The notes under the pieces were generated by a model that searched no databases, was not told the origin of the DNA, and saw only the letters and a list, made by a program, of their open reading frames with translations. The position numbers were made by a program, and so were the translations under genes. A stretch of 64,000 nucleotides of DNA from a virus: IMG/VR virus record IMGVR_UViG_3300031463_000001, positions 32,001-96,000 of that record. One strand, 5' to 3'. Positions 1-64,000 of the stretch are shown here, in pieces (positions within the stretch are counted from its first letter, which is position 1; the number at the start of each line of letters is the position of its first letter).

Positions 1-125
1 TCCTAAAGTTAGGTTTTCCAGAAAGAACTAATATTATTATAAGTATAGGAACTGATGTTTATTTTAAACAAAAAATAAAAGATTTTATTAATAAAACTAG
101 TTTAGATTTTGAAGAACTAGGAATT

Positions 126-2033
126 ATGTCAGGATATAAACAATTAATGTTTAATTATTTATTTGCCTCTCATTCTTCAATAGCAGAAAAAATAAATGAA
201 GAAGCTAAAAGTGAAAAAAATATAACTTTTACAGGTTATGAAGAATTTGTAGATTTTTTAGTTGAACTTTTTTATTATTTTAATTCAAAGGTAGCTTTTT
301 ATAGATATGGAGATTTGCAAAAACAATTAGAAGATATTAACAACCAAATTAAAAATTATCAGTCATTTGAAAAAATTGATAAATATTATCTTACTCTAAA
401 AAAAGAAAATGTTTTAAAATTAGATATAACTCCTTTTTTTATGAATTGCACAAGTACATCTAATATAGATAATGTTTATGCAACTTGTAGTGTAACTTTG
501 TTAGATAGTACTTTAGAGGATAAATTTGAAGATTTAAAACAACCTGTAGCGGGAAATATTCCATTTAGATTAGTAGAAGGTACAAATTCATCAAAAGATG
601 TATATAACTATTTAAAAGAGGATGCTCAAAATGATTTACAATCTTTAATATTTGATAATTTACATTTAGCTGATTTAATTCAACCTAATGATTTTATTGT
701 TATATATGCTCGAAATTCTAGTATTCCTTTAAGTGAAGTAGCTAAAGGAAGAGAGATTTCTTTAGATGATAAAAAATTAAGTTTTTTTCCATATCTTGAT
801 CTTTTAGGTTATAGAAAAATATTTGCAGGATTTGTAACCGAAAATAAATTTAATGAAGCTGCAGGAACTATTCCAACTATAACGTTAACGTGTAAAAGTT
901 CTTTATATCTTTTAGAAGAAACTTTACGTATATTTACTCCTGGATTATTTCAAAAAGCGTTTTATAGCACTTTAGAGGTAGGAAATGATACCAATCTTTA
1001 TACAGCATTAAATAATTTATTTGCTAATTATAATGTAAGAGATGCAGTGTTAACTTTATTAACATTAAATTTAGGTTTAAAAATTAAAGGTATAATATCA
1101 GAAACACAAATAATAACAGAAAAAGGATATAATTTTAAAGAATATGATAAAACTCCTCCAAATGAACTTTTAAATCCTTTAACAGTTCCTATCTTTTTAA
1201 TGCATATAGCATTTAAGGAGATGTATGATGAAGACGAATTTCCATTAAAACTTAAAATATTTGCAGGAGGAGACATTTTAGACAAATTACAAGGATTTCT
1301 AATTCATATACAAAATAGTTTTAAGGACTTTAGTCCTACTTTAAAAACTCCTATGGATATTATAAAAGAAATGAGTCGAATAGCTTTTTTTGAATTTTTT
1401 GAAGATGCTGAAAGAGGTATTTTATTTAGACCTTTAAGTTATGATGCTGGAGTAGGGGAAGAAGATTATTATACTTTATTAGATACTTCTAATGTGATAA
1501 ACTTTAATCGTTCTCACACTATTAATCAAATTTTTACTAGGGTAACAACTTCTTTTTATATGAATATATTACAACAGTTATTACCCTTTTTAAAATATCC
1601 ATATACTAATGGAAAATTACTATTAAAATATGGTTTAAGAGACGGGGGAGATATTGCTAATCCAAATATAAGATTTGGAAAAACCGATTTAGAATTGTCT
1701 GAAAAATATCATCAATTTGCATTGTTTTATTTAACTCAACATAATTATTCAAAACAAATAGGTAATATAACTTTTATTTTTAATAGTGATTTAAAAGAAT
1801 ATGAAAGAGCTAATATAGGAATGCCAATAGAAATATATTATGGTGTAGAAGGAACTTCATTTGTGGGATATGTTACTTCAAAAACAGTTACTTTAGCTGC
1901 TGGGGGAACTTTAACTGAAAGCTATACTGTATCCTATTTAAGAGCTTCTGGGGTTACATTACCTAATTATCTTGAATTTTTTGAAAATATGCCTACTGAA
2001 GGATTATTATTAAATCCAAAACTTTGGGGTTAA
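126..2033 (+). CDS. Putative baseplate hub / tail structural protein
   Basis: 635-aa ORF immediately upstream of spike, gp25-like and baseplate J genes; C-terminal LLKYGLR and GYVTSKTVT segments resemble myovirus hub proteins; positional inference. Confidence 0.5.
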   Translation: MSGYKQLMFNYLFASHSSIAEKINEEAKSEKNITFTGYEEFVDFLVELFYYFNSKVAFYRYGDLQKQLEDINNQIKNYQSFEKIDKYYLTLKKENVLKLDITPFFMNCTSTSNIDNVYATCSVTLLDSTLEDKFEDLKQPVAGNIPFRLVEGTNSSKDVYNYLKEDAQNDLQSLIFDNLHLADLIQPNDFIVIYARNSSIPLSEVAKGREISLDDKKLSFFPYLDLLGYRKIFAGFVTENKFNEAAGTIPTITLTCKSSLYLLEETLRIFTPGLFQKAFYSTLEVGNDTNLYTALNNLFANYNVRDAVLTLLTLNLGLKIKGIISETQIITEKGYNFKEYDKTPPNELLNPLTVPIFLMHIAFKEMYDEDEFPLKLKIFAGGDILDKLQGFLIHIQNSFKDFSPTLKTPMDIIKEMSRIAFFEFFEDAERGILFRPLSYDAGVGEEDYYTLLDTSNVINFNRSHTINQIFTRVTTSFYMNILQQLLPFLKYPYTNGKLLLKYGLRDGGDIANPNIRFGKTDLELSEKYHQFALFYLTQHNYSKQIGNITFIFNSDLKEYERANIGMPIEIYYGVEGTSFVGYVTSKTVTLAAGGTLTESYTVSYLRASGVTLPNYLEFFENMPTEGLLLNPKLWG

Positions 2034-2909
2034 ATGATAAAACTAGCTCAAATAATAGACGTTGTTCCACCTGATCCTTCATCTACTAATGAAAATCTTC
2101 AATTAAGAGTTCGTATTATTCCTACTGATGAATTCACTGTAGTAAATTATCCTCTTACTAAATCTTCGAAATATCCTTCTACGGATTCAATTATTTTAAT
2201 ATATCAACCAAATGACTATCTTAGTTATTATGTAACCACATTAAGAGAAAATGATGTCGAAATAGGAGATTTAGAATTATTTGATACTACTACGTTAAAT
2301 GGTAAAAATTTATTGGAAGAGGATGAATATGCATGGAGAGTAGGAAACAAAACAACTAATACTTCTACTTTAATATTAAAAAAAGCTTTTATTGATGCAT
2401 CAGTTTCCACAAGTTTAGGAAAATCAAAATTTAATCTAGGAGCTACTCAAACTTTAATAGACTCACGTTTAATTACTTTAAAAGGACAAGCTTTAATTGG
2501 AAATTTTCTAGAAATGCCTTTATCTACTTCAACTTTCCAAAATTCAACTGGGGGAGTAAATTTTTCGTATACTTATGGAACTAACCTTGTAAAGTGTGAT
2601 TTTAATATAGATAAAAGTGGAGTAAATATTAAGGTAAATACTCCATTAGGTAGTGGAAACATTAATTTGAAAACAGATGGGTGTGAAGTAACTTTTAATA
2701 ATTCAAAAATAACTATAAATAGATTAGGAGAGGTTACTATAGATGCACAATCGATTAAGATGGGTAAAAATGTGAAAAAATTATTAACTGAAGATTTTGT
2801 GGATAAGTTTAATAATCATACTCATCCTTCTTCAAGTGGACCAACAAGTCCACCAACTACCCCAATTGTATTTGCAGAAGTAACTACCCAAATAACACAA
2901 GCTGGTTAA
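2034..2909 (+). CDS. Baseplate central spike (gp5/gpV-like)
   Basis: N-terminal OB-like segment, beta-rich C-terminal half, terminal FNNHTHPSSSGPTSPP (HxH metal-binding spike apex motif). Confidence 0.75.
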   Translation: MIKLAQIIDVVPPDPSSTNENLQLRVRIIPTDEFTVVNYPLTKSSKYPSTDSIILIYQPNDYLSYYVTTLRENDVEIGDLELFDTTTLNGKNLLEEDEYAWRVGNKTTNTSTLILKKAFIDASVSTSLGKSKFNLGATQTLIDSRLITLKGQALIGNFLEMPLSTSTFQNSTGGVNFSYTYGTNLVKCDFNIDKSGVNIKVNTPLGSGNINLKTDGCEVTFNNSKITINRLGEVTIDAQSIKMGKNVKKLLTEDFVDKFNNHTHPSSSGPTSPPTTPIVFAEVTTQITQAG

Positions 2910-2912
2910 AAT

Positions 2913-3434
2913 ATGTATTTAACAAGATTAATATTAAAAAAAGATTTATCACTAGAGGCTCAAAAGTGGGGAATATCTAATTTAATGTGTATATTAGAAG
3001 CTATAATAAATGAACCCGAAGTTTCAGCTTTATTACTTTCTTATCTTGAAATACTTGAATCAGCTTTACAAGCCCAAATTGCTTCTTTAACATATTTGAT
3101 TGCTTCGTCCTCTGAAGCTTTTATAAATGTATTTCAAACAGTTTTTGGATCTTTAAAAAGTGATGTTGAAATGTTAAAAGGAGAAATAGATAATGTTGTT
3201 AATCCTTTAAAGAATAATGCCTATTTAAATAACAAATGTGGAAAAACAGTTGTTTTTCAAATTCTTAAATGGGCTGATGATTCATTAAATACTTTATCAG
3301 CTAGTATGGATAATGCTCAATTCTTAACTTCTAAAGCTAACCTAACAGTAGAGAATAATCTAGCTAAACTAAATGATTTACAAGAAAAGTTAAAATTTGT
3401 TCAAAAACTAAAGGAGTATATAAAGGATCCATGA
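2913..3434 (+). CDS. Hypothetical helical protein in baseplate operon
   Basis: 173-aa ORF tightly coupled between spike and wedge genes. Confidence 0.6.
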   Translation: MYLTRLILKKDLSLEAQKWGISNLMCILEAIINEPEVSALLLSYLEILESALQAQIASLTYLIASSSEAFINVFQTVFGSLKSDVEMLKGEIDNVVNPLKNNAYLNNKCGKTVVFQILKWADDSLNTLSASMDNAQFLTSKANLTVENNLAKLNDLQEKLKFVQKLKEYIKDP

Positions 3435-3865
3435 TAGATTTAATGTGTAAAACTAAAGTAGGTGATTCTTTTGAATTTTCTACTAATAATGATCTTCAAA
3501 TTGATCCTTTTAATGGTGATTTAATAATGGTTAATGGTAAAGATTTATTGGCTCAACTTATTGCAAAAATGTTTTTAACCGAAAAAAATGAAAATCTTTT
3601 GAATCCTGATTTAGGATCAACCATTTTTGATATAAATGTACAACTAGAAAATTCAGCCTATTTAGAGGCTTTATTAGAGGATGAAATAGTTAGAGTTCTA
3701 GCTTTAGTTTATATGATTACTAAAGATTCAGATAACAAAGACGAGATAATTAGTAGAGTTGATTCTTTTGAAATAACTGATGTTACTTCTAATTCATTTA
3801 AGTTAAATTTAAATATAATAAATCAAACTAATCAACTAGTTCAAATTCCTATAAGTGAGGAATAA
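3431..3865 (+). CDS. Baseplate wedge subunit, gp25/W-like
   Basis: GDLIMVNGKDLLAQ..LTEK....NPDLGS pattern typical of gp25-like proteins; precedes baseplate J. Confidence 0.75.
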   Translation: MIDLMCKTKVGDSFEFSTNNDLQIDPFNGDLIMVNGKDLLAQLIAKMFLTEKNENLLNPDLGSTIFDINVQLENSAYLEALLEDEIVRVLALVYMITKDSDNKDEIISRVDSFEITDVTSNSFKLNLNIINQTNQLVQIPISEE

Positions 3866-3866
3866 A

Positions 3867-5246
3867 ATGAAAAGTTTAAATGAAATAATAGATAGTTTAA
3901 AAAATGCTATAAAGAGTAAAAATTCTCAATTTAATGTTAATGAGGGTACAATTATTAATGATATTTTAATTAATGTACCCGCCCAAGAAATAAATGACCT
4001 TTATACTGAGTTAGGTAACGTTTCCAATAAAGTACTTTTAAATAATTTAACAAGTGATGAATTAGATAGTTTAGGTTCTTCATTATTTATACCCCGAAGA
4101 GTTGCTCTTCCTTCAAAAGGTAAAATAATATTTAGAGCCTTAAATGTTACTCCGTCTATCAATATACCTAAAGGAACTTTAGTGGGTACTTCATCTTTTT
4201 CGATTTACAAAAATATTTCATTTACTCTAGATTCAGATATTACAATGGATTCAACAAATAGTAGATTTGTGGGAGGATATTATGAAGGTGAAGGATTTGC
4301 TACATGTACCTCTAGTGGAACTAGTGGAAATATTCCAGCTAATACAATTTCTTTAATAGTTTCAACCTTAGATAGTAGAGTGGTAGGAGTTTATAATCCA
4401 GAAAGTTTTAGTGGAGGAGCAGATTTGGAATCTGATAATGATTATTTAAATAGAATACTTCTTTTGTTAAGAAGTGGTTCTTCAATAGGTACACTATCAT
4501 ATTTAAAGTATTTAATTGAAAGTCATCCTTCAGCTAGAGTTCTAGATTATCATGTTTATTTACCTAATGATCCCAAATTGAAAAGAAATCCATATGGTGA
4601 TTCGATAGATGTATATGTTATTAGTAAATTGGAAAGTCAGGTTACTGAAACTCTTTCAACTGATGATTATAACCATTTAATTCCTTCTCATAAACCAGTT
4701 TTTTCTTTATCTACTAGTGGAATTACTTTTGTATCCGATTGGGATTCAGATTTTGCTAGATCTTCTAAATCGTTAGATCATTTTGAAACATCCTCAAGTG
4801 GAAGTTTTGAAGTAACATATACTTATAACAAAAATATAGAAGATTTACAAAATTGGATTGATGATCCAGATCATAAACCTTTAACATTGGATGTATTGAT
4901 AAAAGAAGCTAAAATTAAAGATGTAAAAGTTGTAGTTTGGATAATTAGAAAAGGGGGTTATGATACTGATACATTAAGAACTAATGTTTTAACAAGTTTA
5001 AAAAATTTTATTAACTCTAATAAATTAAATCAAAATATTTATTTATCAGATATAGTAGGAGTAATTGAAGGAGTTGATGGAGTAGATTATATAGATACAG
5101 ATGTAAATGGAGAATTGAGAATATCCCTTTATTCTAAATATGAAAAAGATACTGGTTATCCAGCTCAGGCTCAACCTGTTCTTACTACTAATGAAATTGA
5201 ATATTTTATGCTTGATGAATCAAATTCTGAAATTAATATAAGCTAA
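3867..5246 (+). CDS. Baseplate J-like wedge protein
   Basis: GTSGNIPANTI...YNPESFSGGADLESDNDYLNRI and IEGVDGVDYI motifs; GAGG RBS before ATG 3867 (ORF track starts 3855). Confidence 0.9.
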   Translation: MKSLNEIIDSLKNAIKSKNSQFNVNEGTIINDILINVPAQEINDLYTELGNVSNKVLLNNLTSDELDSLGSSLFIPRRVALPSKGKIIFRALNVTPSINIPKGTLVGTSSFSIYKNISFTLDSDITMDSTNSRFVGGYYEGEGFATCTSSGTSGNIPANTISLIVSTLDSRVVGVYNPESFSGGADLESDNDYLNRILLLLRSGSSIGTLSYLKYLIESHPSARVLDYHVYLPNDPKLKRNPYGDSIDVYVISKLESQVTETLSTDDYNHLIPSHKPVFSLSTSGITFVSDWDSDFARSSKSLDHFETSSSGSFEVTYTYNKNIEDLQNWIDDPDHKPLTLDVLIKEAKIKDVKVVVWIIRKGGYDTDTLRTNVLTSLKNFINSNKLNQNIYLSDIVGVIEGVDGVDYIDTDVNGELRISLYSKYEKDTGYPAQAQPVLTTNEIEYFMLDESNSEINIS

Positions 5247-5249
5247 ATT

Positions 5250-7205
5250 ATGAAAATATATTTTAGTTATTTAAAGGATGTTGATTTTGATAAAGTTAAT
5301 GGTTGGACTAGTAATTTGGGTAAACTTATTTTATTTTGGAATATTGTTCCATGTAATAGTAATTTAACTGATTTAAGAATAGAGATAAGTGATGACATTA
5401 CTTTTAAACAGTTTGATTCGATTCCTATTGATATAAATGATTGGAATAATAGGGTGGGATTAAGTTATTCTTATAAAATAGATTATTCAGATTGGAAAAA
5501 TTCAACTAAATTTTTTAGGATATCAGCTAATAATACTTATTCAGATATTTTAAAAATTCAATTTAATGAACCCATAAATTTGTTAACTGTTACAGATTTA
5601 TTAAATATTCTTCCAGGTAATCGTTATTATAATAAAGAACTAGATTCTAATATAGGCCTTTTTTATGATGCATATACTAGTGAATTTAATGATGTAAGGA
5701 TTGAAACTAATTTATTTAAGAATAAGTTTTTGTATGGATTTTGGGATTTAACTAAGTTAAATTTAACTAATTTAAATTCATATGATATATTATTGTTGAA
5801 TCATTATCTATATATAAATAGGAATAAATTGGGTAGTGTAAATGCTTTAAAAGAATTTGGACATTTTTTGACTGGAATGGATGCTACCTATAAATTTAAA
5901 AAAGATGAACCATATATAATTATTGGAGATAATTCACATATTTATTATAGGTTAGATGAGGGAATAGAAGGAACTAATCCTCTATTAAATCCTCCATTAG
6001 AGAGTACTAATAGTTTAAGACGAAGTATTTATGTAATATTTAATGACCCAAAAAACATACTAGCTAATTTAAATGATATTAAAGATTCTCTTATAAATTT
6101 ATTACAAGATGTAGTAGGATGTGCTTTTTATTTTCAATTAAAAGTTGTAGTTTCAAGTGGATATACATTATGGAAAAATATTAATAATTGTAAAAGAAAA
6201 TTGATTGGACTTTCATTTAAGACTAATGATTTATTTTATCAATATATTGATCCCACTTCAAATCAACCCAATACTTTAGTAAAGTATAATTTAGATGATA
6301 ATACTTATCAAATTATTACTTCTTCTATTATTGATTTTGGAGAAGCTAATTGGTTTACTGAAGATAATATAAATTATTATTTTTCTAATATTAATCCTAA
6401 TGCTGAACCTTATATCAATTTTACTTTTAACCTTGCTTTTAATAAAACAACTAAAATATTTTCAAGTCAGGAAGTTGCAAGTGTAAAAAATTTTAAAGTT
6501 TTTCCTATTGCTACTCTAGATGATATCTCTACTGTTTATTATTCTACAACATGGGTTAATCCATCCACCCTTGAATCCTCCCTTTCAAAAGATTCTAATG
6601 AATTATTTTTTGGTCAACTTGATCCCGATTATTCAAATAATTCAATATCATTTCAAGATCGATTTAATGATTTAGGTATATATGTATGTTCAGATATTGA
6701 CAATATAAGATATTATCGAATTTATCAAGTATTTTTACCTAATCTTATTGGTTCACTTTGGATGGATTTAGCAGGTAGTGTATCTTCTAATAATGGAATT
6801 TATGTTAAATTAGCTTATGGGAAACTTTTTATGGTTGTAAGTCAAAATTCAACAGATAGTATAGAAGTATATGATTTTAATACTAAACAATTAATAAATT
6901 CAATAGATATTAATGGTTATACTTCATTTCATAATAGAAAAGTTATTTCAGATACGGATACAGTAGGTTCTAAATATTTATTATTCGGAGATACAACTAA
7001 ACCTAGAGTAATGTTTGTTAATATGCAAACGCTTGAAGTTATTTATAAAGATTATACTAATCAAATACCTTATCAAAATTATCCATTTAGCAGAATAAGT
7101 TATTCATATGTAAAAAATAATTTAGTAATCTTTTTAGATAAAACAGATTTAGCTGATTCAGGCGACATAAAATGTTGGTTTATTCGAAATATGAACATAG
7201 AGTAA
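5250..7205 (+). CDS. Baseplate wedge / tail structural protein
   Basis: 651 aa following baseplate J; KLGSVNALKE resembles P2 gpI-like segment; beta-rich C-terminus. Confidence 0.5.
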   Translation: MKIYFSYLKDVDFDKVNGWTSNLGKLILFWNIVPCNSNLTDLRIEISDDITFKQFDSIPIDINDWNNRVGLSYSYKIDYSDWKNSTKFFRISANNTYSDILKIQFNEPINLLTVTDLLNILPGNRYYNKELDSNIGLFYDAYTSEFNDVRIETNLFKNKFLYGFWDLTKLNLTNLNSYDILLLNHYLYINRNKLGSVNALKEFGHFLTGMDATYKFKKDEPYIIIGDNSHIYYRLDEGIEGTNPLLNPPLESTNSLRRSIYVIFNDPKNILANLNDIKDSLINLLQDVVGCAFYFQLKVVVSSGYTLWKNINNCKRKLIGLSFKTNDLFYQYIDPTSNQPNTLVKYNLDDNTYQIITSSIIDFGEANWFTEDNINYYFSNINPNAEPYINFTFNLAFNKTTKIFSSQEVASVKNFKVFPIATLDDISTVYYSTTWVNPSTLESSLSKDSNELFFGQLDPDYSNNSISFQDRFNDLGIYVCSDIDNIRYYRIYQVFLPNLIGSLWMDLAGSVSSNNGIYVKLAYGKLFMVVSQNSTDSIEVYDFNTKQLINSIDINGYTSFHNRKVISDTDTVGSKYLLFGDTTKPRVMFVNMQTLEVIYKDYTNQIPYQNYPFSRISYSYVKNNLVIFLDKTDLADSGDIKCWFIRNMNIE

Positions 7206-7220
7206 TTAATAGGAGTTATA

Positions 7221-9371
7221 ATGAGATGGCCTAATTTTTTACCTCAACTTCCACTAAGAAGTGATTACTTAAATGCAATAAAGACTTATTTCGACGAGTT
7301 AATACTCCAAAGATTTAAACAAACTATATTATCTAAAACCTTTGGAATTGTTCCAGGTTATCCTTCAATAAACAAAGAATTTGAAATAACTCTACAAGAT
7401 TCTCAACTTTTGACTATTAAAAAAGGATTGGCTATAGATAGTAGTAATAGGATTATACTATTAGATCAGGATATTACAATTGGATTCAATTTTACTAATG
7501 ATTCATTTCCTCTTTCTTCTTACAAAGATTGCTACATATATGTTTACTATAATGAAGAAAATGATACCTCAGTAGTTGATTATGATACTAATGGGAATCC
7601 ACTTTATCCTTATGTAAAGGTTGAATCACTTCTTCATTTCAAATTAGATACTCCAGAAGTTCAGGATACTTATATATTAGTGGCACATACTAAATTATAT
7701 AAGGATGATCAAGGAAATATATTTGTAGATTCGTTTGATAATGCAGCAAATTCGAGAATATATTCAGTTATTAACATGTATGCTCTATTTAATAATCAAC
7801 TTATTAATTTCCAAGATCACATTAATCAACATGGACATGGAATAGTTTCTTCAACAAATCCTCATGGTTTATCTTTAGAAGATTTGGGAGTTGAGATAGT
7901 TATAAATCATGTAGTTAATAAGAATGGATTAATATTACCGTATGTTAATACTAACAATTCAGGTTTTTATTTTACATTTCATTCAGATACCATAAAAACA
8001 AATAATTATATAGATATATATCCTTTAAATGAGGATGAAATTGTATTTTTGAATAGAGTAGTTTATTCTAGAAGTGATTTAGATATAAGTGATATAGATT
8101 TTAATAATGGTTATGTTAGATTGTGGATACAAGATACTACTCCAAATAATACCTATTATTATATAAAAGGACAAAGAAATCCTACAAATAATAAGTTATC
8201 TATTAGTTTTGATTCTACTCCTTTTAAAGATACTGATCTAGCTATTGGTACTTTTAAGCTAGATAGTGGTGGGAAAATTGATCCTTTTTCAATTAAAGAT
8301 AACAGAAATATAGGATTTGTAGACGCAAATACTATTGATCCTGTAACAAATGTTGGATATGTTTGGGGATTAAATACTGCTAAAGGAAATAGAACCCAAA
8401 AAATGTTTTATGTAAAAGTTGCATCAGATTTAGATATAAATCAATCTTCCTTTACTGTGAATGGAACTTTAACTATAAGAACACCCCATTTTGATAATGC
8501 TTATAATTTGAATGATTTAGAATATCATGTATATAGTTATGCAAATCATCAACTAGGTAATTTAGTTGATTCAGGTTCATGGGTAACGAAAGTAGGCTCT
8601 ACCATAAATCTTTCTAACAAAGTATGGAACGGTGTAGGAGAATGGTGGCTAACAATCGAAGGAGAAATTAAGTTTCCAACTAATTTCCCTAATCCTACAA
8701 TGCTTCGAATAACAACAGATGATGGAGCTAGATTAACTATAGGAGGAGTAACTTATTTAGATGCATTATTTGATCAATCAACAACTCAATATTTAGTAGC
8801 AATACCCTGGGAAAATGATAAATGGTATTCATTTAAGTTAGATCATTATGAAGTAATTTTACCTGAATCAGAAAGACTTTATGTAGAGTATCAAGATAAT
8901 GTGAATATTTTTCATTCCCTCTATGTAAATAGTAATACTAGATATTTAAAATATATAGATATTCCTTATGTATTTAATAATAATTCATTATGGGAAGTTT
9001 TAGATACTTTAAATAATTCATTAAATCCTTATAATATTTTTGTAAGAGTAGTAGATAATCAACTTGTTTTTTATTCTTATAATTATTTGGAAATAGTTAA
9101 TGATTCTACTAATAATTTATTTAGTAGTTCAAAATTGGGTAAATATGAAGAATATGAAATAATAAAAAGAATAGAATATACTGGAGATGGAATCGTAGGA
9201 AAAGAGATTGTAGGTAATTTTTCCAAAGAAAATTTTTATTGGACCGAATTTTATTATGATAGTAATTATAATTTAATTAGTACAAAGACTAATTTGAAAG
9301 ATAAATCATTTCAAATATCTCCACAATATTATAATGATAGTATAATAAACATTAATGAAACATTTATTTAG
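7221..9371 (+). CDS. Tail fibre/baseplate protein with PA14-like domain
   Basis: KKGLAIDSSNRII N-terminal baseplate motif, NPHGLSL motif, LRITTDDGARLTIGG (PA14 xDDG motif). Confidence 0.65.
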   Translation: MRWPNFLPQLPLRSDYLNAIKTYFDELILQRFKQTILSKTFGIVPGYPSINKEFEITLQDSQLLTIKKGLAIDSSNRIILLDQDITIGFNFTNDSFPLSSYKDCYIYVYYNEENDTSVVDYDTNGNPLYPYVKVESLLHFKLDTPEVQDTYILVAHTKLYKDDQGNIFVDSFDNAANSRIYSVINMYALFNNQLINFQDHINQHGHGIVSSTNPHGLSLEDLGVEIVINHVVNKNGLILPYVNTNNSGFYFTFHSDTIKTNNYIDIYPLNEDEIVFLNRVVYSRSDLDISDIDFNNGYVRLWIQDTTPNNTYYYIKGQRNPTNNKLSISFDSTPFKDTDLAIGTFKLDSGGKIDPFSIKDNRNIGFVDANTIDPVTNVGYVWGLNTAKGNRTQKMFYVKVASDLDINQSSFTVNGTLTIRTPHFDNAYNLNDLEYHVYSYANHQLGNLVDSGSWVTKVGSTINLSNKVWNGVGEWWLTIEGEIKFPTNFPNPTMLRITTDDGARLTIGGVTYLDALFDQSTTQYLVAIPWENDKWYSFKLDHYEVILPESERLYVEYQDNVNIFHSLYVNSNTRYLKYIDIPYVFNNNSLWEVLDTLNNSLNPYNIFVRVVDNQLVFYSYNYLEIVNDSTNNLFSSSKLGKYEEYEIIKRIEYTGDGIVGKEIVGNFSKENFYWTEFYYDSNYNLISTKTNLKDKSFQISPQYYNDSIININETFI

Positions 9372-9379
9372 GAGGAAAG

Positions 9380-10240
9380 ATGTGGCCAATTATATTAAAT
9401 CTTTTTAATAGATTGAAGATCTCTAATGATAAAAGTTTTGAAATTCTTAAAAATGATACAAATTATATTTTAAAAAAGAATACTTATGTTGCTCAATCTA
9501 TTACATATACTCAAAGTGGTAATTTTTATTTTTCTCCAGATGATGATCGAACAGGTTTTATAATTATTACTTTATTAGGAGGAGGTGGAGGTGGTGGGGG
9601 ACAAAATGGAGGAGGAGGAGGAGGAGCTTCATGTTTTTATGGTTTAGTATCAAATTTGACACTCGTAAATGCAATACTTATTTCAGTTGGTTCAGGAGGA
9701 ACGGGAGGAAGTGTTTATGGAAATGGTTCCACTGGAGGAACTACTCAAGCAGATTTTATATTAAAAAATGGAAGAGCTATTAGTATAAAGTCTAAAGGAG
9801 GAATAGGAGGAGAATGGAATAAGGGTTCTGGGGGATATTTTGGAAATGTTGAAGCTTCAGAATCTGTATATGTTTATGCTTTTCATGATGATTTTTGTAT
9901 TCAATTATTTGATTGGGGTAATGTTATAAATGGAGGTAATGGGGGTAATGGAGGATCTTCAGCTACAAATGGAGACAATGTAACTTATCCTATTAAAGGT
10001 TTATTAAATTTAGGGTTTGTGACCTATACTGGAGGAATAGCGGGATGGGGTAGTGGAGGAGGAGGAGCATCTGCATATGGATCTGGAGGAAATGGGGGAA
10101 ATGCAAATAATCCTCCTATAGGAGGAAATGGAATAGGATATGGAAGTGGAGGTGGAGGAGGTGGAGCACCCTATAATGGTGGACCCGGAGGAGATGGAGC
10201 TCCCGGATTAGCTAAAATTATAAGATTCAAATATTTTTAA
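9380..10240 (+). CDS. Glycine-rich tail-fibre-associated protein
   Basis: GGGGGGGG / GGGGAS / GSGGGGGG repeats typical of phage glycine-rich domains; GGAGG RBS. Confidence 0.75.
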   Translation: MWPIILNLFNRLKISNDKSFEILKNDTNYILKKNTYVAQSITYTQSGNFYFSPDDDRTGFIIITLLGGGGGGGGQNGGGGGGASCFYGLVSNLTLVNAILISVGSGGTGGSVYGNGSTGGTTQADFILKNGRAISIKSKGGIGGEWNKGSGGYFGNVEASESVYVYAFHDDFCIQLFDWGNVINGGNGGNGGSSATNGDNVTYPIKGLLNLGFVTYTGGIAGWGSGGGGASAYGSGGNGGNANNPPIGGNGIGYGSGGGGGGAPYNGGPGGDGAPGLAKIIRFKYF

Positions 10241-10672
10241 ATGGAGGTTAATATGTCCGATTATGCAGTAATAGATAAGAATGGAAGAGTAGTAAATGTG
10301 ATTGTAGCGGATGAAGAATTTATTAATAATTGGTTACCTAAATATACTAATTATTCTCAAGCAATAGAAAGAATAGGAAGAAAAGGAAATATAGGACAAT
10401 TATATGTTAATGGAATATTTTATGAAATAACTTCTTTTACTGAAGATTTATCATCCCAAATAGACGGAACCAAAACATCTTTTAACCTTACATATTTACC
10501 TCAAAAAGATTTTAATGTAACAGCCACCAAAGATGATATAAAAGTAACTTTAAACAACAATGTAATTACTGATTTTGAATATAATAATCAAGCAATAACG
10601 TTTACAAATCCACCTGCAAGTGGATCAACTTTGATGGTAAGCTATCCAATAAAGAAAGAGGTAACTGAATGA
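10241..10672 (+). CDS. Tail fibre accessory protein
   Basis: YAVIDKNGRVVNVIVAD N-terminus and DGTKTSFNL...ITFTNPPASGS C-terminal domain; start may be 10253 after GGAGGT. Confidence 0.6.
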   Translation: MEVNMSDYAVIDKNGRVVNVIVADEEFINNWLPKYTNYSQAIERIGRKGNIGQLYVNGIFYEITSFTEDLSSQIDGTKTSFNLTYLPQKDFNVTATKDDIKVTLNNNVITDFEYNNQAITFTNPPASGSTLMVSYPIKKEVTE

Positions 10673-12018
10673 ACAAGGTAGAGACAACTGTAGGAACTCC
10701 ATTAACAACCAATTTAATTAATGCTCTTAGTGATATAAGTAATAGTAATGTAAGCGATTTAGTTAATTTAAGTTTTAAAAATGGAGTATTTAGAAACCTA
10801 CCCAATGAACCCTTTCCTTTTTCTATTTCTGCTTTATCCCAAGGATCTAATTTAGTTGTAACAGTAACTCCAGGTAAAGCATTATTGGATGATGGAACTG
10901 CTTTAATTGTTACTCAAAACTTAACTGCTTCTATTCCAATTACCAACTCTTATCCAATTAGAGTTTATCTATCTTACGAATATATTTCTCCTGATTCTTC
11001 TTTACCTAGTAAAAAAGTTTGTAATCCTATTTTAGTTCTTAAACCTAACGATGATAATACAGTTCCAAGCAATAAAACATTTTTAGGAAGTGTTAGTTAT
11101 GATAATGGATTCAAATATGATTATAGTTCTAGAAATTGGTTAAGTTTCTCTACTGGGATACAACAATTAGTTACTTTACCCACTCAAACAGATACTTCAA
11201 TGCCAGATTATGGTTTTGGTAAAACAGTATCTTATACTGATCATATGTTTGCAAGAGGACATGGTTCAATAACTCCAACCAATCCACATGGTTTATCTTT
11301 AGTGGATGTTGAAGGTTGGGTAGAAACAAAGTTAACTGAAACACACGAATCTCAAATGCACAAAACAAGTTTATTAGGTGGGGTACCCACATTTATTTCA
11401 ATCCAACAAGCCATAGGAAACCTAAACTATTACTATATGTTTATTCAATTTCCTGCTAATGTTACTATGTTTTTAAAAGGAAAAACATTTAATAATACCA
11501 ACATACCTTCAATATATTTATATTTTGGTACTTTTGGAACTAATAGTTTTAATCCATTACCTCAATCAACTTATTTAGTTGCCTATGGTTTGGATAGTAA
11601 TAATAGGGTTTATCCTCAAATAATTAATTTAAAAGATTCATCTATTACTAGTAACTATCATTGGAAATATGTAACAGATACAGATTATAGACAATCCCAA
11701 GTTGTGGATGGAGTTACTAATGAAGGAGACTATTTTTATTTAAAGATTTATAATTGGGTAGTTCCTGCTAATTCTTTAGTTAGTAATTCACTTACTCCTT
11801 ATAATTTTTTCAATAATTCAAAAGAATTAGTTCCAATAGGTACTACAATCTTATGGCCCAACACTACTAATTTTCCTGTAGGATATGTACCCGGAGGAAC
11901 TATACTATATAAGAAAGGATTTATAACTCTTAGCAATATTATGAATAACAGTGGAGAAACTTTTATATTACCTACCACCACTATCTCAAATTTTACACCT
12001 TTAATTAAAGCTGTTTAG
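10669..12018 (+). CDS. Tail fibre protein with C-terminal collar-like segment
   Basis: VTVTPGKALLDDG, NPHGLSL motif shared with 7221 ORF, PIGTTILWP...PVGYV collar-like motif. Confidence 0.65.
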   Translation: MNKVETTVGTPLTTNLINALSDISNSNVSDLVNLSFKNGVFRNLPNEPFPFSISALSQGSNLVVTVTPGKALLDDGTALIVTQNLTASIPITNSYPIRVYLSYEYISPDSSLPSKKVCNPILVLKPNDDNTVPSNKTFLGSVSYDNGFKYDYSSRNWLSFSTGIQQLVTLPTQTDTSMPDYGFGKTVSYTDHMFARGHGSITPTNPHGLSLVDVEGWVETKLTETHESQMHKTSLLGGVPTFISIQQAIGNLNYYYMFIQFPANVTMFLKGKTFNNTNIPSIYLYFGTFGTNSFNPLPQSTYLVAYGLDSNNRVYPQIINLKDSSITSNYHWKYVTDTDYRQSQVVDGVTNEGDYFYLKIYNWVVPANSLVSNSLTPYNFFNNSKELVPIGTTILWPNTTNFPVGYVPGGTILYKKGFITLSNIMNNSGETFILPTTTISNFTPLIKAV

Positions 12019-12086
12019 AAGGGAAAAATAAATAAACAATTTGCGTAATTAGTTTATAACAATTAGTTTGTAAGGAGAGTAGTTCG

Positions 12087-12245
12087 ATGAAAGTAAATAG
12101 AATTAGAGTAAGAAAAATAGATAGGATTAATACTAATGTAAAAATCCATACTCCAAAAATCCAAAAAGAGAAATACAGATTTAATTGGAGGAAAGAGATT
12201 GAAGACGAACTCGATGAAAAGAAATTTGGAGGTTTATTATGGTGA
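12087..12245 (+). CDS. Small basic hypothetical protein (52 aa, not in ORF track)
   Basis: AAGGAG RBS, MKVNRIRVRK...GGLLW*, overlaps start of next gene. Confidence 0.5.
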   Translation: MKVNRIRVRKIDRINTNVKIHTPKIQKEKYRFNWRKEIEDELDEKKFGGLLW

Positions 12246-12487
12246 AATGTTTGGTGTGCGAATGTATTGAGGAGGCACATTTATTTTATTGGAAATGTCC
12301 TCTTTATGGTGACATAATATGTAGTGAGTGTTGTTGGAGTGTACCTAAAATTGAAGAATATCCTGAAATGAAAGAACGATTAATTAAATCAGGAGTGGAT
12401 ATTAATAAGATTCCTGAAATATGTAAAGAATGTGGAAGGAATGGATATTACGAATATAAACTAGAAAACCCACCTAAGAAAACCTAA
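12239..12487 (+). CDS. Cys-rich putative zinc-binding protein
   Basis: CLVCEC, CP....ICSECC, CKEC; GGAGGT RBS. Confidence 0.6.
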   Translation: MVKCLVCECIEEAHLFYWKCPLYGDIICSECCWSVPKIEEYPEMKERLIKSGVDINKIPEICKECGRNGYYEYKLENPPKKT

Positions 12488-12566
12488 AATACTGAATAGC
12501 TTCCCACGTTTTATTGATGGAATTTAACCTTTTAAAGTTTGTACAAGAGATTTATGTTGTTGAAAA

Positions 12567-13088
12567 TTATTGGGGTGTTATTTCTGGATGATCTTTATAG
12601 AACTCATCTAGTTTACCAATTTGTTTAAGAAAATTGGTATAAGAGGTAAGTTGTTTTTTATTTTTAATTATAGTTCCTTCTCCCTTAATAAATCTATCTT
12701 TTAAAACGTTTTGAGCATAAAGGCATGAGTAATAGCTATCAGTAGCTATAGTATTTTCACCTTTAGGAAAAGGACCATGCAAAACATCACTAGCATAACC
12801 ATATGCATATCTTAACCATTTAGCCATTTCATCTTCCCCCTTTGGAAAAGGCCCTTTTAAAATAAATTTAGCATACCAAAAAGAAGTTTGGCCATCTAAA
12901 GTAATTATATCTTCAAACGTATCTTTAATCTTACCTTTAGCAATTTTTTCGGCATATTCATAAGTTAAAAAAGGATCTTTAACCATTGGGATTAATGTTT
13001 CTGCTAGTTCTTTATCTTTCTTTTTAATAGCTTCTTTTAATACTTTTTTAATTTTATCGGGATCTTTTAATAAATCTGATATGTTCAT
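12567..13088 (-). CDS. 26-aa helical repeat family protein (MNIxDLLKDP...KDHP)
   Basis: Family N-cap, GPFPKGE repeats, C-cap DEFYKDHPE; last gene of array 1. Confidence 0.9.
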   Translation of the reverse strand: MNISDLLKDPDKIKKVLKEAIKKKDKELAETLIPMVKDPFLTYEYAEKIAKGKIKDTFEDIITLDGQTSFWYAKFILKGPFPKGEDEMAKWLRYAYGYASDVLHGPFPKGENTIATDSYYSCLYAQNVLKDRFIKGEGTIIKNKKQLTSYTNFLKQIGKLDEFYKDHPEITPQ

Positions 13089-13528
13089 AATTTATCTTTA
13101 ACCTCTGGATGGTCTTTTAGAAATTCGTTTAACTTATTAATTTTTTTAAGAAAATCTATATAATCCCAAAAATAATCAAAATTAATAATAGTATCCTCTC
13201 CCTTAATAAACCTATCTTTTAACACATCTTTAGCATACCAAAAAGAATACCAAGAATTTTTAGCTATAACATCTTCTCCTTTAATAAATCTATCTTTTAA
13301 AACATAACTAGAATAAAAAAAAGAAAATTTTGAATCTTGAGCAATAATATCTTCAAACTCATCTTTAATCTTACCTTTAGCAACTTTTTCCGCATATTCA
13401 CAAGTTAACTCGGGATCGTTAACTATTGGGATTAACATTTCTGCTGCTTCTTTATTTTTATCTTCAATAGCTTTTTCTAATACTTTTTTAGCTTTATTTG
13501 GATCTTTTAATAAATCTGATATGTTCAT
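13085..13528 (-). CDS. 26-aa repeat family protein
   Basis: Family caps; ATGA overlap with neighbours. Confidence 0.9.
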   Translation of the reverse strand: MNISDLLKDPNKAKKVLEKAIEDKNKEAAEMLIPIVNDPELTCEYAEKVAKGKIKDEFEDIIAQDSKFSFFYSSYVLKDRFIKGEDVIAKNSWYSFWYAKDVLKDRFIKGEDTIINFDYFWDYIDFLKKINKLNEFLKDHPEVKDKL

Positions 13529-14133
13529 ACTTTATCTTTTACCTCTGGATGATTGTTTAAGAATTCTTTTAATTTTTTTATTCGTCTAAGAAAATTTATA
13601 TAACTCTTTAAATAAGTTGAATCGGAATTATTTATAATTGTATTTTCACCTTTAATGAATCTATCTCTTAAAACTTCTTTTGCATATCTAACTGAATAAT
13701 TAGAATTGGTAGCAATAGCATCTTCTCCTTTTGGGAATGGACTATGTAATATATATGCGGCATATTCAAATGAATGGTTTGGCTGTTTAGCTATTGCATC
13801 CTCTCCTTTTGGCCACGGTCCTTTTATAACATTAAATGCATATGAGTAAGCACTCCAAGGATCTTTAGAAATAGTATCTTCTCCTTTAGGAAACGGACCC
13901 TTTAAAACCTCATAAGCATACCAATAAGACCATATTCCATCTTGAGCAATTATATCTTCCCACTCATCTTTAATCTTACCTTTAACTATTCTTACAGCAT
14001 AAAGTTCTGTTAAACGGGGTTCTTTAACTATTGGGATTAACATTTCTGCTAATTCTTTGTTTTTGTTATCAATAGCTTCTTTTAATACCTTTTTAATTTT
14101 ATCGGGATCTTTTAATAAATCAGATATGTTCAT
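13525..14133 (-). CDS. 26-aa repeat family protein
   Basis: Family caps, three internal xP(F/W)PKGED repeats. Confidence 0.9.
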   Translation of the reverse strand: MNISDLLKDPDKIKKVLKEAIDNKNKELAEMLIPIVKEPRLTELYAVRIVKGKIKDEWEDIIAQDGIWSYWYAYEVLKGPFPKGEDTISKDPWSAYSYAFNVIKGPWPKGEDAIAKQPNHSFEYAAYILHSPFPKGEDAIATNSNYSVRYAKEVLRDRFIKGENTIINNSDSTYLKSYINFLRRIKKLKEFLNNHPEVKDKV

Positions 14134-14648
14134 AATTTAATTTTGTATATACTATGACCTTTCTCTATAAATTCTGCAGAAAAGTTTTGATGTAATACAT
14201 GAGATCTCCAACGTGTTTCTTTCTTTTCAATTATCCACCATCTACCCCCATCCTTCCTTACAATAAAATCTCCATTCTGTAAAGAGGGTTCAAAGAGAGT
14301 CCACCCACTTAATATAGCTTCATTTTTTATACCTTGTTCAGTAGGTTTAAATCTTTGATTAAATGGTGTAATCATACTAATTTTAATTTCAATGGGACGA
14401 TAAAATCCACCAACATAATTAGTTCCAAAACAATAAAGACAAAATTCAATTTGAGGATGTTGTCCTCTTATCTTATCAAAATTAGGACAAATTTGGCCCT
14501 CTCTCTTTTTTCTATAATATAAAACACGTTCACCTCCCATCTCCAATAACCATTTCTCTCTATTTCGAATTTCCAGGAGGTATCTGACTAAAGGATCAAA
14601 GTTACGATCTGAAACATTGGGAAGAATTTGTAGGTGAGACCAACTCAT
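14130..14648 (-). CDS. Putative neck/head-closure-like structural protein
   Basis: GERVLYY..C...CLYCFGTNYVGGFY.P and GDFIV...RW motifs resemble large-myovirus neck proteins; coupled within the repeat-gene array. Confidence 0.45.
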   Translation of the reverse strand: MSWSHLQILPNVSDRNFDPLVRYLLEIRNREKWLLEMGGERVLYYRKKREGQICPNFDKIRGQHPQIEFCLYCFGTNYVGGFYRPIEIKISMITPFNQRFKPTEQGIKNEAILSGWTLFEPSLQNGDFIVRKDGGRWWIIEKKETRWRSHVLHQNFSAEFIEKGHSIYKIKL

Positions 14649-15169
14649 AGTTTAACCTCCGGATGATCTTTTAAGAATTCATCTAGTTTATTTATAGATT
14701 TAAGGAAATTAATATAATCTTCCAAATATCTTTTTTTAGGAGAATTAATAATAACATCCTCTCCTTTAATAAATCTATCTTTTAAAACATCTTGAGCATA
14801 TCGATTAGAACTCCAAAAATCAGTAGCAATAGCAGGTTCTCCTTTTGGCCAAGGACCTTTTATAATATCTCTAGCATATAAATAAGCATAATTATCATCT
14901 TTAGCAAGTGTATCTTCACCTCTAGGGAATGGACCTTTTAAAACAAATAAAGCATAATCATATGAAACTTTTACACTTTGAGCAATTATGTCTTCAAATT
15001 CATCTTTAACTTTACCCCGAGTTATATAATATGCATATTCATAAGTTAACGCGGGATCTTTAATTATTGGTATTAACATTTCTGCTAATTCTCTTTTTTC
15101 ACTAGTTATAGCCTTCCATAAAACTTTTTTAATTTTATCGGGATCTTTTAATAAATCTCCTATATTCAT
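14645..15169 (-). CDS. 26-aa repeat family protein
   Basis: Family caps and repeats. Confidence 0.9.
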   Translation of the reverse strand: MNIGDLLKDPDKIKKVLWKAITSEKRELAEMLIPIIKDPALTYEYAYYITRGKVKDEFEDIIAQSVKVSYDYALFVLKGPFPRGEDTLAKDDNYAYLYARDIIKGPWPKGEPAIATDFWSSNRYAQDVLKDRFIKGEDVIINSPKKRYLEDYINFLKSINKLDEFLKDHPEVKL

Positions 15170-15612
15170 AATTTATCTTTTACCTCCGGATGATCTTTTA
15201 AAAACTCATCTAGTTTGTATATAGATTCAAGGAAACTAATATAATCCTTTAAATATTCTTTATCTTTAATAATAATATTTTCTCCTAAAAGAAATCTATC
15301 TTTTAAAATATTTTTAGCATAATCAAAAGAATACAATGAATCTTTAGCAATAGTGGGTTCTCCTTTTAGGAATGGTCCATGTAAAACATTTTCAGCATAC
15401 CAACAAGAAACAGGTGCGCTTTGTGCAATAATATCTTCCCACTCGTCTTTAATTGGTTTTCTAACTATTCGTTGAGCATATTTATAGGTTAAATAAGGAT
15501 CTTTAACTATTGGAATTAACATTTCGGCTAATTCTTTGTTTAAATCATCAATAGCATCTCTTAATACTTCTTTAGCTTTATCTGGGTTTTTTAATAAATC
15601 TGATATATTCAT
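15166..15612 (-). CDS. 26-aa repeat family protein
   Basis: Family caps and repeats. Confidence 0.9.
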   Translation of the reverse strand: MNISDLLKNPDKAKEVLRDAIDDLNKELAEMLIPIVKDPYLTYKYAQRIVRKPIKDEWEDIIAQSAPVSCWYAENVLHGPFLKGEPTIAKDSLYSFDYAKNILKDRFLLGENIIIKDKEYLKDYISFLESIYKLDEFLKDHPEVKDKL

Positions 15613-16223
15613 AATTTAACTTCTGGATGATCTTTTAAGAATTCATCTAGTTTATTTATTGTTTTTAAGAAATCGATATATTTTATCAAATAATTTTTTT
15701 CACCTTCTTGATCTCCACTATCTATAATTACATTTTCTCCTTTAACAAATCTACCCTTTGATACATCTCTAGCATAATGATAAGAATAATAAGGATCTTT
15801 AGCAATAACATCCTCTCCTTTAATAAAAGGTTTTTGTAAAACATTTGCAGCATAAAGATAAGAGAAAGTGGGATCTTTAGCTATAACATCCTCACCTTTA
15901 GGAAATGGACCTTTTAAGACCTCATAAGCATAATAATAAGAACTATAGGCGTTAGTAGCAATAGCATCTTCTCCTTTTGGGAATGGGGCATGTAAAACAA
16001 AGCTAGCATATCGATAAGAATAAAGGGGATCTTTAGTAATAATATCTTCCCATTCATCTTTAATTTTATTTTCAGCTATTTCAAGGGCATATCTAAAAGT
16101 TAACCCAGGATCTTTAACTATTGGAATTAACATTTTAGCTAATTTTCTTTCCCCAGTATTTATAGCTTTTCTTAATGCTTTTTCAGCTTTACTTGGATCT
16201 TTTAATAAATCTAAAAGATTCAT
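15609..16223 (-). CDS. 26-aa repeat family protein
   Basis: Family caps and repeats; first gene of array 1. Confidence 0.9.
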   Translation of the reverse strand: MNLLDLLKDPSKAEKALRKAINTGERKLAKMLIPIVKDPGLTFRYALEIAENKIKDEWEDIITKDPLYSYRYASFVLHAPFPKGEDAIATNAYSSYYYAYEVLKGPFPKGEDVIAKDPTFSYLYAANVLQKPFIKGEDVIAKDPYYSYHYARDVSKGRFVKGENVIIDSGDQEGEKNYLIKYIDFLKTINKLDEFLKDHPEVKL

Positions 16224-19048
16224 TTAACTTCCTCAAAACTTATAGGTCTTTCTATTTTACCTGACTTACTATTTAAACTAAAAGGACATCTTATACTTCC
16301 ACCTTGATGATATGTGCTAACATCTAATCTTAAATAATCTTCACTAGGAACAATTCCTGTAGTGGTTTTATCATATTTAGATACAATTTCATTATCCAAC
16401 AAATCTCTTAACTTTTTTCTAGTGGTAGTTATATTTTGAGGATTTTTAAAAAATATAAATAGATGATAACCTCTTCCACCAGTTTCAAATAGTTCAGTTT
16501 TAGATACTTCAAAGTTTTTCTTTATTAAATTATCTACATCTTTTATTATTTTTTTTAAATCTTTTCTATCATATTCAGAATGTACATCAAAATCTATCCA
16601 AGCTAGATTAGAGACTTTATCAGATAAAACTAAATGAAATTCCACTATTCTACCCGTATTTAATCTATCAAAATCCTCTTCAGTTTCAATTTTAAGAGGT
16701 TGATGTGTTTTGGAATCATTTTTCATAATTATAACATTTTCATTTGGTTTTAACCACAACATTGTATTAAAACCTTTTAAATATTTAAGAAGTTTAGATT
16801 TATTTGTGTTGTAGTAATTCCATATATCTTGTTCAGTCCATTTAGGTTTTTCAATAATTATAGTATCAGGATGAACGGGTTGGTAGGATTTTTTGAATAA
16901 AGAAATTTTTAGATGTGTGTTAACAACTAGATTGGGATTATTTTCATCTCCCCACTGATGTATAAAATCATTAACATACTCATATCTTCCTTCTTTAGAA
17001 TAATAATTTAAAATTTGATTTTTTGAATCATTATCATCTATTTTCCAATCTGTGATAGTTTCTCCCGCTTCCATATAATCACCCTCTTTTATTAATCTTT
17101 TTACTATTAATTTTTTTAAATCATCATCTAAATATTGTGGATATTTATTTTCGATTAATCTTATTAAATTACTAACATATATAGAAGGATTAGAAACAAA
17201 AGAAATAATTTCTTCTTTAGAAAAAGTAGGAGCTAATTCAGGCCATTTTTCAATATATCTTACCCAATCTTCGATATCATTTATTTCTTTAAATTTATTT
17301 AACACAAATTGTTTTAATTCCAAATTTTTTACTTTAAAAGTATTAATTAAATCAGCTAATTTTTCCCAATTTTCTTCTTTTATAAATCTTTCAATTTCTT
17401 CTTTAACTAATGTTTCTTCTGAAATATTATCTAATTTTGATTTATACTTAATATAAAGAGTATATGATTTTTTTCTAAGTTGTTCTAAACCCTTTTCTTT
17501 TAGTTCAGGGGTTAAAAAATCGAATCCCCAATTTTTTTCGATTTCTTCAATCCACCAATCTAAACTGTTTCTATTTATTAACATCTCAACTATTTTTCTT
17601 TTTAAGTCATCAGAAATTGATGGAAATCTTTTAATTATCTCTCCAAGATACCCTTGTTGTAACAATTTTTCTACAGTTGGTTTTTCAATCTTTATATTAA
17701 GAGTTTCTAAAATTTGGGGATGATCTTCAAAAAGATCTATATTTTCTTCTACATATTTTTTTAAATTATTTTTAGACTCTTCAGTTAATTTATCTTTATA
17801 TTTTAAAATTTCTTTTATAAAAGCAGATTGTAAATCGGAATTTCTTTCCATTTTATCTAATGATTTAATTGCTGAATTAAGATATTCATAATATTGATCT
17901 TTTGTACTTTGTTTAGCTACTGTTTTCCAATATTCAAATGCTGAAATTGGATTAGATTTAATTTCATCTATAATTTGTTCTTTTAATTTAGGATCTAAAT
18001 TAGTTTTTTCAAAGGTACTTTTATTTATTATATACCCAATTAAATTTAAAAAACTTCCTTTATTTAAAGGTGTTCCGCCTCCTCTAATTACTACAAAATC
18101 ATTAGGAAGACTTAAAACATAATCTATTAAAACTTGTTCGTTTAATTTATCTTTTATTAAATCCAGATAATTAAAAAATAAATCCCATTCTATAGGTGTT
18201 AATACTTTATCTTTTATTTCAATATGATTATATATTTTGTTTAATTTTTCAATTAAATCTTCTTTACTCATTTCTTTTTGTTCTTTAATAGGATACTTAA
18301 AAATAGGTTGCCATTCTTTTAATACCCCATAATCTTTGTCTAAGATAAAGATCGTACTATCAGATAATGATTTATTTAATGTACTATTTACTCCATCTTC
18401 TCCTCCAATAGCAAAAAGAGGAACTCCATTTTTAAAAATAAACCAAAATCCAATTTCTTTAGTTTTTGGATTTTCCCAATATTGCTGAGCATAATTTAAA
18501 TTATTAATACACCACATATTGTATCCCTTATTAGCTAATTCGATTATTCCTTCAGAAGATAATGCTTTATAGAGAACATATTGATCTCCTTCTATGTTTT
18601 TAGTATCTACTACTTCATAATTTATTTTTTCTTTTTCGGATGAGAAATTTAAAATTTCATCAATATCTTTTCTCTTTAAAAGTGAAGGATATTTGGTAAA
18701 CTTTTCTTTTAATTCATCTAATTTATCACTAATCTTATCATAATTAGTAAACAATAATTTAAACATATTTACTATATCAAAATCTTTAAGAGGAGAAATA
18801 GGTTGAGTTTCTATTTCTTTTACATTAATATCCAACCATTCTTCTCCTTTACGCTTATGGATATATTTTTCTTTTATAGTATCTAAATCTTTCTCTACCC
18901 TCAAATATGGAGAAAGAACATACACAATATCTAAAAATTTTTGGGTATAAGAGGGATTACCTAAAAACTCTTTTACATTAAATAATTCTTTTAACTTTCC
19001 AGCAATTTTAAAAATAGGTAACCAATCTTTTATGTCAAATTTATGCAT
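16220..19048 (-). CDS. Large multidomain protein with C-terminal LigD-polymerase-like (AEP primase-polymerase) domain
   Basis: C-terminal WIDFD (DxD), ETGGRGYH (motif II), RLD...RCPFSL resemble the LigD PolDom; N-terminal WC-containing domain also seen in the 60605 ORF; helical middle. Confidence 0.7.
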   Translation of the reverse strand: MHKFDIKDWLPIFKIAGKLKELFNVKEFLGNPSYTQKFLDIVYVLSPYLRVEKDLDTIKEKYIHKRKGEEWLDINVKEIETQPISPLKDFDIVNMFKLLFTNYDKISDKLDELKEKFTKYPSLLKRKDIDEILNFSSEKEKINYEVVDTKNIEGDQYVLYKALSSEGIIELANKGYNMWCINNLNYAQQYWENPKTKEIGFWFIFKNGVPLFAIGGEDGVNSTLNKSLSDSTIFILDKDYGVLKEWQPIFKYPIKEQKEMSKEDLIEKLNKIYNHIEIKDKVLTPIEWDLFFNYLDLIKDKLNEQVLIDYVLSLPNDFVVIRGGGTPLNKGSFLNLIGYIINKSTFEKTNLDPKLKEQIIDEIKSNPISAFEYWKTVAKQSTKDQYYEYLNSAIKSLDKMERNSDLQSAFIKEILKYKDKLTEESKNNLKKYVEENIDLFEDHPQILETLNIKIEKPTVEKLLQQGYLGEIIKRFPSISDDLKRKIVEMLINRNSLDWWIEEIEKNWGFDFLTPELKEKGLEQLRKKSYTLYIKYKSKLDNISEETLVKEEIERFIKEENWEKLADLINTFKVKNLELKQFVLNKFKEINDIEDWVRYIEKWPELAPTFSKEEIISFVSNPSIYVSNLIRLIENKYPQYLDDDLKKLIVKRLIKEGDYMEAGETITDWKIDDNDSKNQILNYYSKEGRYEYVNDFIHQWGDENNPNLVVNTHLKISLFKKSYQPVHPDTIIIEKPKWTEQDIWNYYNTNKSKLLKYLKGFNTMLWLKPNENVIIMKNDSKTHQPLKIETEEDFDRLNTGRIVEFHLVLSDKVSNLAWIDFDVHSEYDRKDLKKIIKDVDNLIKKNFEVSKTELFETGGRGYHLFIFFKNPQNITTTRKKLRDLLDNEIVSKYDKTTTGIVPSEDYLRLDVSTYHQGGSIRCPFSLNSKSGKIERPISFEEVK

Positions 19049-19057
19049 GAATTTTTC

Positions 19058-19528
19058 TTATTTTAAAATTTGATCAACTTTTGAAGCTTCCTCTTCTCCT
19101 TTCTTTTTCTTAGTATAATCAACAATTTCTTTCTTTTCTTCTTCATTTAAATTCCATCTCTTTATCAAATCTTTAAACACTGATACAAAATTCACATCAA
19201 TCATTTTCTTTATAATGGAGATTATATAAAATCTATCTTTAATATCACTTATATGTGGGTTATCTTCAAGTTGTCTAATTTTTTCTAAATCCATATTTTT
19301 AAGTGCCTTTATGAACATCATATATTTTGAATCATCTGTTAGAGTTTTTTCCCACGCTTCAGTTAAGGTTTCCTCTAATTCTTTTTCAGTTTTTTGGGTT
19401 CTTTCAAGTACTTCTTCTCCATATGCTTCAACATCTTCCCATTTATAACTCTTTAATATTAAAGGATTTTTTAATATTTCTCCAATATTTATCTTACCTT
19501 CTTTTATCAACTTTATAAGTTTTTTCAT
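19058..19528 (-). CDS. Hypothetical protein sharing its first 61 aa with the 53120 ORF
   Basis: MKKLIKLIKEGKINIGEILKNP...EAWEK near-identical to the 53120 ORF. Confidence 0.8.
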   Translation of the reverse strand: MKKLIKLIKEGKINIGEILKNPLILKSYKWEDVEAYGEEVLERTQKTEKELEETLTEAWEKTLTDDSKYMMFIKALKNMDLEKIRQLEDNPHISDIKDRFYIISIIKKMIDVNFVSVFKDLIKRWNLNEEEKKEIVDYTKKKKGEEEASKVDQILK

Positions 19529-19538
19529 TTATTCCTCC

Positions 19539-20117
19539 TTAAATTAATTTTTTCAAATTTTCTTTAAGCATATCTACATATTCGTTATACAAAGAATCAA
19601 GATCCGATTCTAATTCCTTTTTCATTATTTCTTGCTTTACTTCGTTTTTATTAAACATTTTTAAAGCATATTTTAGGTCTTCCAATATACTCCTTAATTC
19701 ATTAATTTTTTTCTCAATAGGAACTTTTTCCTCTAGCAAGCTATCCCAATATTCATTTAAATTTATCAAATCTTTTACTACTTCTTCATTACTTAAGTTA
19801 AACTTTAATTCAAACTTTGTATAATCAATAAAATCATCTGATTTAACTATTTCAAAATTTTTCCTTATTAATTTATCAACTTTGTCCCAATAATCTGGCA
19901 TAATCTCAATATCCCACCTATCGAAAAACCTTTCTAATTTTTTTTCTCCTATCTTTTCAATTGTTTCATTATCAATATCTATAGTTGGTTTATAAACATC
20001 AATTTCAAAAATTTCATCATCTTTACTACTCCAACTTTCATCAACTTCTTTAATTTTGTCTTTTACTTTAACTATATCAGCTAATTCAGGATATTTTAAT
20101 AAATCAGATATATTCAT
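19539..20117 (-). CDS. Acidic coiled-coil protein with MNISDLLKYP tag
   Basis: Tag plus non-repeat body; related to the 20117 and 22278 ORFs. Confidence 0.8.
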   Translation of the reverse strand: MNISDLLKYPELADIVKVKDKIKEVDESWSSKDDEIFEIDVYKPTIDIDNETIEKIGEKKLERFFDRWDIEIMPDYWDKVDKLIRKNFEIVKSDDFIDYTKFELKFNLSNEEVVKDLINLNEYWDSLLEEKVPIEKKINELRSILEDLKYALKMFNKNEVKQEIMKKELESDLDSLYNEYVDMLKENLKKLI

Positions 20118-20689
20118 TAGGTTAACTCCTTAATTATTTTATCCCACATTTTTCTATATTTTACATATAGAGGAGGTAATTGGGGTCTAAGTAATTCTTG
20201 ACTATTCTCCCTTATTTGTTTATTTATTTCAAAATTATTTAAATCATGTTTAGCATTAACATTCCATCCCGAATATGTATCTTTTAAATCTTCTATTGGT
20301 CGATCACTCTTTAAAAGAAATTCAATTTCTTTTATTTCATTTTTAAAATTTTTCATAATTTCTTTATTACTTATACTAATAGGCTTAGCTTTAAGGATAA
20401 GTTTATCCTCACTTGGTCTAAATTCATAAATATCAAGATCATATGCTTCGACTACTTCGCTTACTTCATCCAAGTATTTTTTACGAGTCTCATTATATAA
20501 TTTGTGTAATTGTTCCCATTTTTCTTCATTATCAAATAATTCATGTTCAAGTTTTTGAGGAATTACTAAATCATCTATTGTAAAAACAGATATTTCTGAT
20601 TCGGGATTATTTAGGATATCTTTAATTTTATTGTAGGTAACTAACACATCACCTAAAAAAGGATATTTTAATAAATCAGATATTTTCAT
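20117..20689 (-). CDS. Hypothetical protein with MKISDLLKYP tag
   Basis: Tag plus non-repeat body. Confidence 0.8.
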   Translation of the reverse strand: MKISDLLKYPFLGDVLVTYNKIKDILNNPESEISVFTIDDLVIPQKLEHELFDNEEKWEQLHKLYNETRKKYLDEVSEVVEAYDLDIYEFRPSEDKLILKAKPISISNKEIMKNFKNEIKEIEFLLKSDRPIEDLKDTYSGWNVNAKHDLNNFEINKQIRENSQELLRPQLPPLYVKYRKMWDKIIKELT

Positions 20690-22281
20690 GGTTCTAACAC
20701 ATCCAGAAATTTATTTATCAAATCTATTTGAGAAGGAGTAAAAATCCATCTTTTTCCATTTTGTTTTTCAAACCACGATCTTGCAGTATTACCTAATACA
20801 TCTGCAGTAGCTTTCCAATCAGCCACCATTTCCAAAATATATTCATTTGGCATTCTAGAGGCATCTACTTTTTGGGTTGCATTATCTGGATCTTCACCTA
20901 CTATTTCTACTTTATCACACCAATATTCTGGATGATGTTTACTATTTTTAATGTGATGGAATAAAACTTGTTTTTCATTTTCTTTTAAAGGTTCTTTAAT
21001 CTTGTTGAACTTTTTGTAGGTTAAATCAATATAAGGAGTTCTTTCAGGTTCTTTCATTTTCAATTCATCATGTTTTTCTACATTTTTTAATGCGTCTGAA
21101 TATTGAGGAAACGCTTTAACTAATTTTTTAACATTATTTTTTACTCTATTAACATGGTTAGCTATATGGGCTTGATATTCTTTTTCTTTATCATTCCAAA
21201 AAGGATCTTTTAATAAAGCTTTAATTTCTATTTTATTATTTTTAACTAAATTCAAAAGGTTAGCTTCTTTTGATATTTCATTCCAATTAGGTATTTGTTC
21301 TAATCTTAAATCAGTAGGATCAATTCTTTTATCTGGTCTAATCCTAACAAAAGTAGGTATCCTTAAAGCTATTCCTGTATCTTCTCCTAAATATTCTAAT
21401 GTTTTTTCATCATAAACAGGTACATCTTTTACAAAATAACTTATTGCTTCAACCTCTATTACATATTTAGGTTTAACAAATATTCTATCTTTTTCTTGAT
21501 ATAATTTATCTTGTTGAGATATTTTTAACCATTCTTCTTTTTCTTTTTGATCTAACCCACCCACATTTCCTGCATATCTAAACTTATTTTCTTTATCCAT
21601 AAACGCTAAACCCAAAGAACCTACCATTTCTGGATGCTCCTTACTTTTCTCTATAAATATTACACCTAAATCAAATGTTAAAGTTGGTTTACATTTATAA
21701 ATATTCTTATCTGTATAAATAACAGCTCCTTCGTATTTTTTAGTTATAACTAAATTCCAATCATTAGTGTAATCTTTCATTTCAATAATGGGATGAACTA
21801 ATTTTCCACTTTCAAAAATTTTTCTAACTTTTATTATTCCATCTTCAACTTTTTCATCATCTAAATGTAATACATCTAAAACATAAAATCTAATTTTGGT
21901 TTCATCATTTGGAGAAGGTTTATTAACAAGGTGGAGTGTTTTATTAAAAGGAAGCATATATCCTTGATTGTCAGAAGCATATAATTCACCTACAATTAAA
22001 GCAAATGTTATGGGGTGGGATTCTAAAATTTGACGGATCTCTTTAAGTACAGGTAAATCTTTTCTAATTATTCCATTTTGGGTAATGAAATAGGGATCGT
22101 CTCCATATTTATAAACCAAAAGATTTAAAATTCCGTCTATCTTAAAAGTTATATATTTAACATTTTCTTTTTTTATTATCTTATCAATATCCTCGAAATT
22201 AATGGTTTTCATACTTTTCTCTTCTTTCCATTTTTGTAATATTGGTAAAAATTTATTTTGTTTGTCTATTTTTTTAATCAT
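20686..22281 (-). CDS. ATP-dependent DNA ligase fused to C-terminal HD-like (DUF5662-like) domain
   Basis: Ligase motifs FKIDG (KxDG), VGELY, FYVLD, EGAVI, YKCKP, LRIPTFVRIRPDK; C-terminal H...KHD...HH....HHPEYW...EMVADW. Confidence 0.85.
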   Translation of the reverse strand: MIKKIDKQNKFLPILQKWKEEKSMKTINFEDIDKIIKKENVKYITFKIDGILNLLVYKYGDDPYFITQNGIIRKDLPVLKEIRQILESHPITFALIVGELYASDNQGYMLPFNKTLHLVNKPSPNDETKIRFYVLDVLHLDDEKVEDGIIKVRKIFESGKLVHPIIEMKDYTNDWNLVITKKYEGAVIYTDKNIYKCKPTLTFDLGVIFIEKSKEHPEMVGSLGLAFMDKENKFRYAGNVGGLDQKEKEEWLKISQQDKLYQEKDRIFVKPKYVIEVEAISYFVKDVPVYDEKTLEYLGEDTGIALRIPTFVRIRPDKRIDPTDLRLEQIPNWNEISKEANLLNLVKNNKIEIKALLKDPFWNDKEKEYQAHIANHVNRVKNNVKKLVKAFPQYSDALKNVEKHDELKMKEPERTPYIDLTYKKFNKIKEPLKENEKQVLFHHIKNSKHHPEYWCDKVEIVGEDPDNATQKVDASRMPNEYILEMVADWKATADVLGNTARSWFEKQNGKRWIFTPSQIDLINKFLDVLEP

Positions 22282-22844
22282 TTTCCTTTATTTTTGATTA
22301 TGTCCTTTAATGTTTCTTTTAACATTTCTTCATAATCAGATTTAATTTTTTTAATTTCTTTTTCTATTTCTTTAATAGCATCCTCATTTTCTTTTTCAGT
22401 TTCTTCCAAAATTTTCAAGGATTCCTCTAAACTTTTCCCATATTCAACTATAGCTGAAATATTTTCTTCTATATTTTTTTCTTTAAACAAAATGTTTAAC
22501 TCAAACAAATCATCATGCATACTTTCTAAAATACTTCGTAAACTTTGTTTTGGAATTAACTTAAAAGAGGAAACACTCCACTGATCTTTTAAATCAAAAT
22601 TTTTCTCTATGATTTTAGTAGCATTCTTATAAAAATTAGTCATTAAATATTCATATTGATCATAAAGAGGTTTCAAATCTTCGTCTGAAAGAAAATCAGG
22701 AATTTTTATTTTAGGTTCTTCTATATCAAGTTCATAATTATCTATTTCTTCTAATTCATAAAGTTGAGTAACTTTTTTTGCATTATTATAAACTTTAATG
22801 ACATCCACTAATTGAGGATATTTTAATAAATCTGAAATGTCCAT
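22278..22844 (-). CDS. Acidic coiled-coil protein with MDISDLLKYP tag
   Basis: Paralog of the 19539 ORF. Confidence 0.8.
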   Translation of the reverse strand: MDISDLLKYPQLVDVIKVYNNAKKVTQLYELEEIDNYELDIEEPKIKIPDFLSDEDLKPLYDQYEYLMTNFYKNATKIIEKNFDLKDQWSVSSFKLIPKQSLRSILESMHDDLFELNILFKEKNIEENISAIVEYGKSLEESLKILEETEKENEDAIKEIEKEIKKIKSDYEEMLKETLKDIIKNKGK

Positions 22845-22854
22845 CTTTGTAAGG

Positions 22855-22890
22855 GATCTAGGGAGAATATTTTTTGTGTCTCCCTAGATC
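22855..22890. terminator. Strong hairpin, terminator/processing candidate
   Basis: GATCTAGGGAGA ... TCTCCCTAGATC 12-bp perfect stem between genes. Confidence 0.5.
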
Positions 22891-22900
22891 TATTTTTGGG

Positions 22901-23236
22901 TTAATCTTTTCTTACCCATTTACCATCTTCGGTTTTCTTGTATTGTTCTTTTACAGCACTCCATGCAGCTCGAGCAGCATATTCATCACTTTTTCCATAT
23001 TCTTTACTAGAGTTAAAAACTCCCATCCAAATATCTTGGGCATGCACAGGAAGTTCATCAATCATCTTTCTAATTTTTTCTCTACTTGATTTAGGTCTTT
23101 CTCTAAGTTCCTCTGCAACCTCTTCTTTAGTACTTTCAGTAGCAGCCTTAATAACTCTAGCAAGTTGAGTTTCATCTAACGAAGCCAACCATTCGTTTAA
23201 TTTGGTTGGATTATTTAGCAACGATTTGATATCCAT
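22901..23236 (-). CDS. chaB: ChaB-family protein with N-terminal MDIKSLLNNP tag
   Basis: LPVHAQDIWMGVFNS...DEYAARAAWSAVKEQYKK..GKWV matches ChaB signature. Confidence 0.85.
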   Translation of the reverse strand: MDIKSLLNNPTKLNEWLASLDETQLARVIKAATESTKEEVAEELRERPKSSREKIRKMIDELPVHAQDIWMGVFNSSKEYGKSDEYAARAAWSAVKEQYKKTEDGKWVRKD

Positions 23237-23246
23237 TTTACCTCCA

Positions 23247-23651
23247 TTAATCTTTTATCTTTTTCAATAAAGCTTCAATCACTTTTTTAATTTCGTAAGC
23301 GGGATAACTCTTTAAAAACCATTCCAACTTTTCTCTTTTAGCTAAAAATTCAATATATTCAGTTATAATATCTTCATCTCCACTTTCTAATATAGCTTTT
23401 TCTCCTTTAATAAATCTATTTCTTAGTGTCCATTGAGCATATTCTAATGACATTTTAGCATCGGTGGCAATAATATCTTCTACTTCAGGAACAGGGTATT
23501 TACTTCTATAATAAACGTATTCAGAAATTATATCCTTATTTCGGGTATATTTTAGTAGTTCAGAGGCGGTATATTCATCATCTTCATCAAGAGCCCTCTT
23601 AATTCTACCTTCTAATCCACCTGGTTCTTTTAATAAATCAGAAACATCCAT
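23247..23651 (-). CDS. Divergent 26-aa repeat family protein
   Basis: MDVSDLLKEP start (ATG 23651), EDIIATD..YA..LRNRFIKGE, KLEWFLKSYP. Confidence 0.8.
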   Translation of the reverse strand: MDVSDLLKEPGGLEGRIKRALDEDDEYTASELLKYTRNKDIISEYVYYRSKYPVPEVEDIIATDAKMSLEYAQWTLRNRFIKGEKAILESGDEDIITEYIEFLAKREKLEWFLKSYPAYEIKKVIEALLKKIKD

Positions 23652-23689
23652 ATAAGTATCCCTATAAATAAATCGATTTTGATAATCAA

Positions 23690-24055
23690 TTATTTTATCC
23701 AATTTAATTGAACCAAATCAATTTTCTTTAAAAAATACTTTTTTGTATCCTCTCCATAAACAATCACTATTATATACATTTTCTTTTTAGATAATCTTAT
23801 AAAGATTCGTTTCACATTTCCATTTTTCATTATTCTAATAGGGTAAGATACAAATTCAAAAAAGAAATTAAACAATATTTTTATTGCATCATTATGATCA
23901 ACTTCTCGTCTTAAATTATGTTTATTCAATATTGAAAACAAAATATTTAATCTTTTTAAAGCAAACAAATGATGTTTATAGAAGAAATATTTTACAATCC
24001 TACTAATCAATTCGTGACTATTTGGTCGAATTATCCGAAAGTTTTTCGGATTCAT
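23690..24055 (-). CDS. Hypothetical basic protein
   Basis: ORF with GGAG RBS, in gene-dense run. Confidence 0.5.
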   Translation of the reverse strand: MNPKNFRIIRPNSHELISRIVKYFFYKHHLFALKRLNILFSILNKHNLRREVDHNDAIKILFNFFFEFVSYPIRIMKNGNVKRIFIRLSKKKMYIIVIVYGEDTKKYFLKKIDLVQLNWIK

Positions 24056-24260
24056 TATTATTCTCCTTTTCTTTTTCTACAAGATTAACTTCGCTCTCTT
24101 TCATTTTATTAAGATAAAAATATTTCCATGCGATTCCATTTGCTACACATTTTCCACAATACCATCTTTTTACATTCAAGGGAGCTTCTTTTTCGGAATC
24201 ACAACCAGGAACGCAACATTTGATTGTCTTATATTCTCTTTCGATTTTATTATGTTTCAT
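24018..24260 (-). CDS. Small zinc-finger protein
   Basis: CCVPGC...YCGKC; GGAGGT RBS. Confidence 0.6.
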   Translation of the reverse strand: MKHNKIEREYKTIKCCVPGCDSEKEAPLNVKRWYCGKCVANGIAWKYFYLNKMKESEVNLVEKEKENNNESEKLSDNSTK

Positions 24261-24275
24261 CGTCTACCTCCTTTT

Positions 24276-24884
24276 TTAATCCTTTTTAGTTGAATTAAAT
24301 TCGATATCAAAAAGTAATTTTTCAGTAGTAGATAATTCGGGTAAATTCCAACCTAATAAAATCATTCCATCATTTTTAACCTCAGCCAATTTAGTCTCCT
24401 CTATTTTTCGTTTATCAAAAGGTAAAGTTATGATATGAACTCCCTTTGGAGTATAATATTCTCCTAAAACCTTTATATTTTCATTTTGGATTATTTCCTT
24501 AACTTTAAACACATTTTTATACTCATCTATATCTATTAAATATTTTTTATCGTCTTTATCTCTAGATTCAGGTTTCATTAAGGCAGAAATAAAATTACCT
24601 TCTATCTTAAAATAAAAGATATCTCTTTGAGTATTAATATGTCTTAACCTTTCTGCCTCTAATTGAGCCATTTTGAAGTGATGAATTGCTTTAGTCATAT
24701 TTCTTTTTATTAATGTTGAATATATCCTATATCCAGGTTTTAGATTAGCCATTTCATATCTAACCACATTAATGAATTGTTCCCTATGTCTAGAAATAAT
24801 ATGTCGTTTATTTTTATCTCTATCAGTTATCATTATTACTCTTACACCATCAGAAAACTTATCTACTAAAAATTCGTTAAACAT
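24276..24884 (-). CDS. Hypothetical protein with AEP-like motifs
   Basis: YLIDID (DxD) and TPKGVHII (T-x-x-G-x-H) pattern. Confidence 0.45.
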   Translation of the reverse strand: MFNEFLVDKFSDGVRVIMITDRDKNKRHIISRHREQFINVVRYEMANLKPGYRIYSTLIKRNMTKAIHHFKMAQLEAERLRHINTQRDIFYFKIEGNFISALMKPESRDKDDKKYLIDIDEYKNVFKVKEIIQNENIKVLGEYYTPKGVHIITLPFDKRKIEETKLAEVKNDGMILLGWNLPELSTTEKLLFDIEFNSTKKD

Positions 24885-24895
24885 TTCCCCTCCCT

Positions 24896-25555
24896 TTAAA
24901 ATTTTCTATAAAAATTTCTAAAAGGTATAACCTTAAAATATTTTGGATCTAATTCTCCTCTAATTACTCGTTCATTTATTTCTTCCTGAGTTTTATCTAA
25001 AATATAATCAATATAATTAAAATTTTTAGAGAATAAAATTTTAGGTGGAATTGGATCTGATTTCTTCTTAAGTGGGTTATTTATTTGGTTTTTATGTTTA
25101 AATGTAGGATTATGAAAAGATTTATCTACTATATTAAATTCATTGTTTGGAGGTTGATTTATTTCTTTCGATTCTTGATTAAAAGGTTCATTGGTTGTAG
25201 GTTGATTTATTTCTTCAAATTCTTGATTAAAAAGTCCATTATTGTTTGGAGGTTGATTTATTTCATCAGATTCTTGTTCTTGATTAAAAGAGGTTTCATT
25301 TCCACCTGCAATTATAGCTCCTCCTGTATCAAAAGGTATAGAAGTACGAGGATTATTATCCAAATATCTAATACCTAACCAACTCTCACAGGCACCTCCT
25401 AAATTAGTTTTATCAGATTTTGTCATACCATCTTTAAATAAAACCCAAGTATTACTTTGAACTTCACCTTCATGTTCTTTAATTTTTTTCCAATTACTTT
25501 GTAATACTCTTACATTATAATCATTTCCAAATCTGAGTGCAATTATTTCTATCAT
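24896..25555 (-). CDS. Hypothetical protein with internal NQExxEINQP repeats
   Basis: Three tandem ~15-17 aa repeats at ~25137-25290. Confidence 0.6.
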   Translation of the reverse strand: MIEIIALRFGNDYNVRVLQSNWKKIKEHEGEVQSNTWVLFKDGMTKSDKTNLGGACESWLGIRYLDNNPRTSIPFDTGGAIIAGGNETSFNQEQESDEINQPPNNNGLFNQEFEEINQPTTNEPFNQESKEINQPPNNEFNIVDKSFHNPTFKHKNQINNPLKKKSDPIPPKILFSKNFNYIDYILDKTQEEINERVIRGELDPKYFKVIPFRNFYRKF

Positions 25556-25920
25556 ATATATCCTTTATACGTTTTACCTTCCCTTGTTTCGGGATGTATT
25601 AAAGTTACCAAAAGTTGTATCAGTTCTACTACATCATCTGCATCTAACATGTTTGTTTCCTCTCCTTCATTCCCATCTTTTATATACCATCCTTTAGAGT
25701 GATCGGGCATCATTGTTAACGTAGTATTTCCTATTCGTATTGTAAATGCTAATCCTATACTATACTCAATTTCATTTCCATTTTCATCTTTTTCAGTAAT
25801 TAGGGGATCCCAAACATCTCCTCCACCATCTCTTACTACTTCAGCCATTAAATTTGAAGGACTATGATGAAAATTGAATCTATTATATTCATTATCTCTT
25901 AAACCTACACTCCAACTCAT
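25552..25920 (-). CDS. Hypothetical protein
   Basis: ATGA-coupled to ruvB. Confidence 0.6.
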   Translation of the reverse strand: MSWSVGLRDNEYNRFNFHHSPSNLMAEVVRDGGGDVWDPLITEKDENGNEIEYSIGLAFTIRIGNTTLTMMPDHSKGWYIKDGNEGEETNMLDADDVVELIQLLVTLIHPETREGKTYKGYI

Positions 25921-26780
25921 ATTTTCTCCCCTTCATAATTATTTCTTAAACTTCGTCCTTTTGAAGTTATAGTGATTAATTTTTTTCTTAACAATAAAGG
26001 TTCTATCATTTCTTCAACGTTTTCTTCCGTAGTTTTAAGTAAAGAAGCAATATTTTTTACTGCTATTTCTCCATATTCTTTTAATATTTCCAAATATTTT
26101 CTTTGTCTATAATCTAATCCATTTTCATCTAAATCCATTAAAGATAAAGTTTTTTTCCATAATTCTTCGTCATTTAATTCTGGATGATTTACTTTTAAAA
26201 CTTTAACTTGATCTAATAAAGATATAGCATTTCTTACATTGGTTACACATTCAGTTATTCTATTAAAAACAAGATCTCCAATATTTAAATCACTAGCATT
26301 CTCTTTTAATATAGAAATAAGTTCTTCTTTATTATAATCCTGAAAAAATTCGACAATTTTAAATCTGCTTAAGAATGCTTTATCTAATAAAGATTCTTTA
26401 GTAGTTGCACCAATGAAAATAATAGTAGGATTATCCCAAATATCAAATATTCCTTCTACTCCTTTTAGTTTATGTATTTCATCTATAAAAACAACATATC
26501 TAAAAAAATTACCAATTAATTCATCATCTACTTTTAAAATTTCACGAATTTTTGATACATCCCATGAAGAATCTATTATTACTGGTAAGGCGTGCCAATA
26601 GTTCATTATTTCTTGCATTAATATTTCCGCAAATGTTGTTTTTCCTTGACCGGGTGATCCTATAAGTAAAGTGTTCGGAAACTTTTCTTTTTTATTTTTA
26701 TAATAAATAAGATACTCTAAAAATCTTTTTTTTAATCTTTCTTGACCTTTGAAGTACTCGAAATCTAATTTTTGAATCAT
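25917..26780 (-). CDS. ruvB: Holliday junction branch-migration ATPase RuvB-like
   Basis: F..Y.GQE, GSPGQGKTT (Walker A), FIDEIH, GATT, SRF, GLD.....YL, EEMIEPLL....I.IT..GR C-terminal winged helix; start MIQKL at 26780 after GAGG. Confidence 0.85.
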   Translation of the reverse strand: MIQKLDFEYFKGQERLKKRFLEYLIYYKNKKEKFPNTLLIGSPGQGKTTFAEILMQEIMNYWHALPVIIDSSWDVSKIREILKVDDELIGNFFRYVVFIDEIHKLKGVEGIFDIWDNPTIIFIGATTKESLLDKAFLSRFKIVEFFQDYNKEELISILKENASDLNIGDLVFNRITECVTNVRNAISLLDQVKVLKVNHPELNDEELWKKTLSLMDLDENGLDYRQRKYLEILKEYGEIAVKNIASLLKTTEENVEEMIEPLLLRKKLITITSKGRSLRNNYEGEKI

Positions 26781-26828
26781 AGTTTCCTCTACTAAATTAA
26801 CAAAAAAAAGGATTAGTTTTTTACCCAT

Positions 26829-26864
26829 AAAAAAATAGGGAAGAGATTTTTTCTCTTCCCTATT
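26829..26864 (-). terminator. Intrinsic terminator
   Basis: ATAGGGAAGAGA/TCTCTTCCCTAT stem followed by a T-run on the minus strand, downstream of the 26890 gene. Confidence 0.75.
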
Positions 26865-26889
26865 AAAGAAGGAAATATGAACGTTTTAC

Positions 26890-28023
26890 TTATTCTCTTT
26901 CTGTTACCTTGTAATAAGAACTTGGAGGGATGGTTCCTTTTATTTTTTCTTCAGATTCTACATTTTCAATAATTGATTTTATTTCATTAATTACTTCTTC
27001 AGTATTCTTCTTTTCCTGAATAAGTTTAGGAAGTAATTTATCTATTTCTAATTTTATAGTATTTAAAGCTCTTACAACACCACTAGCAACACCACTTAAA
27101 TATTCCCTTTTATCCAAAAATTGTATATAATACTTTTCAGTATCAATTAGAACTTCACTCAATTCTCTCAAATAGGGTCTTAATTTAATAGTAATAGACT
27201 TTTTTACTTTAGAAACTTCTTCTAATCCTTTAATAGGAGTTTCTAAAGTATATTCTTCATTTATTCTATTAATGTTATCAATTAAACTTTTTTCTGTTTC
27301 TTTTATTTCTACTATAGCTCTTACCAATTTTTTATAATCGTCTTCTAATTCTTCATACTTAATTGCTTCTTTTTTTAATGAACTTTTAATTTCAGCAGTA
27401 ACTAAAGCAGTTTCAAGTTCATCTACTTCACCCCATTCTTTATCAAAACTGGCTAAGGTTTCATTAATATTCTTAGATGTATCTAAAAAATTATCTAAAG
27501 AAAGGGTTAATTTATCAATTAGTTTATCTATATCTTTTAAATCTTCACCTGTTATTTCTCTTCTGAACTCTTCTTCACCTATTGCAGAATGGATTATTCT
27601 AGCCAATCTTAAAGCAAATTTATTTTTATCTCCAACTGCTTGTTTAAAAAGTTCTCTAAGATCTTTAGGTTGATTAGCTAGAAAATTAAAATAATGATCT
27701 TTTAACTCTTTAAGTTCAGAATTTTCAGTAGAGGCTTTAACAGTAATTCCCAAAGAATTTATTTTTTCATTTAATTTTTTTGTAAGATGGGCCAATCTAC
27801 TAATTTTTTCTTTATTGTAATTAGTTTTTCTTAATGTATTTATTATGTTATTCTTACCAAATATTAATGCTTCTTGTAATCCTAAGGTTGTGTCTTCGAT
27901 TTCAGGTAAAAGAGTTTTCACAATCTTTTCTTTTCCTAAACTGCATGCAGCTATAAATAATGCATTTTTATTTGTTTTATCTATGTATTTAACATTATCA
28001 GCTAGTAAATGTTTATAATTCAT
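26890..28023 (-). CDS. Helical/coiled-coil protein, paralog of the 28081 ORF
   Basis: First ~155 aa nearly identical to the 28081 ORF; ankyrin-like ALFIAACSLGKEKIVKTLL and LQEALIFG. Confidence 0.75.
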   Translation of the reverse strand: MNYKHLLADNVKYIDKTNKNALFIAACSLGKEKIVKTLLPEIEDTTLGLQEALIFGKNNIINTLRKTNYNKEKISRLAHLTKKLNEKINSLGITVKASTENSELKELKDHYFNFLANQPKDLRELFKQAVGDKNKFALRLARIIHSAIGEEEFRREITGEDLKDIDKLIDKLTLSLDNFLDTSKNINETLASFDKEWGEVDELETALVTAEIKSSLKKEAIKYEELEDDYKKLVRAIVEIKETEKSLIDNINRINEEYTLETPIKGLEEVSKVKKSITIKLRPYLRELSEVLIDTEKYYIQFLDKREYLSGVASGVVRALNTIKLEIDKLLPKLIQEKKNTEEVINEIKSIIENVESEEKIKGTIPPSSYYKVTERE

Positions 28024-28033
28024 ATTTCACCCC

Positions 28034-28069
28034 AAAAAAAAGCTGGGTTATTTTTTACATAACCCAGCT
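28034..28069 (-). terminator. Intrinsic terminator
   Basis: AGCTGGGTTA/TAACCCAGCT stem followed by a T-run on the minus strand. Confidence 0.75.
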
Positions 28070-28080
28070 CCTATTTATTT

Positions 28081-29340
28081 TTAAAATAATTTTTCTTCCT
28101 CTATTTCTTCTGTTTCTTTAGTAGGTGTTACTGGCTTTTTATATTGCTCTCTAGGAATCATTTTTTCTGTATATACTTTAGTTTCCTCTTCTTCAGTTGG
28201 ATAGGCCTTTTCTAGTAAAGAAGAAATACCCTCAATAAGTTTAACCATTTTATTTATAGACTCATCTCCTTTTTGAGTTATTTCTTCCATACCAACCTCA
28301 CTCTTTAATCTATTTATCTCTTTTATTATAAAGTCTATTGAGGCAGGTCTAACTTTTCTAGCGATTGCTTTTTCACCTATCAGCATTATCTTTTCTCCTA
28401 AGTCTATTACTTTAGCATCTAACTCCTTTAACTTAGGATAAATTCTCTCAATTAATTTACTCCTTACTTTTGTGCACAAATCTCTATTTGTAATAGTACC
28501 CATTTCTAAACTGAATTTCTTTTCAACTTCATTTAATTTTTCTAAGAACTCTTTAGATCTACCAATCCACTCTCCATGTATTTCCTCTAAAGTCTGAACA
28601 TATTCTTGTACTTCAGGAGGTAACTCCTCGAATTTTCTTATTGCTTCTTTTGAAATATTTTTTTTGATTTTGGCTGGAGTTAAAGCTAGTTCAAGTTCGT
28701 CTTCAGTCATTTCAGCTTCTTCACCTTCCATCATAGAAAGGACTCCATCCGCACTTTTTAATACTTTATCTAAATAAGTATTTGCTTCATCTAAATATGA
28801 CTCAACCTCATCCAATATTTCAAAAACCTCAGACTCATCTATTTTTTTAGATGTATCCTTTAAAATTTCTCCCTTAAACTCTTCTTCACCTATTGCAGAA
28901 TGGATTATTCTAGCTAATCTTAAAGCAAATTTATTTTTATCTCCAACTGCTTGTTTAAAAAGTTCTCTAATATTTTTGGGAGGGTTTACCAAAAAGTCTA
29001 CATAGTGTTCTTTTAACTCTTTAAGTTCGGCTGTATCCTCTACCTTAGATATGACTTTAATTCCCAAAGAGTTTACTTTTTCATTTAATTTTTTTGTAAA
29101 ATGAGCTAATCTACTAATTTTTTCTTTATTGTAATTAGCTTTTTTTAGTATATCTACTATATTATCTCTACCAAATATTAATGCTTCTTGTAATCCTAAT
29201 GTTGTATCTTCCATTTTAGGTAAAAGAGCTTTCACAATCCTTTCTTTTCCTAAACTACATGCAGCTACAAACAATGCATCTTTGTTTACTCTCTTAACTA
29301 ATTCTGGATTATCTTTTTTTAATTCTGAGTATATGTTCAT
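28081..29340 (-). CDS. Helical/coiled-coil protein, paralog of the 26890 ORF
   Basis: Tandem duplicate N-half; strong AAGGAGG RBS. Confidence 0.75.
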   Translation of the reverse strand: MNIYSELKKDNPELVKRVNKDALFVAACSLGKERIVKALLPKMEDTTLGLQEALIFGRDNIVDILKKANYNKEKISRLAHFTKKLNEKVNSLGIKVISKVEDTAELKELKEHYVDFLVNPPKNIRELFKQAVGDKNKFALRLARIIHSAIGEEEFKGEILKDTSKKIDESEVFEILDEVESYLDEANTYLDKVLKSADGVLSMMEGEEAEMTEDELELALTPAKIKKNISKEAIRKFEELPPEVQEYVQTLEEIHGEWIGRSKEFLEKLNEVEKKFSLEMGTITNRDLCTKVRSKLIERIYPKLKELDAKVIDLGEKIMLIGEKAIARKVRPASIDFIIKEINRLKSEVGMEEITQKGDESINKMVKLIEGISSLLEKAYPTEEEETKVYTEKMIPREQYKKPVTPTKETEEIEEEKLF

Positions 29341-29421
29341 TTATTTCCTCCTTAAGTTTTTGATTTAAAGTACCTTATAAACAATCCATCTATTTTAAAA
29401 ATCAAAAACGACAAACAAAAA

Positions 29422-29667
29422 TTACTTCTTTAAGTTTTCTAGTTCCTTAACATATAAATGACCAAATAAAGGTTCTTGTAAAAGAAAAGATTCTATTTTA
29501 GGAGGTAATCTTTTTCGGAACGTTACAAAATGCCTATAAAGAAGTCGAGGTTCTTTTATGTTGGGTAATAATGCTGAAGCAATTTTTTTATTTTTTTCAA
29601 TTAAAGCTTTCTCGAATACTTTAATTATGTTGTTATTATCTTTTAAGAGATCTGAAATACGCATCAC
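29422..29667 (-). CDS. Short/truncated repeat-family protein (N-cap only)
   Basis: MRISDLLKDN...KNKKIASALLPNIKEPRLLY. Confidence 0.65.
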   Translation of the reverse strand: MMRISDLLKDNNNIIKVFEKALIEKNKKIASALLPNIKEPRLLYRHFVTFRKRLPPKIESFLLQEPLFGHLYVKELENLKK

Positions 29668-29688
29668 AAAAAAATCAAAAAAGACAAA

Positions 29689-29916
29689 TCAAATGAAATC
29701 GTAAGGAGGTAAAAAACCTAATTCTTTAACTAGTTTTTCCTGAAGAGGTCGACTAATTTTATTTGTTTTAAAAAAGTATTTTAACCATGCTATTTCCCAA
29801 TAATTAGGATTATTATATTCTAGATTTCCATGCTTTCTTAAAGTTTGATTTTTTAAAAACCACTTTAAATCTTTCTTGATTTTATCAAAATAATTTAAAT
29901 TATTGTTCATCGACAA
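29689..29916 (-). CDS. Hypothetical protein
   Basis: 75-aa ORF in coupled run. Confidence 0.45.
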   Translation of the reverse strand: MSMNNNLNYFDKIKKDLKWFLKNQTLRKHGNLEYNNPNYWEIAWLKYFFKTNKISRPLQEKLVKELGFLPPYDFI

Positions 29917-30355
29917 ATAGTGTGGGGTAATCTTTTTTGAATTCGTTAAATTTATTTATTTGTTTTAGAAAAGATAAGTATTCTTTAAGATGAGTACTTT
30001 TAATTATTAAATTTTCAGCTAAAGGAAATCTGTCTTTTAAAATAGTTTTAGCATAATCAAGTGACATTTGAGAATTTGAAGTAGCTATTATGTTTTCTAA
30101 TTCAATCCATCTTTCCTTTTTTACTTTAATTAAATAATCAAAAGCTAATATGCTAAACTTTACCAAAATTTGTTCTTTTTCTGGTGGTAACTTTATTTTT
30201 TTATAAATAGCTACCCTATAAATGATTTCAGGATCTTCAATATTTTTTATCAATTTTAAAAGAGTTTTTTTTGATAATCTCATAATTAAATCATAATTAT
30301 TTCGAAGTTCTTGTTCTATTAGTTGAGGATTCTTTAATAAGTTAGATAGATTCAT
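29900..30355 (-). CDS. Divergent 26-aa repeat family protein
   Basis: MNLSNLLKNP, YAKTILKDRFPLAE, INKFNEFKKDYP. Confidence 0.8.
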   Translation of the reverse strand: MNLSNLLKNPQLIEQELRNNYDLIMRLSKKTLLKLIKNIEDPEIIYRVAIYKKIKLPPEKEQILVKFSILAFDYLIKVKKERWIELENIIATSNSQMSLDYAKTILKDRFPLAENLIIKSTHLKEYLSFLKQINKFNEFKKDYPTLFVDEQ

Positions 30356-30393
30356 ATAATTTATTACAACAATATTTAAAATTATTTACCCGA

Positions 30394-30597
30394 TTAATCT
30401 TTAGAGTACAAAAGATTTTTCAAATCCTCAAAAAACTTATTTTCTAGATTAGGAAATCGTTTCTTTATTTCGTTTATATTTGAATTAATTAAAACATTTC
30501 TGATTTGGCGAGCTAGTAAAAAAGATCCATAAACATCCATTTCATTATATCTTAAAAGAATATTTGCGATATCTAAAAGAGAAATTTCATTTTTCAT
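30394..30597 (-). CDS. Hypothetical protein
   Basis: 67-aa ORF with GAGGAG RBS. Confidence 0.5.
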   Translation of the reverse strand: MKNEISLLDIANILLRYNEMDVYGSFLLARQIRNVLINSNINEIKKRFPNLENKFFEDLKNLLYSKD

Positions 30598-30600
30598 TAA

Positions 30601-31152
30601 TTACTCCTCTTTTAATGTTTCTAACAACAAATCGTATACATCCAAATCAATATCTTTCCATCTAGAATTCCAAGGTTGAGGAAACAAGATTCCCTTTCCT
30701 TTTTTTATTTTATTTATTTCCTCATCACTATCATCAATCAGTATTATATCTTCGTTATCTATTATATCTTTATGAGATGTAGTTAAAATAATATTTTTAG
30801 AAAAACCTGGAAAGTTTTTAGCAATTCCTTTATATTTTCCACTAAATGAATATGGCATACCTACAATAGGTTTACTAAGAAAGAATACTGAATCCTTACC
30901 TATTTTTTTTACTACCATATTAAAGAGTTCTTTTCCTTTTGGATTTGTTTTAAGATTTTCCCAAAAGGATTCTTCTCTTAATAAGGAGAAAATTTTGGAT
31001 TGGGGAATTTTATATTTGGATTCAAAATAAGGAAAAATGTCATATGTTCCTTTTGGAAATGGATAGGGGTCAATTTCAAGATGAAATTTTTCAAACAAAC
31101 TTTCTACGAAATTAAATAAAACTCCATCTAAGTCAAAAAATACTTTCATCAT
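30601..31152 (-). CDS. 5'(3')-deoxyribonucleotidase, HAD superfamily
   Basis: FFDLDGVL (DxDGV), FW..L, LIDDS, LFPQPWN motifs of NT5C-type phage enzymes. Confidence 0.85.
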   Translation of the reverse strand: MMKVFFDLDGVLFNFVESLFEKFHLEIDPYPFPKGTYDIFPYFESKYKIPQSKIFSLLREESFWENLKTNPKGKELFNMVVKKIGKDSVFFLSKPIVGMPYSFSGKYKGIAKNFPGFSKNIILTTSHKDIIDNEDIILIDDSDEEINKIKKGKGILFPQPWNSRWKDIDLDVYDLLLETLKEE

Positions 31153-32265
31153 CTACCTCTTGACTAAGTCGATAGGCTTGCCTGTTTGTTTAAGGAGCTC
31201 AGACTGGTTAGAATGATTCGGTAACCCATCTTGAGATGAAAATCCCAAAATGTTTCTAGCTCCATTTAAATCTGCATTTAATTTTCTCCCACAAGATTTA
31301 CATATTAGTAAGTTTTGTTTTGGTCTATAAGTATCTAGAGAGCCACATAAACCACAAGTCTTACTAGTGTTTTTTGGATTGATGTACTTAACTTGTATCC
31401 CATTTAGTTTGCATTTATATTCTAGAAAAGTTTGAAACATCTTAAAAGGAAATACGTTATTGATTAAATAATTTCCATTTTTTCCTTTAGATGTACCTTC
31501 TTTTCTAGAACTTGACTTTCGAATATTAGTTAAATTCTCTAGTATAATTTGAGAACCTCCCATTTCTATTAGATACTTAACTAATTCGGAAGTCATTTTG
31601 TGGAAGAAATTTTTAGAATATTTTTCAATTTTATCCTTTTGTTTATGTTTTCTGTACTCCATTTTCTTATGAACATATTGCTTTAAATTAAAACGTTTAC
31701 CATTAGAAAGAGTTATATTTTTTATATTTATGTCTATTCCTAACCTTTGATTTCCTTTAACATTGTTATTCTCTTCTACTTCACAAATAAAATATATTCT
31801 CCAATCTTTATTTATTTTCTTTATTTGTATTTCTTTTATTGAAATTACTTCTTTTAATTTGTTAATAGTTCTTAATCCTTCTAGAGGATAATTTCGTTTA
31901 CAAAATCGTATCCAAGCATTATAGTATCCCTCTTTAAATTCTATGTTAAAATTTTGGTAATCAAAAATTAAAGGAATGTTTAACTTTTTGACTTTGTAGA
32001 GTTTTCGTGCTTTAACAGAAGATAATACTTTATCTCTAATATGTTGTATTAATTTAGAATACAGAAAAGGATATTTAGATTTTATTTTTTTATAGGTAGC
32101 TTTATGTATTTCTGACTTTCTATACTCTTTATTTGCCTTTATATACCAAAGGATATATCTAGACACTATTTGTGTATACTTATATTGTTGTTCGAGAAAC
32201 TCTAGTTTCTCTTTGTTTCCTTTTAGGTTACAATAATATGTTAACCTTACCATATATCTTTTCAC
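31153..32265 (-). CDS. tnpB: TnpB-family RNA-guided nuclease (IS200/IS605/IS607-type), no transposase adjacent
   Basis: RuvC-I LGIDIN, RuvC-II IILENL, zinc finger TSKTCGLCG...CKSCG, RuvC-III NADLNGARNI. Confidence 0.9.
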   Translation of the reverse strand: MKRYMVRLTYYCNLKGNKEKLEFLEQQYKYTQIVSRYILWYIKANKEYRKSEIHKATYKKIKSKYPFLYSKLIQHIRDKVLSSVKARKLYKVKKLNIPLIFDYQNFNIEFKEGYYNAWIRFCKRNYPLEGLRTINKLKEVISIKEIQIKKINKDWRIYFICEVEENNNVKGNQRLGIDINIKNITLSNGKRFNLKQYVHKKMEYRKHKQKDKIEKYSKNFFHKMTSELVKYLIEMGGSQIILENLTNIRKSSSRKEGTSKGKNGNYLINNVFPFKMFQTFLEYKCKLNGIQVKYINPKNTSKTCGLCGSLDTYRPKQNLLICKSCGRKLNADLNGARNILGFSSQDGLPNHSNQSELLKQTGKPIDLVKR

Positions 32266-32311
32266 TATATTATACTCGTATTGATATTATATATAATCAA
32301 ACTTTACAAGT

Positions 32312-32578
32312 TTATTTAGTTTTTGTTCTTTTATCTTTTTGTAAACCCCAATATAACAAAACCGAATAAACTATTAAATCAAGCATATTATCTTCTACAG
32401 ATTCAAATTTAGGATTTTTATTATTCCAAAATAAATTTTTAAGTCTTTCTACTTTGTTATACACATAAACAAATACTCCCTTAGAACCTAACATGTACCA
32501 AGAATCACCATAATCTTTTCCTTTTTCTTTATACAATTTATAAACCTTATCTAGTATTTCTTTAAATTCATCTTTCAT
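32312..32578 (-). CDS. Nucleotide-modification-associated domain protein (DUF1599-like)
   Basis: KGKDYGDSW...KVERLKNL...ESVEDNMLDLIVYS signature. Confidence 0.75.
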   Translation of the reverse strand: MKDEFKEILDKVYKLYKEKGKDYGDSWYMLGSKGVFVYVYNKVERLKNLFWNNKNPKFESVEDNMLDLIVYSVLLYWGLQKDKRTKTK

Positions 32579-32786
32579 TAGTTTTCTCCTCTTCTAATTC
32601 TTGCATTATTTGAGTTATTTCGTCATTATTTAATCTATACAAATCAAACGTGCTTCCGATTTTTATAACAAGAAGTAATTTAAGTTTAAGGTCTTGAGTA
32701 GTTTTAAGTTGATTAAAATCAGATTTAATCATTCTCTTAACTCCTTCTAGATATACCTTATTCGCATATTCTATTGCTTCAATCAT
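32568..32786 (-). CDS. Hypothetical protein
   Basis: 72-aa ORF coupled to the downstream gene. Confidence 0.5.
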   Translation of the reverse strand: MIEAIEYANKVYLEGVKRMIKSDFNQLKTTQDLKLKLLLVIKIGSTFDLYRLNNDEITQIMQELEEEKTNER

Positions 32787-32993
32787 ATTTTATATACAAA
32801 CCTTCCTTTTTTTAATCACCACAGGTAAACTTTTTTCTTTTTTAAGTAAAAAGAATTAATTTTTATTACATCTATTTTTTTACCATCCAAGTAAAGTTTA
32901 ACAGTAGGAAATAAATTATCATTCCACAATATTTTTCCAATATAACTTTTTCCTTTCCATACAATATCAATTTTTCTTTTTTTCATAAACTCC

Positions 32994-33269
32994 TCATTCT
33001 TTTTTAGAATTCATATCACTCCAACATTTAGCACATAAATGCATATCATGATCTTTATCATAAAAATAAGTTTTTTTACCACAAAAAGTACAATAGGTTT
33101 CTTTATTTGTATCAATTAAAGTATCCACTTCAAATTTCTCAAAATTTTCATCATATGTAGTAACATCAATTTTTATACCTAAATAAGCTAGATCAATATT
33201 ATATTTTTCGGCAAACTTTTCAATAGTTTTCTCAAACTCTTTTTTAAGATTATTTAATTCATCATGCAT
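32994..33269 (-). CDS. Hypothetical protein with C-terminal zinc finger
   Basis: CTFCG...LCAKC; GGAGGT RBS. Confidence 0.55.
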   Translation of the reverse strand: MHDELNNLKKEFEKTIEKFAEKYNIDLAYLGIKIDVTTYDENFEKFEVDTLIDTNKETYCTFCGKKTYFYDKDHDMHLCAKCWSDMNSKKE

Positions 33270-34689
33270 ATGGATACACCTCCTTATTTAAATCCAAAGT
33301 AACTTTGATAGGTTTATTTTTTATTTCTTTTTTTACTTTAAAAGTTCCTGGATCTTTTTCACCTAACATTTTAAAAGCAGCTAATCTAAATTGACAACAT
33401 CCACATTCACCACAACTTATTATTTTGTTATTTTCAATTTTTGGATAATAGCATGAGGTAACATATTCATATGGTACACCTAGTTTTAATCCTAAACTTA
33501 CTATTTCGTGTTTTATGAGATGAATAAGAGGAGCTTTAAATCTAACATTAGTATACCAATTTAAAGAATATTTCAAAGTTTTATCAAGTGAATCAATAAA
33601 AGTAATATTGTTATCTGGATATGCTATTCCATCCATTTGTTGAGCTCCCAATGCTACAGTATCAATTTTATTCATTTCAGCCAATGCAGCTGCAATAGAA
33701 GCAAAAATCATATTTCGGTTTGGAACATATGATAAAGTAGATTCAGCATCTTTTATTTTTAATTTAGGATTAGCTTTCTTTTGGCTTAATAAAAGTGATG
33801 CATTTTTGAAAGGTTTAAATAAAGGTCGAGCATCATAAATCATTAAAGGAGCCTTTAAATGCTGAGCAATTTTTTTAACTGAAAATGTTTCTGCTTTTTC
33901 TGCTGCTTGTCCATAATTAAAATGCAAAAGATTCACTTGGTATCCTATATAATTATAGAGATAAGCAGTAGTAGTACTATCTATTCCTCCACTACAAATT
34001 ACTAAAACTTTTTTATTTGGTTCTCTTCTAAATAATGAGAAACTATCTATTTTTTCATTTTGATATCTAAATAAAGTGTATGGAGGTACTTCTTTTATAT
34101 CGTTGTTATATTTTGAAAACATTTCTTTTAAAGAAGCTATAATTATTCCATTTCTAGAAGTAATTACATAATGGAGAGGCATAAAATTACTTCCCCACCA
34201 CAAACTTTTATCTTTTAAATTGTAAGCTATTATTGCATAACTTCCTTCAATTTCTTTTAATCCCTCAATTATTCCTTTAATAGAAAATAAAGAAGGTAAG
34301 ATAGAGGAATCAACTTTAGATTCAGTTTTAATTTTATATTTTTTTCTTAATTCTAAATCATTACTAATTCCACCGTTATGAACTACTATCCACTCATCAT
34401 TTTGAAATGGTTGAAGATTAATAATGGAATCTCCTGCTCCTTGCATATATTCAATTTCAGGCATTGCTCTACTATTACCTAGAATGACTTTATTATGAAA
34501 AGATATTTCAGATAATCTTTCTTTTATAGGATTTATTTCTTTATCTTGAATTTTTGTGAAATAACTATTATCCAAAGACTTTATTAGAATACCAAATCCA
34601 TCTCTTCCTCTTATCCTTAAATTATCTATCATTTGAATTATAGTTTCTTCTTTCTCGTCTACTCTATAAAATCCTACTATCCCACACAT
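33262..34689 (-). CDS. queC: Gat-QueC fusion (class II glutamine amidotransferase + 7-cyano-7-deazaguanine synthase)
   Basis: MCGIVG (Ntn Cys), RGRDGFG, HNG, DS; then CSGGIDS, F.YGQ, YVPNRN, YPD, SCY...CGECGCCQFR. Confidence 0.9.
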   Translation of the reverse strand: MCGIVGFYRVDEKEETIIQMIDNLRIRGRDGFGILIKSLDNSYFTKIQDKEINPIKERLSEISFHNKVILGNSRAMPEIEYMQGAGDSIINLQPFQNDEWIVVHNGGISNDLELRKKYKIKTESKVDSSILPSLFSIKGIIEGLKEIEGSYAIIAYNLKDKSLWWGSNFMPLHYVITSRNGIIIASLKEMFSKYNNDIKEVPPYTLFRYQNEKIDSFSLFRREPNKKVLVICSGGIDSTTTAYLYNYIGYQVNLLHFNYGQAAEKAETFSVKKIAQHLKAPLMIYDARPLFKPFKNASLLLSQKKANPKLKIKDAESTLSYVPNRNMIFASIAAALAEMNKIDTVALGAQQMDGIAYPDNNITFIDSLDKTLKYSLNWYTNVRFKAPLIHLIKHEIVSLGLKLGVPYEYVTSCYYPKIENNKIISCGECGCCQFRLAAFKMLGEKDPGTFKVKKEIKNKPIKVTLDLNKEVYPYA

Positions 34690-34746
34690 GAGAATTTCTC
34701 CTTAGTTATTATTACTTCTTTTTTCTTTTTTATTTACCCACTATAA

Positions 34747-35919
34747 TTAAAACAATGACTCAGGTAAATCAATATCTGCTTCTTCAATTTCTCCAGATTG
34801 AGGTTTTATTCTTTTTTCTTTTTTAGATTTTTCTGTTTCTTCTTCCATCATTAAATTTTCATATTGATTTATTGATTTTAGAAACTCTAAATATTCTTTC
34901 CAACTTTCAATATCTCCTTTTATATAAGGTTCCCAAGAACGTTTTCTATCTTTAAGAACATTTTTAATATATTGGACAGCCCAATAAGGATTTTTCTTTA
35001 TAATGTCTTCTCCTTTAGGAAATGGTCCTTTTAATATTTCTGTTGCATATCTATAAGAAAGTTCAGGATTTTGAGCAATTATATCTTCTCCCTCAGGAAA
35101 AGGTTCTTTGAAAAGTTCTGCATATCTAAATGCATTCTCTGGAGTAGAAGTAAATATATGTTTATATTGAAAGGGAGCAAAAGTTATTTCTTCTATATAC
35201 CTAAAAGCAAGTTCAATATCTTGGGCAATAATTATTTCACCTTCAGGAAATGGGCCCTTTAAAATATCTTTAGCATAATTAAAAACATTTATTGGTGAGG
35301 TTGAATAAGGAGCAAGTAAATTAGCTTTTTCTATATCTTTATTTTCTAGAGCTTCTTGAAATTCTTTTTCAAGTTGGGATGAATTTGTTAATAAAGTTTT
35401 TAATGTAGGATCATTTAATTCAGGATGATCTTTATAAAACTCATTAAGTTTTCCCATTTTTTTAAGATTTTCTATATAGTCATATAAAACTTCTTTATTC
35501 TTAATAATAGCTTTTTCACCCTCTTTAAATCTAAACCAAAATATTGTCGCATAATAATATGAATAAACTCCGCTAGAAGCAATAGCTGGTTCGCCTGGAG
35601 GCCATTTACGGTGTATGACATCTTTAGCATAAAGATAGCTATATTTACTACTTTTCATTATTTCTTTTTCACCTAATGGAAATCTTTCTCTTAATACTTT
35701 ACGTGCATATTCATAACTTGTATCTGGACGAGAGGCTACAATTAATTCCTTTTTATAAGGAAGAGATTTTTGATTTTTTATGGCATAATTTAAAAGATTA
35801 TAAGGATCTTTAGAATACATATAAAGTTTATCCATCATTAACTCATCATTAGTTTCTATAGTTTTTTTAAAAACGTCCTCTAATTTATTTGGATCTTTTA
35901 ACAAATCTTCTATATTCAT
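34747..35919 (-). CDS. Double (fused tandem) 26-aa repeat family protein
   Basis: Two family units joined at LNEFYKDHPELNDPTLKTLLTNS; acidic tail. Confidence 0.85.
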   Translation of the reverse strand: MNIEDLLKDPNKLEDVFKKTIETNDELMMDKLYMYSKDPYNLLNYAIKNQKSLPYKKELIVASRPDTSYEYARKVLRERFPLGEKEIMKSSKYSYLYAKDVIHRKWPPGEPAIASSGVYSYYYATIFWFRFKEGEKAIIKNKEVLYDYIENLKKMGKLNEFYKDHPELNDPTLKTLLTNSSQLEKEFQEALENKDIEKANLLAPYSTSPINVFNYAKDILKGPFPEGEIIIAQDIELAFRYIEEITFAPFQYKHIFTSTPENAFRYAELFKEPFPEGEDIIAQNPELSYRYATEILKGPFPKGEDIIKKNPYWAVQYIKNVLKDRKRSWEPYIKGDIESWKEYLEFLKSINQYENLMMEEETEKSKKEKRIKPQSGEIEEADIDLPESLF

Positions 35920-36587
35920 ATTTTAACCTCTGGATGATCTTTTAAGAATTCATCTAATTTGTTTATGCTTTTAAGAAACTCAACATAAGGTTCTAACCAA
36001 TCTGAATTTATTATAGCATCCTCTCCTTTAATAAATCTATCTTTTAACACATCTTTAGCATAAAGATAAGAAGATTCTGGATCTTTAGCAATAGCATCTT
36101 CTCCTTTTGGAAAAGGACCTTTTAACACATTTTTAGCATAAAGATAAGAAGTATAATAATATTGAGCAATAGCATCCTCTCCTTTTGGAAAGGGACCATG
36201 TAAGACATTATAAGCATAAAGATAAGAAGCAGAATCACCTTGGGCAATAGCATCCTCACCTTTAGGCCACGGTTTATGTAAAACACTTCTAGCATACATA
36301 GCTGCATGGTCAGGATTTTGAGAAATGACATCTTCTCCTTTAGGAAAAGGTTTATGCAAAATTTCCATAGCATAATAGATAGCACTTTGTGAATTTCTAG
36401 CAATTATATCTTCCCATTCATCTTTAATTTTTCCTTTAACTATTTCATGTGCATACCTATAAGTCAACCATGGATCTTTGACTATTGGAACTAACATTTC
36501 TGCTAATTTTTTATTTTTATCTTCAAGGGCATCTTCTAATAATTCTTTAACTTTATTAGGATCTTTTAATAAATCTGAAATGTTCAT
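35916..36587 (-). CDS. 26-aa repeat family protein (longest single unit)
   Basis: Four internal xP(F/W)PKGED repeats between caps. Confidence 0.9.
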   Translation of the reverse strand: MNISDLLKDPNKVKELLEDALEDKNKKLAEMLVPIVKDPWLTYRYAHEIVKGKIKDEWEDIIARNSQSAIYYAMEILHKPFPKGEDVISQNPDHAAMYARSVLHKPWPKGEDAIAQGDSASYLYAYNVLHGPFPKGEDAIAQYYYTSYLYAKNVLKGPFPKGEDAIAKDPESSYLYAKDVLKDRFIKGEDAIINSDWLEPYVEFLKSINKLDEFLKDHPEVKI

Positions 36588-36640
36588 TCTTCCTTTTTAT
36601 AAAATCAAAAACTACATTTATGAATTATGTTTTTCTTTAA

Positions 36641-37084
36641 CTATACTTTATCTTTTACCTCTGGATGATCTTTTAAGAACTCATCTAGTTTACCTATCTC
36701 TTTTAAGAAATTAACATAATTATCTAACCAAATTGACTTTATTATTGTTTTTTCTCCTTTAATGAATCTATCTCTCAAAATATTCTCTGCATAATAAAAT
36801 CCCACTATAGCATCTTTGGACATAATATCCTCACCTTTAGGAAAGGGATCTCTTATAACATCTCTGACATACCAATAAGTCACATCTGCATCTTGGATAA
36901 TGATATCTTCCCACTCATCTTTAATTTTACTTTTAACTATATCTCTAGCATATTTATAAGTTAACCTTGGATCTTTAACTATAGGAATTAAAGTTTCTGC
37001 TACTTCTTTATTTTCCTTGTCAATAGCTTTTTCCAAAACTTTTATTACTTTATCTTTATTTTTTAACAGATCAGATATATTCAT
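36641..37084 (-). CDS. 26-aa repeat family protein
   Basis: Family caps and repeats. Confidence 0.9.
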   Translation of the reverse strand: MNISDLLKNKDKVIKVLEKAIDKENKEVAETLIPIVKDPRLTYKYARDIVKSKIKDEWEDIIIQDADVTYWYVRDVIRDPFPKGEDIMSKDAIVGFYYAENILRDRFIKGEKTIIKSIWLDNYVNFLKEIGKLDEFLKDHPEVKDKV

Positions 37085-37672
37085 ATTTTAACCTTTGGAT
37101 AATCTTTATAGAACTCATTTAGTTTACCTCGTGATTTAAGAAAGCTGATATACTCTTTACGATAATTTCTAATAATAGCCCCTTCACCTTTAATGAATCT
37201 ATCTTTTAATACATTTGTAGCATAATAATAAGAATAATAAGCATTTAAAGCAATAGTATTTTCTCCTTTAATGAATCTATCTTTTAGCACATCTTGAGCA
37301 TAATGATATGAACAAAAAACATCCCTAGCAATAGCATTCTCCCCTTTAGGGAATGGTTTCTGTAAAACCTTTTTTGCATATACATAAGAATATTCATAAT
37401 CTTGAGCAATAGCCTCCTCTCCTTTAAGGAATGGTCCATGTAAAACATAGTTAGCATAATAGTATGAATTTTGTGAATCCTGAGCAATAATATCTTCCCA
37501 CTCATCTTTAATTTTACCTTTAACTATATCACTTAGCATATAAATAAGTTAACCTTGGATCTTTGGCTAGTGGAATTAAAGTTTCTGCTAATTCTTTATT
37601 TTTCTTATCAATAGCCATTCTTAATACTTTATTAACTTTATCAGAATCTTTTAACAAATCCACTATATTCAT
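37081..37672 (-). pseudogene. Frameshifted repeat family gene
   Basis: ATG 37672 MNIVDLLKDS...LTYLYAK then TGA (37529-37531) caused by one extra base (GCT AAG T GAT ATA GTT); the remainder continues in the 37081-37539 ORF. Confidence 0.8.
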
Positions 37673-38187
37673 AATTTAACCTCTGGATGATCTTTTAAGA
37701 ACTCATTTAATTTATTTATCTCTTTTAAGAAATTAACATAATCAGTCAAATAAAGAAGATCACTAATTATAATCTTCTCACCTTTAATGAATCTATCCTT
37801 TAAAATTTTTCTAGCATACAAATATGACTCAGTAGCAAAATGGGAGATAACCTCTTCCCCTTTAGGAAAGGGACCTTTTAAAATATTCTCAGCATAATTA
37901 AGAGCATTTATATGATCGCTAGCAATAGCCTCTTCTCCTTTAGGCCACGGACCTTTTATAATTTTAGCAACATACATATGAGTGACATGAGTGTTTTGAA
38001 TAATGATATCTTCCCACTCTTCCTTTACTCTACCTTTAACTATTCTTTCTGCATAACGTTCTACCAACCATGGATTTTTGACTATTGGGATTAAAGCTTC
38101 GGCTAATTCTTTATTTTTCTTATTAATAGCGTCTTCCAAAATTTCTCTTGTTTTATTTGGATCTTTTAACAAATCCACTATATTCAT
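37669..38187 (-). CDS. 26-aa repeat family protein
   Basis: Family caps and repeats. Confidence 0.9.
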   Translation of the reverse strand: MNIVDLLKDPNKTREILEDAINKKNKELAEALIPIVKNPWLVERYAERIVKGRVKEEWEDIIIQNTHVTHMYVAKIIKGPWPKGEEAIASDHINALNYAENILKGPFPKGEEVISHFATESYLYARKILKDRFIKGEKIIISDLLYLTDYVNFLKEINKLNEFLKDHPEVKL

Positions 38188-38540
38188 AATTTAACCTCTG
38201 GATGATCTTTTAAGAACTCATCTAATTTATTTATTTCTTTAAGAAAATCCACATACTCATTTAACCACATTGACTTTATTATTACACCTTCTCCTTTAAT
38301 AAAAGGTTTATGTAAAATGTCTATAGCATAGGAACAAGAACTTTGCGGATCTTGAGCAATAATATTTTCCCACTCATCTTTAACTGGTTTTTTTATTAGG
38401 TAAGCATAACCATAAGTAAGCCAAGGATCTTTGGCCACTGGAACCAACAATTCGGCTAATTCTTTATTTTTATCTGCAAGGGCATCTTCTAATATTTCTC
38501 TAGCTTTATCAGAATCTTTTAACAAATCCTCTATATTCAT
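38184..38540 (-). CDS. 26-aa repeat family protein, minimal form (118 aa)
   Basis: N-cap joined almost directly to C-cap. Confidence 0.9.
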   Translation of the reverse strand: MNIEDLLKDSDKAREILEDALADKNKELAELLVPVAKDPWLTYGYAYLIKKPVKDEWENIIAQDPQSSCSYAIDILHKPFIKGEGVIIKSMWLNEYVDFLKEINKLDEFLKDHPEVKL

Positions 38541-39052
38541 AATTTAACCTCTGGATGATCTTTTAAGAACTTATTTAATTTATGTTTCCTTTTAAGAAAC
38601 CAAACATAATCATCCAACCAAATTGACTTTATTATTACATTTTCTCCTTTAACAAATCTACCCTTTGATACATCCTTAGCATAATAATAAGAATAATAAG
38701 GATCTCTAGCAATAACATCCTCTCCTCTAATAAAAGGTTTATGTAAAACGTCTTTTGCATATATATAAGAATATTCAGAATTTTGAGCAATAGCATCTTC
38801 TCCTTTAGGCCAAGGTCCATGTAAAATATCTCTAGCATAATAGCAAGAACTCCATGGGTCGTGAGCAATGATATCCTCCCATTCATTTTTGATTTTTCCT
38901 CCAACTATTTTTCTAGCATATAAATGAGTTAAATAAGAATCTTTGACGATTGGAATTAGAGCCTCAGCCAATTCTTTATTTTTATTTACTAATGCATATT
39001 TCAAAACTTCTCTAGCTTTATTTGAATCTTTTAACAAATCCACTATATTCAT
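38537..39052 (-). CDS. 26-aa repeat family protein
   Basis: Family caps and repeats. Confidence 0.9.
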   Translation of the reverse strand: MNIVDLLKDSNKAREVLKYALVNKNKELAEALIPIVKDSYLTHLYARKIVGGKIKNEWEDIIAHDPWSSCYYARDILHGPWPKGEDAIAQNSEYSYIYAKDVLHKPFIRGEDVIARDPYYSYYYAKDVSKGRFVKGENVIIKSIWLDDYVWFLKRKHKLNKFLKDHPEVKL

Positions 39053-39487
39053 AATTTAACCTCTGGATGATCTTTTAAGAACTCATCTAGTTTACCTATT
39101 TCTTTAAGAAACTTAATATACACATTTAACCACCTTGACTTTATTATTACACTCTCTCCTTTAATGAATCTTCTTTTTAATATATCTATAGCATAATAAT
39201 AAGAATGCCATGGATCTCTAGCAATAACATCCTCTCCTTTAATAAAAGGTTTATGTAAAACAGTATAAGCATAAGCATATTGCGGAATCAATATCTTGGG
39301 CAATTATATCTTCCCACTCATCCTTAATTTTACCTTTAACTATTTCTCTAACATATAAATAAGTTAAATAAGGATGTTTGGCTATAGGAATTAACATTTC
39401 AGCTAATTCTTTATTTTTATTTTCAATAGCCATTTCTAATGCTTCCTCTAATTTATTTGGATCTTTTAATAAATCTACTATATTCAT
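39049..39487 (-). pseudogene. Frameshifted repeat family gene
   Basis: N-half in ORF 39251-39487, C-half in ORF 39049-39303; frame break near 39275-39283 in a TATGCT-TATGCT-TAT micro-repeat. Confidence 0.8.
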
Positions 39488-39921
39488 ATAGCCTCTGGAT
39501 GATCTTTTAAGAACTCTTCTAATTTATTTATTTTACTAAGAAACGTCTTATATTTATTCAACCAAAACTCCTTACTTACGATAACCTCTTCTCCCTCAAT
39601 GAATCTACCTTTTAGAATTTCTTTAGCATAACTATATGAGTATCCATCATTTTTAGCAAAAATCTTTTCACCTTTAGGGAATGGTCCTTTTAAAACATTA
39701 TACGCATAGGCATAGGACATATATATGCTTTGAATAAGTATATCTTCCCACTCATCTTTGATTTTTCCTTTAACTATATTACCTGCATAATAATAAGTTA
39801 ACCAAGGATCTTTAACTATAGGAATCAATATCTCGGCTAATTTTTTGTTTTTATCATCAATGATTTTTTCTAATACTTTTTTGACTTTATTCGAATCTTT
39901 TAATAAATCTTCTATGTTCAT
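39484..39921 (-). CDS. 26-aa repeat family protein (first of array 2)
   Basis: Family caps and repeats. Confidence 0.9.
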   Translation of the reverse strand: MNIEDLLKDSNKVKKVLEKIIDDKNKKLAEILIPIVKDPWLTYYYAGNIVKGKIKDEWEDILIQSIYMSYAYAYNVLKGPFPKGEKIFAKNDGYSYSYAKEILKGRFIEGEEVIVSKEFWLNKYKTFLSKINKLEEFLKDHPEAI

Positions 39922-40169
39922 AATAAATATACTAAAAAAGATTATAATTTATATCCTATAAGTTTCCCTATTAAAAACTTTTTTTTGAAGGATTTCTTTA
40001 AACATTATTATATAAATATAATAATCTTTTGTTATTTTTTTGGTTTTTTCTTAGATTCCTCTATAATCAATATTTGTTCTTATATTAAATTTAAAATAAA
40101 ATATCTCTTTAAAAATTACCTTATTATTATATAATTACTTATTATAGATTAGTTTATAATAGATCTTAT

Positions 40170-40415
40170 TATAAGAAGTATTTTTAGATAAGAATAAACA
40201 TTAGGAAGTATTTTTAGAATTAGAGATAACTTAGTGAGAGGTGGGATTTTGATTTAGAAGTTTCTTAGTGGGAGGTGGGATTTTGATTTAGAGATAATTC
40301 TAGTAGGTTTTTAAAGTTTTGGCAGGTGGGAGTTTTAAAGTTTTGGTGGGAGTTTGGACCCGCCCAACCACTTCGATCCCACTTGGGTCTCATCCACTTA
40401 GTCCACCTAATTTAA
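40170..40415. repeat. Direct and inverted short-repeat cluster in a 760-bp noncoding region
   Basis: GAAGTATTTTTAGA x2, CTTAGTGRGAGGTGGGATTTTGATTTAGA x2, TTTTAAAGTTTTGG x2, GGTGGGA x4 followed by four CCAC(T/C) motifs. Confidence 0.75.
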
Positions 40416-40684
40416 GATCCAAAACCCAAAAAAAGAATAGGAACCACCAACAAAGTACAACAGATAAGGAAGAGGAATTAAAGGAATTAGATAATTCGTT
40501 CGAGCTATAATAGCAAAATCGGAAGAAGTTATTAAAAAATAAATAGAATTTGTTTTGGGAGAAGAAAAAGGAATTAGGAATCAAAAATAAAAAACTATTA
40601 AAAAACAAATAGAATTTGAAAATGGGATAAGATAGAATTTACCCTAGTGAAAACAAGGAAAGCACAAAAAAAATAGGATTTGGT

Positions 40685-41248
40685 TTAGGAAGGATTTTTT
40701 TCTAGTTCGAATTTTACCTCAGGCCAATTAGATATTGAAGTATTTAGAGTAGGATAATCTTTTAAGAAATCGTTTAATTTATTTATTTTTTTAAGGAATT
40801 TTATATATTGATTTAACCAATAACGATAATTGATTAGTTTAGGCTCCCACACAAGAAACCTATCTTGTAATATTTCCTCAGTATAGGCTAGTGCGAAATA
40901 GGGATCGTTTGAGATAGTTTCTTCTCCCATTTCCCATCTATGTTTAAGAACATATGCAGAATAAAAAAAAGCATCTTTTACTTGAGTGGCTATAATAGGT
41001 TCACCTTTAGGGAAAGGTTTATCTATATATCTAGCATAAAGATAGGAACTTTGGGAATCTCTAGCTACTATATCTTCCTCGTTATTGGTTAGAGATTGAT
41101 TTAAATCATGAGCAAATTTATATGTTAAATAAGGATCTTGAACTAGTGGGATTAAAGATTTGGCTAGCGAAATATCTTTATTACTGATAGTTTTAACGAG
41201 TAAAAGTCTTAGTGTTTCTTTATCTTTTAATAGATGGGACAGGTTCAT
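40685..41248 (-). CDS. Divergent 26-aa repeat family protein
   Basis: MNLSHLLKDK (ATG 41248), KPFPKGE, INKLNDFLKDYP. Confidence 0.85.
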   Translation of the reverse strand: MNLSHLLKDKETLRLLLVKTISNKDISLAKSLIPLVQDPYLTYKFAHDLNQSLTNNEEDIVARDSQSSYLYARYIDKPFPKGEPIIATQVKDAFFYSAYVLKHRWEMGEETISNDPYFALAYTEEILQDRFLVWEPKLINYRYWLNQYIKFLKKINKLNDFLKDYPTLNTSISNWPEVKFELEKNPS

Positions 41249-41256
41249 AAAATCCT

Positions 41257-41628
41257 CTACCAAAGAAAACGAACATTTTCCAAATCCGATAAATCCTTTT
41301 TTATATGAGGCTCAATTACGTATTCAAATATTCTATATTTATTAGCTAGGCCACTACCAAGTTTCGAGATTAGGAAAAGGTTTTGTGGATGTGATTTTAT
41401 ATAGTGTCTTAACTTAGAGATTTCATACTTATAAACAGCCGAATACTCATCAGGTTTAAAGAAAGCGTTATCTTCATTAGAAGGTTTCTTTTTTGTTATA
41501 AAACCATAGGTATTAGGTTCTTCTCTTAAACTAGCTCCTCCACCTAAACCTATTCTTAAATAATTATCTCCGTAGACAAAGATGAAGTTGGGATGGGTTC
41601 TTAGAAATTCTCTAGTTATTTTTTTCAT
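41257..41628 (-). CDS. Phage protein with macro-domain-like FVYGDN...GxGGGA motif
   Basis: FIFVYGDN..RIGLGGGA..R.EPN.YGFITKK and LGSGLA; start MKKITREF at 41628. Confidence 0.55.
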   Translation of the reverse strand: MKKITREFLRTHPNFIFVYGDNYLRIGLGGGASLREEPNTYGFITKKKPSNEDNAFFKPDEYSAVYKYEISKLRHYIKSHPQNLFLISKLGSGLANKYRIFEYVIEPHIKKDLSDLENVRFLW

Positions 41629-41818
41629 TCTTTTCTTCCTCTTCTTCAAAAAATATTTCACAATGTAATCTGTTGTGTTTATTGAGTTTAAGCCAATCAA
41701 GAATTTTTGAAATTGGATCGTTTATATCAAAAGTTTTTATTTGTGTCCAACTTTCCCAATCATTTTCGTTGATTTGGCTAGATGTTCTAAAGGAAGTTAT
41801 TGCTTTTAGTTTTTTCAT
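41612..41818 (-). CDS. Hypothetical protein
   Basis: Coupled small ORF with AAGGAG RBS (MKKLKAIT...). Confidence 0.5.
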   Translation of the reverse strand: MKKLKAITSFRTSSQINENDWESWTQIKTFDINDPISKILDWLKLNKHNRLHCEIFFEEEEEKNEKNN

Positions 41819-42009
41819 TTCTTTCTCCTTGCTACCCAAACACGTTCTTCAAGACCTTCTTCTTTATCGAGATCGTAACCCAACTTCTCAAGTTCATCTC
41901 CAGAGTATGTTTTACCTAATACCAATTTAGAGTGAGTTTGTTTTTGGGGAGATCCCTTTAAAACTTTATAATTATCGTTACCTATATCTAGAACAAGATA
42001 TGTTTTCAT
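41815..42009 (-). CDS. Hypothetical protein
   Basis: AGGAGG RBS. Confidence 0.55.
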   Translation of the reverse strand: MKTYLVLDIGNDNYKVLKGSPQKQTHSKLVLGKTYSGDELEKLGYDLDKEEGLEERVWVARRKK

Positions 42010-42022
42010 ACTTTTCCTCCTA

Positions 42023-42283
42023 TTATTTAACTAGTATTGTATCTTTTATTATCCAGTATTCTCCATTCTCTAATAGATAAATATGATATACTCCTTTAAA
42101 GAGATTAAGTTTAAAGGGAGGTTGTTCTAGTATATTAGTAGTACGAGTTAGCTTAATTTTATATTTGGTTTTTGTATTAGGTGGCAGGATCGGAAAACAT
42201 TTTTCGAATATAGTTACATTTCCTTCTATCTTTTTTCCTCCTATTTTTATTTTTGCATCCTTTAATCTTAATACCCACTCCAT
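42023..42283 (-). CDS. Hypothetical protein
   Basis: AGGAGGT RBS. Confidence 0.55.
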   Translation of the reverse strand: MEWVLRLKDAKIKIGGKKIEGNVTIFEKCFPILPPNTKTKYKIKLTRTTNILEQPPFKLNLFKGVYHIYLLENGEYWIIKDTILVK

Positions 42284-42291
42284 AACACCTC

Positions 42292-42528
42292 CTATTTACT
42301 TTTCTTAATTAAATACTTCCTTACGTCTTCGTCAGAGGCGAAAGGAAGGGGGGTACCACAACTAGCACATATGAATTCTCCAGCTTCATATCTGTGGATT
42401 TCTTTTTGAGTATATGATAACTTATTCTTTTTTAAACTTACTTTAAAGTATACAGAGCCATTTTCTACATACTCTATATCTTTGGCAGATCTTATTTCTG
42501 TTTCGCATTTAGGACATTTTATTTTCAT
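42292..42528 (-). CDS. Zinc-ribbon protein
   Basis: CPKC...CASCG; AGGAGG RBS. Confidence 0.65.
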   Translation of the reverse strand: MKIKCPKCETEIRSAKDIEYVENGSVYFKVSLKKNKLSYTQKEIHRYEAGEFICASCGTPLPFASDEDVRKYLIKKSK

Positions 42529-42554
42529 AACCTATCCTCCTATATTTATAATAC

Positions 42555-42956
42555 TTAATGCCACCATAATCTTATGATAGTTAGATCTCCAGTATCAGTA
42601 TCTCCCCATCGATTAAAGAGAGCCATCCTAGTTGATGGATCTGAGATACGAGATTCAGGTGGAGAAAGGGAAATAGTATTTATGTCAGAATACTCCCAAC
42701 CTTTGATTAACCTTTTAAATTTGTTTAGTTTTTTATTGGGTACGCTAACATACATCTCATCAGCATTATATACCCCTTGTGGGAGATCCCTAAGAATAAC
42801 TAAATCATGTAAACCAAACCTACCATATACTACCCCTTCCCAAAGATGGGAGTTATTGATTAAGTCTTTATATATTTTCTTTCCATCAAACCTATTAAAT
42901 GAGGTTTCTTTTATTAAGGTTAGGATAGCTTTTTGGATTTTATTTATTTCTTTCAT
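42555..42956 (-). CDS. Hypothetical protein
   Basis: AGGAGG RBS; SFNRFDG...RLWW. Confidence 0.65.
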   Translation of the reverse strand: MKEINKIQKAILTLIKETSFNRFDGKKIYKDLINNSHLWEGVVYGRFGLHDLVILRDLPQGVYNADEMYVSVPNKKLNKFKRLIKGWEYSDINTISLSPPESRISDPSTRMALFNRWGDTDTGDLTIIRLWWH

Positions 42957-42957
42957 T

Positions 42958-43683
42958 TCATCCTCCTATATTTAACTCGTTTTCTAAATTCTTTTTTATT
43001 TTTGGATACTCATTTAAGAACTCTTCTAATTTGTTTATCTTTCTCAAAAAACTTATGTAATTGTTTAAATATGTTTTATTTTTCATAATTGATTTTTCTC
43101 CCTCTTTAAATCTATCTTTTAATATCTTGGTTGCATAAATAAATGAGGTATCTGATCTAGTGGATATAGCTTGTTCACCTTTTTCAAATTTACTATGCAT
43201 AATAAGTTGGGCATACTTTAATGATGATATCGGATCTTTAGATATTGTTTCCTCACCTTTCTCAAATCTACCCCCTATTATTTCTGTAGCATATTTAAGG
43301 GAGTAGAAAGATGATTTCGAAATACGATCTTCAGCTTTTTCGAATCTACCATATAATATATTTGAGGCATATTTTAAAGCTATATCCAAATCTTTTATAA
43401 GAGTTTCCTCTGCTATAGGCCAACGATCCTTTATTACGTGTTCTATGTAATAGAAAGTTACCGTTGGACTTTTTAATATTTTCTTTTCTAATTCAATATC
43501 CAACTTTTCTTTTTTATATGAAAGATAAACATATATATCATTTTCATCACCTACACCTTTTAATAGCATTCTAACTAGTTCTAAATCTTCTTTGTTTGGG
43601 ATACCCCATTTATATAGTTTACTCTTTAATAAATCCTTTGCTTTGTCGGGATCTTTTATTAAATCCGTCATATTCATTTTCAT
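42958..43683 (-). CDS. Divergent 26-aa repeat family protein
   Basis: MNMTDLIKDP, repeated YA..I..GRFEKGEE.IS, INKLEEFLNEYP. Confidence 0.85.
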   Translation of the reverse strand: MKMNMTDLIKDPDKAKDLLKSKLYKWGIPNKEDLELVRMLLKGVGDENDIYVYLSYKKEKLDIELEKKILKSPTVTFYYIEHVIKDRWPIAEETLIKDLDIALKYASNILYGRFEKAEDRISKSSFYSLKYATEIIGGRFEKGEETISKDPISSLKYAQLIMHSKFEKGEQAISTRSDTSFIYATKILKDRFKEGEKSIMKNKTYLNNYISFLRKINKLEEFLNEYPKIKKNLENELNIGG

Positions 43684-43749
43684 CTCCTTATTATATATAC
43701 CTATTTCTTATTTTAAATTTTTAAAAGGAGGAGATCTTTTTCTTTCCAA

Positions 43750-44355
43750 TTATATTTCTTCTACTTTCTTTTCAATCAATTCCAATTTTTTATTTAATAT
43801 ATCTGTTCCAAACTCTTTAACAAACTCTTCCAATTTCTCTATCCTTTTTAAATATTTAAGATAAGGATATAAGAAACTTCCATCCTTTATTAACAACTTT
43901 TCATCCTCCTTATTCATCCTTTCTTTTTTATCATCATCCATATAATAAGTAACTATTTCAAAGAACTTATTTTCATCGAATACCCTATTTCTTTTCCCTT
44001 CGACTATTTCTTTTATAGTGAGGTACATATTGGAGATTGGATTCAAAGTATATTCGTTACAATTCTCAAAGTTGAATCCTTCTGGATCCGCCCAATAATC
44101 AACCTCTCTTATATATTCTCCTTTCAATATCTCTACCACTTTTTCTTTCTTTAATCCTTTCATTAATTTCTCCGTTGGTACATCACTACATATAAACATA
44201 GCCACTATTAATTTAACCTCATCTCCATCTTCCCCCTCATAGTCATTTATTAACGTCTTTAACTCTTTTTTTACTTCCAAGGCCTCCTTATCATATAAGA
44301 CAAAGTCTCCTAAGGGGCCACTATTCATTACTTTTATTTTTTCTTCTATATTCAT
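43750..44355 (-). CDS. Hypothetical protein ending in a family-like C-cap
   Basis: C-terminal YLKYLKRIEKLEEFVKEF; strong RBS. Confidence 0.65.
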   Translation of the reverse strand: MNIEEKIKVMNSGPLGDFVLYDKEALEVKKELKTLINDYEGEDGDEVKLIVAMFICSDVPTEKLMKGLKKEKVVEILKGEYIREVDYWADPEGFNFENCNEYTLNPISNMYLTIKEIVEGKRNRVFDENKFFEIVTYYMDDDKKERMNKEDEKLLIKDGSFLYPYLKYLKRIEKLEEFVKEFGTDILNKKLELIEKKVEEI

Positions 44356-44410
44356 ACTTCCTCCTTTTTTTATTATATATAATATTACTAATTATTATTT
44401 TAAATTTTGT

Positions 44411-44514
44411 AGGATGGGAGAGCAGAAGAGAGAGAACAACTCTCCCATCCAATGGAGGACTTTTTGGGAGATGGGAAAGTAATAATAGGAGGACCGAGGT
44501 TACTTTCCCATCTA
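44411..44514. ncRNA. Twin-hairpin structured element, candidate regulatory RNA
   Basis: Stems GGATGGGAGAG/CTCTCCCATCC and AGATGGGAAAGTAA/TTACTTTCCCATCT; loops and linker match initiation regions of the AAA/VWA genes. Confidence 0.5.
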
Positions 44515-44520
44515 AATTTT

Positions 44521-45135
44521 TTAGAGATCCTCACAATTATATTCCTTTTCTAATTTGTTTACTAATTTTTTCATAGATTTAGGAAAGAAATTTTTTTCAT
44601 AGAAACATCTTATTACTGGATAGATGGATGGATATTCTTTTACAAATCTATCTAATTCGTTTTTCTTTTTTAATAATTTAAAATAATATTCAGCATAACT
44701 ATATCTTATATGAAGTACATCACTATCTTCTGTCACCTCAAAATCATCTAAATTATCTACTAGATAATCTACTATCATTTTTTCTACGTTCTTATCTTTT
44801 ATATCTACTTCAAAATTACTTATATAATATAATGCTGTCTCAGGATCTTTCAATACTAAATCTTTTCCGATCCAATGTTCTGGATCTGGCTCAAGGTCAA
44901 AATTATACATATAAGCCCATGCGAGGTCTGGATCAGATAACATTTGTTTCATTTTATTTTCAGGGAATTCAATATCTATATTGTAATATATTTTATAGAG
45001 TAAGTTAGGATCATTTATGTGAGGTAACAAAGCTTTAATCATATCCTCTTTTTCTTTTTCTTCGTCATTGCTAAATATCTCCCAAACTACATCTTCTATT
45101 TTTTTGGAGTCTCTTAATAACTCTTCTGTATTCAT
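44521..45135 (-). CDS. Highly divergent repeat-family-like protein
   Basis: MNTEELLRDS, LLPHINDPNLLY, YFKLLKKKNELDRFVKEYP. Confidence 0.7.
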   Translation of the reverse strand: MNTEELLRDSKKIEDVVWEIFSNDEEKEKEDMIKALLPHINDPNLLYKIYYNIDIEFPENKMKQMLSDPDLAWAYMYNFDLEPDPEHWIGKDLVLKDPETALYYISNFEVDIKDKNVEKMIVDYLVDNLDDFEVTEDSDVLHIRYSYAEYYFKLLKKKNELDRFVKEYPSIYPVIRCFYEKNFFPKSMKKLVNKLEKEYNCEDL

Positions 45136-45327
45136 AACGTCCTCCTTTTTTATTTTTATTTTATAATTATAATACTAAATTAAACAAAATTTTTTATTTT
45201 TTTGTGAACCTGGGGATATGAAAAAATTAATTTAAAAACCCAAACTGAGGGTCTGGTTTTAAGGAATTAAGTTCGAAACTGATTTAAGAGAAGCTTTTTA
45301 GACCCACAGGACTGTTTAATTTTAGTT

Positions 45328-46635
45328 TCACTTCTCATCGAAGACTATCACTCGATGGTCACTCCTTTTCATTCCTTCTAATACCTTTTTCTCCTCCTCA
45401 TTTTCGCACAGCCATACAATTTTGGGTTTGGGCCATTTTGTAACTCTCTGACTCCAATATCCATCTGTGACTCCAATTATGAGGTCAATCTCTTTTTCAT
45501 TCTCTTTCAACCAAGTAATGGCTGGCACAATATCAGTTCCACCTCCTCCAGCAAGTTCGACTTTATGTTTGACCTCCCAATCTTTGATCACCCTGAAGTT
45601 AACGTCAAACTCTATGAAGTATTTAACTTCTATTAATTCTTGAGAGATCATCTCTTTAATCCCTCTGATGACTCTCCCATAGAATTTATCACTCTCGAAT
45701 AGAGAGCCAGAAGTATCAAACAAGATCGCAACCCCTATCTTGCTCTCTTTCTTTTTCTTTCCTGGAATGACGATCTCATCATCATCATTCCTTCTATTAA
45801 CTCTTGCGTAGCTGTTATCTGCGGTAGAAGGAAGAGTCCCAATTACATTCTTTAACACTTCCTTCCATTTCGCAGGTAACTTTTCTAGGAGGTCAAGAAT
45901 CCTAGATAACTCTCCAGGAAGTTTCCCAGCCAACTTATTCATCTCACTCTTGATTCCCTTCTTTACGTCTTCCTTTATTCTTTCTTTTTCTAAGGGACTG
46001 TTTTTAAATTCGTCCCTCAGTTTCTCGTGATCGTCAACCGTTTGACGATCTCCTTTTTCTTCGCCCTCACCTCCTTCACCTCCTTCACCTTCTTCACCTC
46101 CTTCACTTCCTTCCTTCCCTTTACCTGCTCCGCTATTTTTCCCATTACATTTACCTCCCTGTGAAGGACAATCTTCATTAATTTTTATATTTTTCTGAAG
46201 TTTCATGAATATCTCTTCTGCGGAATCTTCCTCTTGGACTTCCTTATTGAATTGCCTCAGCCAATCGTGAGTCACAAAAGGCTTTCTACATAATAAGGGA
46301 AGATTCTGATTTATCGTAGCATCCTCAGCCCAGTTGGCCATCATATTCGAAGGTAATCTTTCAAAGTGTCCCATTGCCACATGGAGACACTCGTGCATTA
46401 CAATCTGGGCCAATAATTCTTCTCCATTAACATTTAGTTTGTGGGCCAATTCCTTCAATTTCTTTACATTGACCCACATTTTTTCTTTCCCAACACCCGC
46501 TGGGAAAGGGAGAGTGTCATCTCTAACAATCTCCCTCTTGGTCAGCACATAAACCAACGTGCGACCGTAGGTGGACCTAATTACTACGTTAGTAATTAGG
46601 TCCCTCAACTCTGAGTCTCGAATTTCCAGATTCAT
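45328..46635 (-). CDS. Metallopeptidase-like + VWA domain protein (DUF2201-type)
   Basis: HECLH (HExxH), D..IN, Gly/Glu linker, DDH, FDTSGS (MIDAS), GGGGTD, TDGY. Confidence 0.85.
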   Translation of the reverse strand: MNLEIRDSELRDLITNVVIRSTYGRTLVYVLTKREIVRDDTLPFPAGVGKEKMWVNVKKLKELAHKLNVNGEELLAQIVMHECLHVAMGHFERLPSNMMANWAEDATINQNLPLLCRKPFVTHDWLRQFNKEVQEEDSAEEIFMKLQKNIKINEDCPSQGGKCNGKNSGAGKGKEGSEGGEEGEGGEGGEGEEKGDRQTVDDHEKLRDEFKNSPLEKERIKEDVKKGIKSEMNKLAGKLPGELSRILDLLEKLPAKWKEVLKNVIGTLPSTADNSYARVNRRNDDDEIVIPGKKKKESKIGVAILFDTSGSLFESDKFYGRVIRGIKEMISQELIEVKYFIEFDVNFRVIKDWEVKHKVELAGGGGTDIVPAITWLKENEKEIDLIIGVTDGYWSQRVTKWPKPKIVWLCENEEEKKVLEGMKRSDHRVIVFDEK

Positions 46636-47717
46636 TTGTCCTCCATTTTATCAAGTATTTCTTTAAGTTTAGGAATATCTTTTTCGTCTATTCCTAAACG
46701 TGCTGCAACCCACGTATCAAACTCTTTATCACTGACTTTCCATTTTGGAGCCTCTCGCCATATAGACGAAAGCCAAGCAAGTATCAATTCTCTGTCTTTG
46801 TCTTTCAAGTAGTTAAACACTTTGAGGAAGTCTTCCTTCTTTACTCCCACATTCTTCTTGATGCCTGACTCTAATAAGGTAATCCTATCCCCTTTGTCTA
46901 TCTGGTCTAGTAACTCTGGATTTTTGATTACCTCTTCATAGGAAGGCAATTTAGGTTTAAAGTTTACCAACGCCAAAGCAGCTGTCCTTCCTATAAGACC
47001 TATCAACATTGGAAGACTTATTCCATTTCTTTCTTGCTCGGCTATCAAAGCTCTCTCCCAAGTCCTTGGACAAGCAAAGCCCTGATAGACATCTTCGTCG
47101 AACTCTTCATTAGGAGCAATCAATTTTTCATTTTCGGCGAAGAATCTCTTTAAGAAAGAGCTCATTAAGCCTCTCTTTTCCATGTAGCTTATCCAGCCTG
47201 ACTTGTCTCCCTTGACGACGTAGTAACACACTCTGGCTTTCCAAGCCACGTCGTCTTCCCTTACATTGTACTCGCCTGATGGATTGATCGCCCCAAGAAT
47301 TCTCACACTTGAGGGATCAAACTTTAACTCCTTGACCTTCCATTCGGCTAACAATTGAAAGACAGAGTGAGCCAAAGCAGGTTTCGCTCTATTATATTCG
47401 TCTAGGAATATTACGCTTTTCTCTCCCCTGCTCTGTCTCTCAAGTATTTCTCGCCACATAGGCAGAGCTCTCCATTCTACCTCATCTTTCACTTTAATAG
47501 CAAAGCCAAGGACGTCTCCTACATCCTCAGCCTGGGCTAAGTGAATCACAAATGCTTTCGCACCTGTTGATTCACACGCTTGTAACACTCTGGCTGTTTT
47601 CCCTAAGCCAGTGTTACCCACTAATACCAGTGGCAACATATCTTTCGCCCTTATATGTGCCACTAACTCACTGTCGAGATTTCTCTCGACTATCTTTATC
47701 TCTTCTCTCTCTTTCAT
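46632..47717 (-). CDS. MoxR-like AAA+ ATPase
   Basis: GNTGLGKT, FLDEYNRA, AINP, CPRTWE; typical partner of DUF2201/VWA proteins. Confidence 0.85.
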   Translation of the reverse strand: MKEREEIKIVERNLDSELVAHIRAKDMLPLVLVGNTGLGKTARVLQACESTGAKAFVIHLAQAEDVGDVLGFAIKVKDEVEWRALPMWREILERQSRGEKSVIFLDEYNRAKPALAHSVFQLLAEWKVKELKFDPSSVRILGAINPSGEYNVREDDVAWKARVCYYVVKGDKSGWISYMEKRGLMSSFLKRFFAENEKLIAPNEEFDEDVYQGFACPRTWERALIAEQERNGISLPMLIGLIGRTAALALVNFKPKLPSYEEVIKNPELLDQIDKGDRITLLESGIKKNVGVKKEDFLKVFNYLKDKDRELILAWLSSIWREAPKWKVSDKEFDTWVAARLGIDEKDIPKLKEILDKMEDK

Positions 47718-48227
47718 TCGGTCCTCCTTTTTTTAATTTTCCCTTTAACGACAACATGAGGGAAAATTATTTATTTTATAATATATATACAACTAGGCCT
47801 TTAATTTTTTTATTTTTTGAAAGTCTAATTTTAATCCCTCTTAATATCGACGAACGTAGATTTAAACCCGCTGGATTTTTAAATCCTTAAGGAAGAGTCC
47901 CCGCTTTATGCGGGGAGAGAATTCTAGACTCTGAGGCCCCACCTCGATAACATTATTTTATGTTATAATGCTTCATTTCGATAACATTATCTTAGAGTAT
48001 AACCTTGATGATACAAAAGTTTATGCTACTCCCCAAAAACACCCATCAAGGAACACGCTCCACACAAAAACTCAAAAGGGACTCAACACAAAAGGAACCT
48101 GGTTAATGGTTATGACCCCACGTGAATTTTTTTGCTAAAAAAATCCACTAAAGGGGGAAAATACATCAAAAAAAAGAAGGTAATGATTTTCTTTTTATCG
48201 TTAAGGATTTATATATTGGAGGTAGTT

Positions 48228-49094
48228 ATGGAAATAGAAAGAATACTAAGAGACCCCACAATATTAGAGAAAGGTTATACAGTGAAGGATGCAAGATTGA
48301 GGAAACTGATAAAACAGGCAACCGAAAAATATTATATGAATTATGGAAATTACAGTGGTGAGGAGTACGTGGAAGCATTTTCAGCTCACCTAGAAGCCGA
48401 AAAAGCATTTAAAAAAGCAGAAGATTTACTATTAGAGGATAAAGAGCTACCTCCAGAGATAATAGATGCAATAGCAAAAGTGCCTCGCTATGCAGAACAA
48501 TTAGGAGAACTTTTGATAGATTTTAATAAAGACGTACCCACTAAGATAAAGGATAGTATTAAATGGCATAGTGACTATTCTAATAATTTTATAGCACATT
48601 TAATAGAAAAAGATAAAGACGTACCCCAAGAATTTATTGAAAAAATAAATGGGGGTAATTTATCCCGTTTATTTTTTAAATATTTAGAAAGAGGTAAAAC
48701 GATACCTCCCGAAGTTTTGGATAATTTTAGGCATGCCCCAACAACTTCACTAAAGGTAGCTTTAAAGCTTATAGACATGGGTAAAGAGATTCCTCTTCCC
48801 ATATTAGAAGGAATAGGACAAGATCATTATGATGCTACAGAATTTGCAGATTATTTATTAGAAAAGAAAGGTGAAGTTGCTCCAGAACCAATTATAAGAG
48901 GATTATTGAAAGACTCTTTTGCAGCAGGTAATTATGCAGTAGATTTAGCAGAATTGGATATTCCTGTTCCTCAACTTTTGATTGATGGATTAGACCCTTT
49001 CCAATTAGGAAGATACAAAGAAGTATTAAGAATGAAGTTTAGTCAACAACATCCGGGTGAAGACCTTCCAGATTATTTGGATTATGGAAGTTAA
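48228..49094 (+). CDS. Helical repeat protein with MEIERILRDP tag
   Basis: GGAGGT RBS before ATG 48228; ~25-26 aa periodic K.(V/I)P..(I/V)...I repeats. Confidence 0.75.
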   Translation: MEIERILRDPTILEKGYTVKDARLRKLIKQATEKYYMNYGNYSGEEYVEAFSAHLEAEKAFKKAEDLLLEDKELPPEIIDAIAKVPRYAEQLGELLIDFNKDVPTKIKDSIKWHSDYSNNFIAHLIEKDKDVPQEFIEKINGGNLSRLFFKYLERGKTIPPEVLDNFRHAPTTSLKVALKLIDMGKEIPLPILEGIGQDHYDATEFADYLLEKKGEVAPEPIIRGLLKDSFAAGNYAVDLAELDIPVPQLLIDGLDPFQLGRYKEVLRMKFSQQHPGEDLPDYLDYGS

Positions 49095-49097
49095 CTC

Positions 49098-49292
49098 CTA
49101 GCTAATGTACACTCTTTTGAGATTTCTTTTCCGAGATATTATATTTTTAAAAAAATCCTTAATCTCATCCAAAGTACCAACACATCGAACTATTCGATCT
49201 TCGTCGGATACGACATATTTATACCAAGTACCTTCATTTTTTCGACTAATTCTATAAAACACATCTTTTTTGCAACTCATTCTAACCCCCAT
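49098..49292 (-). CDS. Hypothetical protein
   Basis: Small ORF in minus-strand run. Confidence 0.4.
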   Translation of the reverse strand: MGVRMSCKKDVFYRISRKNEGTWYKYVVSDEDRIVRCVGTLDEIKDFFKNIISRKRNLKRVYIS

Positions 49293-49305
49293 TCACAACA
49301 TTCCT

Positions 49306-49635
49306 TTATCGAGATTTAATAGTAAAGATTGCAGGATTTATTACACCTTTTTCGTCACCCTTACCAAATTGTTTATTCCAATATAATTTAAACTCTTCTC
49401 CTCGAGGATGAAAGTGAGCTATAGCTGCAGCCATACAACCAGCTTGGAATCCTGTAATATCGCTATCTTTAATTCCTAATCTTTCAGCCTCTTCACACGA
49501 CATTCCTTTATCGAGATTTTCGCACACCTTAACAACAACATCAACGACAGCACTCCCATAAGGATCGTCGTTCTTTTGAACGTAATTTTCCCATTCATGT
49601 TTTAACTCTTCAGTTTTTGTTGTTATCATTTTCAT
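49306..49635 (-). CDS. Hypothetical protein
   Basis: GGAGGAG RBS; N.DPYG...GFQA...HPRGEEF..YWN. Confidence 0.65.
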   Translation of the reverse strand: MKMITTKTEELKHEWENYVQKNDDPYGSAVVDVVVKVCENLDKGMSCEEAERLGIKDSDITGFQAGCMAAAIAHFHPRGEEFKLYWNKQFGKGDEKGVINPAIFTIKSR

Positions 49636-49660
49636 TTTTTCTCCTCCGTTAAAGATTTTT

Positions 49661-49864
49661 TCATTTTGGTTCCTTACGAAATTTATCTATCTTATCAGCT
49701 AAAGAATTAAAGGAATCTACCTCAAACTTATACTCATCAGGAAGTCCATTTGTTAATATTATTAAGGAAGCATGGATGTGATTAGGATAACATGTTATTC
49801 TCATTTCCCAATCTTTATATTTTCGTTTTAATTTATTTGTTATAATATCCATTTTATTTTTCAT
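49661..49864 (-). CDS. Hypothetical protein
   Basis: Small ORF in run. Confidence 0.5.
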   Translation of the reverse strand: MKNKMDIITNKLKRKYKDWEMRITCYPNHIHASLIILTNGLPDEYKFEVDSFNSLADKIDKFRKEPK

Positions 49865-49867
49865 AAT

Positions 49868-50131
49868 TTATCCTTTAAAATTTACTTTATATTCTTTTGG
49901 AGGAACATAATAATTAAAGATTGGTTCAAGTTCATTTTCATTTATTATTTGATTATTTTTATCTATGTGAACATAAAATGTTTTTGGAACTTTTGGAGGA
50001 ACATAATACTGTTCACTAGATATTTTAACTCCATTTCTAGTAGAGAATGGACCTAGAAAACAGGCTCCTCCAGAATTTATAAACACGATAGCTTTATTGT
50101 AACACTTAATTTTAGACTTTTGTGGTTTCAT
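49868..50131 (-). CDS. Hypothetical protein
   Basis: AGGAGG RBS; YYVPPK occurs twice. Confidence 0.55.
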   Translation of the reverse strand: MKPQKSKIKCYNKAIVFINSGGACFLGPFSTRNGVKISSEQYYVPPKVPKTFYVHIDKNNQIINENELEPIFNYYVPPKEYKVNFKG

Positions 50132-50140
50132 AGTTTCCTC

Positions 50141-50314
50141 CTATTTTATGAATTTCCAACAAATCCAGATCCACACCAAAATCCAACTTAGCATCATAGT
50201 TGTTACAAATTTAACTCTTTCTTTATCACCCTCATTACTGATAAATAGTGTAGAAATTGACGCAAATATCAGCATTGTTATAATTCCTCCACCAATGTAT
50301 AGGAACCAATTCAT
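50141..50314 (-). CDS. Small two-TM membrane protein (not in ORF track)
   Basis: AGGAGGTG RBS; MNWFLYIGGGIITMLIFASISTLFIS...MLSWILVWIWICWKFIK*. Confidence 0.6.
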   Translation of the reverse strand: MNWFLYIGGGIITMLIFASISTLFISNEGDKERVKFVTTMMLSWILVWIWICWKFIK

Positions 50315-50328
50315 TTGAATTCACCTCC

Positions 50329-50730
50329 TTATATATAATTATCTTTTATATATTGTTTTTTAAGATAAAAAATTATTAAATAATTATCTTTCATTAAAAT
50401 CCATTTATAAATTCCGAAAAAATGTTCATTTATAATTTTTGAAATATTATAGTCTGTAAATTCTTGAACAATTTTTGCAAATTTGCTTGAAGTTAATATT
50501 TCTCTTTGTTCATATTCTATTATTTGATGATCATTGTGTTTAAACATATTCACATTAGTGAATATTTTTTTCTTGTCAAGATATATTCCTTTTTCGGAAA
50601 TTGTTATATGTTTTTTCTTTTTAAATATTTTTTTATTCCCCCAACAGTTAAGAACAAATTCTTCAAGATTATTTCTCCAGTTATTATTTTGAAGTTCTAA
50701 CTCTAATCTTTTGTATTCTTTTTTATTCAT
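50329..50730 (-). CDS. Hypothetical protein
   Basis: AAGGAG RBS. Confidence 0.55.
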   Translation of the reverse strand: MNKKEYKRLELELQNNNWRNNLEEFVLNCWGNKKIFKKKKHITISEKGIYLDKKKIFTNVNMFKHNDHQIIEYEQREILTSSKFAKIVQEFTDYNISKIINEHFFGIYKWILMKDNYLIIFYLKKQYIKDNYI

Positions 50731-50773
50731 TTTCTCCTTATTACTCCTATTATTTCTTTTTGCATCTTACCGC

Positions 50774-51100
50774 CTATTCTAATGGTTCTATCTCATAATT
50801 CAAGTTGATTGTTTTATCCATTACATATATAAACCACTTATAAAAAAGTTCTTTTTCAAGTTTAATTATATCCTTATTAGGAAGAGAAGATTTAATAATG
50901 ATAAAAAGTTCATCCCATCCTTCTTCAGGATCTATACAATATTCTAATTGAAGATGAGATTTATAACCTAAAATACTATTAATTTTTTGTGCAGAATCCA
51001 AAAGAATTTTAATTAATTTTTTATTTTGAGAAAGAAAATTCTTAATATCATCAGGATTCTTAAATTCAAAAATATTTTCAAGTTTTTCGACTTTGTTCAT
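50774..51100 (-). CDS. Hypothetical protein
   Basis: ATGA-coupled; DPEEGWDELFIII. Confidence 0.6.
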   Translation of the reverse strand: MNKVEKLENIFEFKNPDDIKNFLSQNKKLIKILLDSAQKINSILGYKSHLQLEYCIDPEEGWDELFIIIKSSLPNKDIIKLEKELFYKWFIYVMDKTINLNYEIEPLE

Positions 51101-51585
51101 TTTTTCCTTTTTATATTATTCATTTTTCTTTTAAGTTTTTGCTTTAATTCAGAAATTTCTTTCAAAGCCTTATTAAAAAGGTCTTCACTTACCCATCGAC
51201 ATTTTTCTGGAGTATTATCTTCGTAAACCAATACGTTCCAGTTACATCCTAATATTTCTACGTTTCTTATTGTATAAGAAAACAAAGCTCTTTCTATTTC
51301 GTTTCCTATTGTTATTATTTCTATTTTGGTATATCTAGCTTTTTTATTTATACTCTCTTTTATAAATTCTTTAAATCTTCCACAATTAGGATCTACCTCT
51401 CCTATATATGCCACATAACATTTCTTTACATCATAGCACCTCAAATCATTCCACTTTATAGCTCCATATTCAAATTTTCTTTCTATTTCTTTTTTTACCT
51501 CTCCATTTTCATAGAAAGATTCTATTAATGCATTTATTTCTTCTTTAATTTTTTCTTCTTCTTTAATTTTTTCTTCTTCGTTCAT
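51097..51585 (-). CDS. Hypothetical protein
   Basis: AGGAGGT RBS; EEEKIK tandem repeat at the N-terminus. Confidence 0.6.
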   Translation of the reverse strand: MNEEEKIKEEEKIKEEINALIESFYENGEVKKEIERKFEYGAIKWNDLRCYDVKKCYVAYIGEVDPNCGRFKEFIKESINKKARYTKIEIITIGNEIERALFSYTIRNVEILGCNWNVLVYEDNTPEKCRWVSEDLFNKALKEISELKQKLKRKMNNIKRKK

Positions 51586-51668
51586 TTTAACCTCCTATTA
51601 CTTTTTTGGTTTTTTGGGATTAATTTTTTTTGAATATTCTTTTTTTGAATTCTTAAAGGGTGAACCTC

Positions 51669-52013
51669 CTAATTAATGCACTTCATAACATGTTTCATAA
51701 ATAAATAAGCAATCCAACAAACAAAGAAAATGCCAAAAATTAGATAAGGAACAAAAGAAAGAGGATAACCTAAAGTTTCCCATTTTGAAACCGAATTATT
51801 TAAATGGGGAGAATTAAGGTAATTAAGGGAAAGCTTTTTGATTGAGTTATTGATAAGATCAAGTTCCTTAAATGTTTCTTTCTTAGCCATATTTAAAGGT
51901 TTCCCAGCGGAAACTTTATTTCGTATAACTTGAGCAGCCTGTCGAGCAGTATTCTGAACTATCTCCAAAGAATAAATTTCTTGACGAACTTTTACATCAT
52001 CCCTTTTATTCAT
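51669..52013 (-). CDS. Hypothetical membrane-anchored protein
   Basis: GGAGG RBS; C-terminal hydrophobic helix. Confidence 0.55.
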   Translation of the reverse strand: MNKRDDVKVRQEIYSLEIVQNTARQAAQVIRNKVSAGKPLNMAKKETFKELDLINNSIKKLSLNYLNSPHLNNSVSKWETLGYPLSFVPYLIFGIFFVCWIAYLFMKHVMKCIN

Positions 52014-52102
52014 AAGCTTCCTCCAATAATGATATTACACATATGGTTTAGTTTTTTTTGCCCTTTCGAATTATCGTTTATGATTTAAATAGAAGAATTA
52101 GT

Positions 52103-52711
52103 ATGAAAAAAGAAAGTAAAATAAATATTGTTGATTTATTAAAAGATCCAAATAAAGCTAAAGAAGTATTAACAATGGCTATAGATAATGGAAATAAAGA
52201 ATTAGCCGAATTGTTAATTCCTATAGCCAAAGATCCCTATTTAACGTATAGTTATGCCTACTTAATAAATAAACCAGTTAAAGATGAGTTTGAAGATATT
52301 ATTGCTAAAAATTCTTTTTATTCTTATCAATATGCATTAGATATTTTACAGGGACCTTTCCTAAAAGGAGAAGATGCTATCTCTAAAAGTTCAGAATATT
52401 CTTATAGATATGCCTTAAATATTTTACATAAACCATTTCCTAAGGGTGAGGATGCCATTACTAAAAATTCTTTTTATTCTTATCATTATGCTGCAGATGT
52501 TTTACATAAACCATTTCCTAAAGGAGAAAATACTATTGCTGGAGATTCTTTTTATTCTTATAATTATGCTAAAGATATATTAAAAGATAGATTTATTAAA
52601 GGAGAAAAAACAATAATAAATTCAGAATGGTTAAATGATTATATTAGGTTTCTTAAAGAGATAAATAAACTAGATGAATTCTTAAATGATCATCCAGAGG
52701 TTAAATTATGA
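52103..52711 (+). CDS. 26-aa repeat family protein
   Basis: MKKESKINIVDLLKDP (ATG 52103)...DEFLNDHPEVKL. Confidence 0.9.
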   Translation: MKKESKINIVDLLKDPNKAKEVLTMAIDNGNKELAELLIPIAKDPYLTYSYAYLINKPVKDEFEDIIAKNSFYSYQYALDILQGPFLKGEDAISKSSEYSYRYALNILHKPFPKGEDAITKNSFYSYHYAADVLHKPFPKGENTIAGDSFYSYNYAKDILKDRFIKGEKTIINSEWLNDYIRFLKEINKLDEFLNDHPEVKL

Positions 52712-53064
52712 ATATATCAAAGTTGTTAAAAGATCCAAAAAAATTTGATGATTTTTTGTATCATGAAATTCAACATAACGATTTTTCAACATCTAGAATA
52801 CTTATTCCTTATACAAAAAATCCAGCAATTATTCACGCTTTTCTAAAAAAATTTAAAGTTAAAATTCCTTCATTAGAAAATTTAATTACTCAAAATCCAC
52901 ATTTGGCATTAAGTTATATTGATAATGTTATTAAAGATCGCTGGCTTCCTGGAGAAGAAGCCATTCTTAAAAATGAAGAAGATTTGGAATATTATAAAGA
53001 CTTCCTTAAATCTATTGGTAAACTAGACGAATTCTTAAAAGATCATCCAGAGGTTAAGAATTGA
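52708..53064 (+). CDS. 26-aa repeat family protein, minimal divergent form
   Basis: MNISKLLKDP...DEFLKDHPEVKN. Confidence 0.85.
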   Translation: MNISKLLKDPKKFDDFLYHEIQHNDFSTSRILIPYTKNPAIIHAFLKKFKVKIPSLENLITQNPHLALSYIDNVIKDRWLPGEEAILKNEEDLEYYKDFLKSIGKLDEFLKDHPEVKN

Positions 53065-53119
53065 ATTCTAAAATTGAAGGTATTTCATTTTTTGAGAAAA
53101 TTAATTTGAAGAGGAATAA

Positions 53120-53932
53120 ATGAAAAAACTTATAAAATTAATAAAAGAAGGTAAGATAAATATTGGAGAAATATTAAAAAATCCTTTAATATTAAAGAGT
53201 TACAAATGGGAAGATGTTGAAGCATATGGAAAAGAAGTACTTGAAAGAACCCAAAAAACTGAAAAAGAATTAGAAGAAACCTTAACTGAAGCGTGGGAAA
53301 AATATGGTAATGAATATTTTTTAATTCCAATTGAGGAGTTGGGTTTAAATGAGTCTGTAATTAGATTACTTAAAAGTGAAGGAATTAAGAATGTAAGTGA
53401 ATTAGCTTCTCTTACTGAGGATGATTTAAGAAATGTAGTGTATCTATCTGAAAAAACTATAGATCTTATAAAAGAAAAATTGAAAGAAATGGGATTAGAA
53501 CTAGGAGAAGGAAAAGAGTTTGATGTTGAAAAAATGAATCCCTATAGAATAAATATCAAATTTGAGGAGTTATTGCATAATAAAGATGAAGAAAGGGCTA
53601 CAAAACTTTTACCTTACATAGATAAACCAGACTTATTAGTTAATTATGCAATTAATTTTAATACTAAACTACCCCCAGAACAAGAACAAATAGTTGCTAA
53701 AAATCCTTATGCTTCATTAGCTTATGCACTTAAAGTATTAAAAGATAGATTTATTCTGGGAGAACCTTCAATAGTAAAAATGTATGATGAGATGAGAAGA
53801 AAGATGCCCCAAAAAGGAGAAGAAAACCTAATGGCTACTATACAGGCTCTTATTCATGAATATTTTATAATGCTAAATTCAGTAGGTAAGCTGGAAGATT
53901 TTATGAAAGATTATCGGAATCTTTTTCATTAA
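53120..53932 (+). CDS. Chimeric protein: duplicated N-module + RNA polymerase alpha-CTD-like domain + repeat-family domain
   Basis: IPIEELGLNESVIRLLKSEGIKNVSELASLTEDDL...IKEKLKEMGLEL matches the alpha-CTD pattern; C-half YALKVLKDRFILGE...GKLEDFMKDY. Confidence 0.8.
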   Translation: MKKLIKLIKEGKINIGEILKNPLILKSYKWEDVEAYGKEVLERTQKTEKELEETLTEAWEKYGNEYFLIPIEELGLNESVIRLLKSEGIKNVSELASLTEDDLRNVVYLSEKTIDLIKEKLKEMGLELGEGKEFDVEKMNPYRINIKFEELLHNKDEERATKLLPYIDKPDLLVNYAINFNTKLPPEQEQIVAKNPYASLAYALKVLKDRFILGEPSIVKMYDEMRRKMPQKGEENLMATIQALIHEYFIMLNSVGKLEDFMKDYRNLFH

Positions 53933-54137
53933 CTTTTTTGAATATATTAACCAACTCGATTTCGTTAAATTCTTCGTTTGTTTCATTAATCTTGTATTTT
54001 ATGTTTTCTAATCCTTTCACACTATAGTTAATTAGATTTGACATTTGATTAAATGTTAAATCCATATTTCCTACACCGGGTTCAATTCTATTAAATGTAC
54101 AATTCATATATTTATTTTTAAATTCATCTTTGTTCAT
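53901..54137 (-). CDS. Hypothetical protein
   Basis: GAGGAG RBS before MNKDEFK. Confidence 0.45.
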   Translation of the reverse strand: MNKDEFKNKYMNCTFNRIEPGVGNMDLTFNQMSNLINYSVKGLENIKYKINETNEEFNEIELVNIFKKVNEKDSDNLS

Positions 54138-54257
54138 ATTTTCTCCTCTTTTTTTAAGATATGAAAACGAATTTTTGGTATATTTAAAGTTAAACATTTT
54201 AACCAAAATTTTAATGCTTTAAATAAATTAGAGGTAGCAAAATATTTTTCAGGTTTT

Positions 54258-54614
54258 TTATCTCGCGCTATTTCTATAACTATTTTCATTAATCATTCTC
54301 CTCAATTTTGCCTTTATTTCATTTAATGAAGATATTAATTTATTTATTTTTTTAAAATTTTTTGCTTGTTTTTCAGTTAAAACTAAAATATCATCCTCTT
54401 TTTCAAACGAATAAGTAAGATTATCTAATGTAATTTTGTCATTTAAAAGTTTTCCTTCATATATATGTATAGGAATAGATGGGTTACAAATATCTTTAAT
54501 TACTTCATGTAGTATAATTTTATCTATGGCTTTAAATTTTTTAACTTCTTTCATACTTTTTAAACAAGTTTTTTTAAAAATTATTTCCCCAATAAAATTA
54601 GGAAAGTTGTTCAA
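54258..54614 (-). CDS. Hypothetical protein
   Basis: Overlapping minus-strand run. Confidence 0.5.
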   Translation of the reverse strand: MNNFPNFIGEIIFKKTCLKSMKEVKKFKAIDKIILHEVIKDICNPSIPIHIYEGKLLNDKITLDNLTYSFEKEDDILVLTEKQAKNFKKINKLISSLNEIKAKLRRMINENSYRNSAR

Positions 54615-55167
54615 TTGTGCGAGAATCCCAATTTTCTAAATCCCAATTTATTACATATTCAATAGTTTTAAGTTGGTTGGTACTTTTATAGAATTTTAGG
54701 GCAGGTATATGATATATTTTATAACTAGGTTTAATAAAGAAAATGGATGTTTGATATAAAGTTCTTTTAAATAAACAAGATTTTAATATTTCTAGAGGTT
54801 TCTCAAAATTAGGACACACCACAAAGTTTACACCCTGAAAATAAGAAAATCCGTCCGAAATAACTAAACCAAAAGTTATAAAAGATCCTTTTTCTTTTAC
54901 TTTAAAATGAAGTTCAATAACAAAAGAAGAATTTATTTTTATTACATTTTTAGGAATTTCTATTTTTGATTTATTCAGAAAATCTACAAAAAAAGATGAA
55001 CCTAAAGGTTTATGATTAAAAGGTTTACCATTATCAAAATAAATATAAAGACCTTCATTAACTATAGGAAGATTTTTAAAATCAGGAAAAGTTACAAATA
55101 TAGGAATTAAAGCATTATTTTTTCTAATCTTAAATCTGATTATTGGAATATTTTTAAGTCGATTCAT
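54598..55167 (-). CDS. Hypothetical protein
   Basis: 189-aa ORF. Confidence 0.55.
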   Translation of the reverse strand: MNRLKNIPIIRFKIRKNNALIPIFVTFPDFKNLPIVNEGLYIYFDNGKPFNHKPLGSSFFVDFLNKSKIEIPKNVIKINSSFVIELHFKVKEKGSFITFGLVISDGFSYFQGVNFVVCPNFEKPLEILKSCLFKRTLYQTSIFFIKPSYKIYHIPALKFYKSTNQLKTIEYVINWDLENWDSRTIEQLS

Positions 55168-55459
55168 TAGATGACAAAAAACTTAATACTTTTTCTAGAT
55201 AATTGAGAGAGGTATTTATTTGATTTAATTCTTTTTTAATATTTAATTTTTTTTGAATTAATCCTTTTAAAGAAGTTTCCATATATAAATTTCTTTCTCT
55301 GTCTGTTCGTATATTTAAGTAAACCTCATCTTTTCTTAATATATTAAATTGAGCGTCCAAAATTTCAATTTCTATATCTAATATTTGGTTTTCTAACTTA
55401 CACTTTTTTTCTCCTAATTCTTTATATTCATCTAATAATTTTTTTAATTCATTTGTCAT
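55154..55459 (-). CDS. Coiled-coil hypothetical protein
   Basis: Heptad-rich 101-aa ORF. Confidence 0.5.
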   Translation of the reverse strand: MTNELKKLLDEYKELGEKKCKLENQILDIEIEILDAQFNILRKDEVYLNIRTDRERNLYMETSLKGLIQKKLNIKKELNQINTSLNYLEKVLSFLSSNEST

Positions 55460-55616
55460 ACTCGATTTATTAAAATTGAAAACGACAAATTTTCAGTTAA
55501 GTTTGGTTTTCCCAAAAATATATGTTGAAATTCACTAAAACGCGAAATTTAGTTCATGAAAATGTGGGTAGCCTTAAAAAATAAAGAGAATTAAGTAACC
55601 AATTTTTAATAAAATC

Positions 55617-55970
55617 ATGTCTGTTACTAAATATCAACTATTAAATTATTTGTTTTTAATAGGAGATTTTGAAAAAATAAAAGAAAAATGGGATACATAT
55701 AAAGAAGACTGGTTTATTGTAAGATCTTTAATGAATAATGCTTTATTTTATAAAAAATTGGAGTTAGTTTATTTTTTCTTAGAAAAGAATATAGATTATC
55801 CTCAAGAAGACTTATTCCATTACGCACTTAAGTATCAAGAGGATAAATTATGGAATTTGGTAAAAAATAAAGAAGACTTTATACCTCTTATCAAAGAAGA
55901 GGCATACAAAAATAAGGATATGTGGTTAATTTCTAAAATAGAAGAATTAGAAAAAATTAAGGAGGTTTAA
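55617..55970 (+). CDS. Helical (degenerate ankyrin-like) hypothetical protein
   Basis: LMNNALFYKKLELVYFFLEK, LFHYALKY. Confidence 0.45.
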   Translation: MSVTKYQLLNYLFLIGDFEKIKEKWDTYKEDWFIVRSLMNNALFYKKLELVYFFLEKNIDYPQEDLFHYALKYQEDKLWNLVKNKEDFIPLIKEEAYKNKDMWLISKIEELEKIKEV

Positions 55971-56302
55971 TGAATAAGCATTGGAGAAATAAAGGGATTA
56001 ATATGTTTATATTGATTTCACCTTTATTAATCATATCATTAATTTTACTTATTCTTTTTCATAAAAGTAAAGTTAATTCAAGTTATTATGGTAAAGTTTT
56101 TTCTAAATCCATACGGTCAAACCATACGTATGTTGTTTTAGCATTAGAAGGGATTGATGAAGAATTTAAATTTGATAATTCCGATTTTTTTCAAGATGAT
56201 CTTGTTGTTGGAGAATATATAGAAGTTAATTGCGATAGTAATGGAGAATGTAAACCAGTATTTTTAAACCAATCTAAAAGGGTGGAAATGGTAATTGAGT
56301 GA
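55970..56302 (+). CDS. Membrane-anchored hypothetical protein
   Basis: AAGGAGGT RBS, N-terminal TM helix. Confidence 0.6.
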   Translation: MNKHWRNKGINMFILISPLLIISLILLILFHKSKVNSSYYGKVFSKSIRSNHTYVVLALEGIDEEFKFDNSDFFQDDLVVGEYIEVNCDSNGECKPVFLNQSKRVEMVIE

Positions 56303-56708
56303 TTTGCGAAAAAGCTTCTAATAAAAAATAAAGGTATTAAGATTTAAGATTAATAATCTAAGAAATAATAATAATAATAATAAATAATAAATAATAATAT
56401 ATATAAATAAAAGATTTAAAGATTAATGATTTAACGATAATCGAAGACGACTCCACCCACTTCCACTTAATTCTCACTTACCCACTCACCTACTCTTATC
56501 TTAAACTGCTTGTCGAACTCGATTTAATTGAATTATGATGGTCGGACTATCGAAGGGTTTCGTCCCTAGAGAATGCCGACCTTTTTTTATTTAAGGGCAA
56601 AAATTTCCGAGTTTAGTTGTAAAAATATTCTTGGTCCGAAGGATAATGAGTTTAAGAATCTGGAAATTCGAAAGCCCAATTTTTTAATAAAATTTTTGTA
56701 AATAATTT

Positions 56709-58097
56709 ATGATTAGTTTGAATGTAGGTAATGTTGATACTACAATAAAAGATGCTCCTATTGAAGTAATTAAAGCGCTTGATGAAGCTTTATCTATAGA
56801 AGTTCCAGGTGCATTTTTTGCTAAAAACAAGATTAATTATTTTTGGGATGGTAAGAAACATTTATATTCAGTTAAGAAAGGAACTTTTCCTACAGGGTGT
56901 ATTCGTAGAGTTTTAAATGTGTTAAACCGAATGGGGTACGAATACCAAATAGAAGATTTAAGAGAAATACCCACTCAACTAGAACGACCTCTTTATTTAA
57001 AAGCTCACCTAAGAGATTATCAAGAACAAGCCATAGATACTTTAATTAATCGACAACGAGGAGTTGTACAACTAGCTACAGGAGGAGGAAAAAGTTTGAT
57101 ATTAGCGGGTTTATGCTCCAAATTAAATTTACCCACTTTAGTATTAACCCACAGACAGGAATTAATGTATCAACTAGAAGAAACCTTTATAAAAAATTTG
57201 AGAGGTAAAGGTTCAAGAAAACCCTTAATAGGTTTAGTAGGTGATGGCAATACTAAATGGGGTCATATAACCATAGGGATGATGCAAGCTATGGATGTAA
57301 AGAAATATATTAAAGAGTTGAGTAAGATTAAGATGGTTTTGGTGGACGAATGTCATCATTTACCTTGTAATACTATGGTAGACATAATGAAGTATTTAGA
57401 TAATGCATATTATAGGTTTGGTGTTTCAGCTACTAGTTTTAGAGAGGATGGGATGGATTTAATGATTGAAGCTTACCTAGCTCCTATATATTATAATCTT
57501 AGTAGTGCAGAGTTAATAAGGATGGGTTATTTGAGTCCTATTAAAGTTTTTTTTATTCCATTTAATGATACCAAAACTTATAAAAATGATTTAACTTATG
57601 TTCAATTATATAGTGAGGCAATAGAACAAAACGAAAAGAGGAATAATTTGATAGTTGAGGTGGTGAAGAGAATATTGGCTAAAAACAAAACTTGTTTAGT
57701 GGCTGTATCGAGGATAGAACATGGAAAGATATTAACTCAAAAAATTAAATCTTTTTATCCTGAAGTTGAATTTGTGGAAGGGAAAGATAAAAGTGAAAGA
57801 AGAAAAAAGATTATTAAAAAATTAAATTTAAAGGAAATTAAATGTGTAGTATGTACTACAGTTTTTGGAGAAGGGATAGATATACCTACCCTTGAAGTAT
57901 TAGTTTCTGCTAAAGCTCAAGATAGTGGTATTGATGCCCTTCAACTTGCGGGTAGAGTAATGAGACGAACAGAAGATAAGATTGAGGGTTGGGTGATAGA
58001 TTTTTTTGATATGCATCATAAGTTTTTTAGGCGACATGCAATAAAAAGAAAAAAAATATTTAAAGAAGAAAAATTTGAGGTTGTGGAGGCTTTATGA
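56709..58097 (+). CDS. Superfamily 2 DNA helicase (UvsW/XPB-like DExH)
   Basis: LRDYQ, ATGGGKS, VDECHH, SAT, GEGIDIP, QLAGRVMR. Confidence 0.9.
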   Translation: MISLNVGNVDTTIKDAPIEVIKALDEALSIEVPGAFFAKNKINYFWDGKKHLYSVKKGTFPTGCIRRVLNVLNRMGYEYQIEDLREIPTQLERPLYLKAHLRDYQEQAIDTLINRQRGVVQLATGGGKSLILAGLCSKLNLPTLVLTHRQELMYQLEETFIKNLRGKGSRKPLIGLVGDGNTKWGHITIGMMQAMDVKKYIKELSKIKMVLVDECHHLPCNTMVDIMKYLDNAYYRFGVSATSFREDGMDLMIEAYLAPIYYNLSSAELIRMGYLSPIKVFFIPFNDTKTYKNDLTYVQLYSEAIEQNEKRNNLIVEVVKRILAKNKTCLVAVSRIEHGKILTQKIKSFYPEVEFVEGKDKSERRKKIIKKLNLKEIKCVVCTTVFGEGIDIPTLEVLVSAKAQDSGIDALQLAGRVMRRTEDKIEGWVIDFFDMHHKFFRRHAIKRKKIFKEEKFEVVEAL

Positions 58098-58345
58098 AAT
58101 ATATGATAAAAGATTTTGAAAATAATATTTTGTTTAAGAGTGATTTTTTAGATGATTTAATTCCTTTAAATATGGAGGGTAGGTTGTTTGTGGAAGATAG
58201 TGAAGTGTGTTATGTTTATACGTTTGAATCTACTACAATTAGAAGTGTGTTGATGAAAATTAGAAACAAAATAAAAAATATTGAGGTTCGAAAGCATAAT
58301 CTCGAAAAAGAAATGAAATTGTTGGAAGTTTTGGAAACTTTGTAA
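58094..58345 (+). CDS. Hypothetical protein
   Basis: GGAGG RBS, ATGA-coupled to the helicase. Confidence 0.55.
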   Translation: MKYMIKDFENNILFKSDFLDDLIPLNMEGRLFVEDSEVCYVYTFESTTIRSVLMKIRNKIKNIEVRKHNLEKEMKLLEVLETL

Positions 58346-58374
58346 GTTTGTCGAGATTGATTTCTTTAAAGAAG

Positions 58375-59017
58375 ATGAATATAGCTGATTTATTAAAAAA
58401 TCCAGAAAAACTAAATGATGTTTTTAGAGATGTATTAGATAAGGGAGATAAAGAATCAGCTAGGATATTACTTCCATATGTAAGTCCTTTTTTTTTATTA
58501 TAAGTATTTAGAACAGCTTGGAGAAAGGGTTCCCCTTGAATTCGAATCTAAATTATTTGGTTTGTCAGATTTTTCAAAAGGAGGATATGAGTATGTAAAT
58601 GTTATTTCAGGGAAGGATTTATATGATTCTTTTCTTAAAGATTGGGGAGATAAATATGCAAATAAAATAGTTAATGCATTAGCTAATTCTTATGATTATG
58701 GGCCTCTAATAGAGGGTGCAGTTAAAACAACTAAAGAATATTCAGATCGAGTTTTTTTACCTCTTTTGAATTATGATTTTGATAGGACTAGTGATTCTTG
58801 GGGAACATTATTAACAATTCTTTTAACTAATTATAATTACAGATTACCTCCGGAGATATTATCTAAATTGGGTAAAGATGATTTAAAAGCATTAAAGAAA
58901 TATTTAGGAGTTTATGAGAAATTAGTAGAGGAAAGAGAGGGGGATAGATATGCGGAAGATTCATATGACTTAATTAATGAATCTTATAAGTATTTGAAAA
59001 ATAATTTAAGAAAGTAA
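58375..59017 (+). pseudogene. Tagged gene split by a T9 homopolymer frameshift
   Basis: MNIADLLKNP...YVSPFFLL* (58375-58503); removing one T from 58488-58496 joins it in frame to ORF 58562-59017. Confidence 0.75.
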
Positions 59018-59021
59018 AAGA

Positions 59022-59069
59022 GTGAACATAGGTGAATTCTTAAAAGATCATTCAGAGGTAGAATTATGA
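59022..59069 (+). other. Empty repeat-gene cassette (mini-ORF MNIGEFLKDHSEVEL)
   Basis: GTG AAC ATA GGT GAA TTC TTA AAA GAT CAT TCA GAG GTA GAA TTA TGA: family first codons fused in frame to family last codons, with ATGA overlap to 59066. Confidence 0.75.
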
Positions 59070-59626
59070 ACATAGAAGATTTATTAAAACATCCAGAAAA
59101 AGCAAGAACGTTTTTGGACAAGGCTATTTTTGGTGGAAACAAAAAATTAGCTGAAATTTTAATTCCAATAGTTAAACATCCTTATTCAACTTATTTATAT
59201 GCAAAAGAAATAGTTAAGGGAAAAATAAAAGATGAATGGGAATATATTATTGCTCAAGATCCTTATGCTTCTCTTGATTATGCCTTTAACATTCTAAAAG
59301 GTCCATTTCCAAAAGGAGAAGATGCAATTGCTAGAGATTCATATACTTCTTATAATTATGCTGTTATTTTAGAAAGACCGTGGCCAAAGGGAGAGGATGT
59401 TATTGCTAGAGATCCAAGATTTGCTTATTATTATGCTAGATATGTGTTGAAGGATAGATTTCCAAAAGGAGAAAAAGAAATTATTAGTAGTGAGATTACT
59501 GATCCGGGTAATGATTTTGGTGAAAATGGTGAATCAGGTTTTTCTTCTTATGTTAAGTTTTTGAAATCAATAAATAAATTAGACGAATTCTTAAAAGATC
59601 ATCCGGAGGTAAAAGATAGAGTATGA
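59066..59626 (+). CDS. 26-aa repeat family protein
   Basis: Family caps; insertion in C-cap loop. Confidence 0.9.
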   Translation: MNIEDLLKHPEKARTFLDKAIFGGNKKLAEILIPIVKHPYSTYLYAKEIVKGKIKDEWEYIIAQDPYASLDYAFNILKGPFPKGEDAIARDSYTSYNYAVILERPWPKGEDVIARDPRFAYYYARYVLKDRFPKGEKEIISSEITDPGNDFGENGESGFSSYVKFLKSINKLDEFLKDHPEVKDRV

Positions 59627-60087
59627 ATATAGAAGATTTATTAAAACATCCAGAAAAAGCACAAATGGCTTTGCGAGAAGCTATTTGGAATAATGATGCA
59701 AAATTAGCAGAAGCTTTAATACCAATAGCAAGAGATCCACATTTAACTCTTAATTATGCTCAAAATATAGTTAAGGGAAAAGTTAAAATTGAGTTTGAAG
59801 ATATTATAGCCCGAGATGGAGAAGCTTCTTTTTATTATGCTTATGAAGTCTTAAATGGTCCCTTTCCTAGAGGAGAATATGCAATTGCTGAAAATGAAGA
59901 TCTTTCATTAGATTATGCGATTAAAGTATTAAAGGATAGATTTCCAAAAGGAGAAGAAGCAATTATATATGTAGCTTTAAAGCATGATGATGATGTATAT
60001 TTATGGAGATATACGGATTTTCTTAAAGAGATTGGTAAACTAGACGAATTCTTAAAAGATCATCCTGAGGTAAAAGATATAGAATGA
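59623..60087 (+). CDS. 26-aa repeat family protein
   Basis: Family caps and repeats. Confidence 0.9.
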   Translation: MNIEDLLKHPEKAQMALREAIWNNDAKLAEALIPIARDPHLTLNYAQNIVKGKVKIEFEDIIARDGEASFYYAYEVLNGPFPRGEYAIAENEDLSLDYAIKVLKDRFPKGEEAIIYVALKHDDDVYLWRYTDFLKEIGKLDEFLKDHPEVKDIE

Positions 60088-60608
60088 ACATAGGTGATTT
60101 ACTAAAAGAAGGAGCGGATAGTGTTTTCGATAAAGCAATAAAAGAAAAAAATAAAGAGTTAGCAGATTTTCTAATTAAGTTTATAAAAGATCCTTTTCTT
60201 CTTTTCGATTATGCAGCTAAATTTAATGAAAAATTAAAACCTGAATTTGAAGATATTATTGCTAAAAATTGGGATACATCCTTTTATTATGCACTTCATT
60301 TTAAAAATCCTTTTCCTAAAGGTGAAGATATAATGGCAAAAGATTTGTATACTGCCTATCATTATGCAGCTGATGTTTTACAAGGACCATTTCCAAAAGG
60401 TGAACCTATAATTTCTCAATTTCCATATTCATCATATTATTATGCTAAAAGGATATTGCATGATAGATTTCCAAAAGGAGAAAAAGCAATTATTGATAGC
60501 AAAGATCAAGAAAATGATGAAGATTATTTTAGACTCTATATTAAATTTTTAAAATCCATTAATAAACTAGATGAATTCTTAAAAGATCATCCAGAAGTTA
60601 AATTATGA
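60084..60608 (+). CDS. 26-aa repeat family protein
   Basis: Family caps and repeats. Confidence 0.9.
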   Translation: MNIGDLLKEGADSVFDKAIKEKNKELADFLIKFIKDPFLLFDYAAKFNEKLKPEFEDIIAKNWDTSFYYALHFKNPFPKGEDIMAKDLYTAYHYAADVLQGPFPKGEPIISQFPYSSYYYAKRILHDRFPKGEKAIIDSKDQENDEDYFRLYIKFLKSINKLDEFLKDHPEVKL

Positions 60609-61795
60609 ATATAGAAGATTTGTTAAGGGATCCAAATAGGGTTAAAGAATTATTAGATGAAGTTATTAATAATGGAAACAAAAAATTAGCTAAAGTTTTA
60701 CTTCCATTAGTTGAAAAAGAGTCAACTAGATATGGTTACATAGAGTCATTATTGAAGGGTAGAGAAATTGTAGCTGATTTCGAATCACGATTACCTGTTT
60801 TGATTAAACAGTATAAGGCTCACAATCCAGAATTATCTGAAAGTGAAGCCGAAGCTAAGATTCGTGAATTGAATCAATATGATCCAACGGGTTTAAAAGC
60901 TACATATACACCCTGGATTGTAAAACAGTATTTGGAAGATTCATCATTCGATTTGGATTTAGCTAAACAAGTTTTGAAGGATCTTGAAAAGGTTGTTTTA
61001 CATAAGAAACTACCTGCAGGATTCGATATTGGAAAGTTTAACTTAAATGAATTGAAATCGAAACTTCAACCAATACTTGAGCCAATTGAAGAGTCGGAAA
61101 AGGAGAAGGAAGAGATTAAAAAAGAAGGTCCAATAGGTCAATCATTAATCTCTGAAGAGGGTTATGAAATTATTGAAGTTACTGATCCAAAAGATAGTGT
61201 AAGATTCTGTAAAAAATATCATATTAGGTCTTGGTGTGTAAAGGATTTGGAGTATGCAGAGTTTTACGTTCCTCTCTACTTCGTTTTAAAGAATGGTTCG
61301 CCAAAAGGTGCATGGTCAGAATATGATAAAAAGCTCAGTAATCGACAAGATTTAGATGAGTGGGATCTTGATGAAAGAGATTTTATAGCAAAACTATTAA
61401 GAAAAGTTAGACCTAATTTAACAATAAAGACAAAAGAAGAAATGAAAAGGGAAGCTTTGAATTCTCCGGAGAAAGCTTATAATTATGCATTTAAGGTTAA
61501 AGGAAGATTTCCAGAAGGAGAACCTATAATAGCAAAAAGTCCTAAATATGCTTATTATTATGCAAGAGATGTTATTAAAGAAAGATTTCCTAAAGGGGAG
61601 CCTGCTATAGCAAAAGATTTTTATTTTGCGTGTCTGTATGCAAAATTTGTTATTAAAGGAAGATTTTTAGAAGGAGAAGCTGTAATAATAAATTCAAATT
61701 ATTTTGATGATTATGTTGAGTTTCTTAAAGAAATAAATAAACTAGATGAGTTCCTAAAAGATCACCCAGAAGTTAAAAATTACAAGTCTTTTTAA
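60605..61795 (+). CDS. Repeat family protein with a large inserted domain
   Basis: N-cap, then an unrelated ~240-aa insert (DPTG.K.TY..WI...Y; SWCV...Y.PLYFV.KNG), then repeats and C-cap. Confidence 0.85.
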   Translation: MNIEDLLRDPNRVKELLDEVINNGNKKLAKVLLPLVEKESTRYGYIESLLKGREIVADFESRLPVLIKQYKAHNPELSESEAEAKIRELNQYDPTGLKATYTPWIVKQYLEDSSFDLDLAKQVLKDLEKVVLHKKLPAGFDIGKFNLNELKSKLQPILEPIEESEKEKEEIKKEGPIGQSLISEEGYEIIEVTDPKDSVRFCKKYHIRSWCVKDLEYAEFYVPLYFVLKNGSPKGAWSEYDKKLSNRQDLDEWDLDERDFIAKLLRKVRPNLTIKTKEEMKREALNSPEKAYNYAFKVKGRFPEGEPIIAKSPKYAYYYARDVIKERFPKGEPAIAKDFYFACLYAKFVIKGRFLEGEAVIINSNYFDDYVEFLKEINKLDEFLKDHPEVKNYKSF

Positions 61796-61872
61796 AATTA
61801 AGTTTCTTCCATCTTAAGGGGGAAATTCTTTTCTATTTTTGTGTATAATAATCTATTATTGAAGGAGAAAAA

Positions 61873-63231
61873 ATGAATATTGAGAAGAGTTTCCTTAAAA
61901 AATTATTAAGTAATTCTAGTTTTTTAGATAGAGCATTATTTAGAGGAATTGATTCAAGTTTTTTTGTTGAACCTTCCTATTCATGGTTAATGGAAGTTAT
62001 AATATGGTTTTATTCCAAATATAGAGTATTACCCACCAAAGAAGATATTAGGTCTATAGTTGATTGTTCTAATAAATTAGATGATTTTAGAAAACAAGAT
62101 ATTTTAGTTGTTTTAGAAGATTTGTTTAGTAGTGAGGATATATCTTCCGATTTTAATTTTTTGATGGACTCATTGTTAACTCATTATCAAGAAAATCAAC
62201 TTAAAATGCTTTTATTTTCTACTTCATCTAAATTGAGAGAAGGTAGAAAAGATGTTTTAAGTGATTTAAAAGATAAACTTATTGAGTTAGAGAATAAGAT
62301 TAGTTTTAAAGGGGATGAGGTTAATTTAGGAAAAGATTCTTTAGCTAGAATAACTAAATATGAAGAAGGAAAAGTTGATAATACAAGAGGAGTTGAATTA
62401 GGATTTCCAACTTTTGATAATCTAACTTGGGGATTGAAAGAGGGTTGGGTAGTAGTTGTTTTAGGAGCAAATAAGTCGGGTAAAAGTGTATTTTTGTTGA
62501 ATTCAGCTATTAATGCCTATCAAAAAGGAAAAAATGTTTTGTTTGTATCTTTAGAAATTCCAAAAGATCAATTTCTTTATAGATATGATTCTTGTAGAAG
62601 TGGAATTGTTTATGATAGGTTGGTGAGAGGATTAACTTCAAAAGATGAATTAGAGATTATTAAGAAAAATTTAAAGGAAGACTTAGAAAGAAGTAATATT
62701 TTTTATTTAGTGGATATTGTTAATTTTTCTGCTCATACTCTTTATAGTCTTGTAAAACGTTTACCATTTAAACCTGATTTAGTTGTAATTGATTATATGG
62801 GATTAATGAAAACAACTTCTAGGGGAGATAAGATGTGGGAAATTTTTTCTAAAATTGGGTTAGAATTAAGAGAAGTTGCTAGAGTTTTAAAATTTCCAGT
62901 ATTAACAGCCATGCAAGTTAATAGAGAGGCATATAAAAATAATGAGAAAGATGTTTATGGGGTAGAGGATATAGCTTTATCTTTTTTGTTAACATGTCAT
63001 GTTGATTTGGTGATGTCTTTAAAAATTTTAAATAGGCAAGCTATATATGAGGGAAATAATGATGGAGTTGAATTGGCTTCCACTATAGTAGCATCCAGAG
63101 TTAGTAAAGGGGGTAAATTTTCTATTTGGGCAGATTTTTCTAGGATGCAAATGAAAGAATTTAAAGTGGATACCACATCGAATAATTCTAGTTCTGATTT
63201 ACCTAATTCATCTGAGGTATTAAAATGGTAA
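61873..63231 (+). CDS. dnaB: Replicative DnaB-like helicase
   Basis: LGFPTFDNLTWGL, GANKSGKS, FVSLE, VVIDYMGLM, PVLTAMQVNR. Confidence 0.9.
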   Translation: MNIEKSFLKKLLSNSSFLDRALFRGIDSSFFVEPSYSWLMEVIIWFYSKYRVLPTKEDIRSIVDCSNKLDDFRKQDILVVLEDLFSSEDISSDFNFLMDSLLTHYQENQLKMLLFSTSSKLREGRKDVLSDLKDKLIELENKISFKGDEVNLGKDSLARITKYEEGKVDNTRGVELGFPTFDNLTWGLKEGWVVVVLGANKSGKSVFLLNSAINAYQKGKNVLFVSLEIPKDQFLYRYDSCRSGIVYDRLVRGLTSKDELEIIKKNLKEDLERSNIFYLVDIVNFSAHTLYSLVKRLPFKPDLVVIDYMGLMKTTSRGDKMWEIFSKIGLELREVARVLKFPVLTAMQVNREAYKNNEKDVYGVEDIALSFLLTCHVDLVMSLKILNRQAIYEGNNDGVELASTIVASRVSKGGKFSIWADFSRMQMKEFKVDTTSNNSSSDLPNSSEVLKW

Positions 63232-63392
63232 TGATTTTGATATTGAGTATACTAATAGGAATCTTGATAGGATCATTATGTTATAGAAAAGGTTTTAAAG
63301 ATGGAGGACATAAAGCAATAGAAATTTATAAACAGGAAATTTTTAAGGATGATGATGAGATAATCATTATGCATAAAGGAGGGTTTAAATGA
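63225..63392 (+). CDS. Small membrane protein (not in ORF track)
   Basis: MVMILILSILIGILIGSLCYRKGFKDG...; overlaps dnaB stop and queE start. Confidence 0.55.
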   Translation: MVMILILSILIGILIGSLCYRKGFKDGGHKAIEIYKQEIFKDDDEIIIMHKGGFK

Positions 63393-64000
63393 TGCAAAAA
63401 TATAATGTAGTAGAAATATTTGGTCCTACTATTCAAGGAGAAGGTTGTTTAATAGGAAAGAAGGTAAGTTTTATAAGATTTTGGGGATGCGATTATAGAT
63501 GTGCTTTTTGTGATACTAAGTATGCTTATGAAGAAAAAAATTATATGAAAATGACTGTTTCATCTATAATTAAGAAACTTGAAAAAAATTATACTTCTAC
63601 AGTAGTAATTACAGGAGGAAATCCTTGCATATATGATTTAACTGAATTAATAAAAGAATTAAAAGAAAGAGGATTTTTTGTTTGTGTAGAAACTCAAGGA
63701 AGTCTTTTTCCTGATTGGTTAAGTTTAGTTGATTTAGTAGTAATTTCACCTAAACCTCCTTCAGCAAAAACAAAAAATTTTGATATTAAAAATTTTGGAA
63801 TAAGTTCGAGATATTTACTTAATTACATAATTAAACCTGTAGTAGATATAAATAATAAAGAGGATATGAAATGGTTGGATAAATTATATGAAGAATTAGG
63901 AGAAAGTACTCTTTTTTATATTCAATTATGCACCTATAAAAAAGATAATCAAATTTCATTATTAAAAAGGTATAGAAAACTTGTTGAATATGTTATGAAA
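63389..64000 (+). CDS. queE: 7-carboxy-7-deazaguanine synthase QueE (radical SAM), runs off window end
   Basis: AGGAGG RBS; MMQKYNVVEIFGPTIQGEG...FIRFWGCDYRCAFCDTKY (CxxxCxxC), VITGGNP, VETQGS, ISPKPPS. Confidence 0.9.
   Translation, partial: MMQKYNVVEIFGPTIQGEGCLIGKKVSFIRFWGCDYRCAFCDTKYAYEEKNYMKMTVSSIIKKLEKNYTSTVVITGGNPCIYDLTELIKELKERGFFVCVETQGSLFPDWLSLVDLVVISPKPPSAKTKNFDIKNFGISSRYLLNYIIKPVVDINNKEDMKWLDKLYEELGESTLFYIQLCTYKKDNQISLLKRYRKLVEYVMK

Follow-up and report, generated by a model that had tools for sequence, protein, structure and literature searches.

A family of about 32 genes in the genome of an uncultured, tailed, hot-spring virus encodes small proteins composed of a constant N-cap, a varying number of 26-residue repeats and a constant C-cap. 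We give an even chance to the explanation that the family is a lineage-specific expansion of a virus-borne, unnamed 26-residue alpha-solenoid, whose members are co-expressed binding modules with a specificity of their own for each paralog; different protein binders from a large unnamed phage family are the most likely account. We describe here the anatomy, predicted fold, evolution and distribution of the family and show which positions vary along the helix, based on the whole 64,000-nucleotide stretch analysed (the window) and on the IMG/VR virus record to which it belongs.

Size and genomic arrangement of the family

A profile built from five members was used in hmmsearch against the window's ORFs of at least 35 aa, and 32 of them matched with E values ranging from 2e-105 to 3e-7. 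Since two pairs of these matches are the halves of one frame-shifted gene each (37081-37539 with 37529-37672, and 39049-39303 with 39251-39487), the 32 ORFs correspond to 30 loci, in line with the roughly 30 paralogs of the original prediction; two of the loci (43750-44355 and 44521-45135) are weak, caps-only matches. The full record (124,898 bp, 76% complete) holds 36 family ORF matches, which occupy 15.3% of its DNA, and the four further ORFs form one array beyond the window. Among the sets measured in this analysis, none exceeds the roughly 32 family genes in 125 kb found here. The term phage-encoded is correct if taken to mean a tailed virus: the record contains a Baseplate_J protein and DnaB-like helicases. 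The arrays sit among replication genes, away from the head module. Most of the array genes are coupled by ATGA stop/start overlaps, and a GAGGT Shine-Dalgarno-like motif lies within the C-cap codons of the preceding gene; both were counted as support for co-expression.

Four arrays were found where they had been predicted. Array 1 (12567-16223, minus strand; E 3e-99 to 2e-64) comprises six family genes, 15609-16223 (204 aa), 15166-15612 (148 aa), 14645-15169 (174 aa), 13525-14133 (202 aa), 13085-13528 (147 aa) and 12567-13088 (173 aa), while the ORF 14130-14648 nested among them is not a member. Locus L030 shows the same gene order at 77-95% identity, apart from the gain of one gene and the loss of another. 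Array 2 (34747-39921, minus strand; profile matches) comprises nine loci: 39484-39921 (145 aa), the frameshift-split 39049-39487, 38537-39052 (171 aa), 38184-38540 (118 aa, with zero internal repeats), 37669-38187 (172 aa, whose protein was modelled), the frameshift-split 37081-37672, 36641-37084 (147 aa), 35916-36587 (223 aa, with four internal repeats) and 34747-35919 (390 aa, a tandem pair of modules). In the related locus L029 two anchor genes are 94-95% identical to those of array 2, and the genes enclosed by these anchors reach identities of 49-79% with their closest match anywhere in this virus.

Array 3 (52058-53932, plus strand; profile matches) contains 52058-52711 (217 aa when read from a TTG, although translation more likely begins at the ATG at 52103), 52708-53064 (118 aa) and 53120-53932 (270 aa). 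The protein of the last gene carries an RNA-polymerase alpha-CTD-like helix-hairpin-helix domain (residues 64-123; Pfam RNA_pol_A_CTD, E 4.9e-9) followed by the family C-terminal module. Array 4 (59066-61795, plus strand; E 4e-72 to 2.7e-52) consists of 59066-59626 (186 aa), 59623-60087 (154 aa), 60084-60608 (174 aa), which is 96% identical to a gene of L035, and 60605-61795 (396 aa), in which an unrelated middle of about 230 aa stands between the N-cap and two repeats with the C-cap. Upstream on the same strand, an N-cap fragment (58375-58503) is followed by an out-of-frame unrelated body (58562-59017); the whole, 58348-59017, seems to be a frame-shifted version of an N-cap fusion of which relatives have the intact form (331 aa at L001 6556-7551 and 326 aa at L035 2023-3003). 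Next to it, at 59022-59069 (plus strand), a 15-codon scar was read from the sequence; it has a GTG start, is composed of the first 4 and last 11 codons of a family gene, and is ATGA-coupled to the next gene.

The remaining members are all on the minus strand. One is a divergent singleton at 23247-23702 (151 aa; E 2e-21) that carries a C-cap and whose N-cap-like start lies at residue 17. Two divergent members lie within 29422-30355 (E 1.4e-21 and 4.3e-14), namely 29900-30355 (151 aa) and 29422-29667, which at 81 aa is short and contains just the N-terminal half, and their relatives in L033 are 56-60% identical. The others are a singleton of 192 aa at 40685-41263 (E 2.9e-50), a divergent singleton of 241 aa with four RFEKGE-type repeats at 42958-43683 (E 9e-56), and the two weak members within 43750-45135 (201 and 204 aa; E 2.9e-7 and 4.8e-8, respectively), which have cap-like ends and a different, acidic middle (pI 4.8 and 4.6).

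Repeat anatomy and predicted fold

The N-cap and C-cap occur as originally described, with 0-4 internal repeats of 26 aa between them, and the lengths of the members rise in the anticipated steps of about 26 aa from 118 through 145-148, 171-174 and 198-204 to 223 aa. The repeat register is G1-P2-F3-P4-K5-G6-E7...Y20-A21. A near-invariant framework with hypervariable positions was confirmed: E7 and Y20 are invariant, and entropy exceeds 2.5 bits at positions 14, 15, 16, 19, 22 and 23 (67 units, including a few C-cap starts). The predicted richness in Y/S/F/W/H holds for Tyr, which accounts for 11.9% of residues at positions 14, 15, 19, 22 and 23 of 54 clean units versus 4.3% in the other ORFs of the genome (2.8-fold), and for Trp and His, which are raised about twofold from low values, but not for Ser and Phe, which are near background (67 units, six variable positions including 16). 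The semi-conserved positions 16 and 18 (48% and 65% Tyr), where Tyr may be structural, account for some of this surplus of Tyr. The strongly conserved parts of the proteins are the caps and helix A. Family pI values range from 4.6 to 10.0 (4.6-9.3 in full-length members) and are mostly acidic, being below 7 in 25 of the 36 family ORFs of the record, which fits protein partners better than nucleic acid.

The AlphaFold model of the 37669-38187 protein (pLDDT 96.0, pTM 0.86) is an elongated, all-helical solenoid of 13 helices with lengths alternating between about 7 and about 12 residues, and its predicted stacked antiparallel two-helix repeats are those of the alpha-solenoid class (HEAT/ARM/TPR-like). 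Helix B spans repeat positions 14-25 in the model. With a turn of 100 degrees per residue, an arc of about 120 degrees of this helix takes in the positions of high entropy (15, 16, 19, 22 and 23; 26 is moderate) and lies opposite the conserved positions 17, 20, 21, 24 and 25. Judged by secondary structure and helical periodicity rather than by coordinates or measured accessibility, the variable positions would thus share one exposed face of the long helix, as the original prediction had supposed, and the capped-repeat architecture with a variable surface appears real in this confident model. Variability is much lower at positions 5, 8, 12 and 13 of helix A and the loop, which are presumably exposed as well, than at helix-B positions 15, 19, 22 and 23, so that the pattern cannot be put down to exposure alone.

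The best structural neighbours of the model are all helical-repeat proteins. With regard to a specific tie to the HEAT, TPR, Sel1 or PPR families, no chain among 48,161 reached Z 8 (best Z 6.7), Foldseek with the model gave zero matches at E <= 0.001, and in these structure comparisons neither solved structures nor viral models were close to it. Pfam repeat families likewise gave zero matches to the family at E <= 0.1.

Several named families were tried and rejected. HTH_35 (PF13693) and SfsB-Ner (NF007670), from which the public name 'lambda repressor-like predicted transcriptional regulator' derives, match just 17 of 75 profile positions (33-49), recurring in each unit; PF13693 reached 39.6 bits by summation in one protein and nothing in the others, NF007670 reached 28.1 bits against a cut-off of 150, and the Ner chain 1neq gave E = 2. 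A compact helix-turn-helix fold does not fit the predicted elongated 13-helix solenoid (pLDDT 96). Phage_FRD3 (PF05798; cut-off 28.1 bits) had no match in the record at E <= 1, the best single protein scoring 15.1 bits; weak 24-bit matches to it occur in distant members of the superfamily described below. DUF4116 (PF13475) and PcfJ (PF14284) gave zero matches in the record at E <= 1.

Evolution and distribution

Seven ortholog pairs between this virus and related strains were compared. Amino-acid differences were found at 14 of 158 variable positions and at 89 of 1,263 framework positions (Fisher p = 0.41), and omega was 0.57 at variable positions (bootstrap 95% interval 0.25-1.59, which includes 1) versus 0.25 in the framework, much like the 0.23 of four neighbouring unrelated genes. 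Because 144 of the 158 variable residues (about 91%) are identical and dN is below dS at these positions (0.044 and 0.078, respectively), we read the variable residues as maintained and not free to drift; the omega interval keeps neutrality within range, so positive selection at them is not shown. The entropy and dN/dS analysis originally proposed defines the variable positions and reveals no excess change at them between orthologs.

The record contains no RVT_1 match and no set of near-identical template repeats, with only four nucleotide matches of at least 88% over at least 60 nt among all family genes. The nearest repeat unit lies within the same gene in just 5 of 83 cases, and the median nucleotide identity to it is 76%. 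The paralogs are old and have not been homogenised; the conservation of the caps therefore reflects selection on the protein. Neither the seven ortholog pairs nor the record-wide search for reverse transcriptase and templates gave a sign of ongoing hypermutation. The idea of a library resembling VLRs is not supported: about 91% of variable residues are conserved between orthologs, omega is below 1, and neither the machinery or templates of an actively diversified receptor (VLR-like assembly, DGR-type mutagenesis) nor excess variable-site change was found.

The comparison among relatives originally suggested shows a repertoire that is not fixed but is not shuffled freely either. Where strains have flanking genes at 92-98% identity, it turns over by gain, loss and replacement of whole genes, some genes being kept at 89-95% identity while their neighbours are gained, lost or replaced.

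Profile searches indicated that the repeat is not unique to this virus and belongs to a very large virus-borne superfamily: 5,535 cluster representatives match the 26-aa repeat profile, mostly viral and unnamed in Pfam, corresponding in part to phrog_28193 and to ESM Atlas clusters of 'hypothetical protein' that are 100% viral. The same variability pattern was seen in 1,073 units from 145 representatives, with E7, I10, Y20 and A21 fixed and 15, 16, 19, 22 and 23 variable. Other large phage contigs also have multi-copy sets (4-24 match places in five records); these other lineages have different N-termini (MNLYKYH..-type leaders) and lack the C-cap seen here. Searches for the capped form led to one small clade of low-GC contigs only, with 74 proteins in one search and two short MAG contigs among 185,579 species genomes in another. 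Just two things stand out in this virus, namely how large the expansion is and the caps specific to the clade. The original failure to recognise a described system stands, since profile and literature searches found no named family or publication for the repeat.

Possible functions and comparison with known systems

In the favoured explanation, each protein is a small, soluble rod that starts with a short N-terminal helix and continues through two degenerate repeats and 0-4 canonical ones to the C-cap. Its nearly frozen frame consists of helix A together with the side of helix B that packs, and in every repeat five to six residues on helix B's free side, which are Tyr-rich, vary between the genes. 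The proteins would act inside the cell as protein-binding modules in host take-over or counter-defence, and the strongly conserved ends may be where all members attach to a single shared partner, or may act in sorting, roles that would go beyond capping. The diversity goes back to old duplication and divergence and to change in repeat number, not to a mutagenic mechanism, and whole-gene gain, loss and replacement between strains keeps the set in flux. Of the original binder-set reading, the architecture, the predicted fold and the variable arc held up; binding itself is purely inferred, and the variable face would contact proteins, presumably those of the host. That these are host defence proteins is a guess.

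It is unlikely that the variable sites are merely weakly constrained surface, with the function residing in frame and caps (a scaffold, a chaperone-like or a self-assembling protein) and the copies reflecting dosage or neutral duplication. The omega interval and the lack of excess change over the framework would suit this, as would the concentration of strong conservation in caps and helix A, and single copies are dispensable, given that three loci are broken and a scar is all that is left of another. Against it stand the much lower variability of the helix A and loop positions, the recurrence of the same variable positions across 145 distant relatives, the conservation of variable residues between orthologs, the long retention of paralogs (as judged by the 76% median identity of repeat units) and the price of 15% of the genome, which is high for dosage alone. 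Less probable still are modular nucleic-acid readers like TALE, PUF or PPR, in which the variable residues of each repeat specify a base. One variable cluster per repeat on a single helix, common aromatic and basic residues at positions 16, 19 and 22, and the member fused to the alpha-CTD-like domain are what such readers might show; the majority of the proteins, however, are acidic or neutral, Asp and Glu are frequent at variable positions, each protein has only 2-6 repeat-like units, PUF and PPR do not rise above the structural background (PPR10 has Z 5.5 among many TPR/HEAT proteins), and the Ner/SfsB helix-turn-helix matches are short and local.

We also regard it as improbable that the family represents packaged and injected internal proteins, with the N-terminal decapeptide M-N-I-x-D-L-L-K-D-P as a capsid-targeting or sorting tag on cargo delivered with the DNA. 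Phage T4 has such proteins (IPI, IPII, IPIII and Alt), which are otherwise different, share a capsid-targeting leader of about 10 N-terminal residues and are encoded at loci polymorphic between related phages. The loci studied here are polymorphic as well, and the decapeptide is the most conserved segment and yet the least confident in the model (mean pLDDT 73 for residues 1-10 versus 95-99 elsewhere). Three acidic non-repeat proteins (19539-20117, 20117-20689 and 22278-22844) begin with this tag, looser variants occur near the start of three more (19058-19528, 53120-53932 and 48132-49094) and inside the 20686-22281 protein, and the N-cap is fused to unrelated bodies at 58375-59017 and 60605-61795. 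The three acidic proteins, however, are mutual paralogs (28-31% full-length identity in two of three pairs, the third pair aligning over the first 25 residues only), so the tag is common to few independent families. The arrays lie outside the head module, and the leader here would run into a folded N-cap, unlike that of T4. Prohead proteases of the T4 and HK97 types (PF03420, PF04586) were not found in the record, a weak result given that it is 76% complete and that the PF03420 control matched nothing anywhere. Packaging concerns the site of action and is compatible with a binder role.

For the binder explanation, the ankyrin-repeat families of poxviruses and giant viruses offer one parallel. 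They consist of many paralogs with a variable repeat domain and a constant C-terminal docking motif, and the working idea is that they are substrate adaptors for one host machine. The present family likewise joins variable repeats to a constant terminal module in many paralogs; its repeat and terminal motif differ from theirs, it belongs to prokaryotic hosts, and any docking partner would be hypothetical.

Another parallel, in architecture, is alphaRep, an artificial binder set built on natural HEAT-like repeats, in which positions 18, 19, 22, 23 and 26 of the second helix were randomised and lie in the interface in crystal structures (PMC3754942). The family shares with alphaRep and its natural thermophile models an N-cap, a variable count of equal-length two-helix repeats, a C-cap and a thermal habitat of origin, and its variable residues at i, i+3/4 and i+7 of the second helix have the spacing of the randomised sites described there (PMC3754942), the shared face being deduced from periodicity; a DARPin-like capped repeat-binder architecture was thus found. 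The repeat here has 26 aa versus 31 for alphaRep (PMC3754942), with no detectable sequence relation, HEAT or designed repeats reach Z 6.0-6.7 against the model, within the helical-repeat background, and the present set of putative binders is natural and virus-encoded.

In the number of copies, the family resembles the zinc ribbons of Bacillus phage G, of which about 35 copies were called unprecedented (PMC7824862); in both cases one genome carries tens of paralogs of one small domain whose guessed function is specific binding. The domain here is a predicted alpha-solenoid and not a zinc ribbon, and in a genome of about 125 kb or somewhat more the family takes a far higher share of the coding capacity than the expansion of phage G.

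Family layout, anatomy and predicted fold

The source record, whose bases 32001-96000 make up the window, is a linear IMG/VR virus of 124,898 bp (completeness 76% by CheckV; GC 24-37% in the source DNA). As judged from its Baseplate_J protein, a glycine-rich protein of the tail-fibre type, DnaB-like and other helicases and an HNH endonuclease, it is a tailed virus; a tRNA scan found no tRNA genes. By using a search profile built from five members, we matched 36 ORFs of the 26-residue-repeat family in the whole record, 32 of them in the window, where they represent 30 loci since two match pairs are the halves of frame-shifted genes. The family takes up 15.3% of the record (19,053 nt). Four arrays had been described in the original prediction, and the profile matches bore out their positions (array 1, 12567-16223 on the minus strand; array 2, 34747-39921, minus; array 3, 52058-53932, plus; array 4, 59066-61795, plus). 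Inside the arrays the family genes mostly join by ATGA overlaps, and a GAGGT motif lies within the C-cap codons of the upstream gene, 8-10 nt ahead of the next start, which suggests that the array genes are translationally coupled and co-expressed. A promoter and terminator scan of 28000-46000 was uninformative: it gave 72 promoter-like sites where 97.6 were expected, and 11 terminator-like sites for an expectation of 7.4.

Alignments showed that each protein begins with a short helix (M-N-I-x-D-L-L-K-D-P...), which is followed by two degenerate repeats, ..LIPIVKDPxLTYxYAxxIVKG and then KIKDEWEDIIAQDxxxSYxYAxxVLK. Next come 0-4 copies of the canonical 26-residue repeat, G-P-F-P-K-G-E-D-A-I-A-K-D-x-x-Y-S-Y-x-Y-A-x-x-V-L-K, and a C-cap with a repeat-like start (DRFIKGE..II) and the terminus ..FLKxIxKLDEFLKDHPEVKL. 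Because the number of canonical repeats varies between constant end parts, the protein lengths cluster at 118, about 147, about 173, about 200 and 223 aa. AlphaFold2, given a 29-sequence alignment, predicted the 172-aa member with high confidence (pLDDT 96.0, pTM 0.86) as 13 helices, in which helices of about 7 residues (helix A, repeat positions 4-10) alternate with helices of about 12 (helix B, 14-25). At E <= 0.001 Foldseek matched this model to nothing in PDB or BFVD. In an exhaustive structural alignment against 48,161 chains the top score, a Z of 6.7, belonged to a designed protein of helical repeats, with HEAT, TPR and PPR proteins next in rank; for the predicted model this value is within the helical-repeat background, and no specific match stands out. 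A profile search of PDB sequences gave nothing below E 0.15, and a homodimer prediction (score 0.00 against a mark of 0.42) is evidence neither for nor against dimers.

No family in Pfam, NCBIfam or PADLOC covers the proteins; in PADLOC none of the 7 proteins submitted was matched. The public label 'lambda repressor-like transcriptional regulator' was rejected, for it rests on a local match of PWPKGE..IA (15-22 residues) to Ner/SfsB models, the HTH_35 match covering 17 of 75 profile positions; this misleading annotation is thereby corrected. Relatives carry other public names, 'YafQ toxin' and 'membrane protein', which come from one source. Phage_FRD3, DUF4116 and PcfJ had no match in the record, and phrog_28193, of unknown function, aligns over 69 residues.

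The variable helix face and the wider superfamily

Within the canonical repeat, E7 and Y20 are invariant and F/W3, G6, I10, A21 and V/I24 nearly so, and the entropy exceeds 2.5 bits at positions 14, 15, 16, 19, 22 and 23. On a helix drawn at 100 degrees per residue, positions 15, 16, 19, 22, 23 and 26 share an arc of about 120 degrees, and the conserved positions 17, 20, 21, 24 and 25 occupy the opposite side of helix B. From this clustering, and on the basis of secondary structure and periodicity rather than coordinates, the variable residues are predicted to line one side of helix B in each repeat. The helix-A positions 5, 8, 12 and 13, presumably also exposed, show far lower variability. 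Tyrosine makes up 11.9% of residues at positions 14, 15, 19, 22 and 23 against 4.3% genome-wide, and reaches 48% at position 16 and 65% at position 18. The pattern of variable positions is that of the alphaRep binders, for which the cited account describes the randomised second-helix positions 18, 19, 22, 23 and 26 as the interface in crystal structures (PMC3754942).

The 26-residue repeat is not private to this virus. The family profile matched 5,535 cluster representatives (clustering at 50% identity) at E <= 0.001, 3,511 of them at E <= 1e-10; some reach 2,253 aa and contain 22 matched stretches. In 1,073 units from 145 superfamily representatives, the fixed and the variable positions coincide with those of this virus. 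Neighbours in the ESM Atlas are clusters of 'hypothetical protein', 100% viral. Relatives occur at 28 IMG/VR loci that differ in GC (28% to 48%) and N-terminal leader and hold 1-7 genes each; five large records contain 4, 13, 4, 24 and 10 match places. Pfam found no partner domain in 10 long superfamily proteins, where only short sub-threshold local matches were seen (HTH_35, DUF982, IBN_N, Complex1_51K and Phage_FRD3), and none in 8 fusion or repeat proteins of related loci beyond a borderline Amidoligase_2 match (21.8 bits against a cut-off of 22). When 50,697 GenBank phage records were searched by tblastn, under a low-complexity filter that may hide repeats, one member gave nothing at 1e-5 and a relative from locus L005 nothing at 1e-3; relaxing the limit to E <= 1 brought up no more than a 45-residue piece in Salicola phage SCTP-2 and a single weak match.

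Judging from the sequences compared, only a small clade of low-GC contigs has the capped form, in which this N-cap and this C-cap occur together. The capped form comprises 74 proteins among 5.8 billion clusters, is found at seven or eight metagenome loci, and is present in MAGs on 2 short contigs among 185,579 species genomes; two near-complete relatives are contigs of 126,279 and 109,392 bp. Sequencing-run records give hot springs as the habitat, and comparison of the contigs of four runs with 30000-47000 showed that three more metagenome studies of hot springs contain related strains. The longer contigs of these strains span the flanks of array 2 (30316-35504 and 40357-47000); within the array the run assemblies are fragmented and short paralogous pieces pile up, so that cover and gaps there were not interpreted. 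Some relatives lie in MAGs labelled Aenigmatarchaeota, Nanopusillaceae, Nitrososphaerota, Pacearchaeota or Omnitrophota, which may be mis-binned viral contigs and do not settle the host.

Standing diversity and whole-gene turnover

The paralogs are old: best paralog identity is 30-74% at the protein level, and only four nucleotide matches of at least 88% over at least 60 nt exist among all family genes. Recent intragenic repeat duplication was ruled out: of 83 repeat units, only 5 have their closest counterpart within their own gene, the expectation being 2.6. One clear segment exchange links the last units of 38537-39052 and 15609-16223 (94% nucleotide identity). Gene conversion was likewise rejected as the cause of cap conservation, because synonymous sites vary at the junctions and near-identical tracts are few; a near-identical junction is seen only among four adjacent genes of array 2. 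With so few such tracts among old paralogs, conservation of the caps therefore acts on the protein.

Repertoires could be compared between strains on two syntenic contigs. On L030, syntenic with array 1, five genes are 77-95% identical, one gene is extra and one gene of the window is missing. On L029, which is syntenic with array 2, identity is 94-95% for the 118-aa and 390-aa genes, and the genes between them differ from array 2 in number and length, their best match to any gene of this virus being 49-79%. Unrelated genes flanking the arrays are 92-98% identical between related contigs. In a small sample of 7 ortholog pairs (89-95% identity, 158 variable codons), differences affected 14 of 158 variable and 89 of 1,263 framework codons (Fisher p = 0.41), and omega was 0.57 at variable positions (bootstrap 95% interval 0.25-1.59) and 0.25 (0.19-0.33) in the framework. 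Pooled over four unrelated neighbour genes it was 0.23, after removal of the genes denoted acid19539 and GATQueC (2 of 6), which were mis-aligned through an indel. An actively diversifying library, resembling VLRs or DGR-driven systems, is unsupported: variable sites change no more than the framework between orthologs, and a reverse transcriptase is absent from the record. Together with the differences on L029 and L030, these results argue for standing, maintained diversity in a repertoire that shifts as whole genes are gained, lost or replaced.

Some copies seem to be decaying. In array 2 two family genes on the minus strand are split by an apparent frameshift (overlaps 37529-37540 and 39251-39303), reflecting real decay or an assembly error, and one N-cap fragment survives in a fusion at 58375-59017, of which L001 and L035 hold intact counterparts. 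A 15-codon mini-ORF at 59022-59069 (plus strand, GTG start), still tied to the gene downstream by ATGA coupling, joins 4 codons from the beginning of a family gene to 11 from its end; this scar would fit a deletion between the similar D-L-L-K-D codons of the N-cap and E-F-L-K-D codons of the C-cap.

Conserved ends, possible roles and neighbouring genes

The N-terminal decapeptide is nearly invariant, yet has the lowest model confidence (mean pLDDT 73). Three acidic non-repeat proteins of 188-192 aa (pI 4.6-5.2) encoded on the minus strand at 19539-20117, 20117-20689 and 22278-22844 start with it in the form M-x-I-S-D-L-L-K-Y-P. Two of their three pairs align full-length at 28-31% identity and the third over the first 25 residues only; the proteins of 19539-20117 and 22278-22844 are 92-97% conserved in L030, and no Pfam family was found in the two scanned. 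Four further proteins bear looser variants. One of the four is encoded by a 320-aa ORF at 48132-49094 (plus) whose helical repeat is of another type (..K-D/E-V/I-P-x-E-x-I..) and whose likely true start, M-E-I-E-R-I-L-R-D-P, resembles the tag. The caps also surround unrelated middles at 60605-61795, 43750-44355, 44521-45135 and in the 58375-59017 fusion; a proposed similarity of the first middle to the N-domain found in proteins of L017 and L022 was dropped, as BLASTP aligns the repeats only. The genes at 53120-53932 (plus) and 19058-19528 (minus) share a 60-residue N-terminus, and one of the pair is a family member in which an RNA-polymerase alpha-CTD-like helix-hairpin-helix (Pfam E 4.9e-9) precedes the family C-terminal module. 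Since tag and caps also occur on unrelated proteins and around unrelated middles, and the motif [DE]-[LF]-L-K-D-(H)-P is common to both termini, the ends may do more than cap the solenoid, perhaps docking to a common partner or serving as a sorting signal.

The anatomy is solid and the family large and unstudied, whereas its function has to be inferred. The reading that we prefer, which we hold to be about evenly balanced between right and wrong, is that the paralogs are co-expressed small protein binders, each with one specificity, that act inside the infected cell; the conserved ends would be a handle common to all members. A further reading, which is unlikely, makes them an adaptor repertoire, in which the terminal motif would dock all members on one machine (for example the capsid, a protease, or a hub of replication or transcription) and each helix-B face would recruit a different host protein, whole-gene exchange between strains tuning the target list. 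Such a system would correspond, in a virus of prokaryotes, to the ankyrin/F-box-type families of substrate adaptors in poxviruses and giant viruses. The N-terminal tag could instead address the proteins for packaging as internal proteins, which is improbable to a similar degree and compatible with binding; a prohead protease was not found in the record, which is weak evidence. It is equally unlikely that the proteins have no specific targets and the variable face is merely weakly constrained. A nucleic-acid code is very improbable, given that the unit arrays are short and the proteins mostly acidic (pI below 7 in 25 of 36 ORFs).

Viral expansions of repeat-protein families are already known as a kind; a jumbo-phage review terms the approximately 35 zinc-ribbon copies of phage G unprecedented (PMC7824862). 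The repeat type, the caps and an expansion to 15% of about 125 kb are new with respect to the family libraries and papers searched, and a literature search limited to main texts outside subscription journals found no publication on the family. The investment is very large, at about 15% of the genome here and with thousands of relatives in other phages. If the proteins are indeed binders, prokaryotic tailed viruses would carry natural, ready-made sets of small (118-223 aa) thermostable repeat binders whose design rules are those of engineered scaffolds. They would offer a natural scaffold for binder engineering and a new group of factors, for host take-over or counter-defence, that could be screened, and the genes kept or replaced between strains would be a readout of virus-host conflicts.

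Nested in array 1 is a 172-aa ORF of no known family (14130-14648, minus), basic (pI 9.5) and Cys-rich, which is not a family member; it stands at the same place in L030 (96.5% conserved) and may be a constant companion of the array. A 942-aa protein (16220-19048, minus) carries at its C-terminus a domain that resembles archaeo-eukaryotic primases (AEP-TOTE, 26.4 bits, where the cut-off is 27). L030 4175-4852 matches only its last 226 residues (97% identity), so its large N-terminal part appears to be missing or replaced there. Directly adjoining array 2, and kept in L029 and L033, is a gene for a 475-aa protein in which a glutamine amidotransferase is fused to a QueC-like protein (33262-34689, minus; PHROG E 1.5e-68 and 1.3e-47), which hints at DNA modification of the 7-deazaguanine type.

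Follow-up and report, generated by a model that had tools for sequence, protein, structure and literature searches.

The locus studied here raises a simple question: how did an open reading frame of only 15 codons plus a stop, at positions 59022-59069 (the mini-frame), come to stand at the head of an array of full-length genes? The window, i.e., the whole stretch of 64,000 nucleotides that was analysed, comprises bases 32001-96000 of a 124,898-bp virus record of 28% G+C, estimated to be 76% complete, and geneA, the mini-frame, the array genes Fa to Fd and the crossover intervals described below lie on its + strand. A first-pass annotation, made from the letters of the window alone, had read the mini-frame as the start and the end of a family gene fused in frame, left behind when a gene was lost as a cassette. 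Our analysis leads us to conclude that the mini-frame is very probably a scar of recombination between short repeats in a tandem array of paralogues rather than the product of a dedicated cassette system. It represents the ordinary turnover of a tandem gene family, unusually cleanly preserved.

The genes of this family begin with MNIxDLLKDP... and end in ...KLDEFLKDHPEVK, and they are arranged head to tail with ATGA stop/start overlaps; 22 open reading frames of the genome carry the tail motif, in ATGA-joined arrays. Four family genes follow the mini-frame, namely Fa (59066-59626, 186 aa), whose start overlaps the mini-frame stop (ATGA), Fb (59623-60087, 154 aa), Fc (60084-60608, 174 aa) and Fd (60605-61795, 396 aa), which is the last of the array and is followed by a terminator-like hairpin at 61801-61827. 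The family encodes helical-repeat proteins; for the member at 60084, AlphaFold predicts a fold made up of helices throughout (13 helices, mean pLDDT 94.7). As to identity, the family had no Pfam match above the cut-off, no PHROG of known function and no PDB sequence name, and a Foldseek comparison with the PDB was uninformative. A family profile retrieved 5425 representative proteins at E <= 0.001 from a library of 1.84 billion proteins, many of them long and multi-repeat, which means that the repeat is widespread but unnamed. Some proteins of the repeat family reach 2253 aa with 22 matched stretches, and P0137 and P0159 are read-through fusions of two complete start-to-tail units. A search of IMG/VR with the family alignment returned the L004 contig only, where the family is confined to the locus discussed here.

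Several further features of the family deserve mention. The use of the same codon, observed over expected, is 1.26 at gene starts, 1.08 at gene tails and 1.14 in gene interiors; since these ratios are barely above those of the interiors, the gene ends are not clearly homogenised at the DNA level, and the idea of such homogenisation was dropped because the excess is weak. Family tails (e.g., at 59034, 59585, 60046 and 60573) keep GAATTC, an EcoRI-type palindrome. The Phe codon of the tail is TTC in 16 of 19 genes, and interior Phe columns favour TTT (10 TTT to 5 TTC in one, 13 to 5 in another). Elsewhere in the window, a 270-aa protein (53120-53932) combines a family-like start (KINIGEILKNP) and tail with a match to the RNA polymerase alpha C-terminal domain, a helix-hairpin-helix domain (PF03118, E 4.9e-09).

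The mini-frame reads GTG AAC ATA GGT followed by GAA TTC TTA AAA GAT CAT TCA GAG GTA GAA TTA TGA, which translates as (V/M)NIG-EFLKDHSEVEL and a stop; that is, four start codons are joined in frame to eleven tail codons plus the stop. The first part (59022-59033) is the remnant of a family gene start, the first 14 nt from the GTG being identical at 13 positions to ATGAACATAGGTGA at 60084 and matching L006:1481 equally well. The second part, EFLKDHSEVEL and the stop (59034-59069), is the remnant of a family gene tail, which agrees at 32 of 36 nt (four mismatches) with each of eight family tails of the class that ends in ...VKL before the stop, and has a Pro to Ser and a Lys to Glu replacement of its own. 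When the window was searched with the start motif at up to two mismatches, 8 matches were obtained against 0.62 expected and a maximum of 3 in shuffled sequence. The tail 18-mer GAATTCTTAAAAGATCAT, present as an exact copy in the mini-frame, occurred 24 times when up to three mismatches were allowed (1.13 expected), and 8 of these copies were exact. The in-frame fusion of a family start to a family tail, as first proposed, is borne out by matches far beyond chance. The mini-frame is the sole site in the 124,898-bp genome where the start motif and the tail motif stand 12 nt apart, and a pattern search of IMG/VR for the form of this arrangement with an ATG start gave no hits. The ribosome-binding site of the next gene, GAGGT (59055-59059), is found 6 nt 5' of the ATG at 59066, and the ATGA overlap between the mini-frame stop and that start is intact, as the first-pass annotation had stated; the start codon of the mini-frame, given there as ATG (Met), is in fact GTG.

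The evidence from reads consists throughout of contigs, which drop rare variants. A Logan contig of 5857 nt from run X1, the probable source of the record, covers 56700-59101 without differences or gaps and hence crosses the joint. It was built from the same reads by a different assembler, and its independence is one of method only; even so, the collapse of repeats during assembly, raised at the outset as the observation that could overturn the fusion, does not hold. Runs X2 and X3 cover only 0.09 and 0.06 of the stretch, and the parts without coverage were not counted as evidence. Most joints found in these two runs at 80% likeness are cross-matches between paralogues and were left out.

To what gene does the start half of the mini-frame belong? 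Upstream lies geneA (58375-59017), which is no standard member of the family, since it combines a family-type start (MNIADLLKNPEK) with an unrelated body, and which ends in ...NESYKYLKNNLRK before its stop; a 4-nt spacer, AAGA (59018-59021), separates its TAA from the mini-frame. In the window, geneA meets a stop after 42 codons from 58375 and is followed by a 151-aa open reading frame (58562-59017) that ends in ...SYKYLKNNLRK and a stop, a run of nine T (T9, 58488-58496) splitting the gene into 58375-58503 and 58484/58562-59017. P0122, P0123 and the geneA copies of L004 and L006 are uninterrupted across this break (...LLPYVDPFFYYKYLEQ...), and the run is T8 in L006 and L007, which indicates that the T9 of the window has one T too many, although the X1 contig also has T9. 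The run could mark a real pseudogene, an error common to both assemblies or a transcriptional-slippage site that restores the frame. A search for homologues of the middle open reading frame of geneA among 5.8 billion proteins gave three hits, the window's own and two others.

GeneA is present in L004, a 43.7-kb IMG/VR contig, and in L006 and L007, two metagenome records. As 2 differences in 1039 aligned bases are all that distinguishes L006 from L007, the two are counted as one haplotype, and the comparison comprises only two independent relative haplotypes (L004 and L006/L007). The nearest relative, P0001, has a helicase that is 97% identical. IMG/VR searches with the window geneA and with P0122 returned nothing, nor did blastn against the phage GenBank collection, and no GTDB genome was found with the geneA alignment. 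An IMG/VR search with the helicase yielded only loci of 26% identity (L001-L003), which were left out of the comparison.

In the relatives that were compared, geneA ends at the same point as in the window (...YKYLRKNLRR and stop in L004, ...YKYLKNKLLKK and stop in L006/L007), and in L004, L006 and L007 alike a family ATG follows exactly 5 nt after the geneA TAA (TAA-AATT-ATGAAY ATA G..). At the same offset L004 has ATGAATATAGGTGA and the window has TAA-AAGA-GTGAAC ATA GGT, with two of the four spacer positions changed from the AATT of the relatives. Given this natural end of geneA and the family start 5 nt further on, the mini-frame is the beginning of the gene after geneA. That gene is 188 aa long in L004 and is an Fb-like gene in L006/L007. 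A search of related genomes for a full gene at the site, recommended when the mini-frame was first described, has therefore found a family gene at the same offset in both haplotypes, and in that sense the objection that no relative has a filled site does not apply.

The relatives show other peculiarities at this place. Their geneA (L004:6556-7551, L006:2023-3003) is fused in frame to an upstream family-like part, MNPEMEFKEA...FLKKINKYDEYLGDQ, through a linker rich in Lys, Glu and Gln; geneA of the window has its own ATG. The gene after geneA in L006 (3007-3060) and L007 (1294-1347) contains a run of six A where Fb of the window has five (CCAGAAAAAAGC vs CCAGAAAAAGC), which breaks its frame after 23 codons. 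In addition, geneA of L007 has T5 where L006 has T4, giving a frameshift at L006 position 2613.

The joint itself can be placed closely. Start-type letters extend as far as GGT (59033), and tail-only letters begin with the A of GAA at 59036 and include TTC, GAT CAT, GAG GTA and the stop. This places the joint in TGA/GA (59033-59035), outside the shared TTAAAAGAT and immediately upstream of it. Microhomology there amounts to 2-3 nt only, and the 9-nt match adjoins it. The repeats of gene start and gene tail are in the same codon phase (GAT TTA TTA AAA GAT vs GAA TTC TTA AAA GAT), and it is equally possible that a heteroduplex formed across the whole of this 13-of-15 imperfect repeat and was resolved to the tail version. 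An exact repeat (T)TAAAAGAT(C) of at least 9 nt is found at both gene ends in 11 of the 20 family genes tested and in none of the four genes of the array that follows the mini-frame (59066, 59623, 60084 and 60605). In exact form, the in-frame repeat that the first reading had ascribed to both ends of family genes is thus confined to 11 genes of 20 and is absent from the very array in which the mini-frame lies.

The mini-frame is one of several rearrangements at a locus with fixed flanks, formed on the left by the helicase together with an 83-aa gene and on the right by DnaB, between which gene number and order differ. Between these flanks the window has geneA, the mini-frame, Fa, Fb, Fc and Fd; L006/L007 have F209, Fc, geneA (fused to the upstream family-like part) and Fb'; and L004 has F1, F2, F3, F4, geneA, F5 and F6. 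The position of Fc relative to geneA also varies: it is downstream in the window and L004 and upstream in L006, whose copy is 96% identical to that of the window. From informative sites, a start x start crossover relative to L006 was mapped to 58398-58411: to the left of this interval the window tracks F209 of L006 and its upstream DNA, and to the right it tracks the internal geneA start of L006, with about 1.5 kb (L006 855-2365) present in L006 and missing from the window. A tail x tail crossover is found inside TTAAAAGA, at 60053-60062 in the Fb tail, its partner lying at 61755-61764 in the Fd tail. Fb' of L007 bears the last residues of Fd and the DNA downstream of it, which means that Fc and the Fd body are absent there; similarly, record 20 of the X3 contigs bridges the end of geneA to the Fd tail and DnaB. 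The L006/L007 copy of Fb is also two repeat units shorter than that of the window, lacking 81 nt and 78 nt (27 and 26 codons) in frame, one unit each, at gaps flanked by GAGAT and GGAGAA repeats of 5-6 nt. Downstream of DnaB, at 63389-64000 of the window and at L007:3203-3889, is a radical-SAM-looking protein with the motif GCDYRC.FCDTKY, which by resemblance may be a 7-carboxy-7-deazaguanine synthase (QueE).

The exchange points thus mapped all fall within conserved blocks (start x start at 58398-58411, tail x tail at 60053-60062, start x tail at 59033-59036), and whole genes vary in presence and position among haplotypes with frames and ATGA coupling kept. The expectation that other junctions would be found at the motif proved correct for start x start and tail x tail joints; a second joint of start and tail does not occur in the genome. 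Reciprocal tail-start fusion genes were not found in the genome or the loci, where the only fusions are the read-through ones in relatives, as in distant proteins. With exchanges at the level of starts, tails and repeat units, the mini-frame appears as the extreme case of a process that acts at every scale in the family.

We propose that the start of the gene after geneA paired with a downstream tail end, of the same or a later gene, and that the intervening DNA was lost or, less likely, that array DNA from elsewhere was joined in at this point. A very short open frame results, since the start and tail repeats agree in phase. It may have survived since the retained tail carries the next gene's GAGGT site and ATGA overlap; both signals are observed, and their role in survival is a probable one. 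General recombination or replication slippage would suffice as machinery, with no need for a site-specific recombinase, and start x start, tail x tail and repeat-unit recombination would account for whatever else distinguishes the locus from its relatives. All that was seen is explained by general recombination or slippage acting on the longest stretches in common, with survival of those products in which frames and ribosome sites are kept. The genome has a RecA gene (genome positions 98360-100135) and a superfamily 2 helicase (56709-58097 of the window; matches to ResIII and Helicase_C, and a weak one to UvsW_N). This RecA, which is encoded outside the window, and that at L004:13268-15232 each match the profile in two pieces (profile positions 1-67 and 66-262) although the open frame, of about 655 aa, is continuous; the gene thus looks as if split by an insertion of the intein type.

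It is less clear-cut what was joined. Fa is 56-57% identical to each of three L004 genes alike, and in the absence of a clear one-to-one partner no relative's gene can be assigned as the filled form of the mini-frame. Both blastn of geneA and Fa against L004 geneA and F5 and a MAFFT alignment show the mini-frame as about 44-56 extra bases in the window, so that it could be an insertion or replacement joint and not a simple deletion. On these alignments, the loss of one gene would fit no better than the loss of several, or than a joint made by insertion or replacement. Of the original proposal that recombination between repeats had removed a gene body, the start/tail recombination joint stands; the removal of a single gene does not follow from paralogues that are all 56-57% alike.

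Tandem multigene families evolve by unequal crossing-over, gene conversion and deletion between short direct repeats, the poxvirus "genomic accordion" being a viral case. The present family resembles them in its head-to-tail paralogues, in exchanges within conserved blocks that leave in-frame hybrids or remnants without any special enzyme, and in the variation of gene number and order between close relatives. It differs in that the conserved blocks are the first and last 12 or so codons of every gene, that these ends match in phase so that a start x tail exchange yields an "empty" in-frame gene, and that the tail also bears the ribosome site of the next gene. The classic lacI and T4 rII studies made known a class of deletions that arise between short direct repeats, by slippage or RecA-independent recombination. 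As in those, short in-phase direct repeats mark the end points here and a single hybrid copy appears to be left, and the 81-nt and 78-nt differences flanked by 5-6-nt repeats are alike at the scale of repeat units. The mini-frame differs from them in that the exact match at its joint is only 2-3 nt, beside the 9-nt match.

Could the gene ends nevertheless be more than the places where ordinary exchange happens to fall? One proposal, which we regard as unlikely, is that the start and tail peptides double as in-frame recombination joints through which the phage adds, drops, reorders and resizes some 30 helical-repeat, binder-like genes with frames and coupling unbroken; a start x tail exchange would then release genes as circles, leaving the 48-bp frame as the empty site, in what would be a coding-sequence counterpart of the cassettes described next. 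The closest parallel described is the shuffling mediated by PeSLs in T4-type phages, which Arbiol et al. (2010, PMC2839356) present as intergenic elements of about 100 bp, each a promoter with a terminator stem-loop, flanking accessory genes; gene loss is described there as leaving one chimeric repeat and circles as being formed. The likeness lies in repeats that flank non-essential phage genes, serve as preferred recombination sites and give each unit its own expression signal, and the difference in that PeSLs are intergenic, whereas the repeats here are coding, with overlapping stop and start and a ribosome site. Signals of the PeSL type are not in evidence in the array, which has 22 promoter-like sites against 28.4 expected and one terminator-like site, at the array end only.

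A stronger form of the idea, in which the gene ends are evolved recombination sites of a dedicated cassette system that excises genes, perhaps as circles, and re-inserts them as units, is by analogy conceivable and in our view distinctly improbable. In its favour are the three joints inside conserved gene ends, the position of Fc on opposite sides of geneA, the in-phase direct repeat of start and tail in 11 of 20 genes, the retention of TTC within the tail GAATTC (16 of 19) against the interior preference for TTT, and the circles formed by PeSL-flanked genes of T4-type phages (PMC2839356). The gene ends are, however, the longest stretches that paralogues share, so that homologous exchange tends to land there anyway, their same-codon ratios hardly exceed those of the interiors, and reciprocal fusions of tail and start were not found. 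Neither tyrosine (PF00589) nor serine (PF00239) recombinases occur in the 124,898-bp record, itself estimated to be 76% complete; the PF00589 search gave 0 matches there and was positive in 14 of 14 reference genomes used as control. The suggested recombinase elsewhere in the genome is accordingly missing from what the record covers.

Integron cassettes are promoterless genes in a one-directional array that are gained and lost as units through an IntI-type tyrosine recombinase acting with attC inverted repeats. The promoterless one-directional array with gain and loss of units is shared by the present locus, which differs in having no IntI-type recombinase, in joints that lie inside coding sequence and in "cassettes" that are paralogues of one family. 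Imperfect inverted repeats of the attC kind are inconsistent, with no pair in one of two ordinary junctions and one weak 10-nt pair in the other, and an 18-nt, 78% inverted pair at the mini-frame folds no better than shuffled sequence (z 0.19). Of the gene cassettes of the first-pass annotation there remains only the weak sense that entire genes are gained and lost at their conserved ends through ordinary recombination.

Another possibility, very doubtful in our opinion, is that the mini-frame has been selected as a short coupling frame or leader that passes ribosomes from geneA to the next gene through ATGA. The frame is indeed open, retains GAGGT and has its stop overlapping the following start in ATGA, and from the helicase to the array end there is no excess of terminators or promoters, which gives the region the look of one operon. 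Its own signals have decayed, however. Of the 19 family genes aligned, 18 begin with ATG and the remaining one was cut at an internal Ile; the mini-frame has GTG, and the ribosome site upstream of it is poor (AGAAAG in the window vs AGGAGG in L004). The tail Pro (19 of 19) and Lys (18 of 18), invariant in the family alignment, are replaced by Ser and Glu. Furthermore, geneA is frame-broken upstream, the next gene does not need coupling, being served by an ideally spaced ribosome site of its own, the relatives lack such a mini-frame, and no RNA structure is predicted at it, the z-score of 0.19 being that of the inverted pair above; a hairpin in the RNA at the relic start, with 78% complementarity over 18 nt, had been considered separately and was rejected on the same folding result. 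With its GTG start, altered spacer and two invariant residues replaced, the scar peptide shows no sign of use. The GAG codon that forms part of GAGGT is found at its tail position in 15 of 19 genes, and the pattern of decay fits a relic left with the sole role of carrying the translation signals of the next gene. It follows that the claim of recombination without breaking operon translation holds only for the next gene, through its own GAGGT, and not for the scar, whose own start has decayed to GTG and is not preceded by a good ribosome site.

That the frame is instead the displaced C-terminal tail of a degraded geneA, split off by a small insertion, was at first given somewhat less than even weight, on the likeness of the geneA end ...SYKYLKNNLRK to the family segment before the tail (Y..FLK.I.KL) and the frame already broken at T9, and was dropped as extremely improbable once the geneA orthologues of L004, L006 and L007 were seen to end naturally at the same point without an EFLKDH tail and with a family start 5 nt later, 10 of the 11 nt before the joint being those of a family gene start. 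A mis-join of two repeated gene ends during assembly, to which a repeat-rich region with Logan contigs breaking at family repeats (e.g., the contig end at 59101) might lend itself, is almost certainly not the origin of the mini-frame, given that a start end and a tail end have no more than 10 nt in common, which is too little to cause a k-mer mis-join, that the scar tail has substitutions seen in no other copy, and that the separately built X1 contig from the same reads crosses the joint with 0 differences. We also considered and rejected a tandem 44-nt duplication of the junction, which gives about 74% identity to the adjacent gene start with a 3-nt gap vs 32 of 36 nt without gaps to family tails, and which is further opposed by the tail-only features GAA TTC, GAT CAT, GAG GTA and stop.

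The recombination scar at 59022-59069 does not reveal a new mechanism of recombination. It is a clean record, at the sequence level, of turnover in a large phage gene family: entire genes are deleted, relocated or fused by exchange at the conserved first and last codons, and protein length is altered by one unit when internal repeats exchange. The operon stays translatable, since the ribosome site for each following gene is located in the tail before it. This turnover explains both the stepwise lengths of the family and the differing layouts of the locus in near-identical phages, and it identifies the family as accessory cargo that evolves fast and plausibly has a part in the interaction with the host.
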